Shown here: positions 1 to 64,000 of the stretch, piece by piece | Layout of the letters: each line of letters starts with the position of its first letter | Position numbering within the stretch: the stretch's first letter is position 1 | Source of the DNA: a phage | DNA: 64,000 bases | Reading direction: 5' to 3' (one strand) | Assembly (NCBI GenBank): GCA_036253495.1 | Contig: GCA_036253495.1_4125.1 | Position numbers and translations under genes: made by a program | The notes under the pieces: model-generated | Told to the model about the DNA's origin: nothing | The model's input: the letters and a program-made list of their open reading frames with translations, nothing else | Databases searched by the model: none

Positions 1-110
1 ACCATATAAGGGTAACAGTTATGCACATGAATCCGTTCATAGTAGTAATTGCAATCATTATGGCAGTACAGGCCGTATTAGTTTACTTAAGCAAAGCAGG
101 AGTTATCTAA
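1..110 (+). CDS. 3' end of small hydrophobic protein (open to window edge; possible own start ATG 21)
   Basis: frame open from nt 3; tail NPFIVVIAIIMAVQAVLVYLSKAGVI is one TM-like helix; TAA 108-110. Confidence 0.35.
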   Translation, partial: HIRVTVMHMNPFIVVIAIIMAVQAVLVYLSKAGVI

Positions 111-111
111 A

Positions 112-285
112 ATGATCCATGTAGAATTATCAGTACTGAAAGATTTGTTTTATCGGATGGGTACTACTGGCGAATATCCGAAGGGTGATACCGCAAAACT
201 TTTTGTATCACTCGACTTATGGCAACGCGAACAATTAGTAACGTCCTGGCGTAAAGGTAAAGCCGACAAGGGGGCCGTAGCATGA
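112..285 (+). CDS. hypothetical small protein, 57 aa
   Basis: ATG 112 right after previous stop; stop overlaps next start (ATGA 282-285); below track cutoff; antisense track ORF 150..332 judged spurious. Confidence 0.45.
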   Translation: MIHVELSVLKDLFYRMGTTGEYPKGDTAKLFVSLDLWQREQLVTSWRKGKADKGAVA

Positions 286-431
286 AAGAATACATTTTCG
301 AAGTTACGTTTTTGGGTAAAGGTATGCATCAACTGATACGGTCCAGCGGATACAGTGTTAACCAGGCGTGGAATAACTTAAAACAAATGTACCCGAACGC
401 TATCACATATCGCAACCCTCGCGAGGCATAA
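282..431 (+). CDS. hypothetical small protein, 49 aa
   Basis: ATGA-coupled to upstream ORF; MKEYIFEVTFLGKG...; TAA 429-431 followed by hairpin 447-468. Confidence 0.45.
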   Translation: MKEYIFEVTFLGKGMHQLIRSSGYSVNQAWNNLKQMYPNAITYRNPREA

Positions 432-440
432 AATAAATTG

Positions 441-616
441 AAAAAAGGGATTGACTCCGGTCAGTCCCTTTGCTATTATATACGCATAGAAACAAATTAG
501 CCCACCGGGTGCATAAATGTATCTATTGTTTGCTGGTGGAGGTATTATCTAGTACTGAAAACTATTTTTAAAAAGTACTTGCATTGTACTTAGAATCAAG
601 TATAATGTTTTACATC
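441..616 (+). repeat. intergenic regulatory module, copy 1 of 3 (others 3745-3916, 6822-7001)
   Basis: A-run + GGGATTGACTCCGGTCAGTCCCTTTGCTATTATATA, conserved CCCA..GGGTGCATA.GTGTATCTA box, then a second promoter; blocks near-identical in all copies. Confidence 0.8.
447..479 (+). terminator. hairpin terminator with embedded promoter
   Basis: stem GGGATTGAC/GTCAGTCCC then TTT; TTGACT 451-456 lies in the stem-loop, N17, TATTAT 474-479. Confidence 0.55.
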
Positions 617-645
617 AGGACGGGGAATGAAACAAGTAACCCCGT
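579..645 (+). promoter_or_regulatory. early-type promoter + G-rich leader hairpin (no ORF directly downstream)
   Basis: TTGCAT 579-584, N16, TATAAT 601-606; hairpin ACGGGG/CCCCGT 620-645. Confidence 0.55.
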
Positions 646-694
646 TAAGTAGTCCAGGAGTAAGACATAAGAAAACCTCCCCTGATAAAATAGT

Positions 695-722
695 TTGACA
701 ATAGAAAGTAAACGAGTATAAT
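695..722 (+). promoter_or_regulatory. sigma70-like promoter
   Basis: TTGACA 695-700, N16, TATAAT 717-722. Confidence 0.7.
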
Positions 723-754
723 ACTTACATCAACCACTGATAAGGAAACATAAA

Positions 755-1030
755 ATGCGGATTCTACTGACAGCTAACGAAATCGAGCAAGTACTGACTA
801 CTAACCTGGAACAATGGAAACGTGATGCAGATATCCAGGCGGTACAATGGCTTAACGATAAGTTAACGCCAGATGACTTAAGCAAGATTGTTGACCCTCA
901 ATTCTATGAAGATATTCACGACACGGCTTTAAGCGTCGAGGATGTACTTGATAAGCACTACATTGATATTGATTTGCAGGTTTACGGTCGTAAAAACTTT
1001 ATCACTATTCACGACATTTACAATACTTAA
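755..1030 (+). CDS. hypothetical protein, 91 aa
   Basis: track ORF; SD AAGGAA upstream; own promoter 695-722. Confidence 0.7.
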   Translation: MRILLTANEIEQVLTTNLEQWKRDADIQAVQWLNDKLTPDDLSKIVDPQFYEDIHDTALSVEDVLDKHYIDIDLQVYGRKNFITIHDIYNT

Positions 1031-1033
1031 GTA

Positions 1034-1092
1034 TTGACAAAGTATCTTAGTACTGTATAATAGTTTACATCAAGAGGGGAATGGTTCCCCTC
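1034..1092 (+). promoter_or_regulatory. early promoter + leader hairpin
   Basis: TTGACA 1034-1039, N16, TATAAT 1056-1061 (AGTACT abuts -10); hairpin GAGGGGAA/TTCCCCTC 1074-1092. Confidence 0.75.
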
Positions 1093-1115
1093 CTAACAAA
1101 GAGAGAGAAATAAAA

Positions 1116-1298
1116 ATGGCTAAGTGCACTATCTGTAAGAAAGAAATCGTATTAGTTCCAAGTGCCCGTGAACGTGCCGCTCGGTTCGGTGGCAAAGCGT
1201 CAGACTATACAAAAATGTTTACTGCCCATGCAGATTGCCAGGTAGCAAAACGTTCACAAGAAAGCGTAGAATTAATGCGTAAACTTTCCAAAAAATAA
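1116..1298 (+). CDS. small Cys-containing protein, 60 aa (CxxC...HxxC, possible zinc ribbon)
   Basis: track ORF; CTICKK and HADC motifs; A-rich SD GAGAGAGAAATAAAA. Confidence 0.6.
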   Translation: MAKCTICKKEIVLVPSARERAARFGGKASDYTKMFTAHADCQVAKRSQESVELMRKLSKK

Positions 1299-1301
1299 GT
1301 A

Positions 1302-1362
1302 TTGACAAAGTATCTTAGTACTGTATAATAGTTTACATCAAGTGAGGGGAATGGTTCCCCTC
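1302..1362 (+). promoter_or_regulatory. early promoter + leader hairpin
   Basis: TTGACA 1302-1307, N16, TATAAT 1324-1329; hairpin 1344-1362; near-identical to 1034-1092. Confidence 0.75.
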
Positions 1363-1385
1363 CTAACTAAAAGAGAGAAATAAAA

Positions 1386-1709
1386 ATGGCTATGATCCTC
1401 ACCCAGAAAGTAGAACTGAAAATTGTAACATCCTTTGACATTAAAGTTAATCGGTGGACTGATTCACACGGCAATACTTACCACTCTTGCTACGTGTCTG
1501 CGTTAATTGGCGACCGCTGGGAGGATTTAGGACATGAAACCTTTACTTACGGTTACGGCACACAAGGCGAATACACGGGCTTGGAGATCATTAAAGAAAC
1601 GGTTATAGGTTTCAACCCGAAAGAAAAAGTTATTCATCAAATAGAAAAAGAGATCAACAAAGAAATAACAGTTCGCTACAACGATGTAAAACGTAAGAAA
1701 GACATGTAA
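1386..1709 (+). CDS. hypothetical protein, 107 aa
   Basis: track ORF with same leader/SD as 1116 gene. Confidence 0.7.
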   Translation: MAMILTQKVELKIVTSFDIKVNRWTDSHGNTYHSCYVSALIGDRWEDLGHETFTYGYGTQGEYTGLEIIKETVIGFNPKEKVIHQIEKEINKEITVRYNDVKRKKDM

Positions 1710-1731
1710 TAGAATCCATTTAAAGTACTAT

Positions 1732-1760
1732 TTGACATTGCCCAGATAGTACTTTATAAT
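1732..1760 (+). promoter_or_regulatory. sigma70-like promoter
   Basis: TTGACA 1732-1737, N17, TATAAT 1755-1760. Confidence 0.7.
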
Positions 1761-1804
1761 AGACTCTAGCTTGTAGTACTAACTTAACTAATAGGATGTA
1801 TACC

Positions 1805-2200
1805 ATGATTACTAAATTCTACGCTACCCGTGAAGCTGCCCGTATTGTTGCACGCGAGGAAGGAGCAGCATTTAAAGACATGGGCACGACCGCACCGAAA
1901 GGCCAACGCTGGGCCGTACAGTTCAAAGAAATCTCTGATATTGTGAATTCACCTGAACCAGTACTAACAGCAGCAGAACAGAAGAAAGCTGATGAACTGT
2001 CAGCAGTACTTAACGCTCAAGATGAATTTATCGCGGGTTCTGATATCAAAGTACAGGTAAATGCTAATGCATGGACTCACGCGGATCACCTGGCTAACCT
2101 GAAGCGTCCAAGTGAACTGGTTCGCAACCAGAAAGAGATCCGACACGACCGTAAGGGTAATCGTGTAACAGTATACAGTAAACGCCGCCAGGTTATCTAA
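1805..2200 (+). CDS. hypothetical protein, 131 aa
   Basis: track ORF 1796..2200; ATG 1805 preferred because AGGA 1793-1796 sits 8 nt upstream. Confidence 0.65.
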   Translation: MITKFYATREAARIVAREEGAAFKDMGTTAPKGQRWAVQFKEISDIVNSPEPVLTAAEQKKADELSAVLNAQDEFIAGSDIKVQVNANAWTHADHLANLKRPSELVRNQKEIRHDRKGNRVTVYSKRRQVI

Positions 2201-2222
2201 TAACTTGCAGTACTAACAACAC

Positions 2223-2247
2223 GGCGGGATCAGTTCCCGCCTTTTTT
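2223..2247 (+). terminator. rho-independent terminator
   Basis: GGCGGGA/TCCCGCC stem followed by T6. Confidence 0.8.
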
Positions 2248-2262
2248 ATAGGATAAACTAAA

Positions 2263-2517
2263 ATGATTAAGGTACAACTATCTAAAGATAATATCTTGCG
2301 GGTACACTATAAAGCCCCTCAGAGAATCATCACAAAGGCCGTACAGCTTGCTAATGAGTTTATTAATGGTAATCTATTGCCCAGGAAGTTAAGCAACGGC
2401 AAACTGCGTGTAATCGATGTAGACACTAACAACAGGATAGTAATCGAGAATACCGGAAAGATAAACCTCTATGAACACCAACAATATAATAAGAAAATAA
2501 AACTAATATCACGTTGA
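2263..2517 (+). CDS. hypothetical protein, 84 aa
   Basis: track ORF; SD AGGA; stop TGA lies inside next promoter -35. Confidence 0.65.
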   Translation: MIKVQLSKDNILRVHYKAPQRIITKAVQLANEFINGNLLPRKLSNGKLRVIDVDTNNRIVIENTGKINLYEHQQYNKKIKLISR

Positions 2518-2542
2518 CAGTACTCAATTGTTTTAGTACTAT
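2514..2542 (+). promoter_or_regulatory. sigma70-like promoter
   Basis: TTGACA 2514-2519, N17, TACTAT 2537-2542; two AGTACT in spacer region. Confidence 0.65.
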
Positions 2543-2570
2543 GTATCTATACCAACACGGGAGAAACAAA

Positions 2571-2789
2571 ATGAAATTATCTAAAATCGAAAAGAAAACT
2601 ATTGATGAAGCAGTTAAGCACGGTTATACCTTTCGTAATGATTCACATTTTACCAATTTTCAACAAGGGTATCGTACTATTAAAAAACTAATTGACAAAG
2701 GTTTATTAGTTAAAGTAGATAACGGTAACGGCGTGGAGTATCAGCCAACACAAGACGCATTATCTTTAAAGAAATATGCAATTATCTAA
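2571..2789 (+). CDS. hypothetical protein, 72 aa (possible winged-helix, weak)
   Basis: start re-set from 2514 (track ORF runs through promoter); SD GGGAGA; IKKLIDKGLLV segment. Confidence 0.55.
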   Translation: MKLSKIEKKTIDEAVKHGYTFRNDSHFTNFQQGYRTIKKLIDKGLLVKVDNGNGVEYQPTQDALSLKKYAII

Positions 2790-2818
2790 TTGACAGTACT
2801 CAAATGTTTTAGTACTAT
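2790..2818 (+). promoter_or_regulatory. sigma70-like promoter (duplicate of 2514 cassette)
   Basis: TTGACA 2790-2795, N17, TACTAT 2813-2818. Confidence 0.65.
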
Positions 2819-2854
2819 ATGTACATACCAACACGGAATAACTGGAGAAACAAA

Positions 2855-3082
2855 ATGATTAATATCTTAGAACGCATCAAAGAAACTACTACGCTGGTGG
2901 ATCTACTCAATGTACTGACTTTTAAAGTAACTCGGTTTAGTACTCCTGAATTTATCAACCTCATTGATAGTAAAGGTGAATACCGCATCACTATTGAAAA
3001 TGGTCGTGCTAATGTATTCAGTACTAAATCAGGTAAAACCGCAATTCATTCTGTAATTGCAAATAAAACTGTTGCAATCTAA
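2855..3082 (+). CDS. hypothetical protein, 75 aa
   Basis: start re-set from 2819; SD GGAGAAACAAA as in 2571 gene. Confidence 0.6.
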   Translation: MINILERIKETTTLVDLLNVLTFKVTRFSTPEFINLIDSKGEYRITIENGRANVFSTKSGKTAIHSVIANKTVAI

Positions 3083-3130
3083 TTAGTACTAACATATAAT
3101 AGTCACATCAAGGCAGGGAATACCTCCCTG
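3072..3130 (+). promoter_or_regulatory. early promoter + leader hairpin
   Basis: TTGCAA 3072-3077, N17, TATAAT 3095-3100; hairpin CAGGGA/TCCCTG 3114-3130. Confidence 0.65.
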
Positions 3131-3151
3131 CTATCTTAAAGAGTAAATGCA

Positions 3152-3736
3152 ATGCGTAATTATACTAAATTCATCCGGGCACTGGCAGAAATGGAAACTA
3201 ACAAAGAGATCCTTACAGCTTGTCGGTTGGCTGGTCTGGAGATCATCGGGGCCGGATCATCCCGTATCGTATTCGCTTTAAATGATCGGTTAGTGATTAA
3301 GGTCGCTAATTGTGACGCTGGCGTAGAACAAAATGAAACAGAATGTAAGGTATGGAATTTTTTAGATTATGACCGCCCTCACCTTAAACAGTACTTTGCT
3401 AAGGTGCATATGCATTTAAGCGATCCTGATAATATGTTTATTGTTATGGATCGTTTGAGTACTGCAAGCAAAGGCAGTGTAAAGCACGTTAACGCTTGCA
3501 ATGAATTAAAGTACAATGTCAAACGTAACACTATTGAACGCCAACACCATTTCGCTGATGCACTACAACACGTTGATGATACCTTATCAACACTAACGAT
3601 AAGAGATATCAGAAAGCAGAACATAGGCCAAGATCGCAATGGCCTGATTAAAGTACTTGATTACGGTTTAACCCGCAATATCTGGAATCAGTACTATAAA
3701 CAACGCGACGTAAAAGCCGTAACTATAACACGATAA
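3152..3736 (+). CDS. small protein-kinase-like protein, 194 aa
   Basis: GAGSSRIVF (Gly loop), VIKVA (Lys), RDIRKQN (catalytic D..N spacing as in HRDxKxxN), LDYG (DFG-like). Confidence 0.6.
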   Translation: MRNYTKFIRALAEMETNKEILTACRLAGLEIIGAGSSRIVFALNDRLVIKVANCDAGVEQNETECKVWNFLDYDRPHLKQYFAKVHMHLSDPDNMFIVMDRLSTASKGSVKHVNACNELKYNVKRNTIERQHHFADALQHVDDTLSTLTIRDIRKQNIGQDRNGLIKVLDYGLTRNIWNQYYKQRDVKAVTITR

Positions 3737-3744
3737 AAAAGATT

Positions 3745-3916
3745 AAAAAAGGGATTGACTCCAGTCAGTCCCTTTGCTATTATATAGTCATTGAGAGATA
3801 ACTCACTGACCCATAGGGTGCATAAGTGTATCTATAATATAAGTATTGTCAGTACTGAAAACTATTTTAAAAAAGTACTTGCATTGTACTTAGAATCAAG
3901 TATAATGTTTTATATC
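3745..3916 (+). repeat. intergenic regulatory module, copy 2 of 3
   Basis: same hairpin/promoter block and second TTGCAT promoter as 441-616. Confidence 0.8.
3751..3783 (+). terminator. hairpin terminator with embedded promoter
   Basis: GGGATTGAC...GTCAGTCCC + TTT; TTGACT 3755-3760, N17, TATTAT 3778-3783. Confidence 0.55.
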
Positions 3917-3939
3917 GAGAGGGGGAAACGGTTCTCCCT
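3879..3939 (+). promoter_or_regulatory. early promoter + leader hairpin
   Basis: TTGCAT 3879-3884, N16, TATAAT 3901-3906; hairpin 3920-3939. Confidence 0.7.
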
Positions 3940-3958
3940 GGCAATAAGGAATAAAATC

Positions 3959-4180
3959 ATGACTACAATGACTTGCATTTACGCTTCCAATCTTCTGAAT
4001 GATGCGGCCTTTAATGTTGATTCAGAATATCAATGTTATCGGGATGAAAATAAAAAAGTTTTTGTAGTTGATAATAATGGTTTCCATATTGAATTGCAAT
4101 CCGGCTTCACTGGCGTTGATGGTAAATCAGTATGGGGCGTACAGGATGATAAAGGTACATATCATTTTAAACGTAATTAA
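3959..4180 (+). CDS. hypothetical protein, 73 aa
   Basis: start re-set from 3791 (track ORF reads through promoter and hairpin); SD AAGGAATAAAATC. Confidence 0.65.
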   Translation: MTTMTCIYASNLLNDAAFNVDSEYQCYRDENKKVFVVDNNGFHIELQSGFTGVDGKSVWGVQDDKGTYHFKRN

Positions 4181-4183
4181 GTA

Positions 4184-4242
4184 TTGACAAAGTATCTTAG
4201 TACTGTATAATAGTTTACATCAAGGGGAGAATAGTTCTCCCC
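4184..4242 (+). promoter_or_regulatory. early promoter + leader hairpin
   Basis: TTGACA 4184-4189, N16, TATAAT 4206-4211; hairpin GGGGAGAA/TTCTCCCC 4224-4242. Confidence 0.75.
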
Positions 4243-4263
4243 GATACTAAAAGGAATAAAATC

Positions 4264-4671
4264 ATGACTACTACTAATCAAGCTCGGTCCATCGCCAACG
4301 ATAAAAATCATGCTGCAATGGTCGCTGGTTACATTGAAGCTATGCAATTCAGTACTGTACACAATGAGAACGGCGAATACCTGGAAGATTATGAATTATC
4401 AGAGCAAGCCCATCAAGCGGCAGTGATTGCATGTTCACGTTTCCTTGCTGTACATGGTGAAGATATGGAAACAGTACAAAAACACCATAATCCTGATTAT
4501 ACTTATAATCATGCAGGTCATGATCTCTTTCTTACTCGCGAAGGTCACGGTACTGGCTTTTGGGATCGTGATATCGGTCACTATGACGATGTATTCACTA
4601 AGTACTGCGAAGAAATCAACGTTTGCGATCCCTATGTAGGCGATGATAATCTAATCTATATGGGCGAATAA
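4264..4671 (+). CDS. hypothetical protein, 135 aa
   Basis: track ORF; SD AAGGAA; His/Gly-rich segment GHDLFLTREGHGTGFWDR; no family named. Confidence 0.75.
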   Translation: MTTTNQARSIANDKNHAAMVAGYIEAMQFSTVHNENGEYLEDYELSEQAHQAAVIACSRFLAVHGEDMETVQKHHNPDYTYNHAGHDLFLTREGHGTGFWDRDIGHYDDVFTKYCEEINVCDPYVGDDNLIYMGE

Positions 4672-4677
4672 AAGTAC

Positions 4678-4736
4678 TTGACAAAGTATATCAGTACTGT
4701 ATAATAGTTTACATCAAGGGGAGAATAGTTCTCCCC
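4678..4736 (+). promoter_or_regulatory. early promoter + leader hairpin
   Basis: TTGACA 4678-4683, N16, TATAAT 4700-4705; hairpin 4718-4736. Confidence 0.75.
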
Positions 4737-4758
4737 ACCAATAAAAGGAAACAACATT

Positions 4759-5031
4759 ATGTCAAGCTACTCCGCTACTATGATCATTAAAGATATGAAC
4801 GGTAATCCTACTTCTGCTGGTGGATCATTTGGAAACATTAACTTAGATGGTCGGTTATCAATGGAATCAGCCATCAATGCAGCGAAAGAAGTTTTTAAGA
4901 ATGAATGTACTGTAAGCAAGCTAGATTATATGGGCTTCGCTATCGAGAAAACTAAACGTTTTGTGGACTACAAAAATCCACTAATGATTGATACTAACCT
5001 GAAAGCTAACGAAGTGGAATACTTATTATGA
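4759..5031 (+). CDS. hypothetical protein, 90 aa
   Basis: track ORF; SD AAGGAA. Confidence 0.7.
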   Translation: MSSYSATMIIKDMNGNPTSAGGSFGNINLDGRLSMESAINAAKEVFKNECTVSKLDYMGFAIEKTKRFVDYKNPLMIDTNLKANEVEYLL

Positions 5032-5219
5032 CAGTTGAAGAAGTTAAAAAAGTACTGGCAGTACTACGCTATCATAATCATTGCAAGGTGAAGAATGATC
5101 CTGATTATGTTGATTCATCCCTGGAGGAAGACACCTTAAACGCGATAAGCCATATGCAAACATTAGCAAAGCGTATGACCGAAAAGAATAGGCCGGACTA
5201 TATCGGAAATAAAATTTAA
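5028..5219 (+). CDS. hypothetical protein, 63 aa
   Basis: ATGA overlap with upstream stop. Confidence 0.6.
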   Translation: MTVEEVKKVLAVLRYHNHCKVKNDPDYVDSSLEEDTLNAISHMQTLAKRMTEKNRPDYIGNKI

Positions 5220-5226
5220 AAAGTAC

Positions 5227-5288
5227 TTGCATTGTAGTTAGATTAAAGTATAATGTTTTATATCGAGAGGGGGAAATGGTTTCCCCTC
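5227..5288 (+). promoter_or_regulatory. early promoter + leader hairpin
   Basis: TTGCAT 5227-5232, N16, TATAAT 5249-5254; hairpin 5267-5288. Confidence 0.7.
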
Positions 5289-5306
5289 AAGTCCAGGAGA
5301 TACACC

Positions 5307-5570
5307 ATGAACACTATCGAAATCACTATTAATGCTCACGTATACGACAACGTAGTACTGCAAACTACTATGACCGCTAACGATACCAGTACTTTGCGGA
5401 ATACTGTTATAAGTGCTGTATGTGCCGCTATCGGTGATGTATCCCTGGAAAATGCAGAACACATCAACAACGGTTTCACTATGTGCAAACGTGATAACGC
5501 AAAACATATCATCGTAGAAGGTTACGGCGGTGTAGAATATAACCTTTATATGAAAAAAGTACTTGCATAG
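5307..5570 (+). CDS. hypothetical protein, 87 aa
   Basis: start re-set from 5253; SD CAGGAGA. Confidence 0.65.
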   Translation: MNTIEITINAHVYDNVVLQTTMTANDTSTLRNTVISAVCAAIGDVSLENAEHINNGFTMCKRDNAKHIIVEGYGGVEYNLYMKKVLA

Positions 5571-5619
5571 TAACTAAAACAAAGTATAATGTTTTGCATA
5601 GGGGGAGATATCCTCCCCC
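5563..5619 (+). promoter_or_regulatory. early promoter + leader hairpin
   Basis: TTGCAT 5563-5568, N16, TATAAT 5585-5590; hairpin GGGGGAG/CTCCCCC 5601-5619. Confidence 0.7.
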
Positions 5620-5638
5620 ACTAATAAGGAGTACTACG

Positions 5639-5863
5639 ATGGCTAATCATGATGAACTGATTCGGGAAGTAGCTAACCTGGCGGCAGAAAAGAAATCATT
5701 TGATTCTATCTATAACACCGCTCACCGTGATTCAGTACTGGCATGTAATCAGGATCAAAAAGATGAACTGATCGCAACCTATCATGAAGCATGGAAGTAT
5801 TACCGTCAATGGGAGAAAGAAGAAAAAGCATCAACCATAAGAGGATTAAATAATCTAGTATAA
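5639..5863 (+). CDS. hypothetical protein, 74 aa
   Basis: start re-set from 5594; SD AAGGAG. Confidence 0.65.
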   Translation: MANHDELIREVANLAAEKKSFDSIYNTAHRDSVLACNQDQKDELIATYHEAWKYYRQWEKEEKASTIRGLNNLV

Positions 5864-5915
5864 CAATAAAAGGGGATGATAATATCCCCTTAATAATTTC
5901 TATAATAGGTTAACA

Positions 5916-6182
5916 ATGAAAAAGAAAACAACATATCGCTATAATAAAAATTATCAATCCGTTGTATTAGATCACTCTATGCTCCCGCTCGTTGTCCCTG
6001 CCGTTGGTGTAGTCTATCAATCCATATACTGGTCAAGGAAACAACAAAAGTACTTAAAAGGCCCACTAGCACGTTATGAGGGTAACGGTGTATGGTCCGA
6101 TCCGTTACATCCAATCACTACGCGTTATATTGAATATTTTCCTTATTGTGACTACATTGAAATACATCCTAAATTTAATTGA
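5916..6182 (+). CDS. hypothetical protein, 88 aa (paralog of 6263..6520)
   Basis: shares LP(L/V)..P..G..Y......Y.GNG.W.DP..PI....DYIE pattern with next gene. Confidence 0.65.
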   Translation: MKKKTTYRYNKNYQSVVLDHSMLPLVVPAVGVVYQSIYWSRKQQKYLKGPLARYEGNGVWSDPLHPITTRYIEYFPYCDYIEIHPKFN

Positions 6183-6187
6183 TAGTA

Positions 6188-6241
6188 TTGACAGTACTAA
6201 CTGATAGTGTATAATGTTTTGCATAGGGGGAATACTCCCCC
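6188..6241 (+). promoter_or_regulatory. early promoter + leader hairpin
   Basis: TTGACA 6188-6193, N16, TATAAT 6210-6215; hairpin GGGGG/CCCCC 6226-6241. Confidence 0.7.
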
Positions 6242-6262
6242 AATATTAAAAGGGGAATCATC

Positions 6263-6520
6263 ATGGAACAATTCACACAATATCGGGTAAATCCTCAAGC
6301 TATGGCCTACGTAGAAGACCATAAAACGTTACCAGTACTGCAACCAGTTAAAGGCCGTATCTATCGTGGCCTTGCATGGAATACGGCCCAGGATGGATAT
6401 AAAACCGTTGCCGTGGGGATGTATTGCGGGAATGGTGAATGGTTTGATCCTAACAATCCGATTGCACTTGACAGTACTGAAAAAATGAAATGGGCCGACT
6501 ATATCGAGGATATCTCATAA
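6263..6520 (+). CDS. hypothetical protein, 85 aa (paralog of 5916..6182)
   Basis: track ORF; SD AAAGGGGAA. Confidence 0.7.
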   Translation: MEQFTQYRVNPQAMAYVEDHKTLPVLQPVKGRIYRGLAWNTAQDGYKTVAVGMYCGNGEWFDPNNPIALDSTEKMKWADYIEDIS

Positions 6521-6526
6521 AACTAT

Positions 6527-6587
6527 TTGACAGTACTATCATATAGTGTATAATGTTTTACATAGAGCGGGGGAATAGTTCTCCCGC
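6527..6587 (+). promoter_or_regulatory. early promoter + leader hairpin
   Basis: TTGACA 6527-6532, N16, TATAAT 6549-6554; hairpin 6567-6587. Confidence 0.7.
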
Positions 6588-6609
6588 CAATAGTTTGGAG
6601 TAAAACATT

Positions 6610-6810
6610 ATGTCAATCGCTATCGCCCTGGTTGAAGTACTGAAAGAAGCTAAAGCTAACCTGATCGACGTAAAGATCCAGGAACTACAATCCGGCTTAA
6701 TCGGCTGTACTTGTACCGCTGGTGGGGCGACAGATTATCGTGAATTCGAATCACTCGAATCTATGGTTCGGTATCTTACAATGATCGTGGAAGATTGGAA
6801 GATCATCTAA
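6610..6810 (+). CDS. hypothetical protein, 66 aa
   Basis: track ORF; SD TGGAG. Confidence 0.65.
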   Translation: MSIAIALVEVLKEAKANLIDVKIQELQSGLIGCTCTAGGATDYREFESLESMVRYLTMIVEDWKII

Positions 6811-6828
6811 CAAAAAAGAATAAAAAAA

Positions 6829-6861
6829 GGGATTGACTCCGGTCAGTCCCTTTGCTATTAT
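6829..6861 (+). terminator. hairpin terminator with embedded promoter
   Basis: hairpin 6829-6850 + TTT; TTGACT 6833-6838, N17, TATTAT 6856-6861. Confidence 0.55.
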
Positions 6862-6973
6862 ATACGCATAGACAAAAACTAGCCCACAGGGTGCATAGGT
6901 GTATCTAAAATATATAGTTAATAACGGTGAGTAACTATCTGCTGGTGGAGTGAAAACTATTAATAAAAAACTA

Positions 6974-7001
6974 TTGACAAAGTATAGCAGTACTGCAATA
7001 A
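6974..7001 (+). promoter_or_regulatory. sigma70-like promoter (weaker -10)
   Basis: TTGACA 6974-6979, N16, CAATAA 6996-7001. Confidence 0.5.
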
Positions 7002-7055
7002 TGTATCTCGTAGGGCGGCAATGGTGCGACGGTCCACAAAGTTAGGAGATTCAAA

Positions 7056-7388
7056 ATGAGTACTTCAATCGCTATCGTAAACGCTTTCATCCGTACCAAT
7101 GTTTCATCTGTATTCATTGACGGGCTGGATCGGGAAGTAGAATACTCAATCATTATCGCACAAACTGCAAACGGTGCTCGGTATATCCTCAATGATAGTG
7201 AAGCAAATCACTACTACTACACTAAAGCTACTGGCTTTAAACGCATCGATGCGGACGTAGTATACGCTAAGATGAATAAGCTGGTAGACAAGATTAACGC
7301 TAAAGGTACTATCGATTTACAGTACTGGACCGAAACCGATCCAGAATATGGATCACATCGCTACCTGAATCCAGGTATTAAAATGTAA
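7056..7388 (+). CDS. hypothetical protein, 110 aa
   Basis: track ORF; SD TAGGAGA. Confidence 0.7.
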   Translation: MSTSIAIVNAFIRTNVSSVFIDGLDREVEYSIIIAQTANGARYILNDSEANHYYYTKATGFKRIDADVVYAKMNKLVDKINAKGTIDLQYWTETDPEYGSHRYLNPGIKM

Positions 7389-7395
7389 AAAGTAC

Positions 7396-7457
7396 TTGCA
7401 TAGTACTTAGTAAAGTGTATAATGTTTTACATAGAGAGGGGGAAATGGTTCTCCCTC
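7396..7457 (+). promoter_or_regulatory. early promoter + leader hairpin
   Basis: TTGCAT 7396-7401, N16, TATAAT 7418-7423; hairpin 7436-7457. Confidence 0.7.
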
Positions 7458-7477
7458 CTAAATTAAGGAGTTTTATC

Positions 7478-7879
7478 ATGACCTTCTCAATCACTTCTTA
7501 CGCTGACGTTTTAGTACTGGCTCGGACTTTTGGTAAAGATGCACTGGAGTACGCTGTAAGTAATGGTACTATCCAACCGGAGCAGTGCCGCATCATTGGA
7601 AACTGCAAACGTTGGGCGGTATCCAATACTATTGCACTGGAAAACTTCAACGATGGCAACAATGAATATTCTGTTGATGTAGTATTCGAAGCCGTTGATC
7701 TCGGCGGTATCTATAACACTAACCTGAATGATGTGCGTATCGTTCGCACGGGGTTCGGTGCTTATGATGTATCTATTCGTGAAGCTATGAACACCGGATA
7801 CATTAGCAAGGACTTACTTGCTCACATCATGCAGCTGTGGACGGAACGTAACGAAGCACGCACTATCTTAGGACTGTAA
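7478..7879 (+). CDS. hypothetical protein, 133 aa
   Basis: start re-set from 7415; SD AAGGAG. Confidence 0.7.
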   Translation: MTFSITSYADVLVLARTFGKDALEYAVSNGTIQPEQCRIIGNCKRWAVSNTIALENFNDGNNEYSVDVVFEAVDLGGIYNTNLNDVRIVRTGFGAYDVSIREAMNTGYISKDLLAHIMQLWTERNEARTILGL

Positions 7880-7947
7880 GCATTACACATCACCAAACAT
7901 CATAGGCCGCTCTCTAGCGGCCTTAACTATATCAGGAGTACACACAC

Positions 7948-8157
7948 ATGATCTATACAGTATACAGCGTTCTAGGTACTATTGCAGGCGTACACGATAA
8001 CGTCAATGATGCTATGCGTACAGTACTGCAACAGGTTCCACTAAAGCCTAAGACTATTAAGCAGATGACAGCACGACTAACCAGGGCAAAGGCTGGCGGT
8101 GAAGTCTGGCAGGACTACGCGGATACGCAGATTATCATTGCAGTAAGTAATGATTAA
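7948..8157 (+). CDS. hypothetical protein, 69 aa
   Basis: track ORF; SD CAGGAG; preceded by hairpin AGGCCGC/GCGGCCT 7904-7923. Confidence 0.6.
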   Translation: MIYTVYSVLGTIAGVHDNVNDAMRTVLQQVPLKPKTIKQMTARLTRAKAGGEVWQDYADTQIIIAVSND

Positions 8158-8201
8158 TGAATTAAATGATTCAGTACTAAAACTATTAGTCAGAAAATAA
8201 T

Positions 8202-8230
8202 CGGTGCATTTTTAAAATGCATCGTTTTTT
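8202..8230 (+). terminator. rho-independent terminator closing the small-gene region
   Basis: CGGTGCATTT/AAATGCATCG stem followed by T6. Confidence 0.75.
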
Positions 8231-8339
8231 ATTTTAACCAGTACACTATAACGTATGAAATAGTTTCGACCTGTTATTATAACTTAGGGCAACTAGGGGC
8301 GGGTAATTGCTTAGCTCGTGTGAAGGGGTTCATAGGGTA

Positions 8340-8367
8340 TTGACTTTTTATATGAATCGTGTATTAT
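8340..8367 (+). promoter_or_regulatory. promoter of the family A array
   Basis: TTGACT 8340-8345, N16, TATTAT 8362-8367. Confidence 0.6.
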
Positions 8368-8397
8368 ATGATTGATATTAATTTTAAGGGAGTCCCT

Positions 8398-8595
8398 ATG
8401 CGTATTTTAACACAAGAAGAGCATCACGAAAGACTTATCAATAACATGGCTATGATAATGTATAAGTCTCATAAACGTGGTAATGCCTATAAACGTGAAT
8501 TAGTTATGGAACTATTCTTAGGAACTAACTTACAAAATGAATATGTTAAACTATATGTAAAAGAGTTATGTTTAGAGATAAATGGTAAACTATGA
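8398..8595 (+). CDS. family A (LGTNYQ-motif) paralog A1, 65 aa
   Basis: start re-set from 8359; SD AAGGGAG; motif FLGTNLQNEY; ATGA overlap with A2. Confidence 0.7.
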   Translation: MRILTQEEHHERLINNMAMIMYKSHKRGNAYKRELVMELFLGTNLQNEYVKLYVKELCLEINGKL

Positions 8596-8792
8596 AAATG
8601 CGTACATTAACTCAAGATGAATATCATCATATACTACGTAAAAACACGGCAAGAATTTACCAAAGCAATGTGCACTTAGAAAGAGTTGAGTTGTACCTGT
8701 TGATTACGATGGGAACAAACTATCAGGAAGTGTGGATAACTCACTATTTGGAATCTTTGAAAGCTGACATACGAGCTAGGAGAAAACTATGA
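8592..8792 (+). CDS. family A paralog A2, 66 aa
   Basis: motif TMGTNYQEVW; ATGA junctions; about 80% aa identity to A3. Confidence 0.75.
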   Translation: MKMRTLTQDEYHHILRKNTARIYQSNVHLERVELYLLITMGTNYQEVWITHYLESLKADIRARRKL

Positions 8793-8989
8793 AAATGCGT
8801 ACATTAACCGAAAAAGAATATCAAGCTCTACTACGTAAAAACATGGTAAGGATTTACCAAAGCGATGTGCACTTAGAAAGAGTTGAGTTGTACCTTTTGA
8901 TTACAATGGGAACCAACTATCAGGAAGCATTGATATCGAAATATTTGGAATCTTTGAAAGCTGACATACGAGCGAGGTGCAAACATTGA
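8789..8989 (+). CDS. family A paralog A3, 66 aa
   Basis: motif TMGTNYQEAL; long DNA stretches identical to A2. Confidence 0.75.
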   Translation: MKMRTLTEKEYQALLRKNMVRIYQSDVHLERVELYLLITMGTNYQEALISKYLESLKADIRARCKH

Positions 8990-9195
8990 AAATCATAACA
9001 CAGACACAAGCATTTGGTCGTATATTGAAATACCTTGATGACATGATAGATATACATAGTGACCTCCCTAAAACTGTAATCGACGCCAAAAGAGCAGAAT
9101 ATCGCATGATGGCTGTACTGAACACAAACTTTCAGGAAGAGTATGTCAATGATTGGATTGGATTTTTAATTGAAGATATAAAGAGTAAACTATGA
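8977..9195 (+). CDS. family A paralog A4 (non-ATG start)
   Basis: motif VLNTNFQEEY; GTG 8977 or, by family alignment, TTG 8986 forming TTGA overlap with A3 stop. Confidence 0.6.
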   Translation: MQTLKIITQTQAFGRILKYLDDMIDIHSDLPKTVIDAKRAEYRMMAVLNTNFQEEYVNDWIGFLIEDIKSKL

Positions 9196-9404
9196 TTATA
9201 TTAACACCAGAGCAATATAGGAAACGTTACAATTCTAAGCAGATTGAAATCTTGCTGATATATGCAGACAGGGATGATGTATACTTATCAAAAGTTATGG
9301 AAAAAGAATTACTTATGGGTGTCTTCTTAGGAACTGACCACCAGAAATCTTATGTCCAAGAGTATCTAATAGCTCTTGAGAAATACATCAGGAGTAAACT
9401 ATGA
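9192..9404 (+). CDS. family A paralog A5, 70 aa
   Basis: motif FLGTDHQKSY; ATGA overlap. Confidence 0.7.
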   Translation: MIILTPEQYRKRYNSKQIEILLIYADRDDVYLSKVMEKELLMGVFLGTDHQKSYVQEYLIALEKYIRSKL

Positions 9405-9625
9405 ACTGCATTAATAACTTTGAATACGAGGCTCGCTCAAGGTGTGCATCTCAAAAAGAGAACCACATTTACTTCACTATGATGTACTTATCTTGGAATG
9501 AAATTGAAGAAATGGTTGCTGAAGTATGGCTGTTTGAATTCATGGGGACGCAGTATCAGAATAGGTTTGTGGGTGAGTATCTTAATGTTCTTATGAAACA
9601 TATAGAAAGAAAGGGAATGAACTAA
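9401..9625 (+). CDS. family A paralog A6, 74 aa
   Basis: motif FMGTQYQNRF; ATGA overlap. Confidence 0.7.
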   Translation: MNCINNFEYEARSRCASQKENHIYFTMMYLSWNEIEEMVAEVWLFEFMGTQYQNRFVGEYLNVLMKHIERKGMN

Positions 9626-9876
9626 TGAAAGTATTATCAAGCACTGAGTATCAATCTGCCCTATTCTCTTTACTAAACACCCTTCGCAAGAACAATGAAC
9701 TTTATCCTTCCCCTGAGAATGATGTAGTTAATGGTGACGTGTTTCTACTTAAATTCGTTGGAACTAATAAACAAGATATCTTCACTGATCGTTATATCAA
9801 TGCACTAAGAAACCTTGTAGCGTATAAAACCCGCCAGGCCAAAAGAGAATGGAAGAGACAATGCGATCCAGAATAA
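9625..9876 (+). CDS. family A paralog A7, 83 aa
   Basis: motif FVGTNKQDIF; TAATG overlap. Confidence 0.7.
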   Translation: MKVLSSTEYQSALFSLLNTLRKNNELYPSPENDVVNGDVFLLKFVGTNKQDIFTDRYINALRNLVAYKTRQAKREWKRQCDPE

Positions 9877-10109
9877 ATCACATCATGTACGTTAAACTAT
9901 TTCAGAAACTAATCCACAAACACTATGATACAGTATCTGATAAACTCACTAATGATATCAGCAGACTTATTCACTGTGAAGCAGAGATGCTTGTACTGAT
10001 GACGGGAGACGATACACAAACAATCTCTAAGGCAATAGAGAACTATCTGGAAGCATATCAACAACATATAAGAACGGAAGTCTGGAGACGAGAGAATGAA
10101 AATCCTTAG
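9849..10109 (+). CDS. family A paralog A8 (divergent)
   Basis: degenerate motif LMTGDDTQTI; alternative start ATG 9861. Confidence 0.5.
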   Translation: MEETMRSRINHIMYVKLFQKLIHKHYDTVSDKLTNDISRLIHCEAEMLVLMTGDDTQTISKAIENYLEAYQQHIRTEVWRRENENP

Positions 10110-10311
10110 TGGGTATGAATATTACAGGCTGTTGCGAACTATACAAGCAAAAGTTTCTAGTATTTCTTTAAACAAATCTATTGCACAAGTGGACAAATGT
10201 GTTATAATAACTGAAATGAAGCTATCTATCTTCATTGGGACAAACTATCAAAGCATCTACACTGACGCATGGTTAGCAAGTCTACGTAACAAGGTGATAT
10301 CCAGAGAATGA
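10096..10311 (+). CDS. family A paralog A9, 71 aa
   Basis: motif FIGTNYQSIY. Confidence 0.7.
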   Translation: MKILSGYEYYRLLRTIQAKVSSISLNKSIAQVDKCVIITEMKLSIFIGTNYQSIYTDAWLASLRNKVISRE

Positions 10312-10526
10312 AAAAATTACAAGGTTTTGAATATATTAAGCTTCTGCAAACCTGTGAAATCCAAAGAAGAAAGATTCAAAAGGCTAAAAGAATTACCGCA
10401 GAACGAAAGTTTACACTGATAACTGAAGTCTATGTAGAGGCACTCTTAGGCACAAACTATCAACAAACGTATATAGACCTATGGATTGATGCACTCCAGA
10501 AAGAGGTTAAAAGTAAATGCAAATGA
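10308..10526 (+). CDS. family A paralog A10, 72 aa
   Basis: motif LLGTNYQQTY; ATGA overlap. Confidence 0.7.
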   Translation: MKKLQGFEYIKLLQTCEIQRRKIQKAKRITAERKFTLITEVYVEALLGTNYQQTYIDLWIDALQKEVKSKCK

Positions 10527-10741
10527 TTAATTTAAGTAAAGATGAATATTATGTACGTCTTGCAAAAACTTATTCATTACGCAAGGCCATTTATGAAAGT
10601 CACATTATTGAACAATCAAATAAGTGGATTGTAGTAAATGAAATCAAGATGCTTTCAGTCTTAGGAACAAACTATCAAGCGAGTGCTGTACTGAAGGTCA
10701 TTAATGCACTTCAAAATGAGGTCCAAAGTAAATGCAAATGA
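10517..10741 (+). CDS. family A paralog A11, 74 aa
   Basis: motif VLGTNYQASA; junction AAATGCAAATGA. Confidence 0.7.
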   Translation: MQMINLSKDEYYVRLAKTYSLRKAIYESHIIEQSNKWIVVNEIKMLSVLGTNYQASAVLKVINALQNEVQSKCK

Positions 10742-10995
10742 TCAATTTAAGTCAAGATGAATATAACGAGCGACTTGCAAAAATCTCACCTAAACGTAAT
10801 GCAATCTATCACAGCCAAGAAATTCAACACAGTAAGAAGATGATTATGTTTCGTGAGTTAAAGATGGGTGTCTTCTTAGGAACAAACTATCAAGAGACAG
10901 AAGTAAATCGCGTCATAACCGAGTTACTCATGGAAATCAGAGGTAAGCTGTACTTTCATCAAATGACCCAACCACTGAGGTGTAATGAGAAATGA
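10732..10995 (+). CDS. family A paralog A12, 87 aa
   Basis: motif FLGTNYQETE; junction AAATGCAAATGA; N-terminus close to A11. Confidence 0.7.
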   Translation: MQMINLSQDEYNERLAKISPKRNAIYHSQEIQHSKKMIMFRELKMGVFLGTNYQETEVNRVITELLMEIRGKLYFHQMTQPLRCNEK

Positions 10996-11228
10996 ATAAA
11001 ATTAATAACATCAACTTAGCAGAAAGATTTGATAGAATTGGGGAAGCTCTGAGAAGATACGATAAAGCATATGGTCATTTAAGCTTTACCATAGAAACGA
11101 GATATGCCCTTGAAGAAGAGTTTAAAATGCATAGTCTCTTAGGCACACAGTATCAAAAACAATATGTTCAAAAATGGATTGAATGTTTAATCCAAACAAT
11201 TCATGTGAGGAACATAAAATGCAAATGA
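10992..11228 (+). CDS. family A paralog A13, 78 aa
   Basis: motif LLGTQYQKQY; ATGA overlap. Confidence 0.7.
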   Translation: MNKINNINLAERFDRIGEALRRYDKAYGHLSFTIETRYALEEEFKMHSLLGTQYQKQYVQKWIECLIQTIHVRNIKCK

Positions 11229-11473
11229 TATACTTAACAGACGATGAAATAAAAGAAAGAATAATTAAATCCAGAAAACATACAAATCAACTGCCAAAAG
11301 ACCCAAATCAAACCCCTGCTGAAAGGAGTGCAGAAGTATTATATCAACAACTCCTGTACTTTCTTGGAACTGATAGACAGGATTATTATGTTCGATCGAT
11401 TCTTAGATATCTTAAAATGACTATTCAGGAAAAGATACATGACCAAATATATAAAAATCTTAACAGTCAATGA
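11219..11473 (+). CDS. family A paralog A14, 84 aa
   Basis: start re-set from 11183 to the MQM start at the AAATGCAAATGA junction; motif FLGTDRQDYY. Confidence 0.65.
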   Translation: MQMIYLTDDEIKERIIKSRKHTNQLPKDPNQTPAERSAEVLYQQLLYFLGTDRQDYYVRSILRYLKMTIQEKIHDQIYKNLNSQ

Positions 11474-11690
11474 ATATCATAAGATTATCATGAAGACTAA
11501 TATTGAGAATTCTAAAAAATCAAATACCAAGTACATTCTGGAACACACATTTGAAGAACGACAATTAGCTTTAGTTGAAGCAAAACTTCTTGCACTATTA
11601 GGGACTAACTATCAAGACGAGTACGTAAGAAAACTAATATACCTTTTAACTAAACACATCAGGAAAAGAAATGCAGCACTTGACAGATGA
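11439..11690 (+). CDS. family A paralog A15, 83 aa
   Basis: motif LLGTNYQDEY. Confidence 0.7.
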   Translation: MTKYIKILTVNEYHKIIMKTNIENSKKSNTKYILEHTFEERQLALVEAKLLALLGTNYQDEYVRKLIYLLTKHIRKRNAALDR

Positions 11691-11880
11691 CGAATACGGT
11701 GTTATCATCCTTGATGTTATCAATAAAGAATACCATAGGAAACAACGATACGCTTGTTATGAAGATAAACAGCTTTCTATAGCTGAACAACAATTAGTTC
11801 ATTTATTAGGAACAAACTATCAAGAACAATGCACTGAACGTTACCTGTATCTACTGTCGAGGAAAACACAAAGATTATGA
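11671..11880 (+). CDS. family A paralog A16, 69 aa
   Basis: motif LLGTNYQEQC. Confidence 0.7.
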   Translation: MQHLTDDEYGVIILDVINKEYHRKQRYACYEDKQLSIAEQQLVHLLGTNYQEQCTERYLYLLSRKTQRL

Positions 11881-12092
11881 AAATTTTAAGCGAAGGTGAT
11901 GAAGTAATATTACTTATAGAGAATTCAAGTAAATTCTTAAACATATCACTGTCTGATATAGATGAAGATGACAAAGAAGTACTGAGAGCAGATTTAAGAG
12001 TACTGTTACATCTCGGAACAAACCTACAAGAACAATTTGTTGAGGACTACATCAATGAACTTAAAGAATCAGTACTGAGAAGATGCAAATGA
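11877..12092 (+). CDS. family A paralog A17, 71 aa
   Basis: motif HLGTNLQEQF; ATGA overlap. Confidence 0.7.
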   Translation: MKILSEGDEVILLIENSSKFLNISLSDIDEDDKEVLRADLRVLLHLGTNLQEQFVEDYINELKESVLRRCK

Positions 12093-12325
12093 AAATCATT
12101 TCACCTACTGAATACAACCAACTATTAAGTAGTTTAATTCCAAAGTTGCATCGTAGCTGGTCAGCAGAATTATCACAGGATGAAAAAAATATTCTAATAA
12201 GTGAAATCTATGTTCTAGCTACTATAGGAACTAACTATCAAGAACACATCATCGTGGATTATATTAATACACTTAAAAGGGTAATACAATTAAAATGCAC
12301 AGACAGCACATACACAAACCCCTAG
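12083..12325 (+). CDS. family A paralog A18, 80 aa
   Basis: motif TIGTNYQEHI; junction GATGCAAATGA. Confidence 0.7.
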   Translation: MQMKIISPTEYNQLLSSLIPKLHRSWSAELSQDEKNILISEIYVLATIGTNYQEHIIVDYINTLKRVIQLKCTDSTYTNP

Positions 12326-12525
12326 GAACAGCAGAATACATTGAACTAATGGCAGCAAACTTCTCATCCTTTCAGAAACTGAGGCAAGAATCAAATAATG
12401 ATTTAGAATATCATATCAAAAGTTCAGATTTAAGATTGTTACTCACTCTAGGAACAGACAGTCAGTACAAATTCGTACAGGAGCATATTAGAGCACTTTT
12501 AAATGGCATCAGGGATAAACTATGA
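12295..12525 (+). CDS. family A paralog A19, 76 aa
   Basis: motif TLGTDSQYKF. Confidence 0.65.
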   Translation: MHRQHIHKPLGTAEYIELMAANFSSFQKLRQESNNDLEYHIKSSDLRLLLTLGTDSQYKFVQEHIRALLNGIRDKL

Positions 12526-12737
12526 AGGAAATATCAAATCAAGAGTACTTGGCACTATTCAGAAAAAATAAGAAAGAATTTATTGTACTTGATACAAGAA
12601 CTGATATAGGGGAACTTGAAAAAAATCTTTTGCGTTCAGATATGATAGTACTGATACTCTTAGGAACACAGCATCAAGAAAGAACTGTTAATTCACACAT
12701 AGAAATACTTAAGAAGCTTATACAGGAAAAGTTATGA
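12522..12737 (+). CDS. family A paralog A20, 71 aa
   Basis: motif LLGTQHQERT; ATGA overlap. Confidence 0.7.
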   Translation: MKEISNQEYLALFRKNKKEFIVLDTRTDIGELEKNLLRSDMIVLILLGTQHQERTVNSHIEILKKLIQEKL

Positions 12738-12955
12738 GAATCATAACACAAAAAGATATGTTTAAGTTAGCAAGGGATCATGCATCTGAAATTGATGCTA
12801 TAGTATCAAAAAGTTACAATGACCCTTATACACAAGATGTACACTACAATGAATTATGGGTGTATATACTTTTAGATACAAATTATCAAGAGCAAGCAGT
12901 ACAGAGGTATTTGAGTGCTTTAAGTACTGCTACTGCTAATGGAATAGGTGTTTAA
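12734..12955 (+). CDS. family A paralog A21, 73 aa
   Basis: motif LLDTNYQEQA; ATGA overlap. Confidence 0.7.
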   Translation: MRIITQKDMFKLARDHASEIDAIVSKSYNDPYTQDVHYNELWVYILLDTNYQEQAVQRYLSALSTATANGIGV

Positions 12956-12957
12956 AA

Positions 12958-13299
12958 ATGAAAACTAATATTCAACTTAAGGTTTATAAATCATTTGCAA
13001 GTACATATATCAAATGCAGTCTATGTAAAGATGTAATGGACTACAAAGGTAAGCCATTCACGATTACTTACGATTCTACAAGAGGTTTTTATATATCTTT
13101 TGCTGATTACAAATATAACATGTACGAACACATTGACATTGAAGATTTAAGTACTTTATCTGAAGAAGAATACTTTCAAGAATCATTAGTATGGGATTTA
13201 GAGTTTCCTATGCCATTGGTACATAAGATGATAGTACTAATAAAAGAAACTAAACAGGAGCCTAATAGTGCTTATGAAGAACACATTATTGAGTACTGA
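12958..13299 (+). CDS. family B (FQ-motif) paralog B1, short form, 113 aa
   Basis: motif EEEYFQESLVWD. Confidence 0.75.
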   Translation: MKTNIQLKVYKSFASTYIKCSLCKDVMDYKGKPFTITYDSTRGFYISFADYKYNMYEHIDIEDLSTLSEEEYFQESLVWDLEFPMPLVHKMIVLIKETKQEPNSAYEEHIIEY

Positions 13300-13302
13300 A
13301 CC

Positions 13303-13533
13303 ATGAAAAGATTATCATTCGAAGAGTACTGCAAGCTTATTAATACTTTACAACCACAAATAAAACAAATAAATTCTCTTCCTATATCCCAAGAAGAACG
13401 TGCAGTACTGAAAGATGAGTTAATTTTAAAATGCACAGTAGGTACTAACTATCAAGCTGATAGTGTTCGTTATCTAATTTGGGGTTTAATGTGCATAATA
13501 GAGAACAAAGCAGTTGACAGTACTCTAATGTAG
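13303..13533 (+). CDS. family A paralog A22, 76 aa
   Basis: motif TVGTNYQADS. Confidence 0.7.
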   Translation: MKRLSFEEYCKLINTLQPQIKQINSLPISQEERAVLKDELILKCTVGTNYQADSVRYLIWGLMCIIENKAVDSTLM

Positions 13534-13542
13534 TGCTATAGT
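13514..13542 (+). promoter_or_regulatory. sigma70-like promoter
   Basis: TTGACA 13514-13519, N17, TATAGT 13537-13542. Confidence 0.6.
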
Positions 13543-13582
13543 GTCAGTACTTTTTCGAGCGTTAAAATATAGGGTACAGATT

Positions 13583-13828
13583 ATGTTAAAATTTTTAAAT
13601 TTCCTTATCGTCTTGTGTATTGTTCTTGGGATTGCACCGTTTGTATTAGCGTATCTGGATTCAGATGAAATGCACAAGATGAATTGCACAAAGACAGGAC
13701 AGAGTAGAAAAGAGACGGTTATGATGCCCGTAACGGTTATTGTGAATAACATGCCGATTACAAACATGGTCCCTACCCTAACGACAACGTACCAGTACTC
13801 TTGTGATGACGGAGAGAGGTGGAGATAA
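13583..13828 (+). CDS. small membrane-anchored protein, 81 aa
   Basis: start re-set from 13541; N-terminal MLKFLNFLIVLCIVLGIAPFVLAYL hydrophobic helix. Confidence 0.55.
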   Translation: MLKFLNFLIVLCIVLGIAPFVLAYLDSDEMHKMNCTKTGQSRKETVMMPVTVIVNNMPITNMVPTLTTTYQYSCDDGERWR

Positions 13829-13835
13829 TGCGATA

Positions 13836-14162
13836 ATGCGTAAGATCAATTGTATAAAAAGAGCGAATACATGTTTCATTGCGTTGACCAATGTACCGGG
13901 TGGGTCTGGTGTTAAGATATTTGAGTACAATAAAGTTGATAATTGTTTCTATTGGGTAGAAGGTATCAAATCATATGAAAATACGATAGCAGTACCGAAT
14001 CTAGTTGATATCTCTGAAGAAGAAGAGTTTCAGTACATGTTAGTACACGATGATTCTTTTGGGTTGACATACAAAGAGATGAAGGAAGTACAAAGGCAGA
14101 TGATATCATGTATGAATATTTCTAAGCATTTCCTTCAAAATATTCATCCAATTTACGTATAA
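13836..14162 (+). CDS. family B paralog B2, short form, 108 aa
   Basis: motif EEEEFQYMLVHD; ATG 13836 chosen by alignment with B1/B3 N-termini (track GTG 13803). Confidence 0.65.
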   Translation: MRKINCIKRANTCFIALTNVPGGSGVKIFEYNKVDNCFYWVEGIKSYENTIAVPNLVDISEEEEFQYMLVHDDSFGLTYKEMKEVQRQMISCMNISKHFLQNIHPIYV

Positions 14163-14171
14163 GAGATTAAT

Positions 14172-14507
14172 ATGAAATTCAACATTCATAGAATTAATTC
14201 CGGTTGTATATTTGCTTATACGCATGAGAATTACAAGAAGTACATGAATCATGAAGTACATTATGTTTTTGAGGACGGTAAAGAATATTTTGCTTATTTG
14301 AGTCCCAGGAGTTTAGGTAAGTACGAGTTGCTTCAGGATCTTTCTCTTATGCAGGAAGATGAATTATTTCAGTACAGTCTAATTCATGACCCTTATATGT
14401 TTGATATAGATATTATGTGCAGTTTACAGAAGAGGATGAAAGAAGTTTGGGATTCGATTAAAAGAGGTGATTGTATAGAATATGATAGTATACAAGAAGA
14501 TGCCTAA
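14172..14507 (+). CDS. family B paralog B3, short form, 111 aa
   Basis: motif EDELFQYSLIHD. Confidence 0.75.
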   Translation: MKFNIHRINSGCIFAYTHENYKKYMNHEVHYVFEDGKEYFAYLSPRSLGKYELLQDLSLMQEDELFQYSLIHDPYMFDIDIMCSLQKRMKEVWDSIKRGDCIEYDSIQEDA

Positions 14508-14700
14508 CGGATATGAATTGAAGTACAGACATTTTATTCGAAATGTAGATTCAGATCCTTTTAATGTTAAAATGGCAGAGTTCGATTTATTATTTTATCT
14601 AGGAACGAGAGCACAGCCACAATTCGTTGATGCATACATAAGGGCTTTACGAACAGAGATAGTATGCACACCAAAGGAGTCTAAATGTACAAAAATGTAA
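14500..14700 (+). CDS. family A paralog A23, 66 aa
   Basis: motif YLGTRAQPQF; ATG 14500 fits family length (track 14482). Confidence 0.6.
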   Translation: MPNGYELKYRHFIRNVDSDPFNVKMAEFDLLFYLGTRAQPQFVDAYIRALRTEIVCTPKESKCTKM

Positions 14701-14942
14701 ACCATCATTTGTACGCATCAAAGTACAGGGATTTTTGTTTACAAGGGGGCGATGAAGATTTTGCTTTGCGATTATCGGAATTTAATATGTTATTTTATCT
14801 TGGTACATCAGTACAAGAAGAAATGGTACAGAAATTTATCAAGCACCTTGAACGAAAAATTCATACGCAAATTTTGGTTGTTAAGTTACAGAATGAGATA
14901 AATGAATACAATGCAGAATCTAACAATAGTACAGGATCTTAG
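14685..14942 (+). CDS. family A paralog A24, 85 aa
   Basis: motif YLGTSVQEEM. Confidence 0.65.
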   Translation: MYKNVNHHLYASKYRDFCLQGGDEDFALRLSEFNMLFYLGTSVQEEMVQKFIKHLERKIHTQILVVKLQNEINEYNAESNNSTGS

Positions 14943-15303
14943 ACCAGTAATAATGATGTTAAATGCAAGACGAGATTTATGGCACGAAATGCATAACAAG
15001 AAGGATTCATTTGCACAAATCAATTTAGTCTTTCAGGAGTTAATCCAGAGTGCATTGGATGTTATTGAACCAAAATACAAAGATGGTATATTCTGTGTAA
15101 AGAATGCAGTTCGTCCTCATGCAATTCCAAGGAAAATTAAGTTAGCTAGATTAACATTTGACGAGAGGGATTTCTTCAGTTATAATCCCAGTACAGCTTT
15201 ATATTTTATTCCTGATTCAGACAAATATCATCCTATCCATTACGGATGGATTATGTCTTATATAGTAAATGAAACGGAATACCCTATTAAATGGGAAAGA
15301 TGA
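14902..15303 (+). CDS. hypothetical protein, about 130 aa (start uncertain)
   Basis: track ORF; no family motif. Confidence 0.55.
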   Translation: MNTMQNLTIVQDLRPVIMMLNARRDLWHEMHNKKDSFAQINLVFQELIQSALDVIEPKYKDGIFCVKNAVRPHAIPRKIKLARLTFDERDFFSYNPSTALYFIPDSDKYHPIHYGWIMSYIVNETEYPIKWER

Positions 15304-15479
15304 TGATAGATGTTAAGACATTAAATGCATTACAGGATTCATTATTAGATAGTATTAAGCTGTATTACAATATGCATTTGAGGGGTGGTATCAATGATTA
15401 CAATTATTATTTGAGTGTAATTATATTTGAGCATCTTTCAGTACAGGATAGAATTTTACACAAGTACAAACATTATTGA
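15300..15479 (+). CDS. hypothetical small protein, 59 aa
   Basis: ATG 15300 gives ATGA overlap with upstream stop (track 15291). Confidence 0.5.
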   Translation: MMIDVKTLNALQDSLLDSIKLYYNMHLRGGINDYNYYLSVIIFEHLSVQDRILHKYKHY

Positions 15480-15490
15480 GGAAACAAAAT

Positions 15491-15850
15491 ATGTTCAATA
15501 AAATCATGTTCATTTTAACATTTGTGTTTTTATCATTCACAAACACCGCTCATGCAGTACATGCAGAACAGGCATCATCGGATGTACCGTTATATGAAAC
15601 ATACAAATTTGATTGCAGATTGCAGAATAATGAAATAATCAATATCTTTTTACACAATACAGAAGTACCTTATTTGCAGATTGAAGCAACGAAGTACATG
15701 TATTATGGTACGAATTCGGTACAGGAATTTTTATTCAAACACACCAATCAGGATGTAATTATATCATTGCAGTACGTTGATAGTTCATTGTCTTTAATGC
15801 ATTTCAAGAATGCAGAGGGATTAGTTACAGTGCTCAAATGCTATAGGTAA
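15491..15850 (+). CDS. secreted/periplasmic protein with signal peptide, 119 aa
   Basis: SD GAGGA; MFNKIMFILTFVFLSFTNTAHA then VHAEQ (AxA-type cleavage site). Confidence 0.65.
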   Translation: MFNKIMFILTFVFLSFTNTAHAVHAEQASSDVPLYETYKFDCRLQNNEIINIFLHNTEVPYLQIEATKYMYYGTNSVQEFLFKHTNQDVIISLQYVDSSLSLMHFKNAEGLVTVLKCYR

Positions 15851-15856
15851 TAATAT

Positions 15857-16372
15857 ATGAATGAAATTGAATTATTAACGCACAAGATTAGTACAATAAT
15901 GCTTATGCTCAAAAATAATCATCCTATACATAAGTACATTGATATAGATGAATTACGCATAGAAGATAGGCATGGTAAATTATCGTTTATGTTTCACAAT
16001 GCAAATAATGCAGGGAATGTTAACGTTTGTATTGCAGCATTTACCCAAGCCAATCCAGTACAAACATCTCCTGTTGTATACGAAAATAAAGAAGGGTATT
16101 TGTGGGTAAACACAAACGATTATTTCTTTTATGATTTGAAACAAGATGATGAAGTAGAAGAACGAATTGATTTAATTGATATTAGTACAGATTGTAGTGC
16201 TGAATTATTTCAGAAATCGTTATTATATAGTCCTCGTCAAATGCATTATCTAAAGTTATTCAGTTCATTGTACGCGAATCCTTTAATTAAGGGTTTTAAA
16301 TTTTATATAAAAGTTCCTGACATTCAAGCAGTTTATGATATTTTGATGCAAGGATATAGTTATGAAGTATAG
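15857..16372 (+). CDS. family B paralog B4, 171 aa
   Basis: motif SAELFQKSLLYS. Confidence 0.7.
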   Translation: MNEIELLTHKISTIMLMLKNNHPIHKYIDIDELRIEDRHGKLSFMFHNANNAGNVNVCIAAFTQANPVQTSPVVYENKEGYLWVNTNDYFFYDLKQDDEVEERIDLIDISTDCSAELFQKSLLYSPRQMHYLKLFSSLYANPLIKGFKFYIKVPDIQAVYDILMQGYSYEV

Positions 16373-16670
16373 AATGCTCTATACAAAAGATATGATTTAT
16401 GTTGAATTAGAAGGCGATGAAGACGGTTGGAATTTGATTTATTCATGTAGTTCAGGTTGGTACATGGCACATTTAAATGATAACGAAGTCACAGATTATT
16501 TTGTAGATTTCAATACATTATCCGACGAAGAATTGTTTCAACAGCAATTAGTGATTGACACAGGTGGATATGATGTGTTATTATTAAAAAAGATACAGAA
16601 AGCTGTTATGAATTTTAATGCCCAGGTATCCGAATGGGAAAGGAAATATTATGACCTCGAAGTACAATAA
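16362..16670 (+). CDS. family B paralog B5, short form, 102 aa
   Basis: motif DEELFQQQLVID. Confidence 0.7.
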   Translation: MKYRMLYTKDMIYVELEGDEDGWNLIYSCSSGWYMAHLNDNEVTDYFVDFNTLSDEELFQQQLVIDTGGYDVLLLKKIQKAVMNFNAQVSEWERKYYDLEVQ

Positions 16671-17019
16671 TACATTTGATATCAATAAGTTAACAGAATG
16701 GTTTTATAATATTGAAATTGAAGCTATTCCGTATCATAAGTACGAACAAAGTGATTTGCGTAGTATAGATATTCGTGAGTTGTATGCATATTATCAGAGT
16801 GCATTAGAGATGCATAAGATATTTTTGAGTACAGAATACATGACACGTTGTAAGGATGCGTTTGATGAATTCAAGAAGAATGATAATTTAGTACAGAAAT
16901 ATGTAATAGCAAAGTACATGTACCTTCAGGGAATTACAAGTACAGTGGAATTCAATACAGTTCTTGCTTTAGTTGAGATTATTTTATTATGCAAAAATGT
17001 AAAGTGGAATTTAGTTTAG
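16651..17019 (+). CDS. hypothetical protein, 122 aa
   Basis: start re-set from 16618; SD GGGAAAGGAAA; no FQ motif. Confidence 0.55.
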   Translation: MTSKYNNTFDINKLTEWFYNIEIEAIPYHKYEQSDLRSIDIRELYAYYQSALEMHKIFLSTEYMTRCKDAFDEFKKNDNLVQKYVIAKYMYLQGITSTVEFNTVLALVEIILLCKNVKWNLV

Positions 17020-17486
17020 AGAGTGCTGTACAGTACGTTAAGTACATTGAAGGTGTATACAATATAATGAAAGCATATGAAGGAAAAGGATATGCTTCAA
17101 TAAATCACAAATATGATTATATTAACAATCAGTTAGAAGAATCAAATTCAGGTAAAGTGCTTTTTAGTTTTTTATATTTTGCTCCTGACAATGTATATCC
17201 TGATGAAAATGATCTTCGTCTGGAAAGAGATGACCTTTGGTATATGTATCCAGGACGTGATAAGCCAATGGATGATGCTTTGTTGGAAATCAAATACAGT
17301 ACAGAACCTTTGACACCGGAGTTGTGGTTCCAGTACAGTACAATACATGAAGAAATTGATATCTTTTTCTACGCAATATATAAGATGCTTTATGAGAATG
17401 GTGTGCTTAAGAATCATGTATATTTTTATTTCCAGCAAATGAAAAATGTATATGAGTCCTTTTACCCAACCGAGCCTGTATCGTAA
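16989..17486 (+). CDS. family B paralog B6, long form, 165 aa
   Basis: motif PELWFQYSTIHE; N-terminal SLESAVQYVKYIEGVY helix. Confidence 0.7.
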   Translation: MQKCKVEFSLESAVQYVKYIEGVYNIMKAYEGKGYASINHKYDYINNQLEESNSGKVLFSFLYFAPDNVYPDENDLRLERDDLWYMYPGRDKPMDDALLEIKYSTEPLTPELWFQYSTIHEEIDIFFYAIYKMLYENGVLKNHVYFYFQQMKNVYESFYPTEPVS

Positions 17487-17512
17487 GATATGGGCTTTTT
17501 TACGTTTTGGTA

Positions 17513-17541
17513 TTGACACAGTACAGAATCGGTGCTAACAT
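17513..17541 (+). promoter_or_regulatory. sigma70-like promoter
   Basis: TTGACA 17513-17518, N17, TAACAT 17536-17541. Confidence 0.55.
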
Positions 17542-17568
17542 ACCTGAACCATTTTTAAGGAGAACCCA

Positions 17569-18111
17569 ATGCAAACATCGCAAAAATCGCAAAAATCGCA
17601 AGTACAGAAAGCAATGACATTCAATGAAATTGGTGCATTTAAAGATAAGATTATTGATTGTATTGAATACGCGATTTGTAGTAATATCAAAAGTATAGAG
17701 GTATTTAACAAGTCAAATCGCTCTTACCATATGATGTACATTGCAAACAATAATGGTATCATTCCATTTGTTTCGGATAGTACAATATGGTTCGCTTGCG
17801 ATGTGAAAAAATACACAATAGGTTCATATGTCTTCGGTAAACATGGTGATCTAATTATTCCTGAGCATTGTATGCAAGAAGAAGAATATTTTCAAAAGCA
17901 ATGTGTACATGAACCATTAGAGATGGTTGCTTTATATATGATACCTTATATCTCTAAATGTGTTCATGAGAATAAAGCTCCGTGGAATCATGAATTTGTA
18001 TCGTTGAAGTTATTGTATAATGTTTTAGTACAATATTATGATTACAGACACGAGGGTACAATCAGCGATGTATGGGATTTCGAAAATTTAAGGGTAAAAA
18101 CATATGAATAA
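17569..18111 (+). CDS. family B paralog B7, long form, 180 aa
   Basis: motif EEEYFQKQCVHE; SD AAGGAGA. Confidence 0.75.
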   Translation: MQTSQKSQKSQVQKAMTFNEIGAFKDKIIDCIEYAICSNIKSIEVFNKSNRSYHMMYIANNNGIIPFVSDSTIWFACDVKKYTIGSYVFGKHGDLIIPEHCMQEEEYFQKQCVHEPLEMVALYMIPYISKCVHENKAPWNHEFVSLKLLYNVLVQYYDYRHEGTISDVWDFENLRVKTYE

Positions 18112-18742
18112 TTTTCCAAGAAATGCTTCACCGTATGAGGTGATGAAGTTCATGGAGCCTCATGTTCCTTATATGTTTGAAATGCTAAAGAAGTTCAATG
18201 CTATTTTCCCTGAGAATTCAAAATTGGAGATTCCATTTGATTCCGCATCCAGATACAGTGCATCCTGTGGTAAATTAGTTTTAGTTATCGGTAGTGACAG
18301 AATTGGTTTCAGGGAAGTATTTGACACGTCATTAGCATTTGGTATATTCGATAACAACAATAACATCACATACATTGACAAGTACATTTGCGACATAGCA
18401 GGTTCATCTAAGCCGGATTCCTTTGTGGATTCAGTTGCAGATTATGGTGTTTCAAAAGATGGTAATGTAATAAGTACAAAGACGTTCATATCATTATCGT
18501 TAGACGATGACATATGTTACATTGCAGGTCAAGAGTACGAGGGTGTAGAGGAAGTGCTTTTTCAAATGTCCTTAGTACAGAAGGATATGGTGGACCCTAC
18601 CGAAATCCTGAAGTTGTGCAAATATGCAAATGAGTACAAGAAATTGATTGAACCTGGGTTTAGTTTCAGTGCACAGAGTCCGCATTTTCAGATAAAAGTA
18701 TATGAAGATTTCATTTTGAAGTTAAAAGAGATTGTGTTATAA
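18104..18742 (+). CDS. family B paralog B8, long form, 212 aa
   Basis: motif EEVLFQMSLVQK. Confidence 0.75.
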   Translation: MNNFPRNASPYEVMKFMEPHVPYMFEMLKKFNAIFPENSKLEIPFDSASRYSASCGKLVLVIGSDRIGFREVFDTSLAFGIFDNNNNITYIDKYICDIAGSSKPDSFVDSVADYGVSKDGNVISTKTFISLSLDDDICYIAGQEYEGVEEVLFQMSLVQKDMVDPTEILKLCKYANEYKKLIEPGFSFSAQSPHFQIKVYEDFILKLKEIVL

Positions 18743-18794
18743 TACGCAATAACATGCAATAACACACAATACAACAAAGACGGGAGTGATTTAG

Positions 18795-19331
18795 ATGATC
18801 CAGCACAAACATTTTGAGTACGAGTTCGCTGACAATTTAGTAAAAATCGTACAGGCGTTTGAGGCTGGGGATTTTGACCACATCTATCCTAAGCACAAGG
18901 AAGGATGGCTTGAGCCTAAGAGCGATATTGAAAAGTATCCATCTATTGTGTATTACAGGAGAGATACGGTAATGCACGCTGTAGGTGAGAAGATGCAGTT
19001 AGAGTATTGTCTTTTGTTCAATGCTATTACATCGGCTACATCAGCATCTGAAGAGTTCGCTCCAGTGAATTGGATTCGTTATTTGGATATGAGCAAGAGA
19101 GAGGAAGAAACCTTTTTTGCTTTAACAAAGCACGTTGATATTGCAACCTTGAATCCTAACATCCTGAGTCCTGAAGAATATTTTCAGGAGTCCTTAGTAC
19201 AAGATCCTTATGTTTTACAGGTGCAGCAAGTATATAATGTATTACGTGCTAATGTGAAAACGAATTTCTTTTTAGCTTTAACGTGGTACGATAGGTTAGT
19301 AAAAGATCTCAAAGAGATTAAGGGGGAGTAA
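18795..19331 (+). CDS. family B paralog B9, long form, 178 aa
   Basis: motif PEEYFQESLVQD; SD GGGAG. Confidence 0.75.
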   Translation: MIQHKHFEYEFADNLVKIVQAFEAGDFDHIYPKHKEGWLEPKSDIEKYPSIVYYRRDTVMHAVGEKMQLEYCLLFNAITSATSASEEFAPVNWIRYLDMSKREEETFFALTKHVDIATLNPNILSPEEYFQESLVQDPYVLQVQQVYNVLRANVKTNFFLALTWYDRLVKDLKEIKGE

Positions 19332-19897
19332 TGCTGGACCTTCAGGACATAGAAAGTACATGCAAAGCGATAGAAGATGATTTAGAATACATCAAGGGGT
19401 TGTATTTAATTGTAGATAGGATTTACAAAAATCCGAATGCGTTTCAGGAAACGTACCAGCATGATAAATTTCGTCACGAACCAATCATTACGCTTATGTC
19501 GGATTTATCGATTTACGAAAGAAAATCCAACAAATCACATAGTGTATTATTTGTGAGTACAGATAGATTTTACAGTACAACATCAATTTGTTCAGATGTA
19601 TCATGTGCATGGTTCAGTTCAAATGAATATATAACAGTTAAAAATAATGGCGAAAATGAGAAATTAAAAGTAAGTGAGCTTATTGATTTGATGCCATATA
19701 GTCCTGATGTTGTGTTTCAGTACAGTACATTGCACGATTATAATTCAATACGATATCGTTATTTTGTTAAGCATTATTATGATACCTTCGGGGAGTTGAC
19801 GGAGAAGTTAACGTTGAGATTTGACCGTGATATCGATCTCGTTGCAATGCTTCAGTACATACAGTACGTGTTTGATAAGGACGCGGAAAAGGGGTAA
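19331..19897 (+). CDS. family B paralog B10, long form, 188 aa
   Basis: motif PDVVFQYSTLHD; TAATG overlap. Confidence 0.75.
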   Translation: MLDLQDIESTCKAIEDDLEYIKGLYLIVDRIYKNPNAFQETYQHDKFRHEPIITLMSDLSIYERKSNKSHSVLFVSTDRFYSTTSICSDVSCAWFSSNEYITVKNNGENEKLKVSELIDLMPYSPDVVFQYSTLHDYNSIRYRYFVKHYYDTFGELTEKLTLRFDRDIDLVAMLQYIQYVFDKDAEKG

Positions 19898-20097
19898 TTT
19901 TAAAATGATAAATATAGGCTTGTTTTTGGGGGTCAAAAAAATTTTCGCTGAAAAACATGTTAAGGTATATGTTTAATATAAAATTTTATATTGTGTTTTT
20001 CAGAGTACAGTTCATGTTTCCTTAAACAAAAAATACCCCGCCGCCGAACGTGCTCCTTATATTGTAGTTTACCTTATTAATTATAGTAGAGGTTATT

Positions 20098-20454
20098 ATG
20101 AGCAATGATTTTGCTATTCACAGTTTTTTCTACAAAAAGGTTGAGTTCTATTGTAATCTCGTTAAGGGTGATACCAATCATTCGTTGGACCAATATATTA
20201 AGTACACCTCAAATGGATTTTCTTTTATTGATTACGGTCGAGTGGGTGGTGGTGTTAATGAACCTCTACTGGACTATACAGAAATGGATGAGGCTACACT
20301 ATTTCAGGAATCATTAGTGTTCGATAAGAAATATATTTGTACACTAGATGAAGTTATTGGTATTCAGAATATCATGAAAGAACACTCTGCGAAGTGCATG
20401 ATAGAATTAACTCAAGATAAGCACAAGACTGTTCAGTACCATTTCAATCTTTAG
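20098..20454 (+). CDS. family B paralog B11, short form, 118 aa
   Basis: motif EATLFQESLVFD. Confidence 0.75.
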   Translation: MSNDFAIHSFFYKKVEFYCNLVKGDTNHSLDQYIKYTSNGFSFIDYGRVGGGVNEPLLDYTEMDEATLFQESLVFDKKYICTLDEVIGIQNIMKEHSAKCMIELTQDKHKTVQYHFNL

Positions 20455-20465
20455 GGGTCTTAACT

Positions 20466-20810
20466 ATGACATACAATGAATACCGTGAAATAGATCTTCT
20501 CCAGAATACATTATATGAAATTGAAGATTTAATGCACGGATGGACAAGTCTTTCTTTCTTTAATGAAATGTTCGAAGAAATAAAAGTAGTACTACAGAAA
20601 AAACATAATGGTACTAAAATTAAAATAAAGACTTTCACTGGAGAAGTCTGGTGCGGAGAAATTGTGAAATACATTATAACTCGCAATAACGCATCATTCT
20701 GTTTGAATACTGGTCATTACAGAAATCATTTCAACAATAGCAGTACTCAAATTATTTCCGAGGAAGAATACAATGAGCACTGTAATAAACTTCTTAAGAG
20801 TAGATTCTAA
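20466..20810 (+). CDS. hypothetical protein, 114 aa (family C-like)
   Basis: helical N-terminus then NGTKIKIKTFTGEVWCGEIVKYI, resembling family C; no FQ motif. Confidence 0.6.
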   Translation: MTYNEYREIDLLQNTLYEIEDLMHGWTSLSFFNEMFEEIKVVLQKKHNGTKIKIKTFTGEVWCGEIVKYIITRNNASFCLNTGHYRNHFNNSSTQIISEEEYNEHCNKLLKSRF

Positions 20811-21136
20811 TGAATACTAAAATATATGTTTCTTCAAGTACAATGGGAAGTGGTTTTACTTATACGTGCTTTTTTACTACATTGAATAAAACACCTATAT
20901 TGATTATTCGTGATTTCAATGAATGTAATATAGAGTACGTATCCAAAACAGATAAGCTTCCTAATTACATCGAATGCGAATACATGGAGAACTATGAAAG
21001 TTTTATATTTCAGGAATCATTAGTATGGGATAAAGAAATCGATTTCTTTATGTACCTTGCATTACAAAAGTACTACAGAGATAACAAGGACCAAATAGTT
21101 CGTTCTTGCATTTATTCTATTAATCTGGAGTACTGA
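20810..21136 (+). CDS. family B paralog B12, short form, 108 aa
   Basis: motif ESFIFQESLVWD. Confidence 0.75.
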   Translation: MNTKIYVSSSTMGSGFTYTCFFTTLNKTPILIIRDFNECNIEYVSKTDKLPNYIECEYMENYESFIFQESLVWDKEIDFFMYLALQKYYRDNKDQIVRSCIYSINLEY

Positions 21137-21306
21137 TGCTTAAAAAAGAACAAATGGAATCATTAATGAATGCAGTTATTCGTCGTTTTGTTAAAGACAT
21201 TAGTCATAAAAACTGTATTACAAATGACAGGTACGGTATAGAATTGTATATAGCTAATATTCACATGGCGTACAGAGAATATATTAAGACACGTCACAGG
21301 GGTTGA
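21136..21306 (+). CDS. hypothetical small protein, 56 aa
   Basis: TGATG overlap upstream; ends ...TRHRG inside the 27-bp junction repeat also ending B13; below track cutoff. Confidence 0.4.
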   Translation: MLKKEQMESLMNAVIRRFVKDISHKNCITNDRYGIELYIANIHMAYREYIKTRHRG

Positions 21307-21307
21307 A

Positions 21308-21790
21308 ATGAGTTTAGAAAGTGCATTGAAAGAAGCAAAGAAGATTCATGAGTACATGAATATGGCAAAAGAAGGTTCAGTTTACGGTATTTTCAAAGAC
21401 ACAAGTACTCAATATTATGTCTCTGATAACCTCATTGATAATGACTTCCCAGATACAGAAACGTGCGTACTAGATACCGACCCTAATGATTATGAATGTT
21501 TCATTGATATGCATAATGAGTACATGGTCTATGTTAATGATGGAGATATTACCATCTACAGTACTGTCCACGATACCGATGACATTATAATTCCGTGTGC
21601 AGTACTGGAAGGTCCGTGGGATAGTGAAGAGTATTACTTCCAACAAAGTACTGTATACAATGAAGAAGAACTTGATTGTATTGTAATTATGTGGTACTTT
21701 AAAAGTATTGGTTCTGAGAACTTCTATTTCGATTACAGATACGTAAAGAAAACTGTAGATAACGGTATTAATAAACTTCACAGGGGTTGA
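21308..21790 (+). CDS. family B paralog B13, long form, 160 aa
   Basis: motif EEYYFQQSTVYN; N-term MSLESALKEAKKIHEYM; C-term FYFDYRY. Confidence 0.8.
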   Translation: MSLESALKEAKKIHEYMNMAKEGSVYGIFKDTSTQYYVSDNLIDNDFPDTETCVLDTDPNDYECFIDMHNEYMVYVNDGDITIYSTVHDTDDIIIPCAVLEGPWDSEEYYFQQSTVYNEEELDCIVIMWYFKSIGSENFYFDYRYVKKTVDNGINKLHRG

Positions 21791-21791
21791 A

Positions 21792-22235
21792 ATGAGTTTA
21801 GAAAGAGCACTAGAACTAGCCAACAAAATACATCACTTCCACGATAACATAAAAAGTGGGTTCTATGGTGATAAAGTAAGTGCATTTGGTAATGAGTATT
21901 ATCTATCAGGTATAAAGACATACTCTGCTGATATTTTACTTATGGGTCATGATAAAGACAATACTATACAGTACTCTTCATGTAGTCAATATACTAGTTT
22001 TATGGTATATATTCCAGGTACTAAGATTACTTTTGACACAACAAATACACCTGTTGACTTCGGGGTACTTGATGGCCCGTGGGGTACTGAAGAGTATTAC
22101 TTCCAACAGAGTCTCATTTTTAACCAAGAAATGCTTGATTCCTTGGTTGTGTTGTGGTACTTTAAGGAATTGAATTTTGAACCATTCTTTCTTGACTGGG
22201 GAGCATGTGAATATTTAAGTACAGGGGATTTGTAA
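21792..22235 (+). CDS. family B paralog B14, long form, 147 aa
   Basis: motif EEYYFQQSLIFN; N-term MSLERALELANKIHHF. Confidence 0.8.
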   Translation: MSLERALELANKIHHFHDNIKSGFYGDKVSAFGNEYYLSGIKTYSADILLMGHDKDNTIQYSSCSQYTSFMVYIPGTKITFDTTNTPVDFGVLDGPWGTEEYYFQQSLIFNQEMLDSLVVLWYFKELNFEPFFLDWGACEYLSTGDL

Positions 22236-22690
22236 TGTCGTTACAAAGTGCATTGAAAGAAGCAAAGAAGATTCATGAGTACATGATTAAGGTCAAAGGT
22301 GGAGAAATTCCAGGTATCTTCAAAATGTCAGAGACAGAATATTGCACGAAGAATATTGAGGATTTTGATGGTTCTGATACATTAGTACTGCAATGTGATG
22401 ATTATGATCATGATAATTGTGGTTATAACCCTTTGTACTACTTTATCAATTACTACCCAGGGTCAGATATAACCGTATACAACCCTGATTATTATGGTAA
22501 AGATTTGACAATTCCGTTTTCAGTACTGGATGGTCCGTGGGATAGTGAAGAGTATTACTTTCAGCAAAGTACTGTATATACTGAACATGAACTCGATACT
22601 CTGGTCATTATGTGGTACTTTAAAAGTATAGATTCAACATGTTTCTATATGGATTATGAATACATAGAGACACAGAAATATAAGAGGTAA
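22235..22690 (+). CDS. family B paralog B15, long form, 151 aa
   Basis: motif EEYYFQQSTVYT; termini near-identical to B13, centre divergent. Confidence 0.8.
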   Translation: MSLQSALKEAKKIHEYMIKVKGGEIPGIFKMSETEYCTKNIEDFDGSDTLVLQCDDYDHDNCGYNPLYYFINYYPGSDITVYNPDYYGKDLTIPFSVLDGPWDSEEYYFQQSTVYTEHELDTLVIMWYFKSIDSTCFYMDYEYIETQKYKR

Positions 22691-22695
22691 TTGTA

Positions 22696-23142
22696 ATGTT
22701 TTTTTATTATTATGAAGTAAATGATAAGTTGGTTCAGGATATTGTACAAATAATCAAGTACTTCAATGATAATCCTAACGTATTGGGTAGTGAGCTTGAA
22801 TACGAGAAAGGTGGGTGTGTATATTTTACTTTCTGTGGTGGGTGCTCGGAAGAGCAATCATTTTTCAATTCTTATTCAAATTACATCTCCTATAATGCAC
22901 TTGCAGACGAGTTGATTGTGGTACGTGACAGTAGTGATGACCGTACAGTGTATACCAGAGAGACAATACAAAGTGTAGGTAATGAAGAAGGATACTTTCA
23001 ATTGAGTACAGTACTTAATCATGAAGAACTACATGTATTACGTTTGTTTTATCTTATTAGTACTATGAACTTGAAGCACGATCAGGTATACATTGATTTA
23101 GATTACTTTGAGTACTTACGTAAGATTAGTTCTAAAAAATAA
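22696..23142 (+). CDS. family B paralog B16, long form, 148 aa
   Basis: motif EEGYFQLSTVLN; C-term VYIDLDYFEY. Confidence 0.75.
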   Translation: MFFYYYEVNDKLVQDIVQIIKYFNDNPNVLGSELEYEKGGCVYFTFCGGCSEEQSFFNSYSNYISYNALADELIVVRDSSDDRTVYTRETIQSVGNEEGYFQLSTVLNHEELHVLRLFYLISTMNLKHDQVYIDLDYFEYLRKISSKK

Positions 23143-23152
23143 GTTCATGCTA

Positions 23153-23180
23153 TTGACAAGAGCCTGTACTGTGTTACAAT
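23153..23180 (+). promoter_or_regulatory. sigma70-like promoter
   Basis: TTGACA 23153-23158, N16, TACAAT 23175-23180. Confidence 0.6.
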
Positions 23181-23214
23181 GCACAGTAATATTAATTCAA
23201 AAGGTGCACATTAA

Positions 23215-23748
23215 ATGATTATTGATGCTTACAATGCTGAGGAAATGCAGGAATTATCTCGTAAAATCAACATTATAGTTCCTTTGCTTAAGGATTGCAG
23301 TACTGGTTTGATTCCATCACGAGACATTATTAAAGAAGGATACTACCTACAGGCAGTCTATAAGGGTGGTACATTTCATCGTTGTCGTGTATTACGTGAT
23401 GGCCTTCCTGCACTTACACTCATTGGTATTGGTATTGCCTTATGCGGTACGAACCGTTTGTACTTGAATGAAAAAAATCAAATCATGAATTTGTTTTATA
23501 CAGGAAAAAGTACTGAATTATATTTTGGTATTCAGAACTGGTGGGATACAGTAAAGAGTAGTACTATTGAAATCCCAAAATACAATTACAACGCATTTGA
23601 AGAGCAGATGTTTCAATTGTCATGTACAGATGACATGTACATGATTCTACGTCTATATATGGAGATGCAAATGAACTTCAGAAGTAATTTATACATTGAT
23701 ACTTCAACATTTGAATTCGAAGATGTATTCGTTGATGGTATACTATGA
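23215..23748 (+). CDS. family B paralog B17, long form, 177 aa
   Basis: motif EEQMFQLSCTDD; C-term LYIDTSTFEF. Confidence 0.75.
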   Translation: MIIDAYNAEEMQELSRKINIIVPLLKDCSTGLIPSRDIIKEGYYLQAVYKGGTFHRCRVLRDGLPALTLIGIGIALCGTNRLYLNEKNQIMNLFYTGKSTELYFGIQNWWDTVKSSTIEIPKYNYNAFEEQMFQLSCTDDMYMILRLYMEMQMNFRSNLYIDTSTFEFEDVFVDGIL

Positions 23749-23972
23749 AGTATATTCCAAAACACCAGTACTACAGGATGTGTTCTGACATTTACACAAA
23801 ATGGAATACATTTCATCCCCTTTTGAAGAAGAGGCGTCCATATCATGATTACAAGTTGAATCATTTTCTTGGAACTAATTATCAAGAGGTTGTGATGAAA
23901 GATTACATTTTTAACCTTCAGAAATTAATTCAGAATAAAGTTCAAGGAAAGGGGGAGTCACCGTGGGTATAA
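23745..23972 (+). CDS. family A paralog A25, 75 aa
   Basis: motif FLGTNYQEVV; ATGA overlap. Confidence 0.7.
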   Translation: MKYIPKHQYYRMCSDIYTKWNTFHPLLKKRRPYHDYKLNHFLGTNYQEVVMKDYIFNLQKLIQNKVQGKGESPWV

Positions 23973-24169
23973 GACACAGAGACATGCAAGATATTCTTAA
24001 CCAATACAGTGCTCAAATGTTCACTGCAATCAGGTCTTCCAATCAAAATGACGTGTCGGAATTACAGTTACTGATGTACATAGGGACACAATACCAGGAG
24101 GCTTCAGTTGAGACGTATATTAAGTACCTATTGGGTATTATAAGGATGAAAAATGGACAATACTTTTGA
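23963..24169 (+). CDS. family A paralog A26
   Basis: motif YIGTQYQEAS; GTG 23963 or ATG 23984. Confidence 0.6.
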   Translation: MGIRHRDMQDILNQYSAQMFTAIRSSNQNDVSELQLLMYIGTQYQEASVETYIKYLLGIIRMKNGQYF

Positions 24170-24389
24170 ACAAGCACCAGCATCGGATTTTAGTTATGGG
24201 TTTATTATAGATATATTTTCTGGTACTGAAGAATCGGATATACCTCTCTATATCTTTGCTAATATGCGTTATATTTTTCGTATTGCAGAGGACAGTGACA
24301 AATCTGATATGTCTTTTATGATTAAAAAAATTATATACCTATCGTGCTATGAATATATGAATAAAATGAGCGAACACTATGACCTATGA
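24153..24389 (+). CDS. hypothetical protein, 78 aa
   Basis: track ORF; no family motif. Confidence 0.55.
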   Translation: MDNTFEQAPASDFSYGFIIDIFSGTEESDIPLYIFANMRYIFRIAEDSDKSDMSFMIKKIIYLSCYEYMNKMSEHYDL

Positions 24390-24927
24390 TGAGATAATTT
24401 CTTTTGCAAATAAGTTAAGTACACTAACCAAATTGACGGAAGTAGTACTGCAAGATGAGCGTATACTTTCTAGGAGTGAGCTAATTGTTTCACAACACGA
24501 TTACATGACGTATATGTCTTTCAGATCGTCAGGCCGAACAATTATTAAGTTCGGTTCTGTTCCTGAAACAAATGGAAAATTATCTATGTGCACCCATAAC
24601 AATGGGGAATTGTATGGATTAGTGTACAGAAAAGATTCGACAGTACTGAATACTTTTAATGCAGGTGCGAGTGCAGTTGATGTTACATCATTAAGCGATG
24701 TTGACAAACACATAGATTTACCACACCTTGAAATTAATGAAGAAAGTGTTTTTCAGTTAAGTACAGTGTACAATGATATTGAAGTGTTTGGTATTTCTTT
24801 GTGGAATATCCTTCGTTTAAGGGATGATGCTCCTGTATTTGTATATGCAAATTATGAAGACATTGATACTTGTATTGATGAAATGGAGAAATACATTGAT
24901 CAATTTAAACAAAACTTCCACATTTGA
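24379..24927 (+). CDS. family B paralog B18, long form, 182 aa
   Basis: motif EESVFQLSTVYN. Confidence 0.75.
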   Translation: MTYDEIISFANKLSTLTKLTEVVLQDERILSRSELIVSQHDYMTYMSFRSSGRTIIKFGSVPETNGKLSMCTHNNGELYGLVYRKDSTVLNTFNAGASAVDVTSLSDVDKHIDLPHLEINEESVFQLSTVYNDIEVFGISLWNILRLRDDAPVFVYANYEDIDTCIDEMEKYIDQFKQNFHI

Positions 24928-25474
24928 TATTCACGAGAAAGCTAAGCTACTCATCAGTACTGCTGAATATTATTACGATACAGTACTGAGTCAATCACCT
25001 TCTACATTTCGTGATTTAGTTAAATCATTTAATAAAACACAAAAAGAATGTGAGCTTTCATATAATGGTGTGAACTTTATGTATATTAAACCATATATGT
25101 CAAAGCGTGATTTGATTAAATGCAATGATGATTTCAAGATTGATCGTGATTTAAATCGTTTCTTCTACGATGTAAGAAGCAATCTGTATCAACTTACATT
25201 AAATTCCAGTACTTCTTTCATTATTGGATTGGGTAAGAATTTAGGCACAGGTACTTCATTTTATAATAAAGGTGCAGTACAAGATGTGGATCTCAATCCA
25301 AGTACTGATGTTGCATTCCAACAGGATTTGATTATGAATGTGGATTCAGCATCAGTATACAGTTCTAATGTTCTGTGTAAGGAATTTCAGAATTCCAAAA
25401 TTCTTGAGTTATTGTACATTGCGGATTGCAATATACTGTACAAATTTTGTACTCATCTGAAGGAGATTTTATGA
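24878..25474 (+). CDS. family B paralog B19 (start uncertain)
   Basis: motif TDVAFQQDLIMN; last in-frame ATG before B18 stop is 24878 (50-nt overlap); track start 24824. Confidence 0.55.
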   Translation: MKWRNTLINLNKTSTFDIHEKAKLLISTAEYYYDTVLSQSPSTFRDLVKSFNKTQKECELSYNGVNFMYIKPYMSKRDLIKCNDDFKIDRDLNRFFYDVRSNLYQLTLNSSTSFIIGLGKNLGTGTSFYNKGAVQDVDLNPSTDVAFQQDLIMNVDSASVYSSNVLCKEFQNSKILELLYIADCNILYKFCTHLKEIL

Positions 25475-25839
25475 AAAAAGAAATTAGAATCCAATTCGGT
25501 ATGAGGAAAAAAGAGGTCATTTGTACACTGAATCATGAGGTCGTGGAAAGGTTTGATGCATTACAAAAATTCTCCCATTTTGTTCTTGTACTATATGAAA
25601 ATGGGTCTTTTAAAATCTTCACATATGATGATTCAAAAAATTATCGTAATGATTTTGTAAATCTTACAGTACTGTCAGAAGAGGAATTCTTTCAGGAAAG
25701 TACAGTTTGGGATTTACCAGGAGCACCAATTGAATACGTCCGTGCTACACAGGTAGAGATGATCAAAGCAATGCAGAACTATCCAGAAGATCATATGACT
25801 AAGTTTCCTGAATCTATTCATGTAGAGGTTGAGTACTGA
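25471..25839 (+). CDS. family B paralog B20, short form, 122 aa
   Basis: motif EEEFFQESTVWD; SD AAGGAG; ATGA overlap (track 25426). Confidence 0.75.
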   Translation: MKKEIRIQFGMRKKEVICTLNHEVVERFDALQKFSHFVLVLYENGSFKIFTYDDSKNYRNDFVNLTVLSEEEFFQESTVWDLPGAPIEYVRATQVEMIKAMQNYPEDHMTKFPESIHVEVEY

Positions 25840-26177
25840 TGGATTTAGTAAAAGTTACTATAGCCAAACATCAGTACTATGTAATGATTGAGTTAGGTTA
25901 TAACCACAAGAAAGAACATTTTTATTATCTTACATATGAAAAGAATATGTTCAAGATAATCACTAATAATTTAGCACGAGATGTATATCATATTTTTGAT
26001 TACAGTGATTATAGTGAAGAAGAGTTATTTCAGGAATCATTAGTATGGGAGTACAATAGAATTGTAGATATTGAAAAGTTAATTAAGTATCAACAACTAA
26101 TGAAAGATATAATGAATAACTATCCATGTAAACTACAAAGAGAACTGGAATTTATTGTCCAATACAAAGAGGTTTAA
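25839..26177 (+). CDS. family B paralog B21, short form, 112 aa
   Basis: motif EEELFQESLVWE. Confidence 0.75.
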   Translation: MDLVKVTIAKHQYYVMIELGYNHKKEHFYYLTYEKNMFKIITNNLARDVYHIFDYSDYSEEELFQESLVWEYNRIVDIEKLIKYQQLMKDIMNNYPCKLQRELEFIVQYKEV

Positions 26178-26179
26178 TT

Positions 26180-26716
26180 ATGTTAGATTATGACAGAATA
26201 GAGAAAGATGATTGGGACGGTACTCACCATTTAAAGGTTGACACTTTTGAACACGCTCGCAGTACTGCTCAAGATCTTATGCAAATCCATGAGTTCATTT
26301 GTAATAACAGAGAGACTTCTATTTGGACAAAATCTGACAGATTTATTGATTCAAGTTATGATTACTTCAGTATTCGTTCAAATCATCTAGATGATGACGG
26401 GTACAGTGTTGATATGTTCAATATCAACAAATTTAATGACCCTGAATATGATCCAAAATACAGCGGTGGATTTTTAAGTTATTCCCCTAACTATGACAGA
26501 ATAAAGTTCTTTTACGTAGATACTGACATTGTTCTTCCATTTATCGAAGAAGAACTTACAGAAGAACTGTTCTTTCAGATGAGTACTGTTGACGACCCGT
26601 ACATAGTTGGTGTACAATTCATGTTCTCTTGGCTTAAACAGAATAACTTCCCTCCTTTTTATGTTGACCTTACTTTTTACGATCTAATTTGGAATTTTGT
26701 TCGTAATCCATCTTGA
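26180..26716 (+). CDS. family B paralog B22, long form, 178 aa
   Basis: motif EELFFQMSTVDD; N-term ARSTAQDLMQIHEF; C-term FYVDLTFYDL. Confidence 0.8.
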   Translation: MLDYDRIEKDDWDGTHHLKVDTFEHARSTAQDLMQIHEFICNNRETSIWTKSDRFIDSSYDYFSIRSNHLDDDGYSVDMFNINKFNDPEYDPKYSGGFLSYSPNYDRIKFFYVDTDIVLPFIEEELTEELFFQMSTVDDPYIVGVQFMFSWLKQNNFPPFYVDLTFYDLIWNFVRNPS

Positions 26717-26741
26717 CACCTCCTTCTGTGCATGATATAAT
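26713..26741 (+). promoter_or_regulatory. consensus promoter with extended -10
   Basis: TTGACA 26713-26718 (overlaps B22 stop), N17, TGaTATAAT ending 26741. Confidence 0.7.
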
Positions 26742-26772
26742 CTTTTTCATCTAATACGAAAAGGATCATATC

Positions 26773-27279
26773 ATGCAATTCAATCCTGAACTCTCATACA
26801 GTAATGCTATAACTTTTGCAGACAATTTAATTCGCATTCATAACTTTTTAAGAGATGTTGAAACTAATTTTGACGTTACATATGTGGACCCCAAAAGTGG
26901 TGAAATGTTTACCGATACAGTACAGGTATCCAGTATCCTGTCATTTCGTATGCATATGTTATACAGCAAAGTTGAAGCACATAATAATGTCAGAATTCTT
27001 GGTTCGTCATTCTTTGGATTCAATGCGAAAGCGAAAGGTACTCTTCGTTTTTATAAAGAATTTTTGGAGTACGAAGATATAGAATATATAGATCTCATTG
27101 ATATCAATGATGAGTGTGAATACTTTCAGTACTGCACAATCTATTCAGAAGATGTGGTTTTTGCATTAACTGCAATATCTGAATTGCATAAAAAATTACC
27201 ACCAGATGCCCAATTTTACTTTGACCTTAGTGATTATGATATCATGTTGGATCATATTAATCGTGTAGGAGAATTGTAA
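26773..27279 (+). CDS. family B paralog B23, long form, 168 aa
   Basis: motif ECEYFQYCTIYS; C-term FYFDLSDYDI. Confidence 0.8.
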   Translation: MQFNPELSYSNAITFADNLIRIHNFLRDVETNFDVTYVDPKSGEMFTDTVQVSSILSFRMHMLYSKVEAHNNVRILGSSFFGFNAKAKGTLRFYKEFLEYEDIEYIDLIDINDECEYFQYCTIYSEDVVFALTAISELHKKLPPDAQFYFDLSDYDIMLDHINRVGEL

Positions 27280-27782
27280 TGCCTGATATTAGTAAACTTA
27301 ATTACGATGAGATTGAACAGTACGCAAAAGATATCTACGAAATCTATGATGAATTCAAGAACAATACTACAGCATTTGGTTCAATGTATTCTCGAAAAAA
27401 GAGTCTTAACAGGGATAGGAAAAGTTGTTTAACATATACACAGAAATCGGGCGAAATGATGGAAATCTTCTGTGAATCATTTGATGATAGTGAATATAGT
27501 GTAGGCATGAATTACCTATCTTACTCAAAAAAAGGTGAAGTTGTAGTAGATTTACGTCTTGAAAATGGTCGTAATAGAAAGAGTAGTATCAATGAAGAAG
27601 ATGTAAAACTAATTTCTGAAGAAGATTACTTTCAGTTAAGTACTACTATGAATATGTTGGTATTGAGTGTCATAACACTCTACGGTTTCCTTCGATATAA
27701 GCATGAAATTGAAACTGACTTCTATTTTGATTTGAATGATTTTGAAGTATGCAAGGGATATCTAAATGGGAAAAGTAGTTGA
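27279..27782 (+). CDS. family B paralog B24, long form, 167 aa
   Basis: motif EEDYFQLSTTMN; C-term FYFDLNDFEV. Confidence 0.8.
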   Translation: MPDISKLNYDEIEQYAKDIYEIYDEFKNNTTAFGSMYSRKKSLNRDRKSCLTYTQKSGEMMEIFCESFDDSEYSVGMNYLSYSKKGEVVVDLRLENGRNRKSSINEEDVKLISEEDYFQLSTTMNMLVLSVITLYGFLRYKHEIETDFYFDLNDFEVCKGYLNGKSS

Positions 27783-28104
27783 TATTGAGTACATGCACGA
27801 TGGTGATGAAATTTTCATTGTCCAAAAAGAATGCAAGGCTGGACATTGGGTTATCTTCTCTGTAGAAGAGGATGAATCCATTGTATCTTTTATTTCTACT
27901 AAACACAAAGATACGAATTTAGAACTTCTTTACAATTTAAGTGAAGAAGAACTATTTCAAATGAGCACTGCATTTGAATATGATGTATACGAATTATTAG
28001 ATGTACAGAATATTTTGTTGGAGTCTCTTCAGAAACTAAAACACAAAGATTTATTTCTGGTTAAATCATTTATGATGCACAAATATACACTTGAGGTGGA
28101 TTAA
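27766..28104 (+). CDS. family B paralog B25, short form, 112 aa
   Basis: motif EEELFQMSTAFE. Confidence 0.75.
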   Translation: MGKVVDIEYMHDGDEIFIVQKECKAGHWVIFSVEEDESIVSFISTKHKDTNLELLYNLSEEELFQMSTAFEYDVYELLDVQNILLESLQKLKHKDLFLVKSFMMHKYTLEVD

Positions 28105-28535
28105 TGTATTTTGAAATTATAAAAGTTAAATCAAAGGCGTTACTTAATACAAGATTTCAAACGTATGGTTGCACTCATAGTGTAATGCTGGATGATAATA
28201 ACGAATTGTATTATTCTAAAGTAACACAACCAGTACCGGAGAATAAATTCTATATCTATTCTCACAAAGATAACTCACAATATGACATTGAGAATCTCGC
28301 TGTAATGCCACCTGACGAGCTATTTCAGTACAGCTTAGTATGTCCTTACCGTGGTGATATTGACCTTCTCAAGAAGATTCAGGAGGGTTTAATGGACTTT
28401 GTGCCTAAGTCTAGCCCTGAATATTTTTCAACTAATGTAGAGTTTTTAAAGATCGAAAGAGAAATTCCTGATTATATGCTTAGTGATGATGAGTTCTACG
28501 ATAAGCATTTCCCAGGAAAAAAATGGAGAGATTAA
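28104..28535 (+). CDS. family B paralog B26, 143 aa
   Basis: motif PDELFQYSLVCP. Confidence 0.75.
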   Translation: MYFEIIKVKSKALLNTRFQTYGCTHSVMLDDNNELYYSKVTQPVPENKFYIYSHKDNSQYDIENLAVMPPDELFQYSLVCPYRGDIDLLKKIQEGLMDFVPKSSPEYFSTNVEFLKIEREIPDYMLSDDEFYDKHFPGKKWRD

Positions 28536-29005
28536 TGACATTCCAGGAAGATATTGATTTTGCAAAAAAGATTTACAAAATTCATCTTATAATGGAAAGT
28601 ACTGAGTTCCAAAAGCGTTCATATGTCGATAAGATTAAAAGCTGTGATAAAAGTTCATTTGTCATAAAACTACCAACATTCAAATCCAAAAGAGAGGCCA
28701 TCTACGCTACGATTTATGATGATTCAGAATACAATCTAATGGATTTGTACATGACCTTTACCCCAGGGAATACACTTGTATGTTACTTCCAATGGGAGGA
28801 AGAGACAATTGTACTTGATAATATAAGTTCTTATAAGCCCACTGAAGAGACGCACTTTCAGTTATCTTTGATCTATACAGAAGAAACGGTTCGTGCTATA
28901 ATGTTGTATTCATATCTCAATAGTGTAAATGCCAGTGCTTTCTATCTGGATTTAGTACATCTTGAACTTATTGAGGAATTACTTGCAGAGGAACTTTCTC
29001 TATGA
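28535..29005 (+). CDS. family B paralog B27, long form, 156 aa
   Basis: motif EETHFQLSLIYT; SD GGAGAG, TAATG overlap (track 28523); C-term FYLDLVHLEL. Confidence 0.75.
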   Translation: MTFQEDIDFAKKIYKIHLIMESTEFQKRSYVDKIKSCDKSSFVIKLPTFKSKREAIYATIYDDSEYNLMDLYMTFTPGNTLVCYFQWEEETIVLDNISSYKPTEETHFQLSLIYTEETVRAIMLYSYLNSVNASAFYLDLVHLELIEELLAEELSL

Positions 29006-29472
29006 TAGAATCCGACGAGTTAGTACTGGATGGTCACGTTATCCGATACGATTCATTTGCGGCGTGTATTGATTTTGCAAAGATTTTGATGAAGATTTAT
29101 CATGCTGGTAATAATGGTAAATTTGACAAAGTGTTTGAAAAATCATTTACTCATAATGCATGGTATTACGCTGGTACTGAAGTTTTAAACATAGGGGAAT
29201 CAGTGTGTGATAATGAATCATTCATGAGCTTTGATTACTATTATATTCAGTACCATTCATACCTTGATAAAATTTGTGTTCATGACAGTGATTTTAAAGT
29301 ATTACCTTCATATATTGAAATATGTAATGAAGAGATGTACTTTCAAAACTCATTATTATATACAAGTAATATACTTTTACTATCTGTGATTGTAACATAC
29401 TTAAGAAGCGAAGGACTTAATTCCTTTTATATTGATTTGGATTTCTTTAATACATTTTTGGAACATTTATAA
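29002..29472 (+). CDS. family B paralog B28, long form, 156 aa
   Basis: motif EEMYFQNSLLYT; C-term FYIDLDFFNT. Confidence 0.8.
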   Translation: MIESDELVLDGHVIRYDSFAACIDFAKILMKIYHAGNNGKFDKVFEKSFTHNAWYYAGTEVLNIGESVCDNESFMSFDYYYIQYHSYLDKICVHDSDFKVLPSYIEICNEEMYFQNSLLYTSNILLLSVIVTYLRSEGLNSFYIDLDFFNTFLEHL

Positions 29473-29481
29473 AGGTGCTAT

Positions 29482-29988
29482 ATGTCGAGGAAACTATCAG
29501 AACTAATAAAGTTCGCAAAGGATTGTCTTGATACAATAACTTATTTGTACGTTAATGAAGTTAATTTGCATAGATATTTCGCTATCCATCACAGTACTGA
29601 ATCGTCTTTCAATATTCGTCACGGTGCTCATAGTATATATTTTCATACTAAAGCTGAAGATCGTCTGGCTCATTCTATGTTTGAGAAAGGTAAAACGGAC
29701 TATATTCTATTTCGTTCAGATGGTTCTGATATAAAATATATTTCACACCAAAGAGGAAAAGCCCAATTTATTAATCATATACTTCCGTACATTACGGATT
29801 TAACGGATGAAAATTATTTCCAAAATTCATTAATTTACAATGACTCTGAACTTAAAGCTATGTTTATTCTATCGTACTTTAAAAAATATAGTGAGTTTCA
29901 GAGAATTAGTTTTGAATTTGCTTCAATGAAGCACTTTATTAAACAGGTAAGGATTTTAAAAAATGCTGACAAACGAAACAATAGATAA
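29482..29988 (+). CDS. family B paralog B29, long form, 168 aa
   Basis: motif DENYFQNSLIYN. Confidence 0.8.
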   Translation: MSRKLSELIKFAKDCLDTITYLYVNEVNLHRYFAIHHSTESSFNIRHGAHSIYFHTKAEDRLAHSMFEKGKTDYILFRSDGSDIKYISHQRGKAQFINHILPYITDLTDENYFQNSLIYNDSELKAMFILSYFKKYSEFQRISFEFASMKHFIKQVRILKNADKRNNR

Positions 29989-30574
29989 AATTAGTCAGAT
30001 AAGTTTAGAACTAATTCGTATTCATGAATTTGCATGGCGTCTAACAAATCGTGTTATTTCATTTCATACCAGTACTGACCAAAATTCTACATACAAATTT
30101 GACCGTGGTGACAAATGGTTTGATTTAATGGATGAAAATGATAAATGTATCATCTGCGTAAGAACTGAATTGACCGACCGCAACAGTGCAAGAGATTTAG
30201 ATATATATATGCCCAGTTCTTATATTTGTATCTCAAGAAGCGATGGTATTTTTATTAGTTCATCTGGACTTAATTATCTTAATAAAGTCTACATTGATAT
30301 GGATGAAGAAGAATACTATGTCACAACACATGAACCTGAATTTCTGGATATTCCAGATGATGATGTACTCGACGAAACATTGTTTCAGTACTCATTAATT
30401 CACAACGCCTGTGTTATTGATGCTATTAAATTTTGTAAAAATCTATCCCCTAAATTACCATTAACAAAGTATATCAAATTAGAACCTGAAATATTCAAAG
30501 AACAGGACTGGGATGGGTTATTACTTAAATTAAAAAGTATTACTGAAGAAAACATATGTACAATTGAGGATTAA
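29963..30574 (+). CDS. family B paralog B30, long form, 203 aa
   Basis: motif DETLFQYSLIHN. Confidence 0.75.
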   Translation: MLTNETIDKISQISLELIRIHEFAWRLTNRVISFHTSTDQNSTYKFDRGDKWFDLMDENDKCIICVRTELTDRNSARDLDIYMPSSYICISRSDGIFISSSGLNYLNKVYIDMDEEEYYVTTHEPEFLDIPDDDVLDETLFQYSLIHNACVIDAIKFCKNLSPKLPLTKYIKLEPEIFKEQDWDGLLLKLKSITEENICTIED

Positions 30575-30578
30575 TTGA

Positions 30579-31211
30579 ATGAGTACAAAAAGAAAACCAA
30601 TTTCAAAGTACGTTTTTCATCGCCTAGAATATAAGCACTGCATTGCGTATGCACGAGCCTTAACGGACATATTACCACGTCTGAAAGATGATAAGTTCCT
30701 TGAATGTTATGACATGCGTTTTCATAACAATGTTCTTGAGTACATAGAATCAGATGATAGTGAGTTGAATGAAGTATGGCTTGATTTCAGTCCTAGTGGT
30801 TTAGATAAAAATAGAGTTGGGAACTTGGGTCTATTTTATACGCACTGCTTGAACTTCGATTTGTCAGATAAAACATTAGTACTGGATAGTAATGAGGTAC
30901 TTAGATTGAACCTCAATGTTATGGATTATTCAGAAGAATCATTCTTTCAAAATAGTTTAATATATGAACCGAATGATTTATTATATACTATTGTTTTCCC
31001 ATATCTACATGAGCACCTTAAAGGTACTACAGTTCAAAGAGCAGACATTACCTTTAGTTTAGTAAATTTATTCAAGTACAGTGACGTATTCAAAGAAATA
31101 TGTATTGAAGGCGGTTACTTCGATGACCTTGCTGATTTGAATAACATGGCGTTTGAAAATGATAATTATTTTAACGATACCTATATAGGCGGTTCAAGGA
31201 TAATGAAATGA
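30579..31211 (+). CDS. family B paralog B31, long form, 210 aa
   Basis: motif EESFFQNSLIYE. Confidence 0.75.
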   Translation: MSTKRKPISKYVFHRLEYKHCIAYARALTDILPRLKDDKFLECYDMRFHNNVLEYIESDDSELNEVWLDFSPSGLDKNRVGNLGLFYTHCLNFDLSDKTLVLDSNEVLRLNLNVMDYSEESFFQNSLIYEPNDLLYTIVFPYLHEHLKGTTVQRADITFSLVNLFKYSDVFKEICIEGGYFDDLADLNNMAFENDNYFNDTYIGGSRIMK

Positions 31212-31759
31212 GTTTACCATTAACAATAAACCCAGTACTAAAAGATCTATCTAAAGTTATTATGAACTTTTTTCCTATTGTACTACAAGATATAAAACCT
31301 ATATCAAATCTTGGTTCATGTTATATTCGACACAGTAATAATAAAAACGGTACTATAGGTACTTTGTACATTAGTGATAGTTCATTGTTTCTTTTGCACC
31401 CTGAGTTATCAGATGAAGAAATTGCAGATGGTTGTTCGGAGGCACAGAATCGTGTACTCACCCGTTATCCATATGTGTACATAAGCAGCATTAAACATAA
31501 AAATCTTGCTAATAACTTTTGCCAATGCAATCACGGTGATAACTTAATAGATTTAAATGTTGACGATGGGGTGCTTTTCCAGTACAGTACTCTATATGAT
31601 CAGTTAACAATGGATATCATTGAGTTGGATAAGTTAGTGCGTGATTACATCCCTGATGGTTTCTATCTTACAATGGATCTTAATGTACTGAATTCCGTAA
31701 TGGAACAAGGCACTCTACCAAACATTCTGAGAGACTTACGAGCATTTAAAAGACCCTGA
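31208..31759 (+). CDS. family B paralog B32, long form, 183 aa
   Basis: motif DGVLFQYSTLYD; stop codon sits in loop of terminator. Confidence 0.75.
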   Translation: MSLPLTINPVLKDLSKVIMNFFPIVLQDIKPISNLGSCYIRHSNNKNGTIGTLYISDSSLFLLHPELSDEEIADGCSEAQNRVLTRYPYVYISSIKHKNLANNFCQCNHGDNLIDLNVDDGVLFQYSTLYDQLTMDIIELDKLVRDYIPDGFYLTMDLNVLNSVMEQGTLPNILRDLRAFKRP

Positions 31760-31771
31760 TGGGTCTTTTTT
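31749..31771 (+). terminator. rho-independent terminator
   Basis: AAGACCC/GGGTCTT stem followed by T-run. Confidence 0.8.
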
Positions 31772-31781
31772 CGTTTATAGG

Positions 31782-31810
31782 TTGACATTAGTAATGTAGA
31801 GTGTTAGAAT
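31782..31810 (+). promoter_or_regulatory. promoter of the B33-MCP unit
   Basis: TTGACA 31782-31787, N17, TAGAAT 31805-31810. Confidence 0.65.
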
Positions 31811-31841
31811 ATTGTAACCTATTTAAAAGAGAGCGTATTTT

Positions 31842-32390
31842 ATGGATAGCATTGTAAATATTATTGAATGCATGATTTATATTTTTAAAAACAGTCCTGA
31901 TAATAAGACTGTTAATTTTGAGTTAGGTGAATTAAATATCAACCCAAAAGAATCTCCATCAGTATATTCTAATATTACATTGTTCATTAGTGGTTTAGGT
32001 TATGTCGTAAAGATCATTAATGCGACACAACGTAGACAAGAATACAAGATGGAAATTCTACGCGGAGATAGTGAAATTCGTCTATATAATGTATCACGCT
32101 ACACTAAGATACTGGTAAAACATTCTTATGAAGATGACGAGAAGTTAGCTGTAGCTAAAATTGATTCAAACACTTTCAAAGAACAAATGTTCATGGCTGC
32201 TATGTCATATGATCAATTAACTTATAATAAGCTAGAAATGGGTTATAAATTACTTAGGTTATTAGAAGATCATTATGAAATTACAATTATGGACAAATTG
32301 CTTACCAAAAGCCAAGAGGAACTAGAGAAAATGCATTTGTTATTAAAAAAATATATTGATGATAATTTAAATTATGGAGAAGTACGTTGA
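31842..32390 (+). CDS. family B-like divergent paralog B33, 182 aa
   Basis: degenerate motif [12 protein letters not shown] at the family position; co-transcribed with MCP. Confidence 0.6.
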
Positions 32391-33799
32391 AAAGTAATTT
32401 AGAAAATATACGCAAAAAAGCCGATAATTTAGTACTATGTTGTATAGGGGCTTTATTCGCTGTTACTTTAGTTTCCGGTGTTGTTCATGGTAGTTTTATT
32501 ATTGCACTAATCGGTGCAGTTTTATTATTAGTAATGCTAACTCCTTTACTATTTGTTGAAAGTAATGCGTTCACTCGAACGTTGTTAAGTATAAATGTGA
32601 TGTGCTGGAGTGCGTTACTAATACATCTTGGCTTAGGGATGGTGGAATGGCACTTTACAGTTTTTGTCTTTTTAAGTTTATTGATTGTATGGCGTGACTG
32701 GCGTTGTGTATTAGCAGGTTCAGTACTGATTGCTATACATCATTTATTATTTGGATTGTTACAGGGTGCTGGAATTCCAATATTATTCGTGTTTTCTTTT
32801 CACCATATTTCGTTATGGCACATTATAGAGCACGCAATATATGTAGTAGTACAGGCAATAGTTCTGATGTACGTAGCGTACATTATGGAGAAAGATGCAA
32901 ATGAAGCAGATGAAATTCAACGAATTGCAAGATCAGTGAATTCTGAAGACGGCAATATTACTTTAGAAATACAAAATAATCATTTCAACTCCGAATTTGC
33001 ACAGACTTTTAGTAAAACAATATCAGCTATGCGTGAGGCAATTGAACAAGTACAAATTACAGTTCAGTCAATGAAAAGCAACTCCTATCATCTCGAAAGT
33101 AAAAGTAATGATTTAGCTTTCAGAACTGAAACACAAGGACAGGCACTTACTCAAATCGCTGCTGCTATGGAAGAATTAAGTGCTACATCTGCAAATACAT
33201 CTGATAACTCCAATACTGCAAAAAGTATGGTTAAAACTACAAAAGAATCCAGTACTAATGCAATTGAAAGTATCAATAATTGCAAAGAGCAGATGGATAG
33301 AATTAAAGAAGATTCTAATGCTATAGTTGCTATACTCAAAAATATAGAAACTATTGCTTTCCAGACTAATATTCTTTCTTTAAATGCCAGTATTGAAGCT
33401 GCTAAAGCTGGTGAACATGGACGTGGATTCTCTGTTGTTGCACAGGAAGTTCGTAACTTAGCAATGAAATGTGATGCATGTAGTAAAGAAATTAAAGAAA
33501 TCGTTGATAACTCCGTAAAAAACAACAACCAAGGAATAGAACAAATCAACGAAACTGCAAGTGATATTGATTCTATTGTAAAAAATGTTGATTCACTCTT
33601 GCAGTTCATTGATGATTTAGCTATAATGGCTGAACAACAAAGCATTGCAATCCTTCAGGTTACTGAGAGTGTTAATATGATGGACCGTTCAGTACAGCAA
33701 AATGCGGAGCATGTAAAGGACACAATGATGATGGTAGACAATCAACAGTCTGAAGTACATGCTTTACAAAAAGCCACTTCGATTTTTAACGTGAAATAA
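32387..33799 (+). CDS. methyl-accepting chemotaxis protein (multi-TM His-rich N-domain + MCP signalling domain), 470 aa
   Basis: [37 protein letters not shown] matches the MCP hairpin-tip core (cf. Tsr [37 protein letters not shown]); TTG start in TTGA overlap, SD GGAGA. Confidence 0.93.
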
Positions 33800-33805
33800 T
33801 TTTAA

Positions 33806-33844
33806 AGCCAGGGTATTGACTCTGGCTTTTTTCTTTGCTATTAT
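33806..33844 (+). terminator. terminator with embedded promoter (4th copy of this design)
   Basis: AGCCAG/CTGGCT stem + T6; TTGACT 33816-33821 in the loop, N17, TATTAT 33839-33844. Confidence 0.65.
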
Positions 33845-33872
33845 TTTAATATTATTTAACCGAGGATATCAT

Positions 33873-34427
33873 ATGGACAATTACCTATTAATCTTACAAA
33901 TTTACAACGAACTGGGAAAACTTCTTGAAACGTGTAATTCACAGGGACGTAAATTAAGAATCGGTTTCGATTATGAAATTGAATACACAGGAGAGGGTAT
34001 TGCAACGCAGCAGATGTTCACAGAAGAAAATAAAACTATTCTGTGCGTTTACCCACATGAAGGTGATGAGGAAGACTGTGTTGTTGATTTTTCATATGAC
34101 AGTTCTTGGGCTTTTATTTCACGTAATCCTCGAATGAAAGAGGCAGTGGATTACAAAGAACCATCATATGATCCTATTGCGTTGTTCAGTACTGAGAATT
34201 TAGAAGAACAAAATTTCCAGAGTTCTGTAACTCACGATAAATTAATCACTGATGCACTTACGATTGAAGCTTTAGCACGTAACTATAAATTTGATTTCAA
34301 TCTCAATAATTATTATATGTCATATAGTGCAACAGCATCATTACTCACTGATGATCAATTAGTAGTATTACTCAAGGACTTGAAAAACTACGCACAAACG
34401 AGAAAAGAACATGAAAACACTAATTGA
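33873..34427 (+). CDS. family B paralog B34, long form, 184 aa
   Basis: motif EEQNFQSSVTHD; start re-set from 33816 (track ORF runs through terminator). Confidence 0.7.
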   Translation: MDNYLLILQIYNELGKLLETCNSQGRKLRIGFDYEIEYTGEGIATQQMFTEENKTILCVYPHEGDEEDCVVDFSYDSSWAFISRNPRMKEAVDYKEPSYDPIALFSTENLEEQNFQSSVTHDKLITDALTIEALARNYKFDFNLNNYYMSYSATASLLTDDQLVVLLKDLKNYAQTRKEHENTN

Positions 34428-34983
34428 TATTTTTAAAGTACTAGAAGAACTTACTCATAAGTTAGATGAACAAAAAAGAACTGAGAATATTTTTCATTAC
34501 TTCAACAATCCAATGTACCGATTAGTTTTTGATTGCAGTACTTTGTATCGTTATGCTAATATCCAAATACAACACTGCATTCAACATAAAACCAAAAATA
34601 TATGGTCAGTTGATGCTTCTTATGTGGCATCAGGCAGAGAGAGTAAATTTTTGGGTTCAGTTTCTGATTGTAGTCTTACTGTGAATAAACTCAAAGAAAC
34701 TAACGAATTAATCGTCAGAAATTTGTACGATGATTATTATGATGATGAAGAATATCTTCATATTGCACCTGAGCTACAAAATCCAGAAGAGCGAGAAGCA
34801 TATCTTTTCCAGTTGTCGTTGCTCCCAGGTTATGATATGATAGCTAAAGCTGATTTTGTATATCAACTATCAATGCAACTTGGTAGTGGGGAGTGTTCTG
34901 CTTTCAATAATCTATACAATGAAAGTACTGAAACACAAGAAGAATTATTGGAGGAATTAAATGCATTTCTCAAATCTTTATAA
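34411..34983 (+). CDS. family B paralog B35, 190 aa
   Basis: motif EAYLFQLSLLPG. Confidence 0.7.
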   Translation: MKTLIDIFKVLEELTHKLDEQKRTENIFHYFNNPMYRLVFDCSTLYRYANIQIQHCIQHKTKNIWSVDASYVASGRESKFLGSVSDCSLTVNKLKETNELIVRNLYDDYYDDEEYLHIAPELQNPEEREAYLFQLSLLPGYDMIAKADFVYQLSMQLGSGECSAFNNLYNESTETQEELLEELNAFLKSL

Positions 34984-35539
34984 TTACATGTCCGAAGAGT
35001 ATCAATATTACACTAAGATGGTTTTGAAAGTGAATGCTATTCTTAATAGTGATTTATGTAAAACTAAAAAGACATTTAATCTCCCATATATGCGTTTGGC
35101 GATTACTAAAGACCAGGAAGGTATGTATGATCATGCAGTAGTTTCGATGAATGATCTACGTGTCTTTCTGATAATTAAGTACAATAAAGAAGATTTAACC
35201 AACAACGATGGGTACATTAACTACGATTATATTATTGGAGGAAATGCTGAAGTTCCAGGGACAAGTGAATTTGCAGGGATTGTTATTTCAGGTAAAAAAA
35301 TTCCAAAGATTAATCTTAACAGTAGTACTATAGAAGAAGAACTATTCCAGTTAAGTACTATGTACAGTACTAACGAATTGGATTTATTACTTTTCAGTAC
35401 AATCGTCAATCATGAACTGGATAAGAAAGACAAATACTGTCCATTGCAACAAATTGTTCATCGTTTCAAACGTAGTGAATTTAAAAGAATTCATGAAGGT
35501 CTGGACAGTCTTATTAACAATACTGGGGATTTCTCATGA
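34961..35539 (+). CDS. family B paralog B36, 192 aa
   Basis: motif EEELFQLSTMYS; SD GGAGGA. Confidence 0.75.
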   Translation: MHFSNLYNYMSEEYQYYTKMVLKVNAILNSDLCKTKKTFNLPYMRLAITKDQEGMYDHAVVSMNDLRVFLIIKYNKEDLTNNDGYINYDYIIGGNAEVPGTSEFAGIVISGKKIPKINLNSSTIEEELFQLSTMYSTNELDLLLFSTIVNHELDKKDKYCPLQQIVHRFKRSEFKRIHEGLDSLINNTGDFS

Positions 35540-36096
35540 AATATAGTCTTTACTATAGAGGGAAGTTCCTTGAGAAGTTTATTGAAGATTGTGTAGCTGC
35601 ACTGAGTTTAATTCGTGAAGGTGAATACATTAAAGTCAATCACACTGTACTAAGAGATCTTAATTTTTTTCTGAGTGGTGATTTGAATAATGATATGCAC
35701 TTCACAATAACGTACAACCACAAAGATATCATTGAAATCAATACACAACAACGACACATAAAAGAATACACCCGATTACGCAATACCAAGACAAAGCGTG
35801 TAGTAATTAAAAAAGGTGATGTAGAGTTGATGTGTAAAGATAGTACTGCAATAGATATCAGTACTTACTTCGATAATGAAGAAGATATGGATTGTGATTG
35901 CTTCCAGAAGAGTTTAATTATTGATGATCCGTATGTACTGTACGGTGCAGTACTGGCTCCGTTCTGTCAGAAGAACTTACCAGATGGATGTACGGTTGAA
36001 TTGAACTTGACAGAACTCATGAATGATGATATATTTGAGTACATGAGTACTAACTCCAAGGCAATGATTGAACATATTAAGGCAATCCAATGTTAA
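35536..36096 (+). CDS. family B paralog B37, 186 aa
   Basis: motif DCDCFQKSLIID; ATGA overlap. Confidence 0.7.
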   Translation: MKYSLYYRGKFLEKFIEDCVAALSLIREGEYIKVNHTVLRDLNFFLSGDLNNDMHFTITYNHKDIIEINTQQRHIKEYTRLRNTKTKRVVIKKGDVELMCKDSTAIDISTYFDNEEDMDCDCFQKSLIIDDPYVLYGAVLAPFCQKNLPDGCTVELNLTELMNDDIFEYMSTNSKAMIEHIKAIQC

Positions 36097-36575
36097 ATCC
36101 AGCAGACGTTATTAAATTTTGTAAAATTCTTGAGAAGTATTCTCATAAATTTGTGCACGAAGTACAGATAATGATTGATGGCATTCCCTTTAACTTCGTG
36201 AAAAACAACGACATTATCGCTGTGTTCTGTGGCTCATGGACATTTTGTGAACTCAACTGTCAAGAATCTCAAAATGTTATTGTGAAACGAAACATGATCC
36301 TATCAAGGGAAAGTTCAGTATTCATTGAACCAAGTGGTGAAATCATATACGAGAAAAAGAACGGCGACAGAACTTTAGATGATTTTATGGCTGAATTGAG
36401 CCTTGATAATGAGTTTCATAGAAATGCAGTACTGATACATAGTGCTATGGTGCATGAAACTAATTTAAATTCTATATCAATTAATTTCGGTGTTTATTCT
36501 TATTACAAATTTACATTTGATATGATATTTCAAACACTTAACAAACATCCTATATTCTGGAAATGCAATGAATAA
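36090..36575 (+). CDS. family B-like degenerate paralog B38, 161 aa
   Basis: array position and size; motif decayed (DFMAELSLDNE). Confidence 0.5.
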   Translation: MLNPADVIKFCKILEKYSHKFVHEVQIMIDGIPFNFVKNNDIIAVFCGSWTFCELNCQESQNVIVKRNMILSRESSVFIEPSGEIIYEKKNGDRTLDDFMAELSLDNEFHRNAVLIHSAMVHETNLNSISINFGVYSYYKFTFDMIFQTLNKHPIFWKCNE

Positions 36576-37026
36576 AGACGATTACGAATTACTGAAAAAG
36601 TTAATCCAGTACTGCCTCAATGAACTGGATAATGGTAAAGCTCGAAAATCAGGTTCATGGTTTGATGTAAGCTATCCATCAGACGGCGATGATATGATGA
36701 CATTATGGTCAAATGAAAGATACATTGATTATAGTGTAATGGATAATACTACTATAGATTATGTCAATGACAATGTATGGTATTTCAATACACAGTTAAT
36801 CATTGATATTAAAAGTATAGATTTAAGTACTGAGATTGATGAAGCAACCATATTTCAATTAAGTACTTTGTATTCTGATGAAGTGATATATCCGTTATTA
36901 CTTCTCCTACAGTTGCGAGCCATTGCAGCAGAACGTGGTTTCACATCCATATCATTTGCTCATGACATTGATGTACGAAGAGCTGAAATTACAAAATTAG
37001 TTGAGGGATATGATGGAACACTTTAG
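36568..37026 (+). CDS. family B paralog B39, 152 aa
   Basis: motif EATIFQLSTLYS. Confidence 0.75.
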   Translation: MNKDDYELLKKLIQYCLNELDNGKARKSGSWFDVSYPSDGDDMMTLWSNERYIDYSVMDNTTIDYVNDNVWYFNTQLIIDIKSIDLSTEIDEATIFQLSTLYSDEVIYPLLLLLQLRAIAAERGFTSISFAHDIDVRRAEITKLVEGYDGTL

Positions 37027-37504
37027 TACTAAAGACTTTGTGGAATTGCATAAAATTCTTGAAGAAAAATATATCAATGAACAATATGGTCGATTCGAAC
37101 TGGCTCCAGATATTATTCTTAAAATACAAAAAGATGGTATGATCCGAGTTGTATTTGAGCAGAAAAGAGGTTTAGACCATGACATTTTCATGCTCTTTGA
37201 TAGCAATAGTCCTATCTATGATGCACCAAGTTTCGATACAAGCACCATTGGTTCACAATCCGCAGTCTTTCATCCAGGAACTACTGTTGTAAAAATCGAT
37301 GGTGTAGATTGCAACATGCGACCTGTATCATTGGATGAAATTGATGAAGTTGAATTTCAGAACAGTACTGTGAATAATTATAGTGCAATGTTCACCTACA
37401 TGTGCTATCTTAACAGTACTTGTTGCAAATTTCTTATGTACACATCGTATGTAAATGAAGATGAAGTACTACACTATGTATTGAAAAAACTAAGAGAATT
37501 ATGA
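37010..37504 (+). CDS. family B paralog B40, 164 aa
   Basis: motif DEVEFQNSTVNN; ATG 37010 after SD GAGGGA (track TTG 37001). Confidence 0.7.
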   Translation: MMEHFSTKDFVELHKILEEKYINEQYGRFELAPDIILKIQKDGMIRVVFEQKRGLDHDIFMLFDSNSPIYDAPSFDTSTIGSQSAVFHPGTTVVKIDGVDCNMRPVSLDEIDEVEFQNSTVNNYSAMFTYMCYLNSTCCKFLMYTSYVNEDEVLHYVLKKLREL

Positions 37505-37505
37505 T

Positions 37506-38108
37506 ATGATCATTGACATGCCTATTCTTAATAAAATGCTTAACCCTGTCATTACGTTAGCTAAAAGTATTTCTAATAATGAAAAGTTGCATCTCCCATA
37601 CTCTATGTTAACGTATGCAACTGATTTTTACAGGATTGAAATCTCGGCATGTGAACAACGAATTACACTAGCATTCAAACGCCTTGGTGCTGGACTTGCA
37701 AATGATTTTGATATTTCACTGATACTTCATGGTGAATTAGAAGATAGTAAAATTCTGTCCTATGAAAGAATTCTTCGCAGTACAAATGAAATAAAATTAT
37801 TCAAAACATTTTCACATTATAATGGTTCTGATGTTTCATATTATTTTGATAAGGATTCATTTAAGAATATCAAAAGTGTTGAAGTGAAAGATTTCAGCGA
37901 AGAATGGTATTTTCAAAATACATTAATTCATTCTTTACCTTCATATGAAGAAATGAAGATGAACATTGATCTTTATGAAAAATTAAAATCAGAACTGAAA
38001 TGTAATTTTCTATTATCAATGAACTACAAAAAGATCAGTACTGATGTGGTATTGGAAGATGAACTAATGAAACGAATTTGGTCTGCTATACCAGTTATTA
38101 AGGAATAA
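37506..38108 (+). CDS. family B paralog B41, 200 aa
   Basis: motif EEWYFQNTLIHS. Confidence 0.75.
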   Translation: MIIDMPILNKMLNPVITLAKSISNNEKLHLPYSMLTYATDFYRIEISACEQRITLAFKRLGAGLANDFDISLILHGELEDSKILSYERILRSTNEIKLFKTFSHYNGSDVSYYFDKDSFKNIKSVEVKDFSEEWYFQNTLIHSLPSYEEMKMNIDLYEKLKSELKCNFLLSMNYKKISTDVVLEDELMKRIWSAIPVIKE

Positions 38109-38110
38109 TA

Positions 38111-38650
38111 ATGCACATTGCAACATTATCAAATACTAAAGAATTTGAGCTATGGCCTGAGAAAGTTAACAGCTTAAGACAGCGTTATGTGAATTTCTGC
38201 CGTGGTATCAGGAAAGCCAGTAGAATGTCACATTCACTAAGCATGTCAATTGATGGTTGTGTTATGAATGCAGATAAGAACCGTTTGTACGTTGAATCAT
38301 ACAGTTCGCAAGCTCTGTACATTATGCTTCATGCTGGTACACAAATCCCACAGAATTCGATTGGTTGTTATTCAATTACATGGTCTGGACGAAAGTCTAC
38401 TAAATTATATCCGTGCAAAAGAAACGACCAATCGTTCAGTGTTGATATTAATTACTGTGAGTACACTGAAGAAGAACACTTTCAGCACAGTACTCTTCAT
38501 GATATCATTGAGTACAATGAATGCATCAATGTACTGGATAAATGTTATGATTTAGAACATAATACTGGTATCGTTGTAGTTAATAATTGCTTTTTTGATA
38601 GTGATGTACTTGATACATTAGATTATTTTTTAGAGGGTTACAATGACTAA
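38111..38650 (+). CDS. family B paralog B42, 179 aa
   Basis: motif EEEHFQHSTLHD. Confidence 0.75.
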   Translation: MHIATLSNTKEFELWPEKVNSLRQRYVNFCRGIRKASRMSHSLSMSIDGCVMNADKNRLYVESYSSQALYIMLHAGTQIPQNSIGCYSITWSGRKSTKLYPCKRNDQSFSVDINYCEYTEEEHFQHSTLHDIIEYNECINVLDKCYDLEHNTGIVVVNNCFFDSDVLDTLDYFLEGYND

Positions 38651-39260
38651 CATTAGAACAGAGTATGTTAAGTACGAGAAAGCACTACGTGATTTACTAA
38701 ACATTGCACCGGATTTAATTAGAGCTAAACAAACACTATTTGACAAGTACGGTCCGAAAAGTGAACTCAAGCTATCAAAAAAGGGAAAACCCACACAATA
38801 TACAACGCTGTATAATAGATATAGCGTTGGGATTTGTAATATCTATACAGATGAATTAGTACTGGAATTAACCCAAGACGATGATGAAGAAGCACATGAT
38901 TTATTTCCTGAATTTGAAGAGTGCATGTTTAGTCCAGGTAATCCAGTGTTTTTAACCTTAAATGATGGAAGAAAAACGCTAAAAGAATCGTTCATCACAT
39001 ATGATGCCAAAACTAAAACACTAATGGATATTGAATCTGGGTATAAGACTGATCTGAAATCACTTGAAGATTGTAAGGGTGCATTGTTTCAGATGGGTGT
39101 AATCACAGAGGTTACCACTACACCAGAAGAATTATGGCTTATGGTTTCAGTACTGAATGATTGGTACAAAGTGAAGAGTCTACGAAATATGTTCATTTAT
39201 ATCAAGCCTGATTGCATCAAGAAAGAAACACTAATTAACAATATGGTAATACCTGAATGA
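38643..39260 (+). CDS. family B paralog B43, 205 aa
   Basis: motif KGALFQMGVITE. Confidence 0.65.
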   Translation: MTNIRTEYVKYEKALRDLLNIAPDLIRAKQTLFDKYGPKSELKLSKKGKPTQYTTLYNRYSVGICNIYTDELVLELTQDDDEEAHDLFPEFEECMFSPGNPVFLTLNDGRKTLKESFITYDAKTKTLMDIESGYKTDLKSLEDCKGALFQMGVITEVTTTPEELWLMVSVLNDWYKVKSLRNMFIYIKPDCIKKETLINNMVIPE

Positions 39261-39856
39261 AAAAAGATCCAAATGAAGACTTAATCAATTCTTTAAGTAC
39301 TATCAAAGATTTGTGGTTACGATATCGTGGATTGTATAGTGTTAAAGATACAGAAAATAACATACTCCAAAGTCTTAAAATCACGATTCGAATGCAATTC
39401 AAAAATGGAATGGCAGTTGATGTTGAGATGAACAAAACTGGAGTTTATGTATATGATGGTTCTCGAACTGCAATCTTTATGGCAGAATTCATAGATGAAG
39501 ACTGTAATCTATATTGTTCATACGACATTGAAAGTGGTGATATCGAAATGTTCGCTAATGAACCTATCCTGCTCCGTTTCACTAAATCATGGAATGAAGA
39601 TTACATTATATATCAAAATGGAGGCTTCTTAAATTCCGATGAGGAACCCATCGATAACATAGAAGAAATGGCATTCCAGAGTAGTACTGTTAATGATGAT
39701 GCATTATCTTATCAAGAAATCCTTGACACAGTGAATGGTTATGATAAGATACAGGCTGCAATGAAAGAGAACGGTATCTGTTACCTTACAGTACTGGACA
39801 AACTCTTCTACGATGAACTGTGTTCGTACCTGAACTGTATTCTCACTGAGGATTGA
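39257..39856 (+). CDS. family B paralog B44, 199 aa
   Basis: motif EEMAFQSSTVND; ATGA overlap. Confidence 0.7.
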   Translation: MKKDPNEDLINSLSTIKDLWLRYRGLYSVKDTENNILQSLKITIRMQFKNGMAVDVEMNKTGVYVYDGSRTAIFMAEFIDEDCNLYCSYDIESGDIEMFANEPILLRFTKSWNEDYIIYQNGGFLNSDEEPIDNIEEMAFQSSTVNDDALSYQEILDTVNGYDKIQAAMKENGICYLTVLDKLFYDELCSYLNCILTED

Positions 39857-40272
39857 TGATGATTCTATACCATGCAAGTACTGTTAAAATTGACAACTTC
39901 TACATTCCTTATGGTGGTTTACATATGGGAGGGAAGCATAGTGCTCTTGAGGCTGCGTTACGCAAGCTGAGAAGCCCACTGAACGTTGTTGATGCTGACA
40001 CGGTGTACTTGCATACCTTAGAAGTTGACGTTGATAACGTGCTTCTGTGTGAGGATATGGGTAGTGATGACGAATGGCGATCACTTATTGAGTATTGTGA
40101 TACTGAAGGTTACGATGCAGTTCAGTACAAGAATGAATACGAGCCGGACAATGTTCCTAGTTATATGATTTGGGATACATCTAAAGTTCGTATTGTTGAA
40201 GTTGATGCTATGCATATGGATGAAGCTGAAATGATTATCGAAGATTTTCTTGATGAATATGAAGGTGTATAA
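39853..40272 (+). CDS. non-family insert, 139 aa; possible minimal H-Y-E ADP-ribosyltransferase-like protein (speculative)
   Basis: N-terminal LYHAST (cf. HG[ST] of Tpt1/PARP-type ARTs), GGLHMGG, and YKNEYE resembling the PARP catalytic-Glu segment YNEYIVY; by-eye motif match only. Confidence 0.3.
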   Translation: MMMILYHASTVKIDNFYIPYGGLHMGGKHSALEAALRKLRSPLNVVDADTVYLHTLEVDVDNVLLCEDMGSDDEWRSLIEYCDTEGYDAVQYKNEYEPDNVPSYMIWDTSKVRIVEVDAMHMDEAEMIIEDFLDEYEGV

Positions 40273-40796
40273 TGACTGATTCAATGACAGTACTGGTACG
40301 TACTAAGTTACTATTGAAGATTGGTGAGATTTTCACAGATCTTATGCACAATCAAATTGATATTACAGAACTAGATATTAAGCAACCGTGGGAAATTACA
40401 AGGTTCTCGGCGTTCCACCGATTGTCATATAAAGGTGAAACTGTTCTTGATTTTAATCACAAAGCAAAATTCATGGATTATGCCGCGTTGTACCGAAATA
40501 ATTATTCAGGTTGTATAACCAATAACTTCAAAGGAATAAAAGTACAGATTGAATCAATTGAATTTAACGAATTACTATATCCAGAATTTAAGTTAACTGA
40601 AGAATCTATGTTTCAGTACTCACTAATTCTAAAAGATCTAGAAACTCTAGAGTACTACAGAGAGTTAGTAGATATTTTTATGAATGTTCGTCTTTCAAAA
40701 GATATTGTGATATTCTGGTATACAGAGCGTATTACAGAGGAAGTACTTGAAGAATTTCTCGTAAATATGACAGCTATTAAGGAGAATTTATGTTAG
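40272..40796 (+). CDS. family B paralog B45, 174 aa
   Basis: motif EESMFQYSLILK. Confidence 0.75.
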   Translation: MTDSMTVLVRTKLLLKIGEIFTDLMHNQIDITELDIKQPWEITRFSAFHRLSYKGETVLDFNHKAKFMDYAALYRNNYSGCITNNFKGIKVQIESIEFNELLYPEFKLTEESMFQYSLILKDLETLEYYRELVDIFMNVRLSKDIVIFWYTERITEEVLEEFLVNMTAIKENLC

Positions 40797-41254
40797 ACAT
40801 TTTAGGAAACATTGATACGGTAAACTTTTTTATTCAAGACGCAATTATCAATATCACATCAAAGCCAATCCAAGTTAGAAGTAACTTTTATAGTGGGGAT
40901 GGTTATATGGTTGATATTGTTGAAGTTAAGAAAAATGTTTTCCAAATCAATATTCTCACACAAACGAGAACACAGATTTCTCGTATCATCATCAATAAAG
41001 ATGAAGCCGTCATTCGTTATAATTCAAAATTCATGATGTTCTTTAAAAAGAAAACTGGTATGTTCAGTACTAATCTCTTTGATGAATCATTTTATTCAAC
41101 CGATGTGGAATCTACCTTCTTCACACAAAGTACATTTATCAAATTTGATAGTATTGAGTTCGATTCAAATATCATGTCAGAAACATTACAATGCCTAAAG
41201 GTATTACATAATGAATTTACCAACTTTATCGATAGCCGAAACAAGATTAACTAA
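40790..41254 (+). CDS. family B-like degenerate paralog B46, 154 aa
   Basis: decayed motif ESTFFTQSTFIK. Confidence 0.55.
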   Translation: MLDILGNIDTVNFFIQDAIINITSKPIQVRSNFYSGDGYMVDIVEVKKNVFQINILTQTRTQISRIIINKDEAVIRYNSKFMMFFKKKTGMFSTNLFDESFYSTDVESTFFTQSTFIKFDSIEFDSNIMSETLQCLKVLHNEFTNFIDSRNKIN

Positions 41255-41669
41255 TATAAATGAATTAGTTAATGCTATCTTATCATGCAAATTAAAAATT
41301 GATACCAAATGTAAGTACAATGGTATTAATTTATACAAATTAAAATATTCACGAATACATAATTCAGTAAAATACATTTACGGTACTAGTCAAATCATCT
41401 TTGAAACGGTTACAGTGAACAGTAAATTACTTATTGATGTTTATATCAGTAATAAGATTAAAAATTCACAAAAAGTGTTGACAGTTTCTTCTGATAATGT
41501 TACTATGTTTGATACCAACAATAAGAAGTTAGATATTGATTTAGATGTTATTCTTGATGGTGACTTATTCCAGTACGAGTGTATTGGTCTAAATAATCCA
41601 TTTGATAAATCAGTACTAGTCAATTTAATCAAACATATTAAGGGTATTTTAGATGAAACTAACAACTGA
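41211..41669 (+). CDS. family B paralog B47, 152 aa
   Basis: motif DGDLFQYECIGL. Confidence 0.65.
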   Translation: MNLPTLSIAETRLTNINELVNAILSCKLKIDTKCKYNGINLYKLKYSRIHNSVKYIYGTSQIIFETVTVNSKLLIDVYISNKIKNSQKVLTVSSDNVTMFDTNNKKLDIDLDVILDGDLFQYECIGLNNPFDKSVLVNLIKHIKGILDETNN

Positions 41670-42153
41670 TATGAAACTTTGCATTTCTTTGATTATGCGT
41701 TCATTCGATGACAAAAGGACAAGTAAAGTTACTATCACCAATGACCATTTACAATGCAGTACACTCAATAGTACTGTAGTTTTCGGATTACATAGCCTCC
41801 GTTTGACGATAGTAAATAATATTGACAATACGGCGATGTGTATTACCCCCTGCCACGTTCAGGATGAACATGGTGTTTATCTTCACCACATGGGGACTTC
41901 GTATTTCATTTTCAATGAAGAAAAGGGAGTACAAAAAGACTTTAACACGTTGTGCGTAGACGGCGGTGAATTGTTCCAGATGGGAACTTTATATCAGTGT
42001 GATTTTACTGATACATCTGAAGTACTTCCATTATTTCTTGATCTCATTAAGAATTTAGGTTCATTTACTGGTCGCTATAACAAATCATTAAAGGCACAGG
42101 CAATTCAAAATATCTCGGAAGCAATAGAATATTACGAAAACGCTGTGTCGTAA
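41653..42153 (+). CDS. family B paralog B48, 166 aa
   Basis: motif GGELFQMGTLYQ. Confidence 0.65.
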   Translation: MKLTTDMKLCISLIMRSFDDKRTSKVTITNDHLQCSTLNSTVVFGLHSLRLTIVNNIDNTAMCITPCHVQDEHGVYLHHMGTSYFIFNEEKGVQKDFNTLCVDGGELFQMGTLYQCDFTDTSEVLPLFLDLIKNLGSFTGRYNKSLKAQAIQNISEAIEYYENAVS

Positions 42154-42193
42154 CACCAGCACATGGATGTGCGATGACGATCAAGGATAGATC

Positions 42194-42667
42194 ATGGAGA
42201 TTAAAACTGTTGAAAACGGAAAGATTGATGACATTTTAGAGTTGGACGCTTTCAAAGTGCATGATATAATGTTTAACGTAAGAGACATTATCCAATGCCT
42301 TTTCTTGTGCAGCAAGTCAATGTATGAACATTTCCATTGCCCACGTACTAATATTTTTATACTAACTATCAGTACTGAAAACTCATTTATAATGGGTATA
42401 CCAATGAATACGAATGAAGAATATATTGATTGTGTTGTTCGTAATGATCCTTCTATCACACCACAGAGTGAAGTGCATAAGAAGAAAAATACATATACTA
42501 TTAAAGACGATAAAATTATGATGTGCGTTACCAAGGGTTTTCTACTTGACAACTTCATAATCAAAGATAGTTATCATGACTTTAAAGTATCTGAGAAGCA
42601 AGTCAACGTAGTTCTATATGCAAGTGATATCGAGAGCCTTACAGTGAAAGATCCAGACCTGGAGTAA
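42194..42667 (+). CDS. hypothetical protein, 157 aa
   Basis: track ORF; no family motif; antisense track ORF 42181..42564 judged spurious. Confidence 0.6.
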   Translation: MEIKTVENGKIDDILELDAFKVHDIMFNVRDIIQCLFLCSKSMYEHFHCPRTNIFILTISTENSFIMGIPMNTNEEYIDCVVRNDPSITPQSEVHKKKNTYTIKDDKIMMCVTKGFLLDNFIIKDSYHDFKVSEKQVNVVLYASDIESLTVKDPDLE

Positions 42668-42669
42668 TT

Positions 42670-42807
42670 ATGGCTAAGAAATCTAAAGTAAACAACTTTG
42701 TTGCAAAGCACTGTAATGAGTTTAATAAGGCTCAAGTGCACGTGGACCGCAAGAAAGCTGCAAAAAATGGAAAAATTAAACACCAGTCGAGATTTTATCT
42801 CGACTAA
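42670..42807 (+). CDS. 45-aa Lys-rich protein, ArfA-like in size, charge and gene design (speculative)
   Basis: SD GGAG 7 nt upstream; MAKKSKVNNFVAKHCNEFNKAQVHVDRKKAAKNGKIKHQSRFYLD; last 7 codons form the terminator stem; below track cutoff. Confidence 0.4.
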   Translation: MAKKSKVNNFVAKHCNEFNKAQVHVDRKKAAKNGKIKHQSRFYLD

Positions 42808-42813
42808 TTTTTT
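42785..42813 (+). terminator. rho-independent terminator overlapping the 3' end of the 45-codon ORF
   Basis: perfect 9-bp stem AGTCGAGAT/ATCTCGACT, stop TAA directly after stem, then T6. Confidence 0.8.
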
Positions 42814-42829
42814 GTCCGAGGAAATGTAA

Positions 42830-43666
42830 ATGTTCTTAAACTTCAAAGAGTATTCAGTACTTGATCATATCAAGATTCTATCTGAGAATCCTGAAACATT
42901 TGGTGCAGTAAAAACAGCAAATGGAGAATCTTATGATGTTTATAACATTACAGGACATACTGTTTCTGTAAAAAACAATATCCGTCCTTCGACACTAGAT
43001 ATTAATATTCGTAATAATGAAACTTATGAAACTTCACTATCATACGAATATGATTCAGATCTTAAGTCTGAAATATTCAACACACCATCAGTCCATTATT
43101 ACAAGTCAGAAGATACAATTCGTTACCGAGATACCACGATTAATGATATAGTTTTTAATCGTAGAATTAATGCCAGTGGTATAGTTTCAGTTCGTAGTAC
43201 TGATAGATTTGCAAAATATACTGTCGAAAATAATGTACGATCATTTGAAACAACTTTCCGTCTAACACAAGGTACAGAAGAAAGCAACATCACACTCCAA
43301 GAACGTTTGTCATCAGACGGGATTATTATGCGTAGTGTTGCTTTTTTCAGATATAACACCGAAGATGGGCGTCCAGTGATGTGTGATTTGGATATCACTC
43401 GTACAGGTGATAAAACAATTGCCACTATAACCTCTGGATACCGACATTCGTTTACATTAGAACTGGATGTACCTGATGCATCATTACTTGGTATTTTTGA
43501 TCCGCTGGCAGCATTTCAAGCAGAGTTAGTACTGAACCCTAAGCAGTACGAGATTCTTGATATCTTACGTAAAGGCATAGTTAATAAGTTGAAAACTTAC
43601 CAACAGTTAGGTGGTAAGATGAGTATAGTTAATACTATTCTCGAAAATATTGAAAGAGTAAGTTAA
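42830..43666 (+). CDS. family B-like long paralog B49, 278 aa
   Basis: motif PLAAFQAELVLN about 45 aa from C-terminus; enlarged N-terminal part. Confidence 0.6.
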   Translation: MFLNFKEYSVLDHIKILSENPETFGAVKTANGESYDVYNITGHTVSVKNNIRPSTLDINIRNNETYETSLSYEYDSDLKSEIFNTPSVHYYKSEDTIRYRDTTINDIVFNRRINASGIVSVRSTDRFAKYTVENNVRSFETTFRLTQGTEESNITLQERLSSDGIIMRSVAFFRYNTEDGRPVMCDLDITRTGDKTIATITSGYRHSFTLELDVPDASLLGIFDPLAAFQAELVLNPKQYEILDILRKGIVNKLKTYQQLGGKMSIVNTILENIERVS

Positions 43667-43686
43667 TACATGGAGATAGATTTAGT

Positions 43687-43989
43687 ATGGATACTAAATT
43701 TGAAATTAAATTCTTGACACAACCATATACTCCTAATACTGGGAAACGTTTTATTCCTGAAGGAGCAGTAGAGGTTGTTCACCCTGATGGTACTAAATTG
43801 TATTTGAATCCATGTTCATATGAGCGTGCTGTTGAAATGCTTATCATGAACTGTAAGCACAATACAAAGACAGAGGACAGTAAGTACATCAGTTATCTAT
43901 ATAGCGAGCACATCCTCGACTTCCAAGACGAGAATATGTTCATCCTTGCAATTCAAGACTTTGAAAATTGGATTGAAAATATTGTCTAA
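43687..43989 (+). CDS. hypothetical protein, 100 aa
   Basis: track ORF. Confidence 0.65.
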   Translation: MDTKFEIKFLTQPYTPNTGKRFIPEGAVEVVHPDGTKLYLNPCSYERAVEMLIMNCKHNTKTEDSKYISYLYSEHILDFQDENMFILAIQDFENWIENIV

Positions 43990-43996
43990 AATCATC

Positions 43997-44024
43997 TGGA
44001 CATATGACAATTCAATGATATAAT
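43997..44024 (+). promoter_or_regulatory. promoter with extended -10
   Basis: TGGACA 43997-44002, N16, TGaTATAAT ending 44024. Confidence 0.55.
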
Positions 44025-44055
44025 GTTCGCATCTTTTTGATAAACGGAGATAAAG

Positions 44056-44442
44056 ATGAATACAAGTTCTATTCTAAAAGCAATTGGTGGTGTACTTCTC
44101 ATCGAGGTACAAGGTGAACCAAAACTATGTTGTTTAGAAGATATGAAACAAACTAAATTCTTTGGTACTGGTCAGATTTTCAATGCAATTCGTGTTTTGA
44201 ATGATAAAACAGTAGGTGACTACGGTCGTGCATGGCCTAACTATCGCAATGACGAAGGTGAAATCAGTACTGACTGGAAAACAATTGAAGCTGTTCGTCA
44301 GAATTGTGATTCAGATTGGGATTTCATTGTTGAAGTGTGTAATCAACTTCAAGAAGAAGTACCAGAGATTGTTGAACGTAAAGAAGTACTATCACAGCTA
44401 GAGAAGTTCCGTCACGGAACACTACAATACGAAGTACTGTAA
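44056..44442 (+). CDS. hypothetical protein, 128 aa
   Basis: track ORF; SD CGGAGA. Confidence 0.7.
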   Translation: MNTSSILKAIGGVLLIEVQGEPKLCCLEDMKQTKFFGTGQIFNAIRVLNDKTVGDYGRAWPNYRNDEGEISTDWKTIEAVRQNCDSDWDFIVEVCNQLQEEVPEIVERKEVLSQLEKFRHGTLQYEVL

Positions 44443-44496
44443 TATCTCCGATTATTAAAACAAACTAATTAAACATTATATAAAAAGGAATTTAAA

Positions 44497-44805
44497 ATGG
44501 AAGACAACGGAATGAAATTTGATATGTTTGAAGGTGTACCAGAGTTTGATTTCAACAAGCTTGAAAATGGCGAAGAAGCAGAACTCGTAAGTGTTACCTT
44601 AAAATCGGATACTAAGAAGAAATACTCTTCAGCAGTTCGTGCTCGTTCACAAGAAGAATATGAAACGTTCATTGAAAGTATTCATTATGAAACAATGACT
44701 CGTGCAGATGGAAGTACTTATGAAGTTCGCGTTACAGTACTGAAACCTGAAGTTAATCCTCTTGAGAATTTGAAACCAGTCTACTGCTGGGGAACCTCAA
44801 ACTAA
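44497..44805 (+). CDS. hypothetical protein, 102 aa
   Basis: track ORF; SD AAAGGAA. Confidence 0.7.
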   Translation: MEDNGMKFDMFEGVPEFDFNKLENGEEAELVSVTLKSDTKKKYSSAVRARSQEEYETFIESIHYETMTRADGSTYEVRVTVLKPEVNPLENLKPVYCWGTSN

Positions 44806-44820
44806 TACATAATAAAAAAA

Positions 44821-44845
44821 GGTCGGGAATATTCTCGGCCTTTTT
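44821..44845 (+). terminator. rho-independent terminator
   Basis: GGTCGGGA/TCTCGGCC stem (two G-U pairs), loop ATAT, T5. Confidence 0.7.
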
Positions 44846-44859
44846 GTCTATGAGGCACT

Positions 44860-45699
44860 ATGAAATTAAATTTTATTATCAACTTTAATGTTAAAGAAAC
44901 CGATCATTACGCATCAGAAGATGACCGTGTTGCACCAGCTTCGTCTGAATACATCAGAAATGAAAATGTCCATATGCATGAAAATTATTTCGACTTTGGT
45001 AATTTTATTATCTACCGTGGATTTAAGGATGTTGTATTCCGTTCCAGATATGAAGACTTTGAACATGCACTCATTGATGTACCAGATGAATTAGTATTCC
45101 AGTTCATGTTACTTGGTATTAAAGATTATGACTTTATAGTTTATAACCATTATACTAAGCGTATTATGATTGGTAATGATTCATATGATCTTACTTATTA
45201 TTCCAGTACTGATGAAGATTTAGAAAATATTAAACGCCGTTCTGGTGGTATACGTAATTGTTCATCTTCAAACTCCAGTAGAATGAGTGAAAGGTTTTTT
45301 GATTTCAAAAATAGCAATAATAACGACTGTGAAGACGCGGACAATACTGAACATGTAATGTTTGAAATTGACCACAATAATGGATATAATGACTTCCTTA
45401 ATGTTCTGAAGCCTTATATCAATCATAAATTCATCAAAGATGTAAATCTGGTAGCTCGTGACTTACAGTACAGTGATCGTACTGGTGGTATGCCTGTACC
45501 AATGGATCGTGTATGTACGAACAATACAGTGTTTAATGTACCACGAGAAGATGTTGCATTTGTATTTCTGGCATTTTTGAATTCAGATGCACTATGGGAC
45601 GATAATGAAAGACAATTTAGTTCAAGACATATTGAAATAATTCGTCAAAATACATTACTACTGTGGAAGAAATTTACTGAAAATACCCAGGACAAATAA
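44860..45699 (+). CDS. family B-like protein B50 with long C-terminal extension, 279 aa
   Basis: PDELVFQFMLLG in the N-terminal third; remainder unrelated. Confidence 0.55.
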   Translation: MKLNFIINFNVKETDHYASEDDRVAPASSEYIRNENVHMHENYFDFGNFIIYRGFKDVVFRSRYEDFEHALIDVPDELVFQFMLLGIKDYDFIVYNHYTKRIMIGNDSYDLTYYSSTDEDLENIKRRSGGIRNCSSSNSSRMSERFFDFKNSNNNDCEDADNTEHVMFEIDHNNGYNDFLNVLKPYINHKFIKDVNLVARDLQYSDRTGGMPVPMDRVCTNNTVFNVPREDVAFVFLAFLNSDALWDDNERQFSSRHIEIIRQNTLLLWKKFTENTQDK

Positions 45700-45716
45700 A
45701 TTCTTGGTGATATAAT
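45689..45716 (+). promoter_or_regulatory. candidate extended -10 promoter
   Basis: AGGACA 45689-45694, N16, TGaTATAAT (TATAAT 45711-45716); GGTGAT could alternatively be an SD for mini-ORF 45715..45780. Confidence 0.35.
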
Positions 45717-45719
45717 GAT

Positions 45720-45752
45720 GAGTGGCAATATATCTTTGTCACTCTTTTTTTT
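45720..45752 (+). terminator. rho-independent terminator
   Basis: GAGTGGCAA/TTGTCACTC stem (one G-U) followed by T8. Confidence 0.7.
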
Positions 45753-46391
45753 AATCCTGAAAGGTTCCATATGGAAATGATTAAGAGCCTAATCCACTCG
45801 AAAATGTAGAGGGTAGATGAGTAGTCCTTTCAGTACGAACAGCAGATGAAACCCGTCAGATGTGGGCATATTATGAACCCCTCACGGCAATGCGGCTGTA
45901 TAAAGAACTCCGATAAGCACACAGAGAGTTCCTAGATAGACATATAAGGATCGCACCTTACCAGATTTGCTAAGGGAGATTTCATTAGAAATTGCGGTCA
46001 ACTATTTGTACAAGATAGTTGCGTCCAAAATTTGGTGAAATCAAATACCAGTACTGTTCATATGGTACTCGTATTATGTGTCGGGATGTTTAAGACCGAC
46101 GACCGTTGCTACAAGAACCGCGATAGAGAGAAACAGAGCAACCCGCTTTCGCCTCGTTAAGAGAATTCGTGATATGAAATATGTGAAGACCACCAGCGTC
46201 AAATTTTAATTCTTTCCCCCAGTGGGGGGATGAAATATGCTCTTCCAAACCTCGTCAATATTAATTAAAACCATTTAGTACTATTAGAATTATTCAGAGC
46301 GTAGCGATGAATTAATTCTACTGATGTTGATTGAGTGCTAACGAAATCAATATCGAGTACATTATTTGATGTTTCCTAAAAAGGAATAATA
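45753..46391 (+). ncRNA. ORF-free, G+C-richer segment: candidate structured RNA or other non-coding element (class unknown)
   Basis: no ORF of 60 codons or more on either strand over about 640 bp in an otherwise saturated window; several local stems; strand assumed from context. Confidence 0.3.
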
Positions 46392-46934
46392 ATGCCTGTA
46401 TTTTCAAAGAACAAAACAACAGAGATCATTTATAAATCAAAAGAATTTGAAGTACTAGAAGAATTTGATAGAGATTCATTTGATGGATATAAAATAGTAA
46501 AAGAAAAAGGAACTATCAATCATATTGTTGAGTACATGGGAGGTGTAGAACTAGCAAAAATCACTTGTAGACCTACAAAAAACCCAGTAATTTTTTCTGT
46601 TCGCTATGGACATTACGGAGAAGAGCGATATAATTCTAATACAGTATCAAGGAAATTCCATGTTGTAGATGGGAAATTAGAAGGGGAATCCAGACAATAT
46701 AGTGTTCTTGGACTTCCTTTGTCAGTGAAGTACTTCCATCAAGGACATGATGTTACTATTGAAATTATGGATTTTATTGGGTTCAATGGTACAGTAGATG
46801 ACTTCAACTTCTATGTATTAGCAGAAGATGAAGCATTCAATATAATGATGAAGTACGGTTCTAGATTTAAATTTTTATATGAGTACAACCTGGACAGTAA
46901 ACTGTTCGATAATATCTTACAGAACTGTCTATAA
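46392..46934 (+). CDS. hypothetical protein, 180 aa
   Basis: track ORF; SD AAAGGAA; weak repeat-like G.LEGE...Y segments, not assigned. Confidence 0.7.
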   Translation: MPVFSKNKTTEIIYKSKEFEVLEEFDRDSFDGYKIVKEKGTINHIVEYMGGVELAKITCRPTKNPVIFSVRYGHYGEERYNSNTVSRKFHVVDGKLEGESRQYSVLGLPLSVKYFHQGHDVTIEIMDFIGFNGTVDDFNFYVLAEDEAFNIMMKYGSRFKFLYEYNLDSKLFDNILQNCL

Positions 46935-46951
46935 TTAAAGGACTTAATGAT

Positions 46952-47479
46952 ATGGGGAAAAAGGATAATCCCACAAAAAACAAACATTCGGTACACTTCA
47001 GTACTGGAAAAGATAACTGGACTACTCCAAAGGAATTCTTTGAAGATTTGGATGAAGTCTGGGGATTTACACTTGATGCAGCATGTGTTAAAGAAACTGC
47101 ATTATGTGACAAGTTTTTTACACCGGAAGATGATAGTCTTTCACAGGATTGGGGAAACAATATCGTCTTTCTTAACCCACCATACAGCGACCTGAAACCT
47201 TGGCTATCTAAGGCAGTTGATGCTTATAATAATGGTGCAACAGTACTGATACTTGTTCCATCACGTACTGATACAATTGCATTTCAGGAATATGCATCTA
47301 AGCTTTGTGACTGTATTTGTTTTATTAAAGGACGTTTAAAATTTGGCATCCCTGAAGAACCAGATAAAAAGACTGATAGTGCTCCATTCCCTAGCTGTTT
47401 AATAGTACTGGATAAGTACTTAACACCAGCTAAAATCAACCATCTTAAATCTATCGGTCAGGTGATGAAGAATATATGA
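46952..47479 (+). CDS. dam: phage N6-adenine DNA methyltransferase (Dam family)
   Basis: DNWTTPKEFFEDL...FTLDAAC...DSLSQDW...VFLNPPYS...PW pattern of phage Dam-type N6A methylases (NPPY catalytic motif). Confidence 0.8.
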   Translation: MGKKDNPTKNKHSVHFSTGKDNWTTPKEFFEDLDEVWGFTLDAACVKETALCDKFFTPEDDSLSQDWGNNIVFLNPPYSDLKPWLSKAVDAYNNGATVLILVPSRTDTIAFQEYASKLCDCICFIKGRLKFGIPEEPDKKTDSAPFPSCLIVLDKYLTPAKINHLKSIGQVMKNI

Positions 47480-48015
47480 AAGACACTTGTATAGTAACGT
47501 ATGGACGTATAAATCCAGTGCATTTGGGACATGGGTTAATTTTTGATAAAGCCGTATCGATGAAAGAACAATACAATGCTGATTTAAAAATATACCTTAG
47601 TACTACACAAGATTGTATTAAGAATCCATTACCACCTGAATTGAAAATGTATTACACTGAGGGTTTCTATCCAAGAATTCAACACAACATCAGTACTGAA
47701 GATAATCTTTTTGATATTATGCAGGAATTGAATGGTAAGTACAGTGATGTTCTTTTCATATGTGGTTCAGACAGGATAGAAAACTTTCAAAATGTACTTG
47801 ACAGATACAATGGAAACTTGTATAATTTTCGTAATATAAAAGCAATCCAAGCTGGTATAGACCGAACCGTTAGCAAGTACAGTTCAACTGAAATGCGTTC
47901 TTTTGCTAAGCGTGATGATTTTGAAAGCTTCAGTTCTTATCTACCAGGTGATGATAATGACTTGAAAATAAAACTTTTTAAAGATGTAATAAAATACATG
48001 AGGAAAGAACCATGA
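47476..48015 (+). CDS. cytidylyltransferase-superfamily nucleotidyltransferase (NMN/pantetheine-phosphate adenylyltransferase-like)
   Basis: GRINPVHLGH (HxGH motif) and YSSTEMR (ISSTxxR-like motif); ATGA overlap with dam. Confidence 0.6.
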   Translation: MKDTCIVTYGRINPVHLGHGLIFDKAVSMKEQYNADLKIYLSTTQDCIKNPLPPELKMYYTEGFYPRIQHNISTEDNLFDIMQELNGKYSDVLFICGSDRIENFQNVLDRYNGNLYNFRNIKAIQAGIDRTVSKYSSTEMRSFAKRDDFESFSSYLPGDDNDLKIKLFKDVIKYMRKEP

Positions 48016-48305
48016 CAGTACTCTTCAAAACTAACCCAGTACTATGGGAACAAAATGAAAGTTCAGGATATCGTAATATCCAAGTAGAATACAAAGGTAA
48101 CACTATTGTATCGGTTGTTGCGAACAAAACCCTAGGTGAATGGACATGTCAAGTGGTTCCAATGGGTTATTCATATCGTCTGGATGAAGTTGAATTTCTC
48201 GCTAATCTTTATTCACAAATGCAGTTCATTATGAACTTCCTTTGTACTGATACTGAACTTACACACGATGATGTAATCAACTTACTGGACAATTTACATG
48301 TCTGA
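48012..48305 (+). CDS. hypothetical protein, 97 aa
   Basis: ATGA overlap. Confidence 0.65.
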   Translation: MTVLFKTNPVLWEQNESSGYRNIQVEYKGNTIVSVVANKTLGEWTCQVVPMGYSYRLDEVEFLANLYSQMQFIMNFLCTDTELTHDDVINLLDNLHV

Positions 48306-48588
48306 AATAAATGATATCACTTCTATCATATTGGATGAGTGTATTTTAGGATCATACGAAACATTTTCAGTACTAGACGGTATAGAACTATGGCACATTA
48401 AATGCCGTGGTATCAATGGCTTCAGTACTGAATGCAAAAAACTCTTGACTTCGTGCAGTACTGAAGGTAAACTGTGTACAGTGAGGTCATCACCGAGTCT
48501 TTCATATACTGGATATATAATTTATCTTGGAAGTGATCATTTATTCTATCTCACCAAGGAGAACTATTTTGACAAATACAAACAGTAA
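48298..48588 (+). CDS. hypothetical protein, 96 aa
   Basis: track ORF. Confidence 0.65.
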   Translation: MSEINDITSIILDECILGSYETFSVLDGIELWHIKCRGINGFSTECKKLLTSCSTEGKLCTVRSSPSLSYTGYIIYLGSDHLFYLTKENYFDKYKQ

Positions 48589-49186
48589 TACATATTTTCG
48601 TTACCTACGCCTTGGGCTATCACTTCGTCCAATTCGAGGTAAATGTGATTCTCTTGCTGATTTAGATTATGCATATTCCATTTATGATGATGGTGTACAG
48701 TATGTTCTGGGTGACTTCGGTGAGTTTGAAGAAACCAATGACAGTACTGGTATTATGGACGGCATTGAGAATCTAGATTGCATCGTAAACAGTTCAAGAC
48801 ATGATGTAATCAAAGAAATTCATAAATTTATTGAAACTAACACAGCAAAAACTACATGGTGTTTAGTAGGTACAGATCCACAAATGGCAATTGCTTTTGG
48901 TAATGAAGATGGATATGTAGCACAACTTATCATGGATTTTGCATCTAAAGAGAAATTTGAAGAATTCAAAGCAAAGATGGTTCAATCACTTCTTCAGATG
49001 GGTATCCCTGAAGATAAGATGCCAGAGATTCAAGATATTGAAGAATTTGTCTTAATTCCTTCAGATGAAAAATATGACGTATTATTCAGTACTCTGAACA
49101 TTCCAGGTGTTATCGTTGAAAGCTTTGATGACGATGATGGTGAAATCTACATCGAACTGGATGATGATGACGACGACGATGAATAA
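48527..49186 (+). CDS. acidic protein with poly-Asp tail (start uncertain)
   Basis: C-terminus DDDDGEIYIELDDDDDDDE; only in-frame ATG overlaps the upstream gene by 62 nt. Confidence 0.55.
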   Translation: MEVIIYSISPRRTILTNTNSNTYFRYLRLGLSLRPIRGKCDSLADLDYAYSIYDDGVQYVLGDFGEFEETNDSTGIMDGIENLDCIVNSSRHDVIKEIHKFIETNTAKTTWCLVGTDPQMAIAFGNEDGYVAQLIMDFASKEKFEEFKAKMVQSLLQMGIPEDKMPEIQDIEEFVLIPSDEKYDVLFSTLNIPGVIVESFDDDDGEIYIELDDDDDDDE

Positions 49187-49190
49187 TAAT

Positions 49191-49218
49191 TATGCCCGAC
49201 TTTGTTCGGGCATCTTTT
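49191..49218 (+). terminator. rho-independent terminator
   Basis: ATGCCCGA/TCGGGCAT stem followed by T5. Confidence 0.85.
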
Positions 49219-49231
49219 TAAGGAAAAGTAA

Positions 49232-49504
49232 ATGGACTATCGAGTACTGAATAGAACATATAAAGCTTTATACAAAACATATATTGAAAGTAAAGTACAT
49301 AATCCTATCATTTATAAAAATCCAGTTTATATTATATGGAATGAATATTTTACAATGATTCAAAATTACTTTTACTCTAACGAAATCTTTATAGATGGTG
49401 AAATGCGTAAGCTAACACGCGTTGATAGTATAGGTGGTGAAATTGTGTTATTCTATACTGATTCTATTATTGGACAACAATCTATAAATTTAGAGATATT
49501 ATAA
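49232..49504 (+). CDS. family C (provisional) paralog C1, 90 aa
   Basis: N-term Y..L..TYK.LY; IFIDGEMRKLTRVDSIGGEI. Confidence 0.65.
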   Translation: MDYRVLNRTYKALYKTYIESKVHNPIIYKNPVYIIWNEYFTMIQNYFYSNEIFIDGEMRKLTRVDSIGGEIVLFYTDSIIGQQSINLEIL

Positions 49505-49770
49505 TGAATTATAAGGATTTACATTTCACCTATAAACTAACATTTTATATGTATCGTTATGCTGATAACAACTTCATGGATAATGCATTTTATCATCGTT
49601 TGTGGAGTGATTATATAAATTCTTTACGTGAACATTTTATAGGTACTATAATTCAATACGAAGGTAAAACAGTAAAAATATTTCAAGTTGATAGTTACAA
49701 CGGGGATCTATGCTTCAAGGGTAGAGATTCTAGTGATGGATTACATGAGATTTATATCTATGAATTATAA
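49504..49770 (+). CDS. family C paralog C2, 88 aa
   Basis: MNYKDLHFTYK; HFIGTIIQYEGKTVKIFQVDSYNGDL. Confidence 0.7.
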   Translation: MNYKDLHFTYKLTFYMYRYADNNFMDNAFYHRLWSDYINSLREHFIGTIIQYEGKTVKIFQVDSYNGDLCFKGRDSSDGLHEIYIYEL

Positions 49771-50035
49771 GGATTTACAATTCACGTACAAAATTCTTCA
49801 TGAACAATATGAACGTGGTGAAGGAATATTAACTTACGATGAACGAGATTTTTTTCTTACATTGTGGTGTGAATATTTGGCAATGATTAACGAGATTTTT
49901 GTTGATAAAGAATATATGATTGACGACATGACTGTACGTATTATCAGAATTAAAAGTTATAATGGAAGTCTTGTTGGAATTTACTATAACAATGAAAAGG
50001 CGAAAAGCGGATTTGTTGATTTGGAGTATCTATGA
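49760..50035 (+). CDS. family C paralog C3, 91 aa
   Basis: start re-set from 49688 to MNYKDLQFTYK; MTVRIIRIKSYNGSL. Confidence 0.7.
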   Translation: MNYKDLQFTYKILHEQYERGEGILTYDERDFFLTLWCEYLAMINEIFVDKEYMIDDMTVRIIRIKSYNGSLVGIYYNNEKAKSGFVDLEYL

Positions 50036-50295
50036 ACTATAATGATTTACAATTCACGTATCAACTTTTATATGATGATATGAATAACGAATTAGGTTTC
50101 TACTATGAAGTACGTAATAAAATATGGTCAAATTATCTATCTGAGATACAACATCATTTTATAGGACTTCCAATACGTAGAAATAATAAAAACTATCGTT
50201 GTACTGATGTAGTAAGTCATAGAGGTAGGTTGCGTTTAGAATTCTACCGCAGAGACGGGGACTTCATTGGTATAAATTTACTGGATTTTAAATGA
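50032..50295 (+). CDS. family C paralog C4, 87 aa
   Basis: MNYNDLQFTYQ; HFIGLPIRRNNKNYRCTDVVSHRGRL; ATGA overlap. Confidence 0.7.
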   Translation: MNYNDLQFTYQLLYDDMNNELGFYYEVRNKIWSNYLSEIQHHFIGLPIRRNNKNYRCTDVVSHRGRLRLEFYRRDGDFIGINLLDFK

Positions 50296-50580
50296 TGAAA
50301 AACAACTTAAAGGAAATACAAGTATTTTATAGATTCTTATACTTGTCATATGTAACAGATGAGTACTATGAAAGTGTGTATTATTTTTTTATGGCAACAT
50401 TACCGTACTATAGTAAGAGATTTATATATAGGAAAATCTATCATATCCAATGGTGAAAAATGTACCTGTACAGATGTTGTTAGTTTTAATGGTTCTTTAA
50501 CACTGTGTTTCAGATGCGATAATAATAGTGGGTCATTTTCATTAAACGTATATCAGTTAGAAGGAATAAATTTTGAATAA
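50292..50580 (+). pseudogene. family C paralog C5 split by a frameshift at a T7 run (pseudogene, slippage site or sequencing error)
   Basis: frame 0 from ATG 50292 gives the family N-half and stops at 50456; the family C-half (LWQHYRTIVRDLYIGKSI...TDVVSFNGSL) is in the +1 frame; frames meet at T7 50384-50390. Confidence 0.55.
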
Positions 50581-50773
50581 GTGTCCATATTGTAACAGTA
50601 CTCAATTAGCTCGTTTCCGCTTAGATTCAGACTGGGCCACTGGTGCTGGGGATTTCTTTCCCATCAATGATGATGCGGAATACACTGAAGAACAGCACAA
50701 AGATTTTGATAAATCATGGCGACCTGACATTGAGTGCATTTATTGCCTTAATTGTGAGCGTGTACATGACTAA
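50573..50773 (+). CDS. small zinc-ribbon protein, 66 aa
   Basis: CPYC...CIYCLNC (two CxxC pairs). Confidence 0.65.
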   Translation: MNKCPYCNSTQLARFRLDSDWATGAGDFFPINDDAEYTEEQHKDFDKSWRPDIECIYCLNCERVHD

Positions 50774-51029
50774 AGCTGAACTAATAGTTCATACATATAA
50801 AATGATATACAGTACTGAGTTATCCTGTGGTGCAGATAATCCAGTACTGGACTATTTTATAGAATCTTTGAAAGAACATTATATTGGTAAATCACTGATT
50901 CTTAATAATATTAATTTCACTGTAAAGGATGTAGCACCTGGAAAAAACGTACTAATAGTATGTGTTACTTCATCTGATAACCCAGTATACCCAATAACAA
51001 TAATTTTTGAGGTATTAGGTGATTTATGA
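50766..51029 (+). CDS. family C paralog C6, 87 aa
   Basis: start re-set from 50643; HYIGKSLILNNINFTVKDV. Confidence 0.65.
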   Translation: MTKAELIVHTYKMIYSTELSCGADNPVLDYFIESLKEHYIGKSLILNNINFTVKDVAPGKNVLIVCVTSSDNPVYPITIIFEVLGDL

Positions 51030-51316
51030 ATATCATTTTAATACAGAAAACATATGCTATATTGGTGAAAGATTATTCCATTACATTCGATTCACAAGAA
51101 AGTGCTCTACATAACCTATACAAAAACGTAACACAAGAATACAGAAATATGTTTTCTGACTTAGTAGTAGGAAGATATTTCAGTACTAGAAAATATCCAA
51201 AACTTCAAGCAGAGGATGTTTCTTTTTATTTCAATGGTCATATTACTATTCATAGTTTAGACCAAAATTCACCAACGTACTTAAACTTTTCATTCGATGA
51301 GGTAACCTTTTTATGA
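51026..51316 (+). CDS. family C paralog C7, 96 aa
   Basis: LVVGRYFSTRKYPKLQAEDV; ATGA overlap. Confidence 0.6.
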   Translation: MNIILIQKTYAILVKDYSITFDSQESALHNLYKNVTQEYRNMFSDLVVGRYFSTRKYPKLQAEDVSFYFNGHITIHSLDQNSPTYLNFSFDEVTFL

Positions 51317-51495
51317 GAACATTATTTTTTATCTGGAGTCTTTTTTCTCTTGCAGTACTGACAGTTGCAGGTGCTTATTCATTTTTAACAATGAATACAT
51401 GGTATATCAATTTACTATTTCCAATTGTCGGTGTAGGTTTAGGATTTACTTTACATAGTGTATGTAAGGATTTCAATGACAAATCAAACAAATGA
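51313..51495 (+). CDS. small membrane protein, 60 aa (two TM helices)
   Basis: FFIWSLFSLAVLTVAGAYSF and INLLFPIVGVGLGFTLHSV; ATGA overlap. Confidence 0.6.
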   Translation: MRTLFFIWSLFSLAVLTVAGAYSFLTMNTWYINLLFPIVGVGLGFTLHSVCKDFNDKSNK

Positions 51496-51760
51496 AGTAC
51501 TTATTGCTGAAACAATGAAGATGATTTATAGTATTACTACAGCACAGAATATGCCCTATCCCATTAAGTCTTTATTGAGGACCGTGTATCTTGTGACTGT
51601 GCAGGAATACTATAAATCCAAGCACAAAAGCATTATTAGTGTTTATCGTGATTATGAAAGGATTCGTATTTTGTACTGGAACAAGAACCGAGTACGTTCT
51701 GAATGTGACCTTGCGGACTTCAAATTAGAGAATCTTTATTGTTATAAAGCGGGACAGTAG
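51476..51760 (+). CDS. family C-like paralog C8 (divergent), 94 aa
   Basis: start re-set from 51458; size and position only, weak similarity. Confidence 0.5.
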   Translation: MTNQTNEVLIAETMKMIYSITTAQNMPYPIKSLLRTVYLVTVQEYYKSKHKSIISVYRDYERIRILYWNKNRVRSECDLADFKLENLYCYKAGQ

Positions 51761-51778
51761 TATAAGTAGTGATATAAT
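51751..51778 (+). promoter_or_regulatory. promoter with extended -10
   Basis: GGGACA 51751-51756, N16, TGaTATAAT ending 51778. Confidence 0.55.
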
Positions 51779-51818
51779 TGTTGGTATGGAATAATAACTA
51801 ACACAAGGAGCGTGTAGA

Positions 51819-52547
51819 GTGATTGACCGTATCAGATTTGCCAGCGAGTTAGCAAACCAATTAAACATTGCAAATTTCCAAATGCTAACATCCGTAATGG
51901 CAGAACATGCAACTGCATATTCAGTAAGTGGTGTCCAATGCGGACAAGAGAATTTACTAGCTGATGTATACAGTGAAGTGCAAGGTAAACAATATTCAGT
52001 CAAAACATACAAGGATAAGTTTGTTAGTCTGTATATGAACGGCGATATTGAAGAAGAACGTAAGTTTACCGATTTTATTATTGAACGTCGTGTATCAGGT
52101 GTGTCAAACCCGAATGCTGCAAGTGATGTAGTATTTGATGAAGTACTGAAAGATATATACGAAAATGAAGCGAAAAGTAAGAATCATTACAATGTACGTG
52201 AAACTAACACAGTGCTCTTGGGATATGATGAAGACGAATTTTTCTATTATTTCCGTATAACTGAAGTACCTTTTGATTATAAAAAACCACATACCACATG
52301 TGCTCGTGAATTTACTGAAAAGAGTAAAAACTACAAAAAGCACGAAGGCAATCGTTGTAGTGTAAATGGTTATGATGAGAATGGTGTACACATTTATGAA
52401 TGGGTACATCCGAACTGTCAGACTTACACACGTTGCCTTAAAAAGAGATATAATTTAGAAGAACATGAGTCTTTCTACTTCAAAGTTAAGAAGCAAGATT
52501 ATAACAGACCAGACGATTCTGAATTACTTGGTATGATTTACTTCTAA
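51819..52547 (+). CDS. hypothetical protein, 242 aa (GTG start)
   Basis: SD AAGGAG 9 nt upstream of GTG 51819. Confidence 0.7.
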   Translation: MIDRIRFASELANQLNIANFQMLTSVMAEHATAYSVSGVQCGQENLLADVYSEVQGKQYSVKTYKDKFVSLYMNGDIEEERKFTDFIIERRVSGVSNPNAASDVVFDEVLKDIYENEAKSKNHYNVRETNTVLLGYDEDEFFYYFRITEVPFDYKKPHTTCAREFTEKSKNYKKHEGNRCSVNGYDENGVHIYEWVHPNCQTYTRCLKKRYNLEEHESFYFKVKKQDYNRPDDSELLGMIYF

Positions 52548-52555
52548 GGTAAGTT

Positions 52556-52834
52556 ATGAATTTACAAAGAGATGTGTGGACATATGAATATCTTTTAGAA
52601 CTTTATGGTGATATGTATATTAAAAATAAACCATACATAGACGATATAAGGGCTATGATAGATGATTTTTCTTCTGAGTTTATTCCACTTTATACTAATA
52701 AAGAAGTTACACATAAATCAATGAATAAATCAGGTATCATTGATGAAATTGATTTTGATACACATGGTGTGTATTTTTATATTATTTTCTCCAATGATAC
52801 TGTTGGTATATACACGTATAAAGAATTAAAATAA
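52556..52834 (+). CDS. family C-like paralog C9, 92 aa
   Basis: helical N-half, beta-like C-half GIIDEIDFDTHGVYFYIIF. Confidence 0.55.
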   Translation: MNLQRDVWTYEYLLELYGDMYIKNKPYIDDIRAMIDDFSSEFIPLYTNKEVTHKSMNKSGIIDEIDFDTHGVYFYIIFSNDTVGIYTYKELK

Positions 52835-52839
52835 GTACA

Positions 52840-52866
52840 GGCCAGCATGGATTGCTGGTCTTTTTT
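52840..52866 (+). terminator. rho-independent terminator
   Basis: GGCCAGCA/TGCTGGTC stem followed by T6. Confidence 0.8.
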
Positions 52867-52877
52867 GTAGGTACATT

Positions 52878-53177
52878 ATGGACAAAATACAATTAGTTAG
52901 TAGTACTATAACAATGCTTGCTGATGTTGCCAGATGGAGCAGTGGTGGTTCCGTTAGTACTATGCTCGGTATACTCACGCAATACACCTATACATGCAAT
53001 GGAATGTTATATGGTAAGGAGGTTGAAATTGATGATCCCTATGGAATTCCCATATCATATGACCGAGGTGTAATAAAAAGGGTTACTCTGAGACTAACAT
53101 ATCATCCATATTTTGTAGTAGAACTTCCAGATGGAAAATTAAGAGAATATGTTGCTAAAAGGTTAAAACTAAAATGA
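52878..53177 (+). CDS. family C-like paralog C10, 99 aa
   Basis: MLYGKEVEIDDPYGIPISYDRGVIKRV. Confidence 0.55.
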   Translation: MDKIQLVSSTITMLADVARWSSGGSVSTMLGILTQYTYTCNGMLYGKEVEIDDPYGIPISYDRGVIKRVTLRLTYHPYFVVELPDGKLREYVAKRLKLK

Positions 53178-53752
53178 ATATTGTAGAATTAAGTACTAAG
53201 CTGATTACTATGCGTAACGAGTGGTACAATTGGTATTATAACGGTACTGACATGGATTTTTCAAAATATCCATTTATGGAATCAGGATGTGATTCAAGAT
53301 ACCGCTGGTTGAGTAAAGATGATTCTGGTTTACATATTCGAGTTGATGATAGTGGTCAGGGAATTATAAAAGATTTACTTCAAGTTGAAGAACTCGTCCA
53401 TGATGAGTGGTGTGATAATGATCCATACCTAGGAAATATAATTTATGTAACTGAAGATGATTGTATATTCGTCATTCAGCGTCATGGTGATTCTATGTTT
53501 TATATAGCAGACAGCAGTACACCTGAAGGTGCAGCATCAGATGGTCTTATTCCTAAGATTAATATATTAGATTTTGGCTTACCTGAGCACTTCCAGATGA
53601 GTACTCTATTCGATATTCCACCGTTTGAGTTCTTTGACGAATTTAAATTGTACTACAGTGATCTTCAGAAATTGAGTACAGAGAGTCGTATTGAAATAAC
53701 TGTCAGGTACATGGACGGGGCAAAATTAACCGACACGGGGATAGAATTTTGA
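53174..53752 (+). CDS. family B paralog B51, 192 aa (outlying copy)
   Basis: motif LPEHFQMSTLFD; ATGA overlap. Confidence 0.7.
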   Translation: MNIVELSTKLITMRNEWYNWYYNGTDMDFSKYPFMESGCDSRYRWLSKDDSGLHIRVDDSGQGIIKDLLQVEELVHDEWCDNDPYLGNIIYVTEDDCIFVIQRHGDSMFYIADSSTPEGAASDGLIPKINILDFGLPEHFQMSTLFDIPPFEFFDEFKLYYSDLQKLSTESRIEITVRYMDGAKLTDTGIEF

Positions 53753-54438
53753 TTAAAGATTTAGATAGAATTTTATATGTACTAAGGGGTGTAATTACTT
53801 TACAACCACAGATTAACCGCATGGAGAGAGCCTTTGAATTAAAATCAAGAGAAACTCCATATTCACATATATCAAATGTAGTTGGCTCATTCTGCTCTGA
53901 AGACTCTGCATATGATATATATGTGTGTGAAGTACAGCCCAGTAATGATCTTGGTTTTGCAATCTTCGATAAAAATCAAGTACTGGTCAGTATGTTTCAG
54001 TGCAATAATCCTTTCTGGAAAACATGCCTGTACCCTGATTGGGCTATGCTTGACCCTACGAAGAGTAAGATTAAAGTATATGACTCTAAGAATGAAGAAG
54101 TTGTTATTGATTTGGATGAATCAATGACAGAGGAAGAACACTTCCAGCTTATGATGATGCGTGCGATGCCAGACTATGAAGCAATGATTAACACAGTACA
54201 ATACATTAAGGATACGATGAGATCATTGTGTAATCATGAGTTTTGTCATCCAGTATCTTATGAACATTTGGATTTAGATTTCAGTACTATCAAGTTTAAA
54301 GATAGTGTTATTGAATATATCCAAGAGAACACTAAATTTGATTTTATTAGTACAATGACAAATAATCCAAATACTAATTTCAGGCATCAGTACAATGAAT
54401 CTTTGTCTAATGGTCGAGATACCAGTTGGTGGAAATAA
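53749..54438 (+). CDS. family B paralog B52, 229 aa (outlying copy)
   Basis: motif EEEHFQLMMMRA; TTG start in TTGA overlap. Confidence 0.65.
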   Translation: MIKDLDRILYVLRGVITLQPQINRMERAFELKSRETPYSHISNVVGSFCSEDSAYDIYVCEVQPSNDLGFAIFDKNQVLVSMFQCNNPFWKTCLYPDWAMLDPTKSKIKVYDSKNEEVVIDLDESMTEEEHFQLMMMRAMPDYEAMINTVQYIKDTMRSLCNHEFCHPVSYEHLDLDFSTIKFKDSVIEYIQENTKFDFISTMTNNPNTNFRHQYNESLSNGRDTSWWK

Positions 54439-54439
54439 T

Positions 54440-54703
54440 ATGAATATCCAAGATAGATTGCAATTGTTGCACACACTTGAAGAAGCTGCTTTTGAACTTG
54501 TTAATAAAATTGCACAAGAACTCCCAAAAGGAACCAACATTCGTGTTCGTGAAATGGATTATTTAACGGGAGAAATTGAAGAAAAAGTTCTAACAGTGAT
54601 CAAAGTAACATACTATGAATCAGAGTTATCAATTCAATGTAAGTCAGATAATGGTTACGTTTCCTACTATGGCACAGATGTAGATATAGAGGTAATTAGA
54701 TGA
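54440..54703 (+). CDS. family C-like paralog C11, 87 aa
   Basis: start re-set from 54395; KGTNIRVREMDYLTGEIEEKVLTVIKV. Confidence 0.55.
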   Translation: MNIQDRLQLLHTLEEAAFELVNKIAQELPKGTNIRVREMDYLTGEIEEKVLTVIKVTYYESELSIQCKSDNGYVSYYGTDVDIEVIR

Positions 54704-55845
54704 GTAATTTACGAGAAATATACAATGATTTAATGGAACTATGTGAATCTAATGATGCATTTTTCTATATAGATCACACAAGCCCTGGTGGTGGTTTATA
54801 CCGTGTATTCACCTATCGTCTGGCATCTTATACCGATTTCACAAATAAAAATGCACTAGAAACTCGTGGTTCTATGTGGGAAATTGATTCCAACGGAATT
54901 ATGATTCGTTGTGCAGCACGTACAATGAAAAAGTTCTTCAATGCATATGAAAACCCGTACACAATGTTCAGTACTGATACTACCTGTGATGATATTGCGG
55001 TTGTAATGCCTAAGCTAGATGGATCTATCATCAGCACATTCCGTGATAATGATGGTGAAATCCGTTGCAAATCACACACTTCGTTATCTTCTGACCATGC
55101 TATTAACAGTACTCGACTTTTGAACGAGAACCAAAATCTCTATCAATACATTGATGAAGCAGACCGTTTGGGCTATACTGTGAATCTGGAATACACAAGC
55201 CCAGAGTATCGAATTGTGTTACCATATCAGGTGGAACAGTTATTTGTTCTTAACGTTCGTCATCGTATTAGTGGTGAGTTGTTATGCGGTAAAGCACTAC
55301 GTGATAAGTTTCCATGCCTTTCACAGTACAGTACTAATATGACAGGTAATGACATTCATCATACATTCCCGATTATGCCTACATTTAAAGAGTCAATCGA
55401 TAAAGTACGTTCTATGATTGACATTGAAGGTTTTGTGTGTATAATGAAAGATGGTACAATGTGCAAAATCAAAACTGACTGGTATTGCTCTTTGCATTTA
55501 ACAAAAGATTCCATTCTTATTGATTCCCATTTATATGAAGCTGTACTGACTGGTGCAAGTGATGACTTAAAACAATTGTTCAGTACTGATACATATGCTA
55601 TGGATAAGATATTAAGAATGGAACAATTGGTATTTTCGTGCTATAATGCTTTACAAGATGAGGTAGAAAGCTTCGTCCATGCATACAAGCACTTAGAGCG
55701 AAAGGAATTCGCACAAAAGGTTCAGCAAGATTTACCGAATGTATTGAACCGACAAGGCTTGGCCTTTGCGTTGTACAATGGCAAAAGTGTCGATTATAAA
55801 GAGACTTTACTAAAGTACTACAAAGATGTACTAAAGGATTTTTAG
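54700..55845 (+). CDS. rnlA: RNA ligase 1 (T4 RnlA type)
   Basis: collinear by eye with T4 Rnl1: LMELCES..FFY, YR(V/I)F(T/S)Y..ASY.D, nucleotidyl-Lys motif PKLDGS, EGFV..MKDG...KIK.DWY..LH. Confidence 0.9.
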   Translation: MSNLREIYNDLMELCESNDAFFYIDHTSPGGGLYRVFTYRLASYTDFTNKNALETRGSMWEIDSNGIMIRCAARTMKKFFNAYENPYTMFSTDTTCDDIAVVMPKLDGSIISTFRDNDGEIRCKSHTSLSSDHAINSTRLLNENQNLYQYIDEADRLGYTVNLEYTSPEYRIVLPYQVEQLFVLNVRHRISGELLCGKALRDKFPCLSQYSTNMTGNDIHHTFPIMPTFKESIDKVRSMIDIEGFVCIMKDGTMCKIKTDWYCSLHLTKDSILIDSHLYEAVLTGASDDLKQLFSTDTYAMDKILRMEQLVFSCYNALQDEVESFVHAYKHLERKEFAQKVQQDLPNVLNRQGLAFALYNGKSVDYKETLLKYYKDVLKDF

Positions 55846-55874
55846 TACTAACTAGCCCAGCACAAGGAGAAGTG

Positions 55875-56129
55875 ATGGCTAAACCTAAGTATAAAAATGA
55901 TGGTTCCCTTTCTCCTACTGAGTTCAGGAAAATACAACAAGAAATCGATGATTTACAGCACAAACGCTCAATGAAAGGTGTGAAGATTAGTAAGAAGCGA
56001 ATCGAGAATACTTTTGGGTGTAGTAGTACTGAATATAAGAAGAAAAGGAAACCAAAGGATGTTAAGCCGAGAATACATGATGTAACTCGCTATACATCAA
56101 AACGTGAAAATAAATTCGATCCACTATAA
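55875..56129 (+). CDS. basic hypothetical protein, 84 aa
   Basis: SD AAGGAG; ATG 55875 (track GTG 55872); Lys/Arg-rich. Confidence 0.6.
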   Translation: MAKPKYKNDGSLSPTEFRKIQQEIDDLQHKRSMKGVKISKKRIENTFGCSSTEYKKKRKPKDVKPRIHDVTRYTSKRENKFDPL

Positions 56130-56138
56130 GGAGTTCAT

Positions 56139-56375
56139 ATGAAAGTTGAAGTTCAGCATAGTATTGTTCAGGATATGTCAGTGGTTAAGTTTCTTTCTCT
56201 GAAAGATTACTTCAGATGTATCAAGTTCCTTGAAGAATCTCAATTACAGTGGACCCCCTTAAAGTACAGTTCATCCAATGACACTGCTAGTATTCGTTGT
56301 GATGAAGCTGTACTTGTAAAAATCTCCAAGCGATTTGGAGTTGGGAAATACAATGAAAAACAATCATTCAAGTGA
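56139..56375 (+). CDS. hypothetical protein, 78 aa
   Basis: track ORF; SD AAGGAG. Confidence 0.65.
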   Translation: MKVEVQHSIVQDMSVVKFLSLKDYFRCIKFLEESQLQWTPLKYSSSNDTASIRCDEAVLVKISKRFGVGKYNEKQSFK

Positions 56376-56607
56376 TTTGTTATATTATAAAGTACTATCA
56401 GAATGTTTGACAGATGTATTGTACCGTGAGAGTAATACTCTACGTGCAAAATATATTAACAAAAGAGTACGTTATAAATCATCTTATGATGGGATGAATG
56501 TTTATGGTAAAATCACTAATGTATATGTAGATGATGATTTTACATTGAATATCACTGTCGATAATTGTATTGGTATCTCAATTGATGATATTATTGAGGT
56601 AATCTAA
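56353..56607 (+). CDS. family C paralog C12, 84 aa
   Basis: start re-set from 56335; KYINKRVRYKSSYDGMNVYGKITNVYV. Confidence 0.6.
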   Translation: MKNNHSSDLLYYKVLSECLTDVLYRESNTLRAKYINKRVRYKSSYDGMNVYGKITNVYVDDDFTLNITVDNCIGISIDDIIEVI

Positions 56608-56918
56608 TGAATAAAGCATTAAAAGAACTTCATAATTTAATGAATGCAGAAATTGAATTAACTAATACTATTTCTGAAATTGTTCATGATATGATTACAC
56701 AATACAAGAAATCACTCATTGGTAAGAAAGTTGAATGCTGGGATTACAACACTAAAACATGGTTCGAAACTATCATTAGTGATGTTAATGTTAAATTTCA
56801 TGTAGTTACTCATCACATTTCTGACGAGTGCTATGTAGAAGTAACTATAGGACACAACACGCGACATGAACGTTTTTCGTGGTACAATCTAAAGAATGTG
56901 AAATTTATTGAGGATTAA
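56607..56918 (+). CDS. family C paralog C13, 103 aa
   Basis: SLIGKKVECWDYNTKTWFETIISDV. Confidence 0.65.
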   Translation: MNKALKELHNLMNAEIELTNTISEIVHDMITQYKKSLIGKKVECWDYNTKTWFETIISDVNVKFHVVTHHISDECYVEVTIGHNTRHERFSWYNLKNVKFIED

Positions 56919-57851
56919 ATGCCAACTATTACACTAACAGTTGGATTGCCAGGATGTGGTAAAACCACGTGGGCAGTGCAAGAAATTAAAAAAGCAAAGT
57001 CCAAGACTATCAACATCAACCGTGATGATATTCGAGAGTCTATGGCTGGGTCACATGATGCTTATAAATTCACTGATGCGAACGAGAAGTACGTAACTAA
57101 TCAACAGTTCAGTGCAGCAAACGCCGCAGCAGCGAATGGATGGAACATTATTGTGTCCGATACGAACCTGAAACAAGGTTTTCGTGATGAATGGAAACGT
57201 TGGGCTAAAGATAATGGCTACGACTACAAAGAAAAGAACTTCTACGAAGATTTTGTACCGAATGAAGACCGTGGTGCAGATGTTCATGAATTCTTTAAGA
57301 TTAAGGAATTCGTGAAGCTCTGTAAGAAACGCAACCTTCTTCGTGAGCGTTCAGTACAAGATGAAATCATTGACACTATGGCAGATACGTACTATTATAG
57401 TAAGGCGATGCACATTGGTTACTATGGTAATGCACGTGAAGCTGCTATCATTGTTGATATCGACGGTACTCTTGCTCATAAGTGGGGACGTAACCCGTTT
57501 GATGAAAGTACTGTCCTTCAGGATACACCAGATGAAGAAGTAATTCTGTCTGTCATTGCTGAGGCTGTTTTCCATAAGCGTAAGGTAATCGTCATGAGTG
57601 GGCGTACTGAAGGGTGTCGTGCTGATACTGAACAGTGGCTTAAGAATTGGGGCATTCCCTACGATGTATTGTTAATGCGAGCTATCGATGATAAACGTCC
57701 TGATGATGTTGTCAAATTCGAGTTGTATATGAATAACGTTGTTAATCATTACGATGTTAAGAAAGTATTTGATGACAGGGCCGCCGTTGTATTCATGTGG
57801 CGTAAGCTACTAGGCTTGAAAGTATTTCAGGTGGAACCTGGACTATTTTGA
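56919..57851 (+). CDS. pseT: polynucleotide 5'-kinase / 3'-phosphatase (T4 PseT type)
   Basis: P-loop GLPGCGKTT, NINRDD, SDTNL, HAD phosphatase motif VDIDGTLA, MSGR, DDR..VV.MWR as in T4 Pnk. Confidence 0.93.
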   Translation: MPTITLTVGLPGCGKTTWAVQEIKKAKSKTININRDDIRESMAGSHDAYKFTDANEKYVTNQQFSAANAAAANGWNIIVSDTNLKQGFRDEWKRWAKDNGYDYKEKNFYEDFVPNEDRGADVHEFFKIKEFVKLCKKRNLLRERSVQDEIIDTMADTYYYSKAMHIGYYGNAREAAIIVDIDGTLAHKWGRNPFDESTVLQDTPDEEVILSVIAEAVFHKRKVIVMSGRTEGCRADTEQWLKNWGIPYDVLLMRAIDDKRPDDVVKFELYMNNVVNHYDVKKVFDDRAAVVFMWRKLLGLKVFQVEPGLF

Positions 57852-57860
57852 TTATTACAA

Positions 57861-57884
57861 AGGGATCAGTACTGATCCCTTTTC
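57861..57884 (+). terminator. rho-independent terminator (perfect 20-bp palindrome with AGTACT centre)
   Basis: AGGGATCAGT/ACTGATCCCT followed by TTTTCTTTT. Confidence 0.8.
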
Positions 57885-57903
57885 TTTTAATTTAGGTGAT
57901 ATA

Positions 57904-58164
57904 ATGGATAATAGTTATGATGTACATTTCAAACAATGCCAGTTGGTTTTACACTCCCTAATGGAAGAGTTGCGAATCAAGTACATAGGCAAAATTGCTA
58001 CATGTTTATCAACTGGAAGACGTGGGCAAATTGTAGAGATTTATTATTCTCCACTTAGTGATGAAATTAAAATAAAAGCTAAAATATTCCTAACTGGATC
58101 TAACAATTTCTTGGGTGAACATATGGTAAAAATTATCTCTGAATTATCGATAACGGATGAATAA
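57904..58164 (+). CDS. family C paralog C14, 86 aa
   Basis: KYIGKIATCLSTGRRGQIVEIY; SD AGGTGAT. Confidence 0.7.
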   Translation: MDNSYDVHFKQCQLVLHSLMEELRIKYIGKIATCLSTGRRGQIVEIYYSPLSDEIKIKAKIFLTGSNNFLGEHMVKIISELSITDE

Positions 58165-58166
58165 AC

Positions 58167-58433
58167 ATGGATATTAATAAAGATTTTAGATTTATCAATT
58201 CGCATATACAAGTACTGAAAACATTAGTAAAACAAGTATCAGAAAAATACACAGGAACTTATGTTAGATGTGCTTTTGATGCAAATGACTGGCAACGAAT
58301 TATAAAAATAGATTCAGTTTATCTTGATACAAATAATAGTATTACAGTTTCAGGTATTGATATGTATGGTCATCGATATCAATTTACTACAAGAGCCACA
58401 ATAACTACAGTGGATGGATATGAATACGAATGA
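58167..58433 (+). CDS. family C paralog C15, 88 aa
   Basis: KYTGTYVRCAFDANDWQRIIKIDSV. Confidence 0.65.
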   Translation: MDINKDFRFINSHIQVLKTLVKQVSEKYTGTYVRCAFDANDWQRIIKIDSVYLDTNNSITVSGIDMYGHRYQFTTRATITTVDGYEYE

Positions 58434-58719
58434 ATTCCAAGCATTATTGAAAACATTATATCTTCTTAAAGAAGAATCTCTTGCAATGTATAATGAAAAA
58501 CAATACAAGTTTGAAGAACAACTCATTCATTTTCATGATGAATATCTTGACTTTTTGAATAAAAAATACTCAAATGTTCAGTGCAAATATCGAGGTAGTG
58601 ATGTTATTATTACCGAAATCGAATCCAGTACTTACGGATATCCATACCTTTGTTGCAAATATATCCCAAGTAATATAACATTTCGCTCAAGAATGTATTC
58701 GAGGTTTATTTTTTCATGA
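58414..58719 (+). CDS. family C paralog C16, 101 aa
   Basis: KYSNVQCKYRGSDVIITEIESS. Confidence 0.6.
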   Translation: MDMNTNEFQALLKTLYLLKEESLAMYNEKQYKFEEQLIHFHDEYLDFLNKKYSNVQCKYRGSDVIITEIESSTYGYPYLCCKYIPSNITFRSRMYSRFIFS

Positions 58720-58997
58720 ATAATGATTCATTGAAGTTTTTTTATTATCATTATCGTATTTTACGTAGTTTATATTTTTCAGAATCCGATGAAAGATTAC
58801 TAACATCATTATCAGTACTGATGGATAATTACGAGAACGAATTATCAAAAGTGGTTTTTGGTGTCAATGTTCTAGATGATACCGATTTAACATGGACAAT
58901 TATTGAAGTGGCGACCTGGAATGGTAATATTTTGTACAGGTGCGAACGAGCAGGTTTTTTATGGGATGCAACATATGACGAGATTAGAATTGTATGA
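58716..58997 (+). CDS. family C paralog C17, 93 aa
   Basis: VVFGVNVLDDTDLTWTIIEV; ATGA overlap. Confidence 0.6.
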   Translation: MNNDSLKFFYYHYRILRSLYFSESDERLLTSLSVLMDNYENELSKVVFGVNVLDDTDLTWTIIEVATWNGNILYRCERAGFLWDATYDEIRIV

Positions 58998-59274
58998 CAG
59001 GCAAGTGAAATTGATAAGAGATACTCGTCGTTTCTTTCATACTCAATTAGTAGACCCATGTTATGATATTTCCGATTTCCTTGAAACCTATCTCCTTGAT
59101 CTAACTACACCACTGCTTAAAAAATACGTAGGAACAAAAGCTATATATCTTGGAAGAGAAGTTGAAATTACCAACATATCATATTCTTATGGGGCATACA
59201 TGTATACGGCAAAATCTGATAATGGACAAAGATATTATGCAATACGATCAAGAGAACTTACTATTATTGGATAG
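58975..59274 (+). CDS. family C paralog C18, 99 aa
   Basis: start re-set from 58903; KYVGTKAIYLGREVEITNISY. Confidence 0.6.
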   Translation: MTRLELYDRQVKLIRDTRRFFHTQLVDPCYDISDFLETYLLDLTTPLLKKYVGTKAIYLGREVEITNISYSYGAYMYTAKSDNGQRYYAIRSRELTIIG

Positions 59275-59566
59275 GCATCTTGCTATTCTTATCGACCTTG
59301 TGATGGAAAGTGATGTAAAAATTTTTGAAAGTAGATTTCTTGAGGATTATAAAACTGAATTGCAAGAACTGTACAAAGGTAAAAAAGTATTACTTAGTAC
59401 TGGTGACTATGGTAAAATTGAGTACGTGTATTATGAATGGAAAAAGGTTATATATTTTATAAAAACCAAAATAAAATACCAAAATAAAACAAGAACCTAT
59501 AAAGCATATTACGATTCAAATGAGATAGAGATTATATATGACCAACACGTTAATAACAAAAAGTGA
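59237..59566 (+). CDS. family C paralog C19 (start uncertain)
   Basis: LYKGKKVLLSTGDYGKIEYVYY; ATG 59237 or TTG 59266 (track 59150). Confidence 0.55.
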   Translation: MQYDQENLLLLDRHLAILIDLVMESDVKIFESRFLEDYKTELQELYKGKKVLLSTGDYGKIEYVYYEWKKVIYFIKTKIKYQNKTRTYKAYYDSNEIEIIYDQHVNNKK

Positions 59567-59861
59567 ATTAGATTATTTGAATTATATAAACAGATACTTT
59601 CTGATTCTATATAATATACTTCTTGAAGAACAATGCACTAAATCAAACCATCAGTTATATAACTATATTAACTGTATAATTAGTGAAATATATGAATCAT
59701 TGGAAAAGAGATTTAAGTACAGAACTATTAAGTGCGAAGATGATATTGTATATATTCATGGTGTTTTTGGTACAGGATATGGAATATTCGTTGATTATAA
59801 AATACACCCATTTGATCCGTACATAGAAAATAGTATGTACATAGAAGAGATTGAACTATGA
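59538..59861 (+). CDS. family C paralog C20, 107 aa
   Basis: RTIKCEDDIVYIHGVFGTGYGIFVDY. Confidence 0.6.
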   Translation: MTNTLITKSELDYLNYINRYFLILYNILLEEQCTKSNHQLYNYINCIISEIYESLEKRFKYRTIKCEDDIVYIHGVFGTGYGIFVDYKIHPFDPYIENSMYIEEIEL

Positions 59862-60175
59862 CACAAGAAGAATATAATAAATTAATAATGTACGAGAATC
59901 ATTTTAATTATTGTCTGAAATGGTTATTGTACATTGATAACGTTGAGATGGATATGTACAGAAAAGAGGTGAATAAACGTGTTAAAGATTTCTATTACGA
60001 ATTGACTGATCTTTTTTATAATAATGTAGTATATGAAGCAAATACCAGTCGTGATTATGACCTTTATATCAAGCAAATATGGGGTACTGACTACGGTCTG
60101 ATGATTGATTGCAGTACTGATGTTAATACAGACAGACCCAGTACTACATTGTATCTGGATGAGATTTTCATATGA
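59858..60175 (+). CDS. family C paralog C21, 105 aa
   Basis: DLYIKQIWGTDYGLMIDC (cf. C20); ATGA overlap. Confidence 0.6.
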   Translation: MTQEEYNKLIMYENHFNYCLKWLLYIDNVEMDMYRKEVNKRVKDFYYELTDLFYNNVVYEANTSRDYDLYIKQIWGTDYGLMIDCSTDVNTDRPSTTLYLDEIFI

Positions 60176-60474
60176 ATGAACTATTACTTTGTCATAAAAC
60201 ATACATTATGCTATTCAGAACGTGCCATGATATGCGAATTGAGGGGATACTAGACTACCCAACTATGATGATTAACTTCAGGGTGTTAATGGATTCATAT
60301 TCACAATCTGTTATTGATGCATTTGAAGGTAGAGAAATAAAGTTCAAAAATGCCAGGACAAATAATGAGCTATGTGATACAATTAAATCAGTGGGGATTT
60401 CGGTTCCAAATGTGTACGTAATCCCATTGATGTACGGAAAAGTAGTATCCACTAACGAAATTATTAGTATATGA
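60172..60474 (+). CDS. family C-like paralog C22, 100 aa
   Basis: FEGREIKFKNARTNN; ATGA overlap. Confidence 0.55.
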   Translation: MNELLLCHKTYIMLFRTCHDMRIEGILDYPTMMINFRVLMDSYSQSVIDAFEGREIKFKNARTNNELCDTIKSVGISVPNVYVIPLMYGKVVSTNEIISI

Positions 60475-60770
60475 TTAAAACATTATATGAAGCAGAAGAA
60501 ACATATAAACTTCTGTGGGAAACTTTTATTTTTGACAAATACTATAATAGAACTGAATGGTTAGAGGTAAGTAAAATATATCTTCAAATTTTAAATGATT
60601 ATTTTTGTCCGTTCGTTGCTGAATGTAAAAATAATCCAATTGAAGAAATTAATATAATCGAAATAGTAGATGGGTTTGGTGCGTGGTTGATATACCAAGA
60701 CAACTATCACTTTTCTAATTATATCGAAGATATCGGTAAAATAATTGTAATTAAAGGAGTCATACTATGA
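60471..60770 (+). CDS. family C-like paralog C23, 99 aa
   Basis: size, position, helical N-half; ATGA overlap. Confidence 0.55.
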   Translation: MIKTLYEAEETYKLLWETFIFDKYYNRTEWLEVSKIYLQILNDYFCPFVAECKNNPIEEINIIEIVDGFGAWLIYQDNYHFSNYIEDIGKIIVIKGVIL

Positions 60771-61384
60771 TTTATGCACTATACGTACTATACGTACTTG
60801 GTCTGGTTATTGGTTGGTTTTTGGCAAAATCTTACAACCGTAATGCACTGGCATACACAGTATTTGGTATTATTTTTACGCCAGTACTAGAACTAGGTTT
60901 ACTAATTATTATGGGTCGCCGTGACATGACACCAGTCATTGACGATAATCGTGATAAAGCAGTACATGATGTACCAGTTTTTGAAGGATATACGCCAACT
61001 TTAACTGTTGATGACGTTTACATTGATGGTGCTGCTGAAGAAGTTAAATCAGTTCAGGAAGAAGTTGAAGAAGTTCCAGTAAAAGAAGAACCACAACCAA
61101 AAGCATCAACAACTAAAACAAAAGCAAAAACTTCTAAGAAAACAAAAGGTCGCAAGACTAGCACTAAAAATACCAAAAAAACCAGTACAACTCGCAAAAG
61201 CACTAAAACTGATAAGGAAGCATCTTCCAGTACTACCAGTACTGATGATGGTACAAGCACTGTTCTACTGACAGCAGCAACAACTGCCGCAATTATCAGT
61301 ACTTCATCCTATAGCGACTCATCTTCCTCTTATGACAGTGGCTCTTGTGATAGTTCAAGCTCAAGTTCAGGAAGCTGTGATTAA
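60767..61384 (+). CDS. membrane protein with Lys/Thr-rich and Ser-rich low-complexity tail, 205 aa
   Basis: two N-terminal TM helices; KASTTKTKAKTSKKTKGRKTSTKNTKKTSTTRKSTK; C-terminus SSSYDSGSCDSSSSSSGSCD. Confidence 0.65.
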   Translation: MIYALYVLYVLGLVIGWFLAKSYNRNALAYTVFGIIFTPVLELGLLIIMGRRDMTPVIDDNRDKAVHDVPVFEGYTPTLTVDDVYIDGAAEEVKSVQEEVEEVPVKEEPQPKASTTKTKAKTSKKTKGRKTSTKNTKKTSTTRKSTKTDKEASSSTTSTDDGTSTVLLTAATTAAIISTSSYSDSSSSYDSGSCDSSSSSSGSCD

Positions 61385-61728
61385 TGGTTCCGTTATCATC
61401 TGAACTAAGGTACTTCGAATCTCTCCTTGATCTTCAATCAGAATTCGTTAGTACCTTAAAAAATAAATTAATAGGCAAAAAAGTAAAATTCACTCAAGAG
61501 TATATTGACCACATCAATAAGGCTAAGGAGGATGAAGTAGATTCTGACTGGATTTATTGTGATGATGAAGCTTCTCATATCAACGAAAATACAGTTATGT
61601 TTATTACTTTGTTGCGAGTAAAGAATTCATCAATCTATGTTGATGTTGAATATGAAAATCCAAAAAGTTCTGAATGGTACGGATTCACTTACCGTTTAGA
61701 TCGTTTAGAACTAATAGAAGAGGAATAA
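61384..61728 (+). CDS. family C paralog C24, 114 aa
   Basis: NKLIGKKVKFTQEY (cf. C13 SLIGKKVECW). Confidence 0.6.
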   Translation: MVPLSSELRYFESLLDLQSEFVSTLKNKLIGKKVKFTQEYIDHINKAKEDEVDSDWIYCDDEASHINENTVMFITLLRVKNSSIYVDVEYENPKSSEWYGFTYRLDRLELIEEE

Positions 61729-61971
61729 ATGATTTTATTTTTTGCTTTGTATGGTGTAGGAGTACTGAGTACATTTATCAGTACTTTTCTTATCATCAAT
61801 TGGGGTTCTTTTAAAGATACCCCTACCACAATGATTAATATTAGTACCTGCTCTATGTTATCAGTACTGTGGCCTGTGTCGTTGGTGTATCTTTTCATTT
61901 CAATCTGTAAAGATTTTTACGATACACTAACAAAATTCAAGAAGAAGAAACATGACAAAGACGGAAATTGA
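61729..61971 (+). CDS. small membrane protein, 80 aa
   Basis: ILFFALYGVGVLSTFISTFLII and CSMLSVLWPVSLVYLFISI helices; basic tail. Confidence 0.6.
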   Translation: MILFFALYGVGVLSTFISTFLIINWGSFKDTPTTMINISTCSMLSVLWPVSLVYLFISICKDFYDTLTKFKKKKHDKDGN

Positions 61972-62206
61972 ACAGTTAAAGATGTTACAATCGTTATCTG
62001 ATGATTTTGTCCAACGTGCTAAGCACAAATATATTGGTCAAGAAATTCTTCTTAAACACTCCAGAGGTTGGCAAAAAATATGCATAAGAGATATGGGAAC
62101 ATATTATGGTGATGTGCGATATTACGTAGATTGCTATGTTAATGACCAAATTGCCAATACTCAAGTTGTCACCTATGATAAAATTATATGGATTAAAGAA
62201 CAATGA
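61952..62206 (+). CDS. family C paralog C25, 84 aa
   Basis: KYIGQEILLKHSRGWQKICIRDM. Confidence 0.65.
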   Translation: MTKTEIEQLKMLQSLSDDFVQRAKHKYIGQEILLKHSRGWQKICIRDMGTYYGDVRYYVDCYVNDQIANTQVVTYDKIIWIKEQ

Positions 62207-62946
62207 AACATTTCTTAGAAGTAACAGTTCCTGATGAAAAAGATTTGTATATAGTAGGAGACATTCACGGTAATGCAAAACTATGGGAACATACCAAGAA
62301 AGAATTTGGTATTACTCCTGAAGATTATGTATTCAGTTTAGGCGATTTAATTGACAGAGGTGAGCAAAGTGCTCACCTTTTGTTTGAGTTTTTATTCGCT
62401 GAGAATCGATATATGATCATGGGCAATCATGAATCGATGTGTATTGATTCTGCAACTCATCGTGACTGGTATCATTGCTGGACACAGAATGGGGGCGATA
62501 AGTTCCTGGAAGAAGTTGGTGTATCAGGAGTGGAATTCTTCCGTCAGTACTTGAACCAGCTACCTATGATTATCCAAATCAATCACAGAGGACTCAAGAT
62601 TGGCCTCGTACATGCAAGTGTAGACCTTAAGCACACTGACTGGAATAAGTTCATTACTGGGACAAAATCAATGTCCAGTGATACAATTGAGTCATGCCTA
62701 TGGGACAGAAAGACATTTGATTTCTGTAAAGCTAACAACGTCTTTAATGCACCACGTATTGCTAACGTCGATTACGTTCTTAGTGGTCATACCGCTGTGT
62801 TTGATCCCCTAATTTATGGAAACCGTATCTGGATTGACAGTCAGTTCCTTACTGGTGATTTGACTATTGCTACCCCACAAGGTGGTAAGATGCGTTATTT
62901 GCGTAAAGAAAAAGACGAATATTCATTCAGTCGATTCAAAAGGTAA
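62203..62946 (+). CDS. Ser/Thr protein phosphatase (lambda-phosphatase / calcineurin-like metallophosphoesterase)
   Basis: GDIHGN, GDLIDRG, GNHE, later GH motifs in canonical order; ATGA overlap. Confidence 0.85.
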   Translation: MKHFLEVTVPDEKDLYIVGDIHGNAKLWEHTKKEFGITPEDYVFSLGDLIDRGEQSAHLLFEFLFAENRYMIMGNHESMCIDSATHRDWYHCWTQNGGDKFLEEVGVSGVEFFRQYLNQLPMIIQINHRGLKIGLVHASVDLKHTDWNKFITGTKSMSSDTIESCLWDRKTFDFCKANNVFNAPRIANVDYVLSGHTAVFDPLIYGNRIWIDSQFLTGDLTIATPQGGKMRYLRKEKDEYSFSRFKR

Positions 62947-62951
62947 TTATT

Positions 62952-63230
62952 ATGCATGACATGATTGATAGTGCATTAACCGAATTTAACTTTTTTAAAA
63001 AATCACTCGATACAATAATCAATGATACCAACCAACAAATGAAAGACCATTTAAGTGATAAATTGGTTGGTCGTTGGGTTGAGCTACCATATATAGATGG
63101 AACTACTGTTGGTGTGATTCATAGAATTGTAACAATTCATGAAGTGAAGGTGTATGTTGAAATTTTGGTTGACAATGAAACTAACAAATGTTTTGTACAA
63201 TTAAGCACTGAAGATTTAACTTTTTTATAA
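62952..63230 (+). CDS. family C paralog C26, 92 aa
   Basis: KLVGRWVELPYIDGTTVGVIHRIV. Confidence 0.6.
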   Translation: MHDMIDSALTEFNFFKKSLDTIINDTNQQMKDHLSDKLVGRWVELPYIDGTTVGVIHRIVTIHEVKVYVEILVDNETNKCFVQLSTEDLTFL

Positions 63231-63239
63231 GGATATAAA

Positions 63240-63467
63240 ATGAAAGTAATTTATGTTCAGGTTGAAAAATATCAAACTGAAGATGGTCGCATTTTTGATT
63301 CAGCTAAACAAGCTGAGCATCATGAACGTATTATTTCTGGTGTTCGTCGCATTTGTCCTAAATGTAACGGAACACAACAAGTTCCCGATGAAGAATTTCG
63401 TCGCTATTATGCATGTCCAGATTGTGATGGTAAAGGATATGTAGAAAAACAAGAGGTATGGAAGTGA
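63240..63467 (+). CDS. small zinc-finger protein (DnaJ-type CxxCxGxG repeats), 75 aa
   Basis: CPKCNGTQ and CPDCDGKG. Confidence 0.65.
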   Translation: MKVIYVQVEKYQTEDGRIFDSAKQAEHHERIISGVRRICPKCNGTQQVPDEEFRRYYACPDCDGKGYVEKQEVWK

Positions 63468-63877
63468 AACTATATTGCTTAACAAACATGTACTGTCAGG
63501 GTGTTCAGGCTGGCATTCAGGCATTTCATGCTGGTATTAAACTCGTCAAAGATTATGAAGGTTCAGTATTCAGTACTCTAATCGATGAATGGTATAATGA
63601 GCACGAAACTATTGTAATTCTCAATGCTGGCAACCAAGATAAATTAACCACTCATTACGAGAATCTATCCAAACAGGGCAAGGTTCCATTTGCTAAATTC
63701 AATGAACCAGGTTTGAACGATACCCTCACTAGTGTAGCAGTACTATGCACTGAAGAAATGATTGATGACATGGCACTGATGCGTACTAACGACCCAATGA
63801 CTGATTTACAGCTATGTCACAAATACGGTCATATGTACGAAACACTAAAAGCTATGAGTACAATGAGGACTATTTGA
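63458..63877 (+). CDS. hypothetical protein, 139 aa; weak PTH2 (peptidyl-tRNA hydrolase 2)-like pattern
   Basis: GVQAGIQAFHA...W....ETIVILNA...L..L...G.....F.EPGLN..LTSVAVL resembles the PTH2 layout; by eye only. Confidence 0.3.
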   Translation: MEVKLYCLTNMYCQGVQAGIQAFHAGIKLVKDYEGSVFSTLIDEWYNEHETIVILNAGNQDKLTTHYENLSKQGKVPFAKFNEPGLNDTLTSVAVLCTEEMIDDMALMRTNDPMTDLQLCHKYGHMYETLKAMSTMRTI

Positions 63878-64000
63878 TGAATTTTCCTGAAAAGATTTTC
63901 GTCGCAAGACGTTTTGTTAGTGGGGATCAGGTTGACGGATATATTATCGACGCAACTAAAATGCACACTAAAGCATTTGAAACTAAGAAAGAACGTGTTG
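63877..64000 (+). CDS. 5' end of hypothetical protein (runs off window)
   Basis: TGATG overlap; MNFPEKIFVARRFVSGDQVDGYIID... Confidence 0.5.
   Translation, partial: MNFPEKIFVARRFVSGDQVDGYIIDATKMHTKAFETKKERV

What the first reader, a model, noticed from the sequence alone, without database searches (positions are those of the whole stretch)
8398..12955. Tandem array of 21 translationally coupled 65-85 aa paralogs with an LGTNYQ core (26 copies in the window): an unrecognised gene family
Twenty-one consecutive ORFs run behind one promoter (8340-8367). Five dispersed copies lie at 13303, 14500, 14685, 23745 and 23963. All share one plan. It starts M(K/R)xL(T/S)xxEYxxLL, has a variable middle, then a hydrophobic helix ending in (L/F/M)(L/M)GT(N/Q/D)(Y/x)Q(E/x), and finishes with xx(V/I)xxY(I/L)xxL(K/R)xxI. 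Identity ranges from about 80% (A2 versus A3) to motif-only. Nearly all junctions are start/stop overlaps. I recognise no known domain. The helix-GT-turn-helix layout could be a small HTH-like or protein-binding module. Such a dense array of tiny diversified paralogs inside a phage is unusual. It is the pattern expected for an arms-race family such as anti-defence, decoy, or modulators of a multi-variant host target.
Basis: seen in the sequence. Interest (0 to 1): 0.8.

Follow-up and report, generated by a model that had tools for sequence, protein, structure and literature searches.

The report
Early small-protein gene array, jumbo coliphage
A giant E. coli phage carries 26 diverged copies of one tiny helical protein gene, 21 of them overlapping head to tail just after its terminal repeat; the array had been mentioned in one sentence before, but its function is still unknown and its predicted fold matches no solved structure.

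Summary
A family profile finds exactly 26 members, all on the + strand: 21 in tandem (8398-12955) plus copies at 13303, 14482, 14685, 23745 and 23963. All 20 junctions are start/stop overlaps.

By collinearity with phage fEgEco12, the array is the first operon after the roughly 21-kb direct terminal repeat. It sits behind a conserved sigma70-type promoter. Klebsiella RaK2-like phages keep about 5 copies at the same place, so Asteriusvirus holds an expansion of 20-28 tandem copies.

Paralogs are old: 26-51% identical, and mostly saturated at synonymous sites. They are kept as positional orthologs, with 15 lineages present in all 7 genomes compared. dN/dS is 0.38, against 0.17 for the adjacent repeat genes. 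Phage A4 lost one unit by unequal crossover.

The most likely function, which is inferred, is an early co-translated battery of small protein-binding host modulators. The HTH reading is not supported and the arms-race reading is untested. The array was noted in one sentence in 2017.

The parts
8202..8224 (+). Terminator-like hairpin followed by a T-run. It closes the last gene unit of the terminal repeat (7948-8157).
   Evidence: 10-bp stem, then TTTTTTATTT
8296..8315 (.). Inferred right boundary of the left direct terminal repeat (about 8310). It lies inside a conserved GC-rich block, GGGGCGGGTAATTGC|TTAGC.
   Evidence: The fEgEco12 repeat is 20,993 bp by PhageTerm and restriction digests (PMC13070987). 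That position was mapped onto the window by alignment. The boundary was not measured for this phage.
8340..8367 (+). Sigma70-type promoter-like site, TTGACT-16-TATTAT, for the array
   Evidence: The -35 and -10 elements are conserved in fEgEco12, 121Q, CRJP21, phAPEC6, L007 and the divergent contig L012.
8386..8392 (+). Shine-Dalgarno AAGGGAG of the first array gene, within a conserved 5' leader
8398..8595 (+). array gene 1 (65 aa)
   Evidence: HMM E 2e-18; 100% identical to its A4 ortholog
8592..8792 (+). array gene 2 (66 aa)
   Evidence: 79% identical to gene 3
8789..8989 (+). array gene 3 (66 aa). Genes 2 and 3 are the only part detectable as a DNA tandem repeat (8587-8993, period 197, 87% match).
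   Evidence: A4 has one chimeric copy in place of genes 2 and 3.
8986..9195 (+). array gene 4 (69 aa from TTG 8986; alternative GTG start at 8977)
9192..9404 (+). array gene 5 (70 aa)
9401..9625 (+). array gene 6 (74 aa)
9625..9876 (+). array gene 7 (83 aa)
9861..10109 (+). array gene 8 (82 aa; alternative start at 9849). This is the most aberrant member: the motif reads TGDDTQT.
10096..10311 (+). array gene 9 (71 aa)
10308..10526 (+). array gene 10 (72 aa), the member whose structure was modelled
   Evidence: AlphaFold2 pLDDT 97.3, pTM 0.82
10517..10741 (+). array gene 11 (74 aa; alternative start at 10523)
10732..10995 (+). array gene 12 (87 aa; alternative start at 10738)
10992..11228 (+). 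array gene 13 (78 aa)
11219..11473 (+). array gene 14 (84 aa; alternative start at 11225)
11439..11690 (+). array gene 15 (83 aa)
11671..11880 (+). array gene 16 (69 aa). It contains a possible internal promoter at 11680-11708 (TTGACA-17-TATCAT).
   Evidence: Orthologs keep TTGACA-17-TATAGT at the same place.
11877..12092 (+). array gene 17 (71 aa), the most acidic member (pI 4.5)
12083..12325 (+). array gene 18 (80 aa; alternative start at 12089)
12295..12525 (+). array gene 19 (76 aa)
12522..12737 (+). array gene 20 (71 aa)
12734..12955 (+). array gene 21 (73 aa), the last tandem copy
13303..13533 (+). dispersed copy 22 (76 aa)
   Evidence: E 1e-22
14482..14700 (+). dispersed copy 23 (72 aa; alternative start at 14500)
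   Evidence: E 8e-18
14685..14942 (+). dispersed copy 24 (85 aa)
   Evidence: E 4e-17
23745..23972 (+). dispersed copy 25 (75 aa)
   Evidence: E 4e-10 with a seed that did not include it
23963..24169 (+). dispersed copy 26 (68 aa, GTG start)
   Evidence: E 3e-10 with a seed that did not include it

Best explanation
The array is an expansion, specific to the Asteriusvirus lineage, of a small soluble helical-bundle protein family (phrog_4148). The family is confined to RaK2-like jumbo phages.

Shown:
- The window holds 21 tandem and 5 dispersed genes of this family.
- Stop and start codons overlap at every junction, and each Shine-Dalgarno sequence is embedded in the C-terminal codons of the preceding gene.
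- The proteins share a scaffold and have very different surfaces.
- The genes are under purifying selection, but it is relaxed compared with the adjacent repeat genes.
- Most paralog lineages are older than the genus and are kept as positional orthologs.
- Copy number changes by unequal crossover between neighbouring units.

Inferred from synteny and from a conserved promoter:
- The array is the first operon of the unique region, about 30 nt beyond the end of the roughly 21-kb left direct terminal repeat.
- Host RNA polymerase transcribes it early, and the products are made in roughly equal amounts by translational coupling.

Inferred function: each paralog is a small binding module for a different intracellular partner, so the array is a battery of host-takeover or counter-defence modulators. 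The conserved LGTNYQ region is mainly structural. It sits in the H3-H4 loop and is tied to residue 2 by a beta-bridge. Specificity would lie in the variable exposed positions.
For: Family and coupling:
-.

Real coding genes:
- dN/dS is 0.37-0.39 (95% CI 0.32-0.46) against four phages.
- The AlphaFold2 model has pLDDT 97.3.
- The N-terminal domain of P0159 was modelled independently at pLDDT 90-98 with the same beta-bridge.

Scaffold versus surface:
- Positions with pN/pS of 0.2 or less are Y9, I20, E40, L43, F46, T49, N50, Q52, Y55, Y59, L63, I67 and K70.
- Positions at 0.7-1.3 lie between them, which is what exposed helix faces would give.
- Net charge runs from -7 to +8.

Old, retained paralogs:
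- Orthologs are 50-97% identical, against 26-51% for paralogs.
- 162 of 210 paralog pairs are saturated at synonymous sites.
- 33 clusters were found, 15 of them present in all 7 genomes.

Unequal crossover:
- The single A4 copy is a chimera of gene 2 and gene 3 and carries the flank of gene 3.

Position:
- The fEgEco12 repeat is 20,993 bp by experiment, and its array starts at 21,091.
- Window 112-8154 is collinear with fEgEco12 13,158-20,841 at 92% amino-acid identity.
- In Klebsiella phage Muenster the first two genes after the annotated repeat (1-20,030) are family members.

Early timing:
- The sigma70-like promoter is conserved.
- In A4 an insertion removed that promoter, yet TTGACA-17-TATGAT lies just upstream of gene 1.
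- The adjacent repeat region carries eight perfect sigma70 consensus promoters.
- The related phage PA5oct depends on host RNA polymerase and transcribes its repeat genes early (PMC7318152).

Not structural:
- None of gp467c-gp489c is in the phAPEC6 virion proteome.
Against: - There is no expression or interaction data for any member, so both timing and function are inferred.
- No similarity to any known anti-defence, antitoxin or host-takeover protein was found.
- Stable 1:1 orthology and overall purifying selection are not the signature of a fast arms race.
- Q52 is invariant, and G48, T49 and L63 are at least 90% conserved across 116 diverse members. These residues could form a shared functional site rather than being purely structural. 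I could not inspect coordinates to decide.
- Tight equimolar coupling would also suit subunits of one complex.
- Conservation of the C-terminal residues is confounded by the embedded SD and start codon of the next gene.
Confidence: 0.45

Rival explanations
1. The paralogs are subunits of one hetero-oligomeric assembly, such as a ring, filament or lattice. Each lineage would occupy a fixed place, as in Lsm rings, CCT or the proteasome. Translational coupling would set the equal stoichiometry.
For: All junctions overlap and carry embedded SD sequences. 15 lineages are kept 1:1 in all 7 genomes. Orthologs are far more alike than paralogs, which is the pattern seen in paralog-built heteromers.
Against: The tandem copy number varies from 20 to 28 between close relatives, and A4 lost one unit. 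Alcyoneusvirus manages with about 5 scattered copies. Orthologs are only about 70% identical and their surfaces vary. The monomer model is self-contained (pTM 0.82). No multimer prediction could be run.
Confidence: 0.1
2. The proteins are small nucleic-acid-binding regulators (HTH-like), each tuning transcription or translation at different sites.
For: They are small and helical. The median pI is 8.5, and several members have a net charge of +4 to +8. Basic residues recur in the last helix. The genes lie in an early regulatory region of the genome.
Confidence: 0.1
3. The array is largely redundant duplicated DNA. It would be retained because a larger capsid tolerates or needs extra genome length (the genome-expansion ratchet of Hua et al. 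2017), and the individual copies would have no distinct functions.
For: This is the only published comment on such arrays. Copy number varies and unequal crossover is ongoing. dN/dS is about twice that of the neighbouring genes.
Against: dN/dS is 0.38 with an upper confidence limit of 0.46, well below 1. The fold-defining residues survive although synonymous sites are saturated between paralogs. 15 lineages are retained in all 7 genomes. The promoter, SD sequences and overlaps are maintained, and a promoter is present again after an insertion in A4.
Confidence: 0.12
4. The proteins act as immunity or antitoxin-like inhibitors in phage-phage or phage-satellite competition, or against the phage's own toxic early proteins, rather than against host targets. 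Each paralog would neutralise one toxin variant.
For: Arrays of small diversified helical inhibitors are typical of immunity-gene clusters (my own knowledge, not tested here). The neighbouring repeat regions of related phages are annotated with toxin/antitoxin-like genes: a YeeU-like antitoxin and a YafQ-like toxin in Muenster. Several other expanded paralog families lie just downstream in the window.
Confidence: 0.13

Closest known systems
The orthologous array in other Asteriusvirus phages (121Q gp319-341, phAPEC6 gp467c-489c, fEgEco12 g057-g084, PBECO4, A4); family phrog_4148
   Same: It is the same protein family (E 1e-10 to 1e-20 to phrog_4148). It occupies the same position after the same upstream genes, behind the same promoter, and its members are collinear positional orthologs.
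   Different: This phage has 21 tandem copies, against 20 in A4, 23 in 121Q and 26-28 in the others. Amino-acid identity to orthologs outside A4 is only about 70%. All of them are annotated as hypothetical proteins, and none has been studied.
Distant members in Klebsiella RaK2-like phages (Alcyoneusvirus: RaK2, K64-1, Muenster, phiKp_21)
   Same: They have the same domain, with the LGT-x-x-Q core. The first genes after the annotated terminal repeat are family members.
   Different: There are only about 5 copies. They are separated by intergenic spacers and other genes rather than overlapping. Some carry an extra C-terminal extension of about 50 aa.
Multigene families and 'genomic accordions' near the termini of large linear dsDNA viruses (African swine fever virus MGF110/360/505, poxvirus host-range genes). 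This comparison rests on my own knowledge.
   Same: Both are tandem paralog arrays next to terminal repeats. In both, copy number changes by unequal recombination (observed here between A4 and the window). Both evolve faster than the neighbouring core genes.
   Different: Those are eukaryotic viruses with unrelated proteins, and their families are known to antagonise host immunity. No function has been shown here. Most lineages here are old and stable rather than recently amplified.
Host-takeover modules in or next to terminal repeats of virulent phages (T5 pre-early genes, SPO1 gp37-60; PA5oct repeat genes, PMC7318152)
   Same: Both consist of many small non-structural genes at the leading end of the genome with host-type promoters. 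In PA5oct the repeat genes are highly transcribed early, and the phage relies on host RNA polymerase.
   Different: Those modules are made of unrelated genes, mostly with their own promoters. The repeat part of this window (1-8300) is organised that way too. The array instead is one family, overlapping gene to gene, and lies just outside the repeat.
[quoted passage not shown] 2017, PMC5646251)
   Same: It was reported in the same sentence as the 121Q array, as evidence for genome growth by tandem duplication.
   Different: I did not examine the phage G genes. No relationship to phrog_4148 is known, and none appeared in the exhaustive profile search.

Membership tests
phrog_4148 (PHROGs, unknown function) | Significant match to the family profile over most of its length | tested here: met
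   Nine members were tested. E values run from 2e-6 to 4e-20, covering profile positions 1 to about 72 of 74. Distant members also match.
Helix-turn-helix DNA-binding domains | Sequence or fold match to a known HTH family | tested here: not met
Helix-turn-helix DNA-binding domains | Tight 3-4 residue turn between two helices, with a uniformly basic surface | tested here: not met
   The H3-H4 connection is 6 residues and includes a beta-bridge to residue 2. pI ranges from 4.5 to 9.7.
Viral multigene family expanded by tandem duplication (genomic accordion) | Three or more paralogs in head-to-tail tandem | tested here: met
   21 consecutive members
Viral multigene family expanded by tandem duplication (genomic accordion) | Copy-number differences between close relatives caused by unequal homologous recombination | tested here: met
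   Related phages carry 20-28 tandem copies. The single A4 copy is a chimera of gene 2 and gene 3 with the downstream flank of gene 3, which is an exact one-unit deletion.
Viral multigene family expanded by tandem duplication (genomic accordion) | Adaptive role against host defences, with recent amplification under selection | not testable with these tools
   Only indirect data exist. dN/dS is 0.38 against 0.17 for the neighbours. Most duplications are ancient.
Translationally coupled operon | Stop/start overlaps, an SD inside the upstream gene, and no internal terminators | tested here: met
   All 20 junctions overlap, and 19 of 26 starts have an SD-like motif (p = 4e-11). No terminator-like site lies on the + strand between 8224 and 15233.
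Translationally coupled operon | Translation of each downstream gene depends on translation of the upstream gene | not testable with these tools
   This needs reporter fusions or ribosome profiling.
Known anti-defence proteins (anti-CRISPR, anti-restriction, nucleotide sponges such as Acb2/Vs.4, Tad) | Homology or fold similarity to a characterised member | tested here: not met
   Nothing significant was found in the PDB. T4 Vs.4 appears only as noise (E 4.6, rmsd 16.8). BFVD returns only the family itself. No anti-defence profile library was available.
Early (host RNA polymerase-dependent) phage genes | Conserved sigma70-type promoter and a position at the leading end of the genome | tested here: met
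   TTGACT-16-TATTAT is conserved. The array starts about 90 nt beyond the inferred repeat end.
Early (host RNA polymerase-dependent) phage genes | Transcripts present in the first minutes of infection and sensitive to rifampicin | not testable with these tools
   I found no Asteriusvirus transcriptome. The only data are by analogy with PA5oct.

The most novel reading that the evidence does not exclude
The family could be a phage-encoded repertoire built on one scaffold. The invariant residues (Q52, with T49, G48 and L63 at 90% or more, and E40 in most members) would form a constant face that docks onto a single hub, for example a host protease, the RNA polymerase or a phage enzyme. The hypervariable faces of the 15 or more retained lineages would each recruit or block a different target. 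That would make the array an adaptor library. The fusions of the module to unrelated C-terminal domains in some phages (P0159, P0156) fit a modular docking domain. A related reading that is also not excluded is a hetero-oligomer assembled from the paralogs.
Probability: 0.1. Interest if true: 0.85.

Novelty: new member of a known kind. Interest (0 to 1): 0.5.

Why it matters
About 83% of the genes of these 350-kb phages have no known function. This one family makes up about 4-5% of the gene count.

The analysis here shows four things about it:
- It sits exactly at the start of the unique region, beyond the terminal repeat.
- It is conserved there across two genera.
- It comprises at least 15 long-retained lineages.
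- Its confidently predicted fold has no solved relative.

Together these turn a one-line remark about genome padding into a testable hypothesis about early host manipulation. If the members bind distinct host proteins, the array would be a ready-made set of small inhibitors of E. coli functions or defences. It would also be a bacterial-virus counterpart of the terminal multigene families of poxviruses and African swine fever virus.

If deletion of the array has no phenotype, that would support the genome-size ratchet view of jumbo phage evolution.

Tried and rejected
1. Known domains. Pfam was run on all 26 members. Each weak hit occurred in a single member only, so these are chance matches. 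PADLOC gave the same result.

2. Solved structures by sequence. Profiles of 26 and of 116 sequences found nothing.

3. Fold searches.
- Foldseek against the PDB had a best E of 2.4.
- BFVD returned only the family itself.
- The afdb50 library was not available.

4. More distant relatives.
- An exhaustive HMMER search of 1.84 billion representatives gave 98 hits. All were the same small family, except one spurious eukaryotic repeat protein (P0125) and two fusion proteins.
- A wider 116-sequence profile added no annotated relatives.

5. The fusion protein P0159 as a functional clue.
- Its C-terminal domain has homologs only in RaK2-like phages and no Pfam match.
- No further homologs turned up.
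- AlphaFold modelled that domain at a pLDDT of about 50, which is unusable.
- The domain is absent from the window.

6. Weak profile hits at 51-62 kb and a shared N-terminal TxxEYxxL motif in other ORFs. These are not family members and not enriched: 7 of 166 + strand ORFs against 2 of 110 - strand ORFs.

7. A repeated extended promoter motif. The extended array promoter sequence does not recur elsewhere in the window.

8. RNA genes. No Rfam family and no tRNA was found.

9. Origin in an E. coli chromosome. There is no match in complete E. coli genomes.

10. Positive selection per column. No column clearly exceeds pN/pS = 1. The maximum was 1.26, apart from the sparsely populated last column. 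The sequence pairs used are not independent.

Full report
**Observation**

The region 8398-12955 contains 21 consecutive + strand ORFs of 65-87 aa. A profile HMM built from 24 of the copies was run on every stop-to-stop segment of all six frames. It recovers 26 members and nothing else. The seeds score E = 1e-16 to 1e-27. The two copies not used in the seed (23745-23972 and 23963-24169) score about 3e-10, and the next hit has E = 0.2 (repeated with all 26).

The family alignment gives the consensus MKxLxxxEY...ExxLLxxLGTNYQ...YIxxLxxxI. T49 is invariant, and Q52 and L63 are at least 90% conserved. All 20 junctions inside the array are overlaps: eleven of 4 nt (ATGA), the others of 1-35 nt. An SD-like 4-mer lies 4-17 nt upstream of 19 of 26 starts, against a 15% background in the array (p = 4e-11).

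The recurrent junction ..AGGAGTAAACTATGA.. encodes the C-terminal ..RSKL* of one gene together with the SD and ATG of the next. Part of the conserved C-terminus is therefore dual-coding. At the DNA level only copies 2 and 3 still register as a tandem repeat (8587-8993, period 197, 87% match). The corrections are ambiguous starts for seven genes and a second promoter-like site inside the array.

**What genome this is**

The region is 96.5% identical to Escherichia phage A4. It is 81-84% identical, over only 68-87% of its length, to about 35 other Asteriusvirus jumbo phages of E. coli and Salmonella, including 121Q, PBECO4 and phAPEC6. All the genes are annotated as hypothetical proteins. There is no match in complete E. 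coli genomes.

**Is the family known?**

- It matches phrog_4148, whose function is unknown, at E = 2e-6 to 4e-20.
- No Pfam family recurs among the 26 members, and PADLOC gives nothing.
- Sequence profiles of 26 and of 116 members find no solved structure.
- An exhaustive HMMER search of 1.84 billion cluster representatives returns 98 proteins. All are 50-121 aa with the same motif, except a spurious eukaryotic repeat protein and one 269-aa fusion.
- A broader profile against 5.8 billion proteins adds no named or Pfam-annotated relative.
- AlphaFold2 with the 26-sequence alignment gives a very confident model: pLDDT 97.3, pTM 0.82. It has helices at 6-15, 17-25, 31-45 and 52-71, and a beta-bridge between residues 2 and 49.

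In the literature, Hua et al. [quoted passage not shown] The phAPEC6 paper and a 2026 review repeat the remark. Neither source names the genes. That it is this array is my inference, since this is the largest tandem family in the region. No function has been proposed beyond genome expansion.

**Genomic position**

Phage fEgEco12 has a 20,993-bp direct terminal repeat, found by PhageTerm and confirmed by restriction digests (PMC13070987). Phage Sharanji has one of 20,668 bp. In fEgEco12 the last repeat gene ends at 20,841 and the array starts at 21,091.

Window 112-8154 is collinear with fEgEco12 13,158-20,841 at 92% amino-acid identity. The repeat end therefore maps to about window position 8310. 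It falls inside a conserved GC-rich block. That position lies between a terminator-like hairpin (8202-8224) and the promoter-like site TTGACT-16-TATTAT (8340-8367).

The promoter and the leader with its SD (AAGGGAG) are conserved in six other genomes, including a divergent metagenomic relative. In A4 a 272-aa endonuclease-like gene has replaced the native promoter. Even so, TTGACA-17-TATGAT lies directly upstream of gene 1.

The repeat part of the window has a different architecture. It consists of short genes, each with its own promoter. There are eight perfect TTGACA-16/17-TATAAT sites and 48 promoter-like sites, against 29.3 +/- 4.5 in shuffles. There are also 13 terminator-like sites against 5.4 +/- 2.5 in shuffles.

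In Klebsiella phage Muenster (Alcyoneusvirus) the annotated repeat is 1-20,030. The first two genes beyond it are family members, and about three more lie within the next 10 kb. The placement 'repeat end, then this family' therefore predates the split of the two genera, and Asteriusvirus carries an expansion.

The related phage PA5oct depends on host RNA polymerase and transcribes its repeat genes early (PMC7318152). None of gp467c-489c is among the 62 phAPEC6 virion proteins. Early, non-structural expression is therefore the best inference, but it is not shown.

**Evolution**

The tandem copy number is 21 here, 20 in A4, 23 in 121Q, 28 in fEgEco12, CRJP21 and phAPEC6, and about 26 in a Salmonella phage and in an assembly contig.

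Members are collinear positional orthologs. Reciprocal best hits between phages are 50-97% identical, whereas paralogs within the window are 26-51% identical, apart from copies 2 and 3 at 79%. Synonymous sites are saturated in 162 of 210 paralog pairs. The 195 members from seven genomes form 33 clusters at 50% identity or more. Fifteen clusters are present in all seven genomes, and most of those are single-copy.

| Gene set | dN/dS | 95% CI | Amino-acid identity | dS |
|---|---|---|---|---|
| Array genes, concatenated, against four phages | 0.37-0.39 | 0.32-0.46 | about 70% | 0.46-0.56 |
| 19 adjacent repeat genes | 0.17 | 0.14-0.21 | 92% | 0.25 |

All values in the table are. dS per gene in the array ranges from 0.02 to 1.7, which points to mosaic recombination.

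The single A4 copy at positions 2/3 matches gene 2 at informative sites 21-152 and gene 3 from site 185 onward, and it is followed by the flank of gene 3. Copies 2 and 3 differ by dS 0.25, whereas A4 and the window differ by 0.03. A4 therefore lost exactly one 197-bp unit by unequal crossover.

Per-column pN/pS separates two classes of position.
- Constrained, at 0.2 or below: Y9, I20, E40, L43, F46, T49, N50, Q52, Y55, Y59, L63, I67 and K70.
- Variable, at 0.7-1.3: positions 5, 11, 17-19, 22, 25, 32, 39, 44-45, 53-54, 57-58, 64 and 71.

No column shows clear positive selection. Net charge ranges from -7 to +8, and pI from 4.5 to 9.7.

**Interpretation**

The data establish a real, expressed-looking protein family with one conserved scaffold and strongly diversified surfaces. 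Many distinct lineages are kept, and the genes are arranged for coupled, equimolar translation from a host-type promoter at the leading edge of the unique genome.

The conserved LGTNYQ segment lies in the H3-H4 loop, which is tied to the N-terminus by a beta-bridge. Much of its conservation is therefore probably structural. A Gly at the C-cap of H3 and an Asn/Gln cap for H4 are my inference and were not checked on coordinates.

I consider a battery of small protein-binding modulators of host processes, for takeover or counter-defence, the most likely function. My confidence is about 0.45 for that functional class and about 0.9 for the descriptive part.

The rivals are:
- subunits of a hetero-oligomer;
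- nucleic-acid-binding regulators;
- largely redundant padding;
- immunity-like inhibitors in competition between phages.

The HTH idea fails the tests available. The padding idea is weakened by dN/dS well below 1, by long-term retention of lineages, and by maintained expression signals. The arms-race idea is neither confirmed nor excluded. The family evolves about twice as fast as its neighbours and changes copy number, but it looks more like a stable toolkit than a family in rapid turnover.

In some phages the module is fused to other domains. P0159 in phages EC.P1 and UB carries a roughly 180-aa domain that stands alone in RaK2-like phages. P0156 and a Muenster gene carry a roughly 50-aa extension. 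This is a weak hint that it is a modular docking domain.

**Novelty and verdict**

This is a new member, from a new phage close to A4, of an array that is already catalogued and was briefly noted in print. It is not an unrecognised family. Its function is unknown, and its predicted fold has no solved relative.

New here are:
- the placement at the terminal-repeat boundary, conserved across two genera;
- the core of at least 15 retained lineages;
- the selection contrast with the neighbouring genes;
- the embedded-SD coupling;
- the direct trace of unequal crossover.

Interest is moderate at 0.5. The array is a good experimental target but not a surprise in kind.

Noticed in passing
window 1-8300: This part is collinear with the last 8 kb of the 21-kb direct terminal repeat of fEgEco12, at 92% amino-acid identity. 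It has an immediate-early look: short genes with their own promoters, and eight perfect TTGACA-16/17-TATAAT sites on the + strand (695, 1034, 1302, 1732, 4184, 4678, 6188, 6527). There are 48 promoter-like sites against 29.3 +/- 4.5 in shuffles, and 13 terminator-like sites against 5.4 +/- 2.5.
   Followed up: partly
window 444-471, 3748-3775, 6826-6853 (+): A perfect 28-nt hairpin, AAAGGGATTGACTCCGGTCAGTCCCTTT, followed by GCTATTATAT, occurs three times. A -35-like TTGACT sits inside the stem and a -10-like TATTAT follows. This could be a structured or regulated promoter, or a combined terminator and promoter.
   Followed up: no
window 8296-8315: A GC-rich block, GGGGCGGGTAA, is conserved in all related phages although the genome is AT-rich. 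It coincides with the mapped end of the terminal repeat in fEgEco12, so it is a candidate terminus-processing site.
   Followed up: partly
L001 3099-3917 (phage A4, between the repeat end and array gene 1); L014 5012-5833 (Klebsiella phage phiKp_21): A 272/273-aa endonuclease-like ORF (phrog_681, E 3e-10; no Pfam hit) sits at exactly this site in A4 and in a Klebsiella RaK2-like phage. The two proteins are 45% identical (E 5e-77). The ORF is absent from the window and from most relatives, as expected for a mobile homing-endonuclease-like gene that targets the repeat boundary. In A4 it replaces the native array promoter.
   Followed up: partly
window 12958-32400 (+): Several other paralog families lie downstream of the array. 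One has 6 members (21308, 21792, 22235, 28523, 29002, 30579). One has 4 members (12958, 20098, 25426, 25839). One has 3 members (14172, 16362, 28104). There are also pairs at 22696/27279 and 18795/26180. Farther on there is a tandem family of 5 at 49232-50580. None of the downstream ORFs tested has a Pfam match. This region is only 25-60% identical in protein to fEgEco12, so it is a hypervariable accessory zone.
   Followed up: partly
window 11680-11708 (+): A promoter-like site, TTGACA-17-TATCAT with an upstream TG, lies inside array gene 16. Orthologs in five other phages keep TTGACA-17-TATAGT despite amino-acid changes. The -35 element is the Leu-Thr codon pair of the N-terminal motif. It may be an internal promoter.
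   Followed up: partly
L007 10001-10810 (E. coli assembly contig; same gene in phages EC.P1 and UB): P0159 is a 269-aa protein in which the family domain is fused to a roughly 180-aa domain. That domain is a separate gene in RaK2, K64-1 and related Klebsiella phages (40% identity). The gene lies just downstream of the array. The C-terminal domain could not be modelled (pLDDT about 50).
   Followed up: partly
L006 about 3000-3060 (Salmonella phage SD-15_S21): In this record about 70 bp, including the array promoter and leader, are missing. The first array gene follows almost directly after the conserved GC-rich block. This could be a real deletion or an assembly artefact.
   Followed up: no
L010 (metagenome contig, GC 29%): A more distant, unclassified phage contig carries six family members interspersed among 150-200-aa genes. 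The family therefore reaches beyond the two named genera, and again occurs in several copies.
   Followed up: no
whole window: Coding is almost entirely on the + strand: 193 + strand ORFs of at least 45 aa cover 67.7 kb of ORF length, against 21.3 kb of short - strand ORFs. There are no tRNA genes and no Rfam families in the 64 kb.
   Followed up: yes

Follow-up and report, generated by a model that had tools for sequence, protein, structure and literature searches.

The variable islands of large vibriophages show an enrichment of defence and anti-defence genes and are swapped as blocks (PMC12028318). In jumbo phage PA5oct, genes of the terminal regions with TTGAC/TATAATA promoters were assigned to the early class by RNA-seq (10.1101/679506). 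Phage fEgEco12 has a 20,993-bp terminal repeat, with genome ends confirmed by restriction digestion (PMC13070987), and 62 proteins have been found by mass spectrometry in virions of phage phAPEC6 (PMC7247149 Table 1). Here we show that a jumbo coliphage of the genus Asteriusvirus, with 98.6% identity to Escherichia phage A4, carries on one strand a tandem array of 44 or more paralogs that belong to one clade-specific protein superfamily. The analysis covered a stretch of 64,000 nucleotides, hereafter the window. Positions 46004-63894 of the window correspond to 60129-76272 of fEgEco12, which, by extrapolation, places the array near the terminus, about 27-56 kb in from the left physical genome end. 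The paralog coding sequence adds up to about 22 kb near one end of a 350 kb E. coli phage genome.

The motif that drew attention to this region in a preliminary description is real: the strict pattern FQ.[STC][LTV][VILTA] was detected in 37 of the 156 plus-strand ORFs, whereas 200 residue shuffles gave an expectation of 0.27 and never more than 2. Profile searches support at least 44 paralogs, 42 between 12958 and 42153 and two outlying ones at 53174 and 53749. All-vs-all phmmer linked 23 ORFs to one another, an iterated HMM built from the window picked up 38 ORFs (0 of 780 shuffled decoys), and a clade-wide HMM brought in two more members, 37001 and 39257. Jackhmmer searches seeded with 34411, 41653, 53174 and 53749 converged on the family, recovering 92-263 known members and 0 decoys. 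The members are listed below, with E-values for the iterated, window-derived profile (window) and the clade-wide profile (clade).

12958..13299, +, short form, 113 aa, motif EEEYFQESLVWD; window E=1.8e-17, clade E=3.7e-09
13803..14162, +, short form, 119 aa by longest ORF, motif EEEEFQYMLVHD; window E=1.7e-13, clade E=5.8e-06
14172..14507, +, short form, 111 aa, motif EDELFQYSLIHD; window E=1.2e-15, clade E=3.7e-08
15857..16372, +, long form, 171 aa, motif SAELFQKSLLYS; window E=2.2e-20, clade E=1.7e-09
16362..16670, +, short form, 102 aa, motif DEELFQQQLVID; window E=1.2e-13, clade E=3e-05
16989..17486, +, long form, 165 aa, motif PELWFQYSTIHE; window E=1.1e-16, clade E=1.1e-14
17569..18111, +, long form, 180 aa, motif EEEYFQKQCVHE; window E=3.8e-23, clade E=7e-15
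18104..18742, +, long form, 212 aa, motif EEVLFQMSLVQK; window E=8.1e-21, clade E=2.3e-07
18795..19331, +, long form, 178 aa, motif PEEYFQESLVQD; window E=1.1e-26, clade E=1.7e-16
19331..19897, +, long form, 188 aa, motif PDVVFQYSTLHD; window E=3.3e-18, clade E=1.9e-08
20098..20454, +, short form, 118 aa, motif EATLFQESLVFD; window E=2.2e-12, clade E=1.7e-07
20810..21136, +, short form, 108 aa, motif ESFIFQESLVWD; window E=8.3e-11, clade E=2.1e-05
21308..21790, +, long form, 160 aa, motif EEYYFQQSTVYN, AlphaFold2-modelled; window E=9e-28, clade E=1.1e-23
21792..22235, +, long form, 147 aa, motif EEYYFQQSLIFN; window E=1e-23, clade E=1.6e-20
22235..22690, +, long form, 151 aa, motif EEYYFQQSTVYT; window E=5.6e-27, clade E=2e-21
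22696..23142, +, long form, 148 aa, motif EEGYFQLSTVLN; window E=4e-21, clade E=5.4e-14
23215..23748, +, long form, 177 aa, motif EEQMFQLSCTDD; window E=7.3e-19, clade E=1.3e-10
24379..24927, +, long form, 182 aa, motif EESVFQLSTVYN; window E=1.4e-20, clade E=6.8e-14
25426..25839, +, member, 137 aa by longest ORF, motif EEEFFQESTVWD; window E=8.2e-17, clade E=2e-07; real start probably ATG at 25471 (122 aa, short form), per the annotation of A4 ortholog A4_365
25839..26177, +, short form, 112 aa, motif EEELFQESLVWE; window E=3.6e-16, clade E=9.1e-07
26180..26716, +, long form, 178 aa, motif EELFFQMSTVDD; window E=9.8e-26, clade E=2.3e-19
26773..27279, +, long form, 168 aa, motif ECEYFQYCTIYS; window E=6.4e-23, clade E=1.9e-19
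27279..27782, +, long form, 167 aa, motif EEDYFQLSTTMN; window E=1.4e-25, clade E=2.2e-20
27766..28104, +, short form, 112 aa, motif EEELFQMSTAFE; window E=3.8e-15, clade E=2.7e-07
28104..28535, +, intermediate form, 143 aa, motif PDELFQYSLVCP; window E=1.5e-12, clade E=0.00012, hhalign probability 91.7%
28523..29005, +, long form, 160 aa, motif EETHFQLSLIYT; window E=2e-28, clade E=2.3e-22
29002..29472, +, long form, 156 aa, motif EEMYFQNSLLYT; window E=7.8e-25, clade E=3.2e-17
29482..29988, +, long form, 168 aa, motif DENYFQNSLIYN, sole basic member, pI 9.3; window E=2.5e-19, clade E=7.9e-17
29963..30574, +, long form, 203 aa, motif DETLFQYSLIHN; window E=2.9e-24, clade E=8.6e-10
30579..31211, +, long form, 210 aa, motif EESFFQNSLIYE; window E=7.3e-20, clade E=2.1e-13
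31208..31759, +, long form, 183 aa, motif DGVLFQYSTLYD; window E=5e-15, clade E=6.1e-09
33816..34427, +, member, 203 aa by longest ORF, motif EEQNFQSSVTHD; window E=4.2e-21, clade E=6.5e-06; real start probably ATG at 33873 (184 aa), per the annotation of A4 ortholog A4_380
34411..34983, +, long form, 190 aa, motif EAYLFQLSLLPG; jackhmmer 92 known members, 0 decoys; window and clade HMMs not significant
34961..35539, +, long form, 192 aa, motif EEELFQLSTMYS; window E=2e-19, clade E=4.4e-10
35536..36096, +, long form, 186 aa, motif DCDCFQKSLIID; window E=2.5e-21, clade E=1.1e-06
36568..37026, +, long form, 152 aa, motif EATIFQLSTLYS; window E=7.5e-21, clade E=2.8e-10
37001..37504, +, long form, 167 aa, motif DEVEFQNSTVNN; window E=0.025, clade E=7.5e-06
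37506..38108, +, long form, 200 aa, motif EEWYFQNTLIHS; window E=2.5e-21, clade E=3.5e-08
38111..38650, +, long form, 179 aa, motif EEEHFQHSTLHD; window E=1.5e-21, clade E=3.4e-09
39257..39856, +, long form, 199 aa, motif EEMAFQSSTVND; window E=0.0037, clade E=1.7e-05
40272..40796, +, long form, 174 aa, motif EESMFQYSLILK; window E=5.2e-16, clade E=2.3e-08
41653..42153, +, long form, 166 aa, degenerate motif GGELFQMGTLYQ, last supported member of the contiguous array; jackhmmer 107 known members, 0 decoys
53174..53752, +, outlying member, 192 aa, motif LPEHFQMSTLFD; phmmer link to 27766-28104; jackhmmer 263 known members, 0 decoys
53749..54438, +, outlying member, 229 aa, motif EEEHFQLMMMRA; clade E=0.0021; jackhmmer 196 known members, 0 decoys

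The ortholog of 41653..42153 in phage 121Q matches the window HMM (E=8.4e-05), and 53749..54438 aligns to the family with an hhalign probability of 71% (E=3.7e-05). Thus, the mutual relatedness of the ORFs proposed in the preliminary description is borne out, as is the inclusion of the two outliers, and its count of at least 50 paralogs is reduced to 44. Seven ORFs (31842, 36090, 38643, 40790, 41211, 42830 and 44860), identified by reconstructing which ORFs had probably been counted, gained no profile support in the HMM, hhalign and jackhmmer tests; this moves the end of the supported array from 45699 to 42153.

The members are 102-229 aa long and share the signature (S/T)EExxFQxS(L/T)(V/I)x(D/N), located 40-97 aa from the C-terminus, in which FQ is invariant (44 of 44 members), S at +3 is found in 37 of 44, and E occupies both -4 and -3 in 31 of 44. 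An HMM built from 31 short forms alone matched 26 of the window's 34 long forms (E-values from 4e-10 to 4e-4), and for many of these the alignment ran from the beta region through the motif into the next helix; hhalign alone aligned just 18 motif columns between the two forms. The presence of one common domain in short and long forms is confirmed. In this core, a variable beta-sheet with antiparallel strands precedes a short capped helix; this helix bears the invariant FQ, and the trailing D/N of the signature starts the next one. Long forms are extended by a helix at the N-terminus and by a FYxD strand and a further helix at the C-terminus. The N-terminal helix and the FYxD element, both noted previously, are seen in alignment A1 as well as in the AlphaFold2 model, with FY[FLIMV]D present in 8 members. 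In the model of 21308-21790 (pLDDT 91.2, pTM 0.85), the motif corresponds to the short helix 107-113, where the block-mean pLDDT is 97-98. The fold of the family had no match to any solved structure.

The depiction of a hypervariable core flanked by conserved anchors applies only loosely, and a sharply delimited core is not supported: the motif block has an entropy of 2.0 bits, and all other segments, helices included, have entropies of 2.6-3.5 bits. The central beta segment (61-107 aa) differs between members mainly by indels. A pure model of a structural hub with a variable surface does not account for the near-invariance of Q and S in sequences that are otherwise randomised; a ligand or partner shared by the paralogs may lie behind it instead.

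Comparison with A4 yielded a pooled dN/dS of 0.225 over 34 family genes (0.173 for non-family genes), which implies purifying selection; the suggested decay of some copies is not borne out. Divergence from 121Q is far deeper: the best matches, largely in the same gene order, have a median amino acid identity of 35% (n=30), whereas neighbouring genes reach 69% (n=75). Between 22670 and 39859 of the window, blastn found almost no similarity to 121Q, just two short pieces, and yet the genes are still collinear and the edges of the dissimilar block are sharp. The short-term dN/dS (0.23) shows no positive selection. Old alleles and the replacement of blocks, instead of an ongoing arms race, could account for the deep divergence.

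The encoded proteins are acidic in 37 of the 38 members analysed (median pI 4.8, median net charge -9), and only one of the 44 contains a membrane-like hydrophobic stretch. None of the products of phAPEC6 gp396c-gp480c, the range within which the array lies, is among the 62 virion proteins of that phage (PMC7247149 Table 1).

The array genes are tightly packed, and the few intergenic gaps contain about seven strong promoter-like sites, in agreement with the dense packing behind few promoters described previously. SD-like sequences precede 30 of the 44 genes, compared to 17% of random positions. The seven TTGACA-like sites have 16-17 nt spacers and a TGn extended -10, and three adjoin terminator-like hairpins; the total number of promoter-like sites is not above that in shuffles (119 vs 115.7).

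13514..13542, +, sigma-70-type promoter-like, TTGACA, 17 nt, TG-n-TATAGT, extended -10; matches 11/12
17513..17541, +, promoter-like, TTGACA, 17 nt, TG-n-TAACAT, extended -10, in the 82-nt gap before 17569; matches 10/12
18716..18743, +, promoter-like, TTGAAG, 16 nt, TG-n-TATAAT, extended -10, before 18795; matches 10/12
23153..23180, +, promoter-like, TTGACA, 16 nt, TG-n-TACAAT, extended -10, in the gap before 23215; matches 11/12
26713..26741, +, perfect-consensus promoter-like, TTGACA, 17 nt, TG-n-TATAAT, extended -10, in the gap before 26773; matches 12/12
31782..31810, +, promoter-like, TTGACA, 17 nt, TG-n-TAGAAT, extended -10, in the gap before 31842; matches 11/12
33816..33844, +, promoter-like, TTGACT, 17 nt, TG-n-TATTAT, extended -10, between the chemoreceptor-like gene and the probable start at 33873; matches 10/12
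17472..17497, +, intrinsic-terminator-like hairpin (11-pair stem), then T run, just 5' of promoter 17513
31748..31769, +, intrinsic-terminator-like hairpin (9-pair stem), then T run, just 5' of promoter 31782
33804..33829, +, intrinsic-terminator-like hairpin (11-pair stem), then T run, 3' of the chemoreceptor-like gene

The early-class terminal genes of PA5oct, a distant relative, also lie behind TTGAC-type promoters (10.1101/679506). From the promoter consensus and this analogy, we infer that the array is expressed early.

As judged from sequence features and analogy, we put at roughly one half the probability that this family is specific to the clade, has expanded by lineage and supplies early cytoplasmic proteins for host interaction or anti-defence; the array most likely represents a library of factors that manipulate the host or counter its defences. 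A diversified arsenal of binders, decoys or immunity-like proteins, as envisaged at the outset, is compatible with the acidity, the absence of orthologs from phAPEC6 virions, the early-type promoters, the extreme divergence and the independent expansion of arrays. Known anti-defence proteins showed neither homology nor fold similarity to the family: the best ArdA Pfam match had E=0.073, for one member only, and there was no match in PADLOC, whose models cover bacterial defence proteins rather than anti-defence ones.

Under the library reading, host RNA polymerase would transcribe the array early from about seven promoters of sigma-70 type with extended -10 elements, and translation of its genes would be coupled where stop and start codons overlap. 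The products would then bind or inhibit host factors in the cytoplasm, most plausibly variable components of anti-phage defence or abortive infection, with the conserved helical hub keeping the fold together and the variable beta-sheet and loops setting the target of each paralog. Diversity would arise by duplication and by recombination that swaps entire blocks of the array among phage lineages, and is proposed to be retained because host targets differ between strains.

The family is not private to this genome but is conserved in 121Q and in distant metagenomic relatives. Searches gave 41 hits each in A4 and 121Q, and three loci from metagenomes had 23, 14 and 23. Weaker matches, at the level of the fold, came from RaK2, GAP32, Serratia phage BF and Yersinia phage fHe-Yen9-03. 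Some arrays of the distant metagenomic relatives appear to have expanded independently: in metagenomic locus L003, 19 of the 23 members have their nearest relative in that locus itself, a pattern indicative of lineage-specific expansion or concerted evolution.

The ORFs carrying the (S/T)EExxFQxS(L/T)(V/I)x(D/N) motif (hereinafter, the FQ family; members are denoted by ORF start) belong to a single family of homologous paralogs, as established by profile searches with decoy controls. The strict pattern FQ.[STC][LTV][VILTA] occurs in 37 of the 156 plus-strand ORFs of the window, against 0.27 expected and a maximum of 2 in 200 shuffles. All-vs-all phmmer comparison within the window joined 23 ORFs in one cluster, and the HMM iterated from this cluster recruited 38 ORFs, with none of the 780 shuffled decoys scoring at all. 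Two more members, 37001 and 39257, were recognised by a clade-wide HMM that also included relatives encoded at other loci, and jackhmmer searches seeded with 34411, 41653, 53174 and 53749 reached the family as well, recovering 92-263 known members and no decoys. Altogether, 44 members are supported, 42 at 12958-42153 and the two outliers 53174 and 53749, with a combined coding sequence of 21.9 kb, that is, about 44 genes and roughly 6% of the genome.

The preliminary description, which proposed comparing all members with one another and building an HMM, had listed at least 50 paralogs at 12958-45699 along with the same two outliers. The members are indeed significantly related, the array is real and both outliers were recovered by jackhmmer, but the count is lower (44), and the supported contiguous part stops at 42153. 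Seven ORFs that were probably included in the earlier count (31842, 36090, 38643, 40790, 41211, 42830 and 44860) recovered only their own orthologs in jackhmmer searches. Five of these contain the FQ dipeptide, the other two only a degenerate trace of the motif, and several are similarly placed; all seven may be very diverged members of the family. For such leftover array ORFs, jackhmmer convergence was used in place of hhalign, which aligned about 15 columns with the large family alignment and did not separate candidates from controls. The ORFs 24824-25474 and 42194-42667 are paralogs of each other outside the FQ family; the sequence AFQQDLIM in the former may have been taken for the FQ motif.

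The FQ dipeptide is present in all 44 members, accompanied by E at positions -4 and -3 in 31, S at +3 in 37, L or T at +4 in 40, and D, N, E, S or T at +7; the distance from the motif to the C-terminus is 40-97 aa. An HMM derived from 31 short forms matched 26 of the 34 long forms of the window (E-values from 4e-10 to 4e-4), and many of these alignments span positions ~10-95 of 110, covering the beta region, the motif and the next helix. When short and long forms were compared using hhalign, the 18 motif columns alone were aligned, with a probability of 94%. Judging by the HMM matches, the short forms (~102-122 aa) represent the core of the long forms (~145-230 aa), and the two groups have a domain in common rather than the motif alone.

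The structure of a long form, the 160-aa product of 21308-21790, was predicted by AlphaFold2 from an alignment of 130 family sequences. The resulting model is confident (pLDDT 91.2, pTM 0.85) and supersedes an earlier run that used only 28 paralogs from the window (pLDDT 71, disordered centre). The predicted elements are as follows.

Predicted structural elements of the 21308-21790 product (AlphaFold2 model)
Residues 3-22: N-terminal helix
Residues 28-95: seven beta-strands
Residues 97-101: short helix
Residues 107-113: motif helix EEYYFQQ, with the tight turn STVYN next
Residues 119-133: helix
Residues 139-142: strand corresponding to the FYxD box
Last element: C-terminal helix

Across the 130 sequences, F of the motif is conserved in 100%, Q in 99%, S in 92% and the two E residues in 85%. 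The column entropy is 2.0 bits in the motif block compared to 2.6-3.5 bits everywhere else, and the central segment varies in length from 61 to 107 residues. The FQ family is one sharply conserved helix-turn hub within an otherwise almost randomised protein. The earlier notion of conserved anchors around a hypervariable core thus holds only loosely: all segments other than the motif are at 2.6-3.5 bits, and a sharply delimited core is not supported. S/T-E-E at the start of a helix and D/N ahead of the next helix are classical capping positions, which favours a structural role for the motif, although capping leaves the near-invariant Q and S unaccounted for.

The same conservation pattern, a single polar/aromatic patch in otherwise near-random sequences that is also the sole block strongly aligned by hhalign between short and long forms, could be read differently: the invariant (S/T)EExxFQxS helix might dock all paralogs on one shared machine, such as a host protease or chaperone, or a phage enzyme, with the variable beta-sheet picking the targets. 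The FQ family would then be a phage counterpart of the F-box, BTB and ankyrin expansions in large eukaryotic viruses. ClpS-like adaptors and several peptidases, thought to be aimed at host proteins, are known in jumbo phages (PMC7824862). However, the model places the motif, with very high confidence, in a capped helix and turn integral to the fold rather than in an exposed peptide, its conservation might be purely structural given the capping positions, and no candidate partner gene co-varies with the array; we consider such a docking function, the main alternative to the repertoire proposed below, unlikely.

The FQ family could not be assigned to any well-characterised family, consistent with the earlier impression from the signature. 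Pfam searches with 28 members and additional sequences yielded nothing above the threshold, and scans of the longest members and relatives revealed neither known domains nor domain fusions. There was no match in NCBIfam for the one member tried and none in PADLOC; comparison of the family profile with all PDB sequences gave a best E-value of 0.033, and no fold match was found in the PDB. A match to the Pfam ArdA family was seen in only 1 of 28 members (E=0.073). These results make it less likely that the FQ family belongs to a known anti-defence family; they do not make anti-defence action itself less likely. Foldseek comparison with BFVD, another analysis suggested at the outset, retrieved only uncharacterised jumbo-phage proteins, from 121Q, RaK2 (six proteins with closely spaced accession numbers), GAP32, Serratia phage BF, SP27, Yersinia phage fHe-Yen9-03 and Erwinia phage pEa_SNUABM_47. 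The matches in RaK2, GAP32 and related phages are at the fold level and weaker than those among the arrays.

In PHROGs, 28 long forms are scattered over 21 families, with further families for the short forms, none of them with an assigned function. These families (phrog_12674, 9317, 34017, 28549, 28680, 34636, 13866, 34600 and others) contain orthologs from related jumbo phages, with matches reaching E=7e-61 to E=2e-103. PHROGs records neither that they form one superfamily nor the motif or the array organisation. When 1.84 billion representative proteins were searched exhaustively with the HMM, only 172 clusters at 50% identity were found. Proteins in the best 150 of the 172 clusters are 55-212 aa long, so no large added domain is present among these. 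The exhaustive search was needed because a word-indexed homolog search with the family profile found only three proteins. The divergence of the FQ family defeats pairwise search: queried with a single member, tblastn detected only phage A4 and one weak match, and queried with the HMM consensus, it detected nothing. Likewise, no alignment block was conserved enough to seed a search for related loci.

The named proteins of the family are "hypothetical proteins" either of A4 or of E. coli assemblies containing 352-359-kb phage contigs. Several, including P0004 and P0151-P0154, are deposited as "Escherichia coli" and are identical or near-identical to the family members. These contigs are whole Asteriusvirus genomes within bacterial genome assemblies. 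Lytic phages in bacterial assemblies have recently been reported, and these deposits are consistent with such reports. In the literature on Asteriusvirus, 121Q, RaK2-like and other jumbo phages, as far as it could be searched, we found no description of the FQ family. About 10% of RaK2 proteins have been noted to be paralogues (PMC3622015), and 22 paralogous ORFs are given for phage CBB (PMC5259590). The family, its motif, its apparently unmatched fold, its size and its arrays in multiple lineages are without description in the sources searched.

The closest relative of the array was found in Escherichia phage A4 (ON286972, 355.5 kb, Asteriusvirus), which matched 20000-40000 in megablast with 98.6% identity over 92% of the query, whereas other Asteriusviruses (121Q, PBECO4, phAPEC6 and others) covered only 6-9%. 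Many Asteriusviruses cover 40-67% of the flanks (1-12900 and 46000-64000), with 84-88% identity. All genes of the region lie on the plus strand, and its G+C content is about 33%. In A4, the array genes are annotated as hypothetical proteins throughout, with one exception: A4_348 (12016-12552 of the A4 stretch L001), the ortholog of 18795-19331 and a member of the FQ family, is labelled "DNA ligase", probably a misannotation that neither Pfam nor PHROGs support. The segment 46004-63894 aligns with 60129-76272 of phage fEgEco12, which has a 20,993-bp direct terminal repeat, with physical ends confirmed by restriction digestion (PMC13070987). Extrapolation, rather than direct alignment, would place the array at ~27-56 kb from the left end, a few kb into the unique sequence and with transcription directed away from that end.

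The family is not confined to the genome of the window. With the window HMM, 41 members each were detected in the A4 stretch and in the syntenic 50 kb of 121Q, and 23, 14 and 23 in three metagenomic loci reached via distant matches; of these loci, L003 shows only a remote relationship to the Salmonella phage Munch group, and L006 to Erwinia phage Hallingskeid. Best matches between the window and 121Q occur in largely the same order, with a median amino acid identity of 35% for the family (n=30) as opposed to 69% for the non-family neighbours (n=75); a few members are 79-90% identical to their 121Q matches. Across 22670-39859, there is almost no blastn similarity to 121Q, apart from a translocated piece (25325-25846) and an 87-nt match (28452-28538), whereas the gene order and sizes are collinear and the flanks are 72-93% identical. 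The edges of this block are sharp and located at gene ends. From this comparison, the 17-kb block looks like a replacement by a deeply diverged, very old homologous allele. Within Asteriusvirus, the nearest relative of 29 of 39 members is the counterpart in the other genome, so these paralogs are older than the split of the Asteriusvirus lineages. In L003, 19 of 23 members are nearest to members of the same locus, a pattern that points to independent expansion or concerted evolution. With tandem paralogs, a single viral clade and amplification within sublineages, the FQ family qualifies, at the level of sequence comparison, as a lineage-specific expansion.

The extreme divergence among the copies, along with the lack of an assigned function so far, would fit debris of repeated tandem duplication, with ORFs kept by chance. 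This explanation is contradicted by the selection and conservation data and appears highly improbable. Pooled dN/dS relative to A4 is 0.225 for 34 family genes; the value is 0.173 for 64 other genes and drops to 0.10 for those beyond 42 kb. The FQ-family genes are thus functional, with constraint only mildly relaxed, and the pooled value gives no sign of positive selection at the A4 distance. Furthermore, the ORFs are intact in the window phage, A4 and 121Q, gene order is conserved genus-wide, the family is retained in distant clades, and SD-like sequences are enriched, being found upstream of 30 of the 44 genes compared to 17% of random positions.

The proteins themselves are strongly acidic: 37 of the 38 members analysed are acidic, with a median pI of 4.8 and net charge of -9 (6.1 and -1 for other ORFs), which makes DNA binding unlikely. 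A membrane-like hydrophobic stretch is present in only 1 of the 44 members. The array contains very few intergenic gaps, and promoter-like sites with a TTGACA-like -35 element, a 16-17-nt spacer and a TGn extended -10 element lie in these gaps; terminator-like hairpins precede three of them.

Promoter-like sites and terminator-like hairpins in the array
13514 (+): promoter-like site
17472 (+): terminator-like hairpin
17513 (+): promoter-like site
18716 (+): promoter-like site
23153 (+): promoter-like site
26713 (+): promoter-like site, the best, with 12/12 matches
31748 (+): terminator-like hairpin
31782 (+): promoter-like site
33804 (+): terminator-like hairpin
33816 (+): promoter-like site

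About 9 of the 28 best plus-strand sites at 12-48 kb fall within the ~4% of the sequence that is non-coding. Because the genome-wide total of promoter-like sites is not above that in shuffles, this evidence is suggestive only. In PA5oct, a distantly related jumbo phage, RNA-seq assigns the terminal-region genes that have TTGAC/TATAATA promoters to the early class (10.1101/679506). By analogy, the array may be transcribed early by the host RNA polymerase.

Paralogous head and inner-body proteins are frequent in giant phages, and the TEV and 3C type proteases cleave sites of the form E-x-x-Y/L-F-Q, with G/S preferred next, which the FQ motif resembles. The FQ proteins could thus be conceived of as virion-internal, ejected or assembly proteins (of the inner body, head or hair-like fibres), with the motif serving as a maturation-protease site or targeting signal; phAPEC6, a 121Q-like phage, possesses an inner body and unusual fibres (PMC7247149). 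However, the array of phAPEC6 lies inside gp396c-gp480c, none of which is among the 62 virion proteins identified by mass spectrometry in this related phage (PMC7247149 Table 1), the predicted promoters are sigma-70 early-like, not late, and the motif is inside a confidently folded helix. The possibility of virion or internal-head proteins is largely refuted by these observations and can be given very little weight. As to the cleavage site, Q is followed by varying, frequently bulky residues (Y 9, L 9, E 6, M 5, N 5) instead of G/S, the segment is confidently predicted to be helical and no such protease was identified in the window, so that a TEV/3C-type substrate site was rejected.

Thus, the FQ family is a clade-specific, massively expanded and selectively maintained set of small acidic proteins encoded in a near-terminal variable region. 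With a probability of about 0.5, we propose that these proteins are expressed early and then form a cytoplasmic repertoire that binds or inhibits host factors varying between strains, the likeliest targets being components of anti-phage defence or abortive infection. Duplication and the exchange of blocks among phage lineages would generate the diversity of this repertoire. A precedent exists in large vibriophages, where variable islands rich in defence and anti-defence genes are swapped as blocks (PMC12028318).

Early-type predicted promoters, non-virion products, rapid diversification and inter-lineage block exchange would also fit with competition among phages, in which the paralogs, instead of countering host defences, would shut out or inhibit phages that superinfect or co-infect, or would neutralise satellite effectors. 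Known superinfection-exclusion proteins are usually membrane-associated, against a membrane-like segment in a single FQ protein, and the family shows no homology to such proteins; we regard this role as quite doubtful. A tentative, and in our estimate improbable, variant of the host-directed repertoire is a modular specificity system with a new fold, in which the EExxFQxS hub engages one common cellular or phage machine or ligand and the hyperdiverse beta-sheets of at least 40 paralogs recognise different host targets. If this were the case, jumbo phages would possess a pre-built adaptor/inhibitor repertoire comparable to the F-box, BTB, ankyrin or MGF expansions of giant eukaryotic viruses. 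It might be the largest counter-defence repertoire that a single family is known to provide in a bacteriophage.

The general kind of arrangement, a lineage-specific multigene family in the terminal variable region of a large virus, is already known. The MGF110/360/505 families of African swine fever virus and the ankyrin, Kelch and other host-range families of poxviruses antagonise host immunity. Like the FQ family, they consist of tens of diverged tandem paralogs near a genome end, encode non-structural products, and vary among strains in copy number and alleles; the hosts are different and the folds unrelated, so that the likeness is one of genome architecture, not homology. In T4, the early genes and plastic regions contain small host-takeover and anti-defence genes behind sigma-70 early promoters (Arn, Dmd, IPI, Alc). 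The resemblance lies in variable, same-strand clusters of small, mostly non-essential genes for non-virion proteins with strong sigma-70-like promoters, which are putative in the FQ array; however, the T4 plastic regions assemble unrelated genes rather than one family amplified more than 40-fold, and no T4 early protein is homologous to the FQ family. Asteriusviruses have been assigned to the T4-related "group 2" jumbo phages, which encode a sigma factor of their own (PMC11895373).

Among jumbo phages, a parallel is offered by Bacillus phage G, in which a zinc ribbon is expanded to ~35 copies, described as "unprecedented" in a 2021 survey by Iyer et al. (PMC7824862). In both cases, one small-protein family has been massively expanded, but that of phage G is a recognisable Zn-ribbon, a proposed DNA binder, found in one phage, whereas the FQ family has no recognisable domain, is acidic, exceeds the phage G copy number with at least 44 copies and is clade-wide. 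Ocr, ArdA and Arn are likewise small, acidic and cytoplasmic, and the SUKH/Imm immunity proteins of polymorphic toxin systems similarly form tandem arrays of very diverged alpha+beta proteins. The FQ array appears to have been independently re-expanded in at least one lineage, and the family is the most diverged part of otherwise similar genomes. In 121Q/RaK2-type jumbo phages, more than 80% of the genes are without known function (PMC7247149); here, one motif and one confidently predicted fold turn dozens of "hypothetical proteins" into a single testable problem. Should the FQ proteins serve in counter-defence or host takeover, the array would offer a wealth of new inhibitors and could determine the host range of phages proposed for therapy. 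If all members share one partner, they would represent a new way for phages to build target-recognition repertoires.

Several other features were observed in the window. A second family of paralogs (8359-14942 and 23745-24169) lies immediately ahead of the main array, its genes interspersed among the first FQ members, and comprises 25 proteins of 66-96 aa with an LGTNYQ(E/D) motif (phrog_4148). It is unrelated to the FQ family (hhalign probability 0.3%), with a pooled dN/dS of 0.36 relative to A4. Within the array, the 124-aa ORF 15476-15850 starts with a signal-peptide-like hydrophobic segment and has neither a 121Q counterpart nor a Pfam match. The 139-aa non-family gene 39853-40272 (phrog_11632), situated in the diverged block, is 92% identical to its 121Q ortholog and has no match in Pfam, NCBIfam or PDB sequences.

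Downstream of the array, ~690 nt at 45700-46391 contain no ORF longer than 52 aa and yet are 85% identical to 121Q, above many neighbouring genes. The predicted RNA fold of this segment has an energy of -162 kcal/mol (z=-4.5 relative to 20 shuffles); it has no Rfam match, and Rfam and tRNA scans of the window found nothing. The segment may represent a structured RNA or a regulatory region.

In the middle of the array, 32387-33799 encodes a 470-aa protein resembling methyl-accepting chemotaxis proteins. Its N-terminal part includes a hydrophobic region, and NCBIfam recognises an MCP signalling domain (E=1e-49); a terminator-like hairpin follows the gene. A4 also carries this gene (A4_379), 121Q lacks a counterpart, and it is unusual cargo for a phage; flagella have been proposed as receptors for Asteriusvirus. 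Finally, a third family of small paralogs, with five phmmer-linked members of 73-128 aa, is located at 49232-51029.
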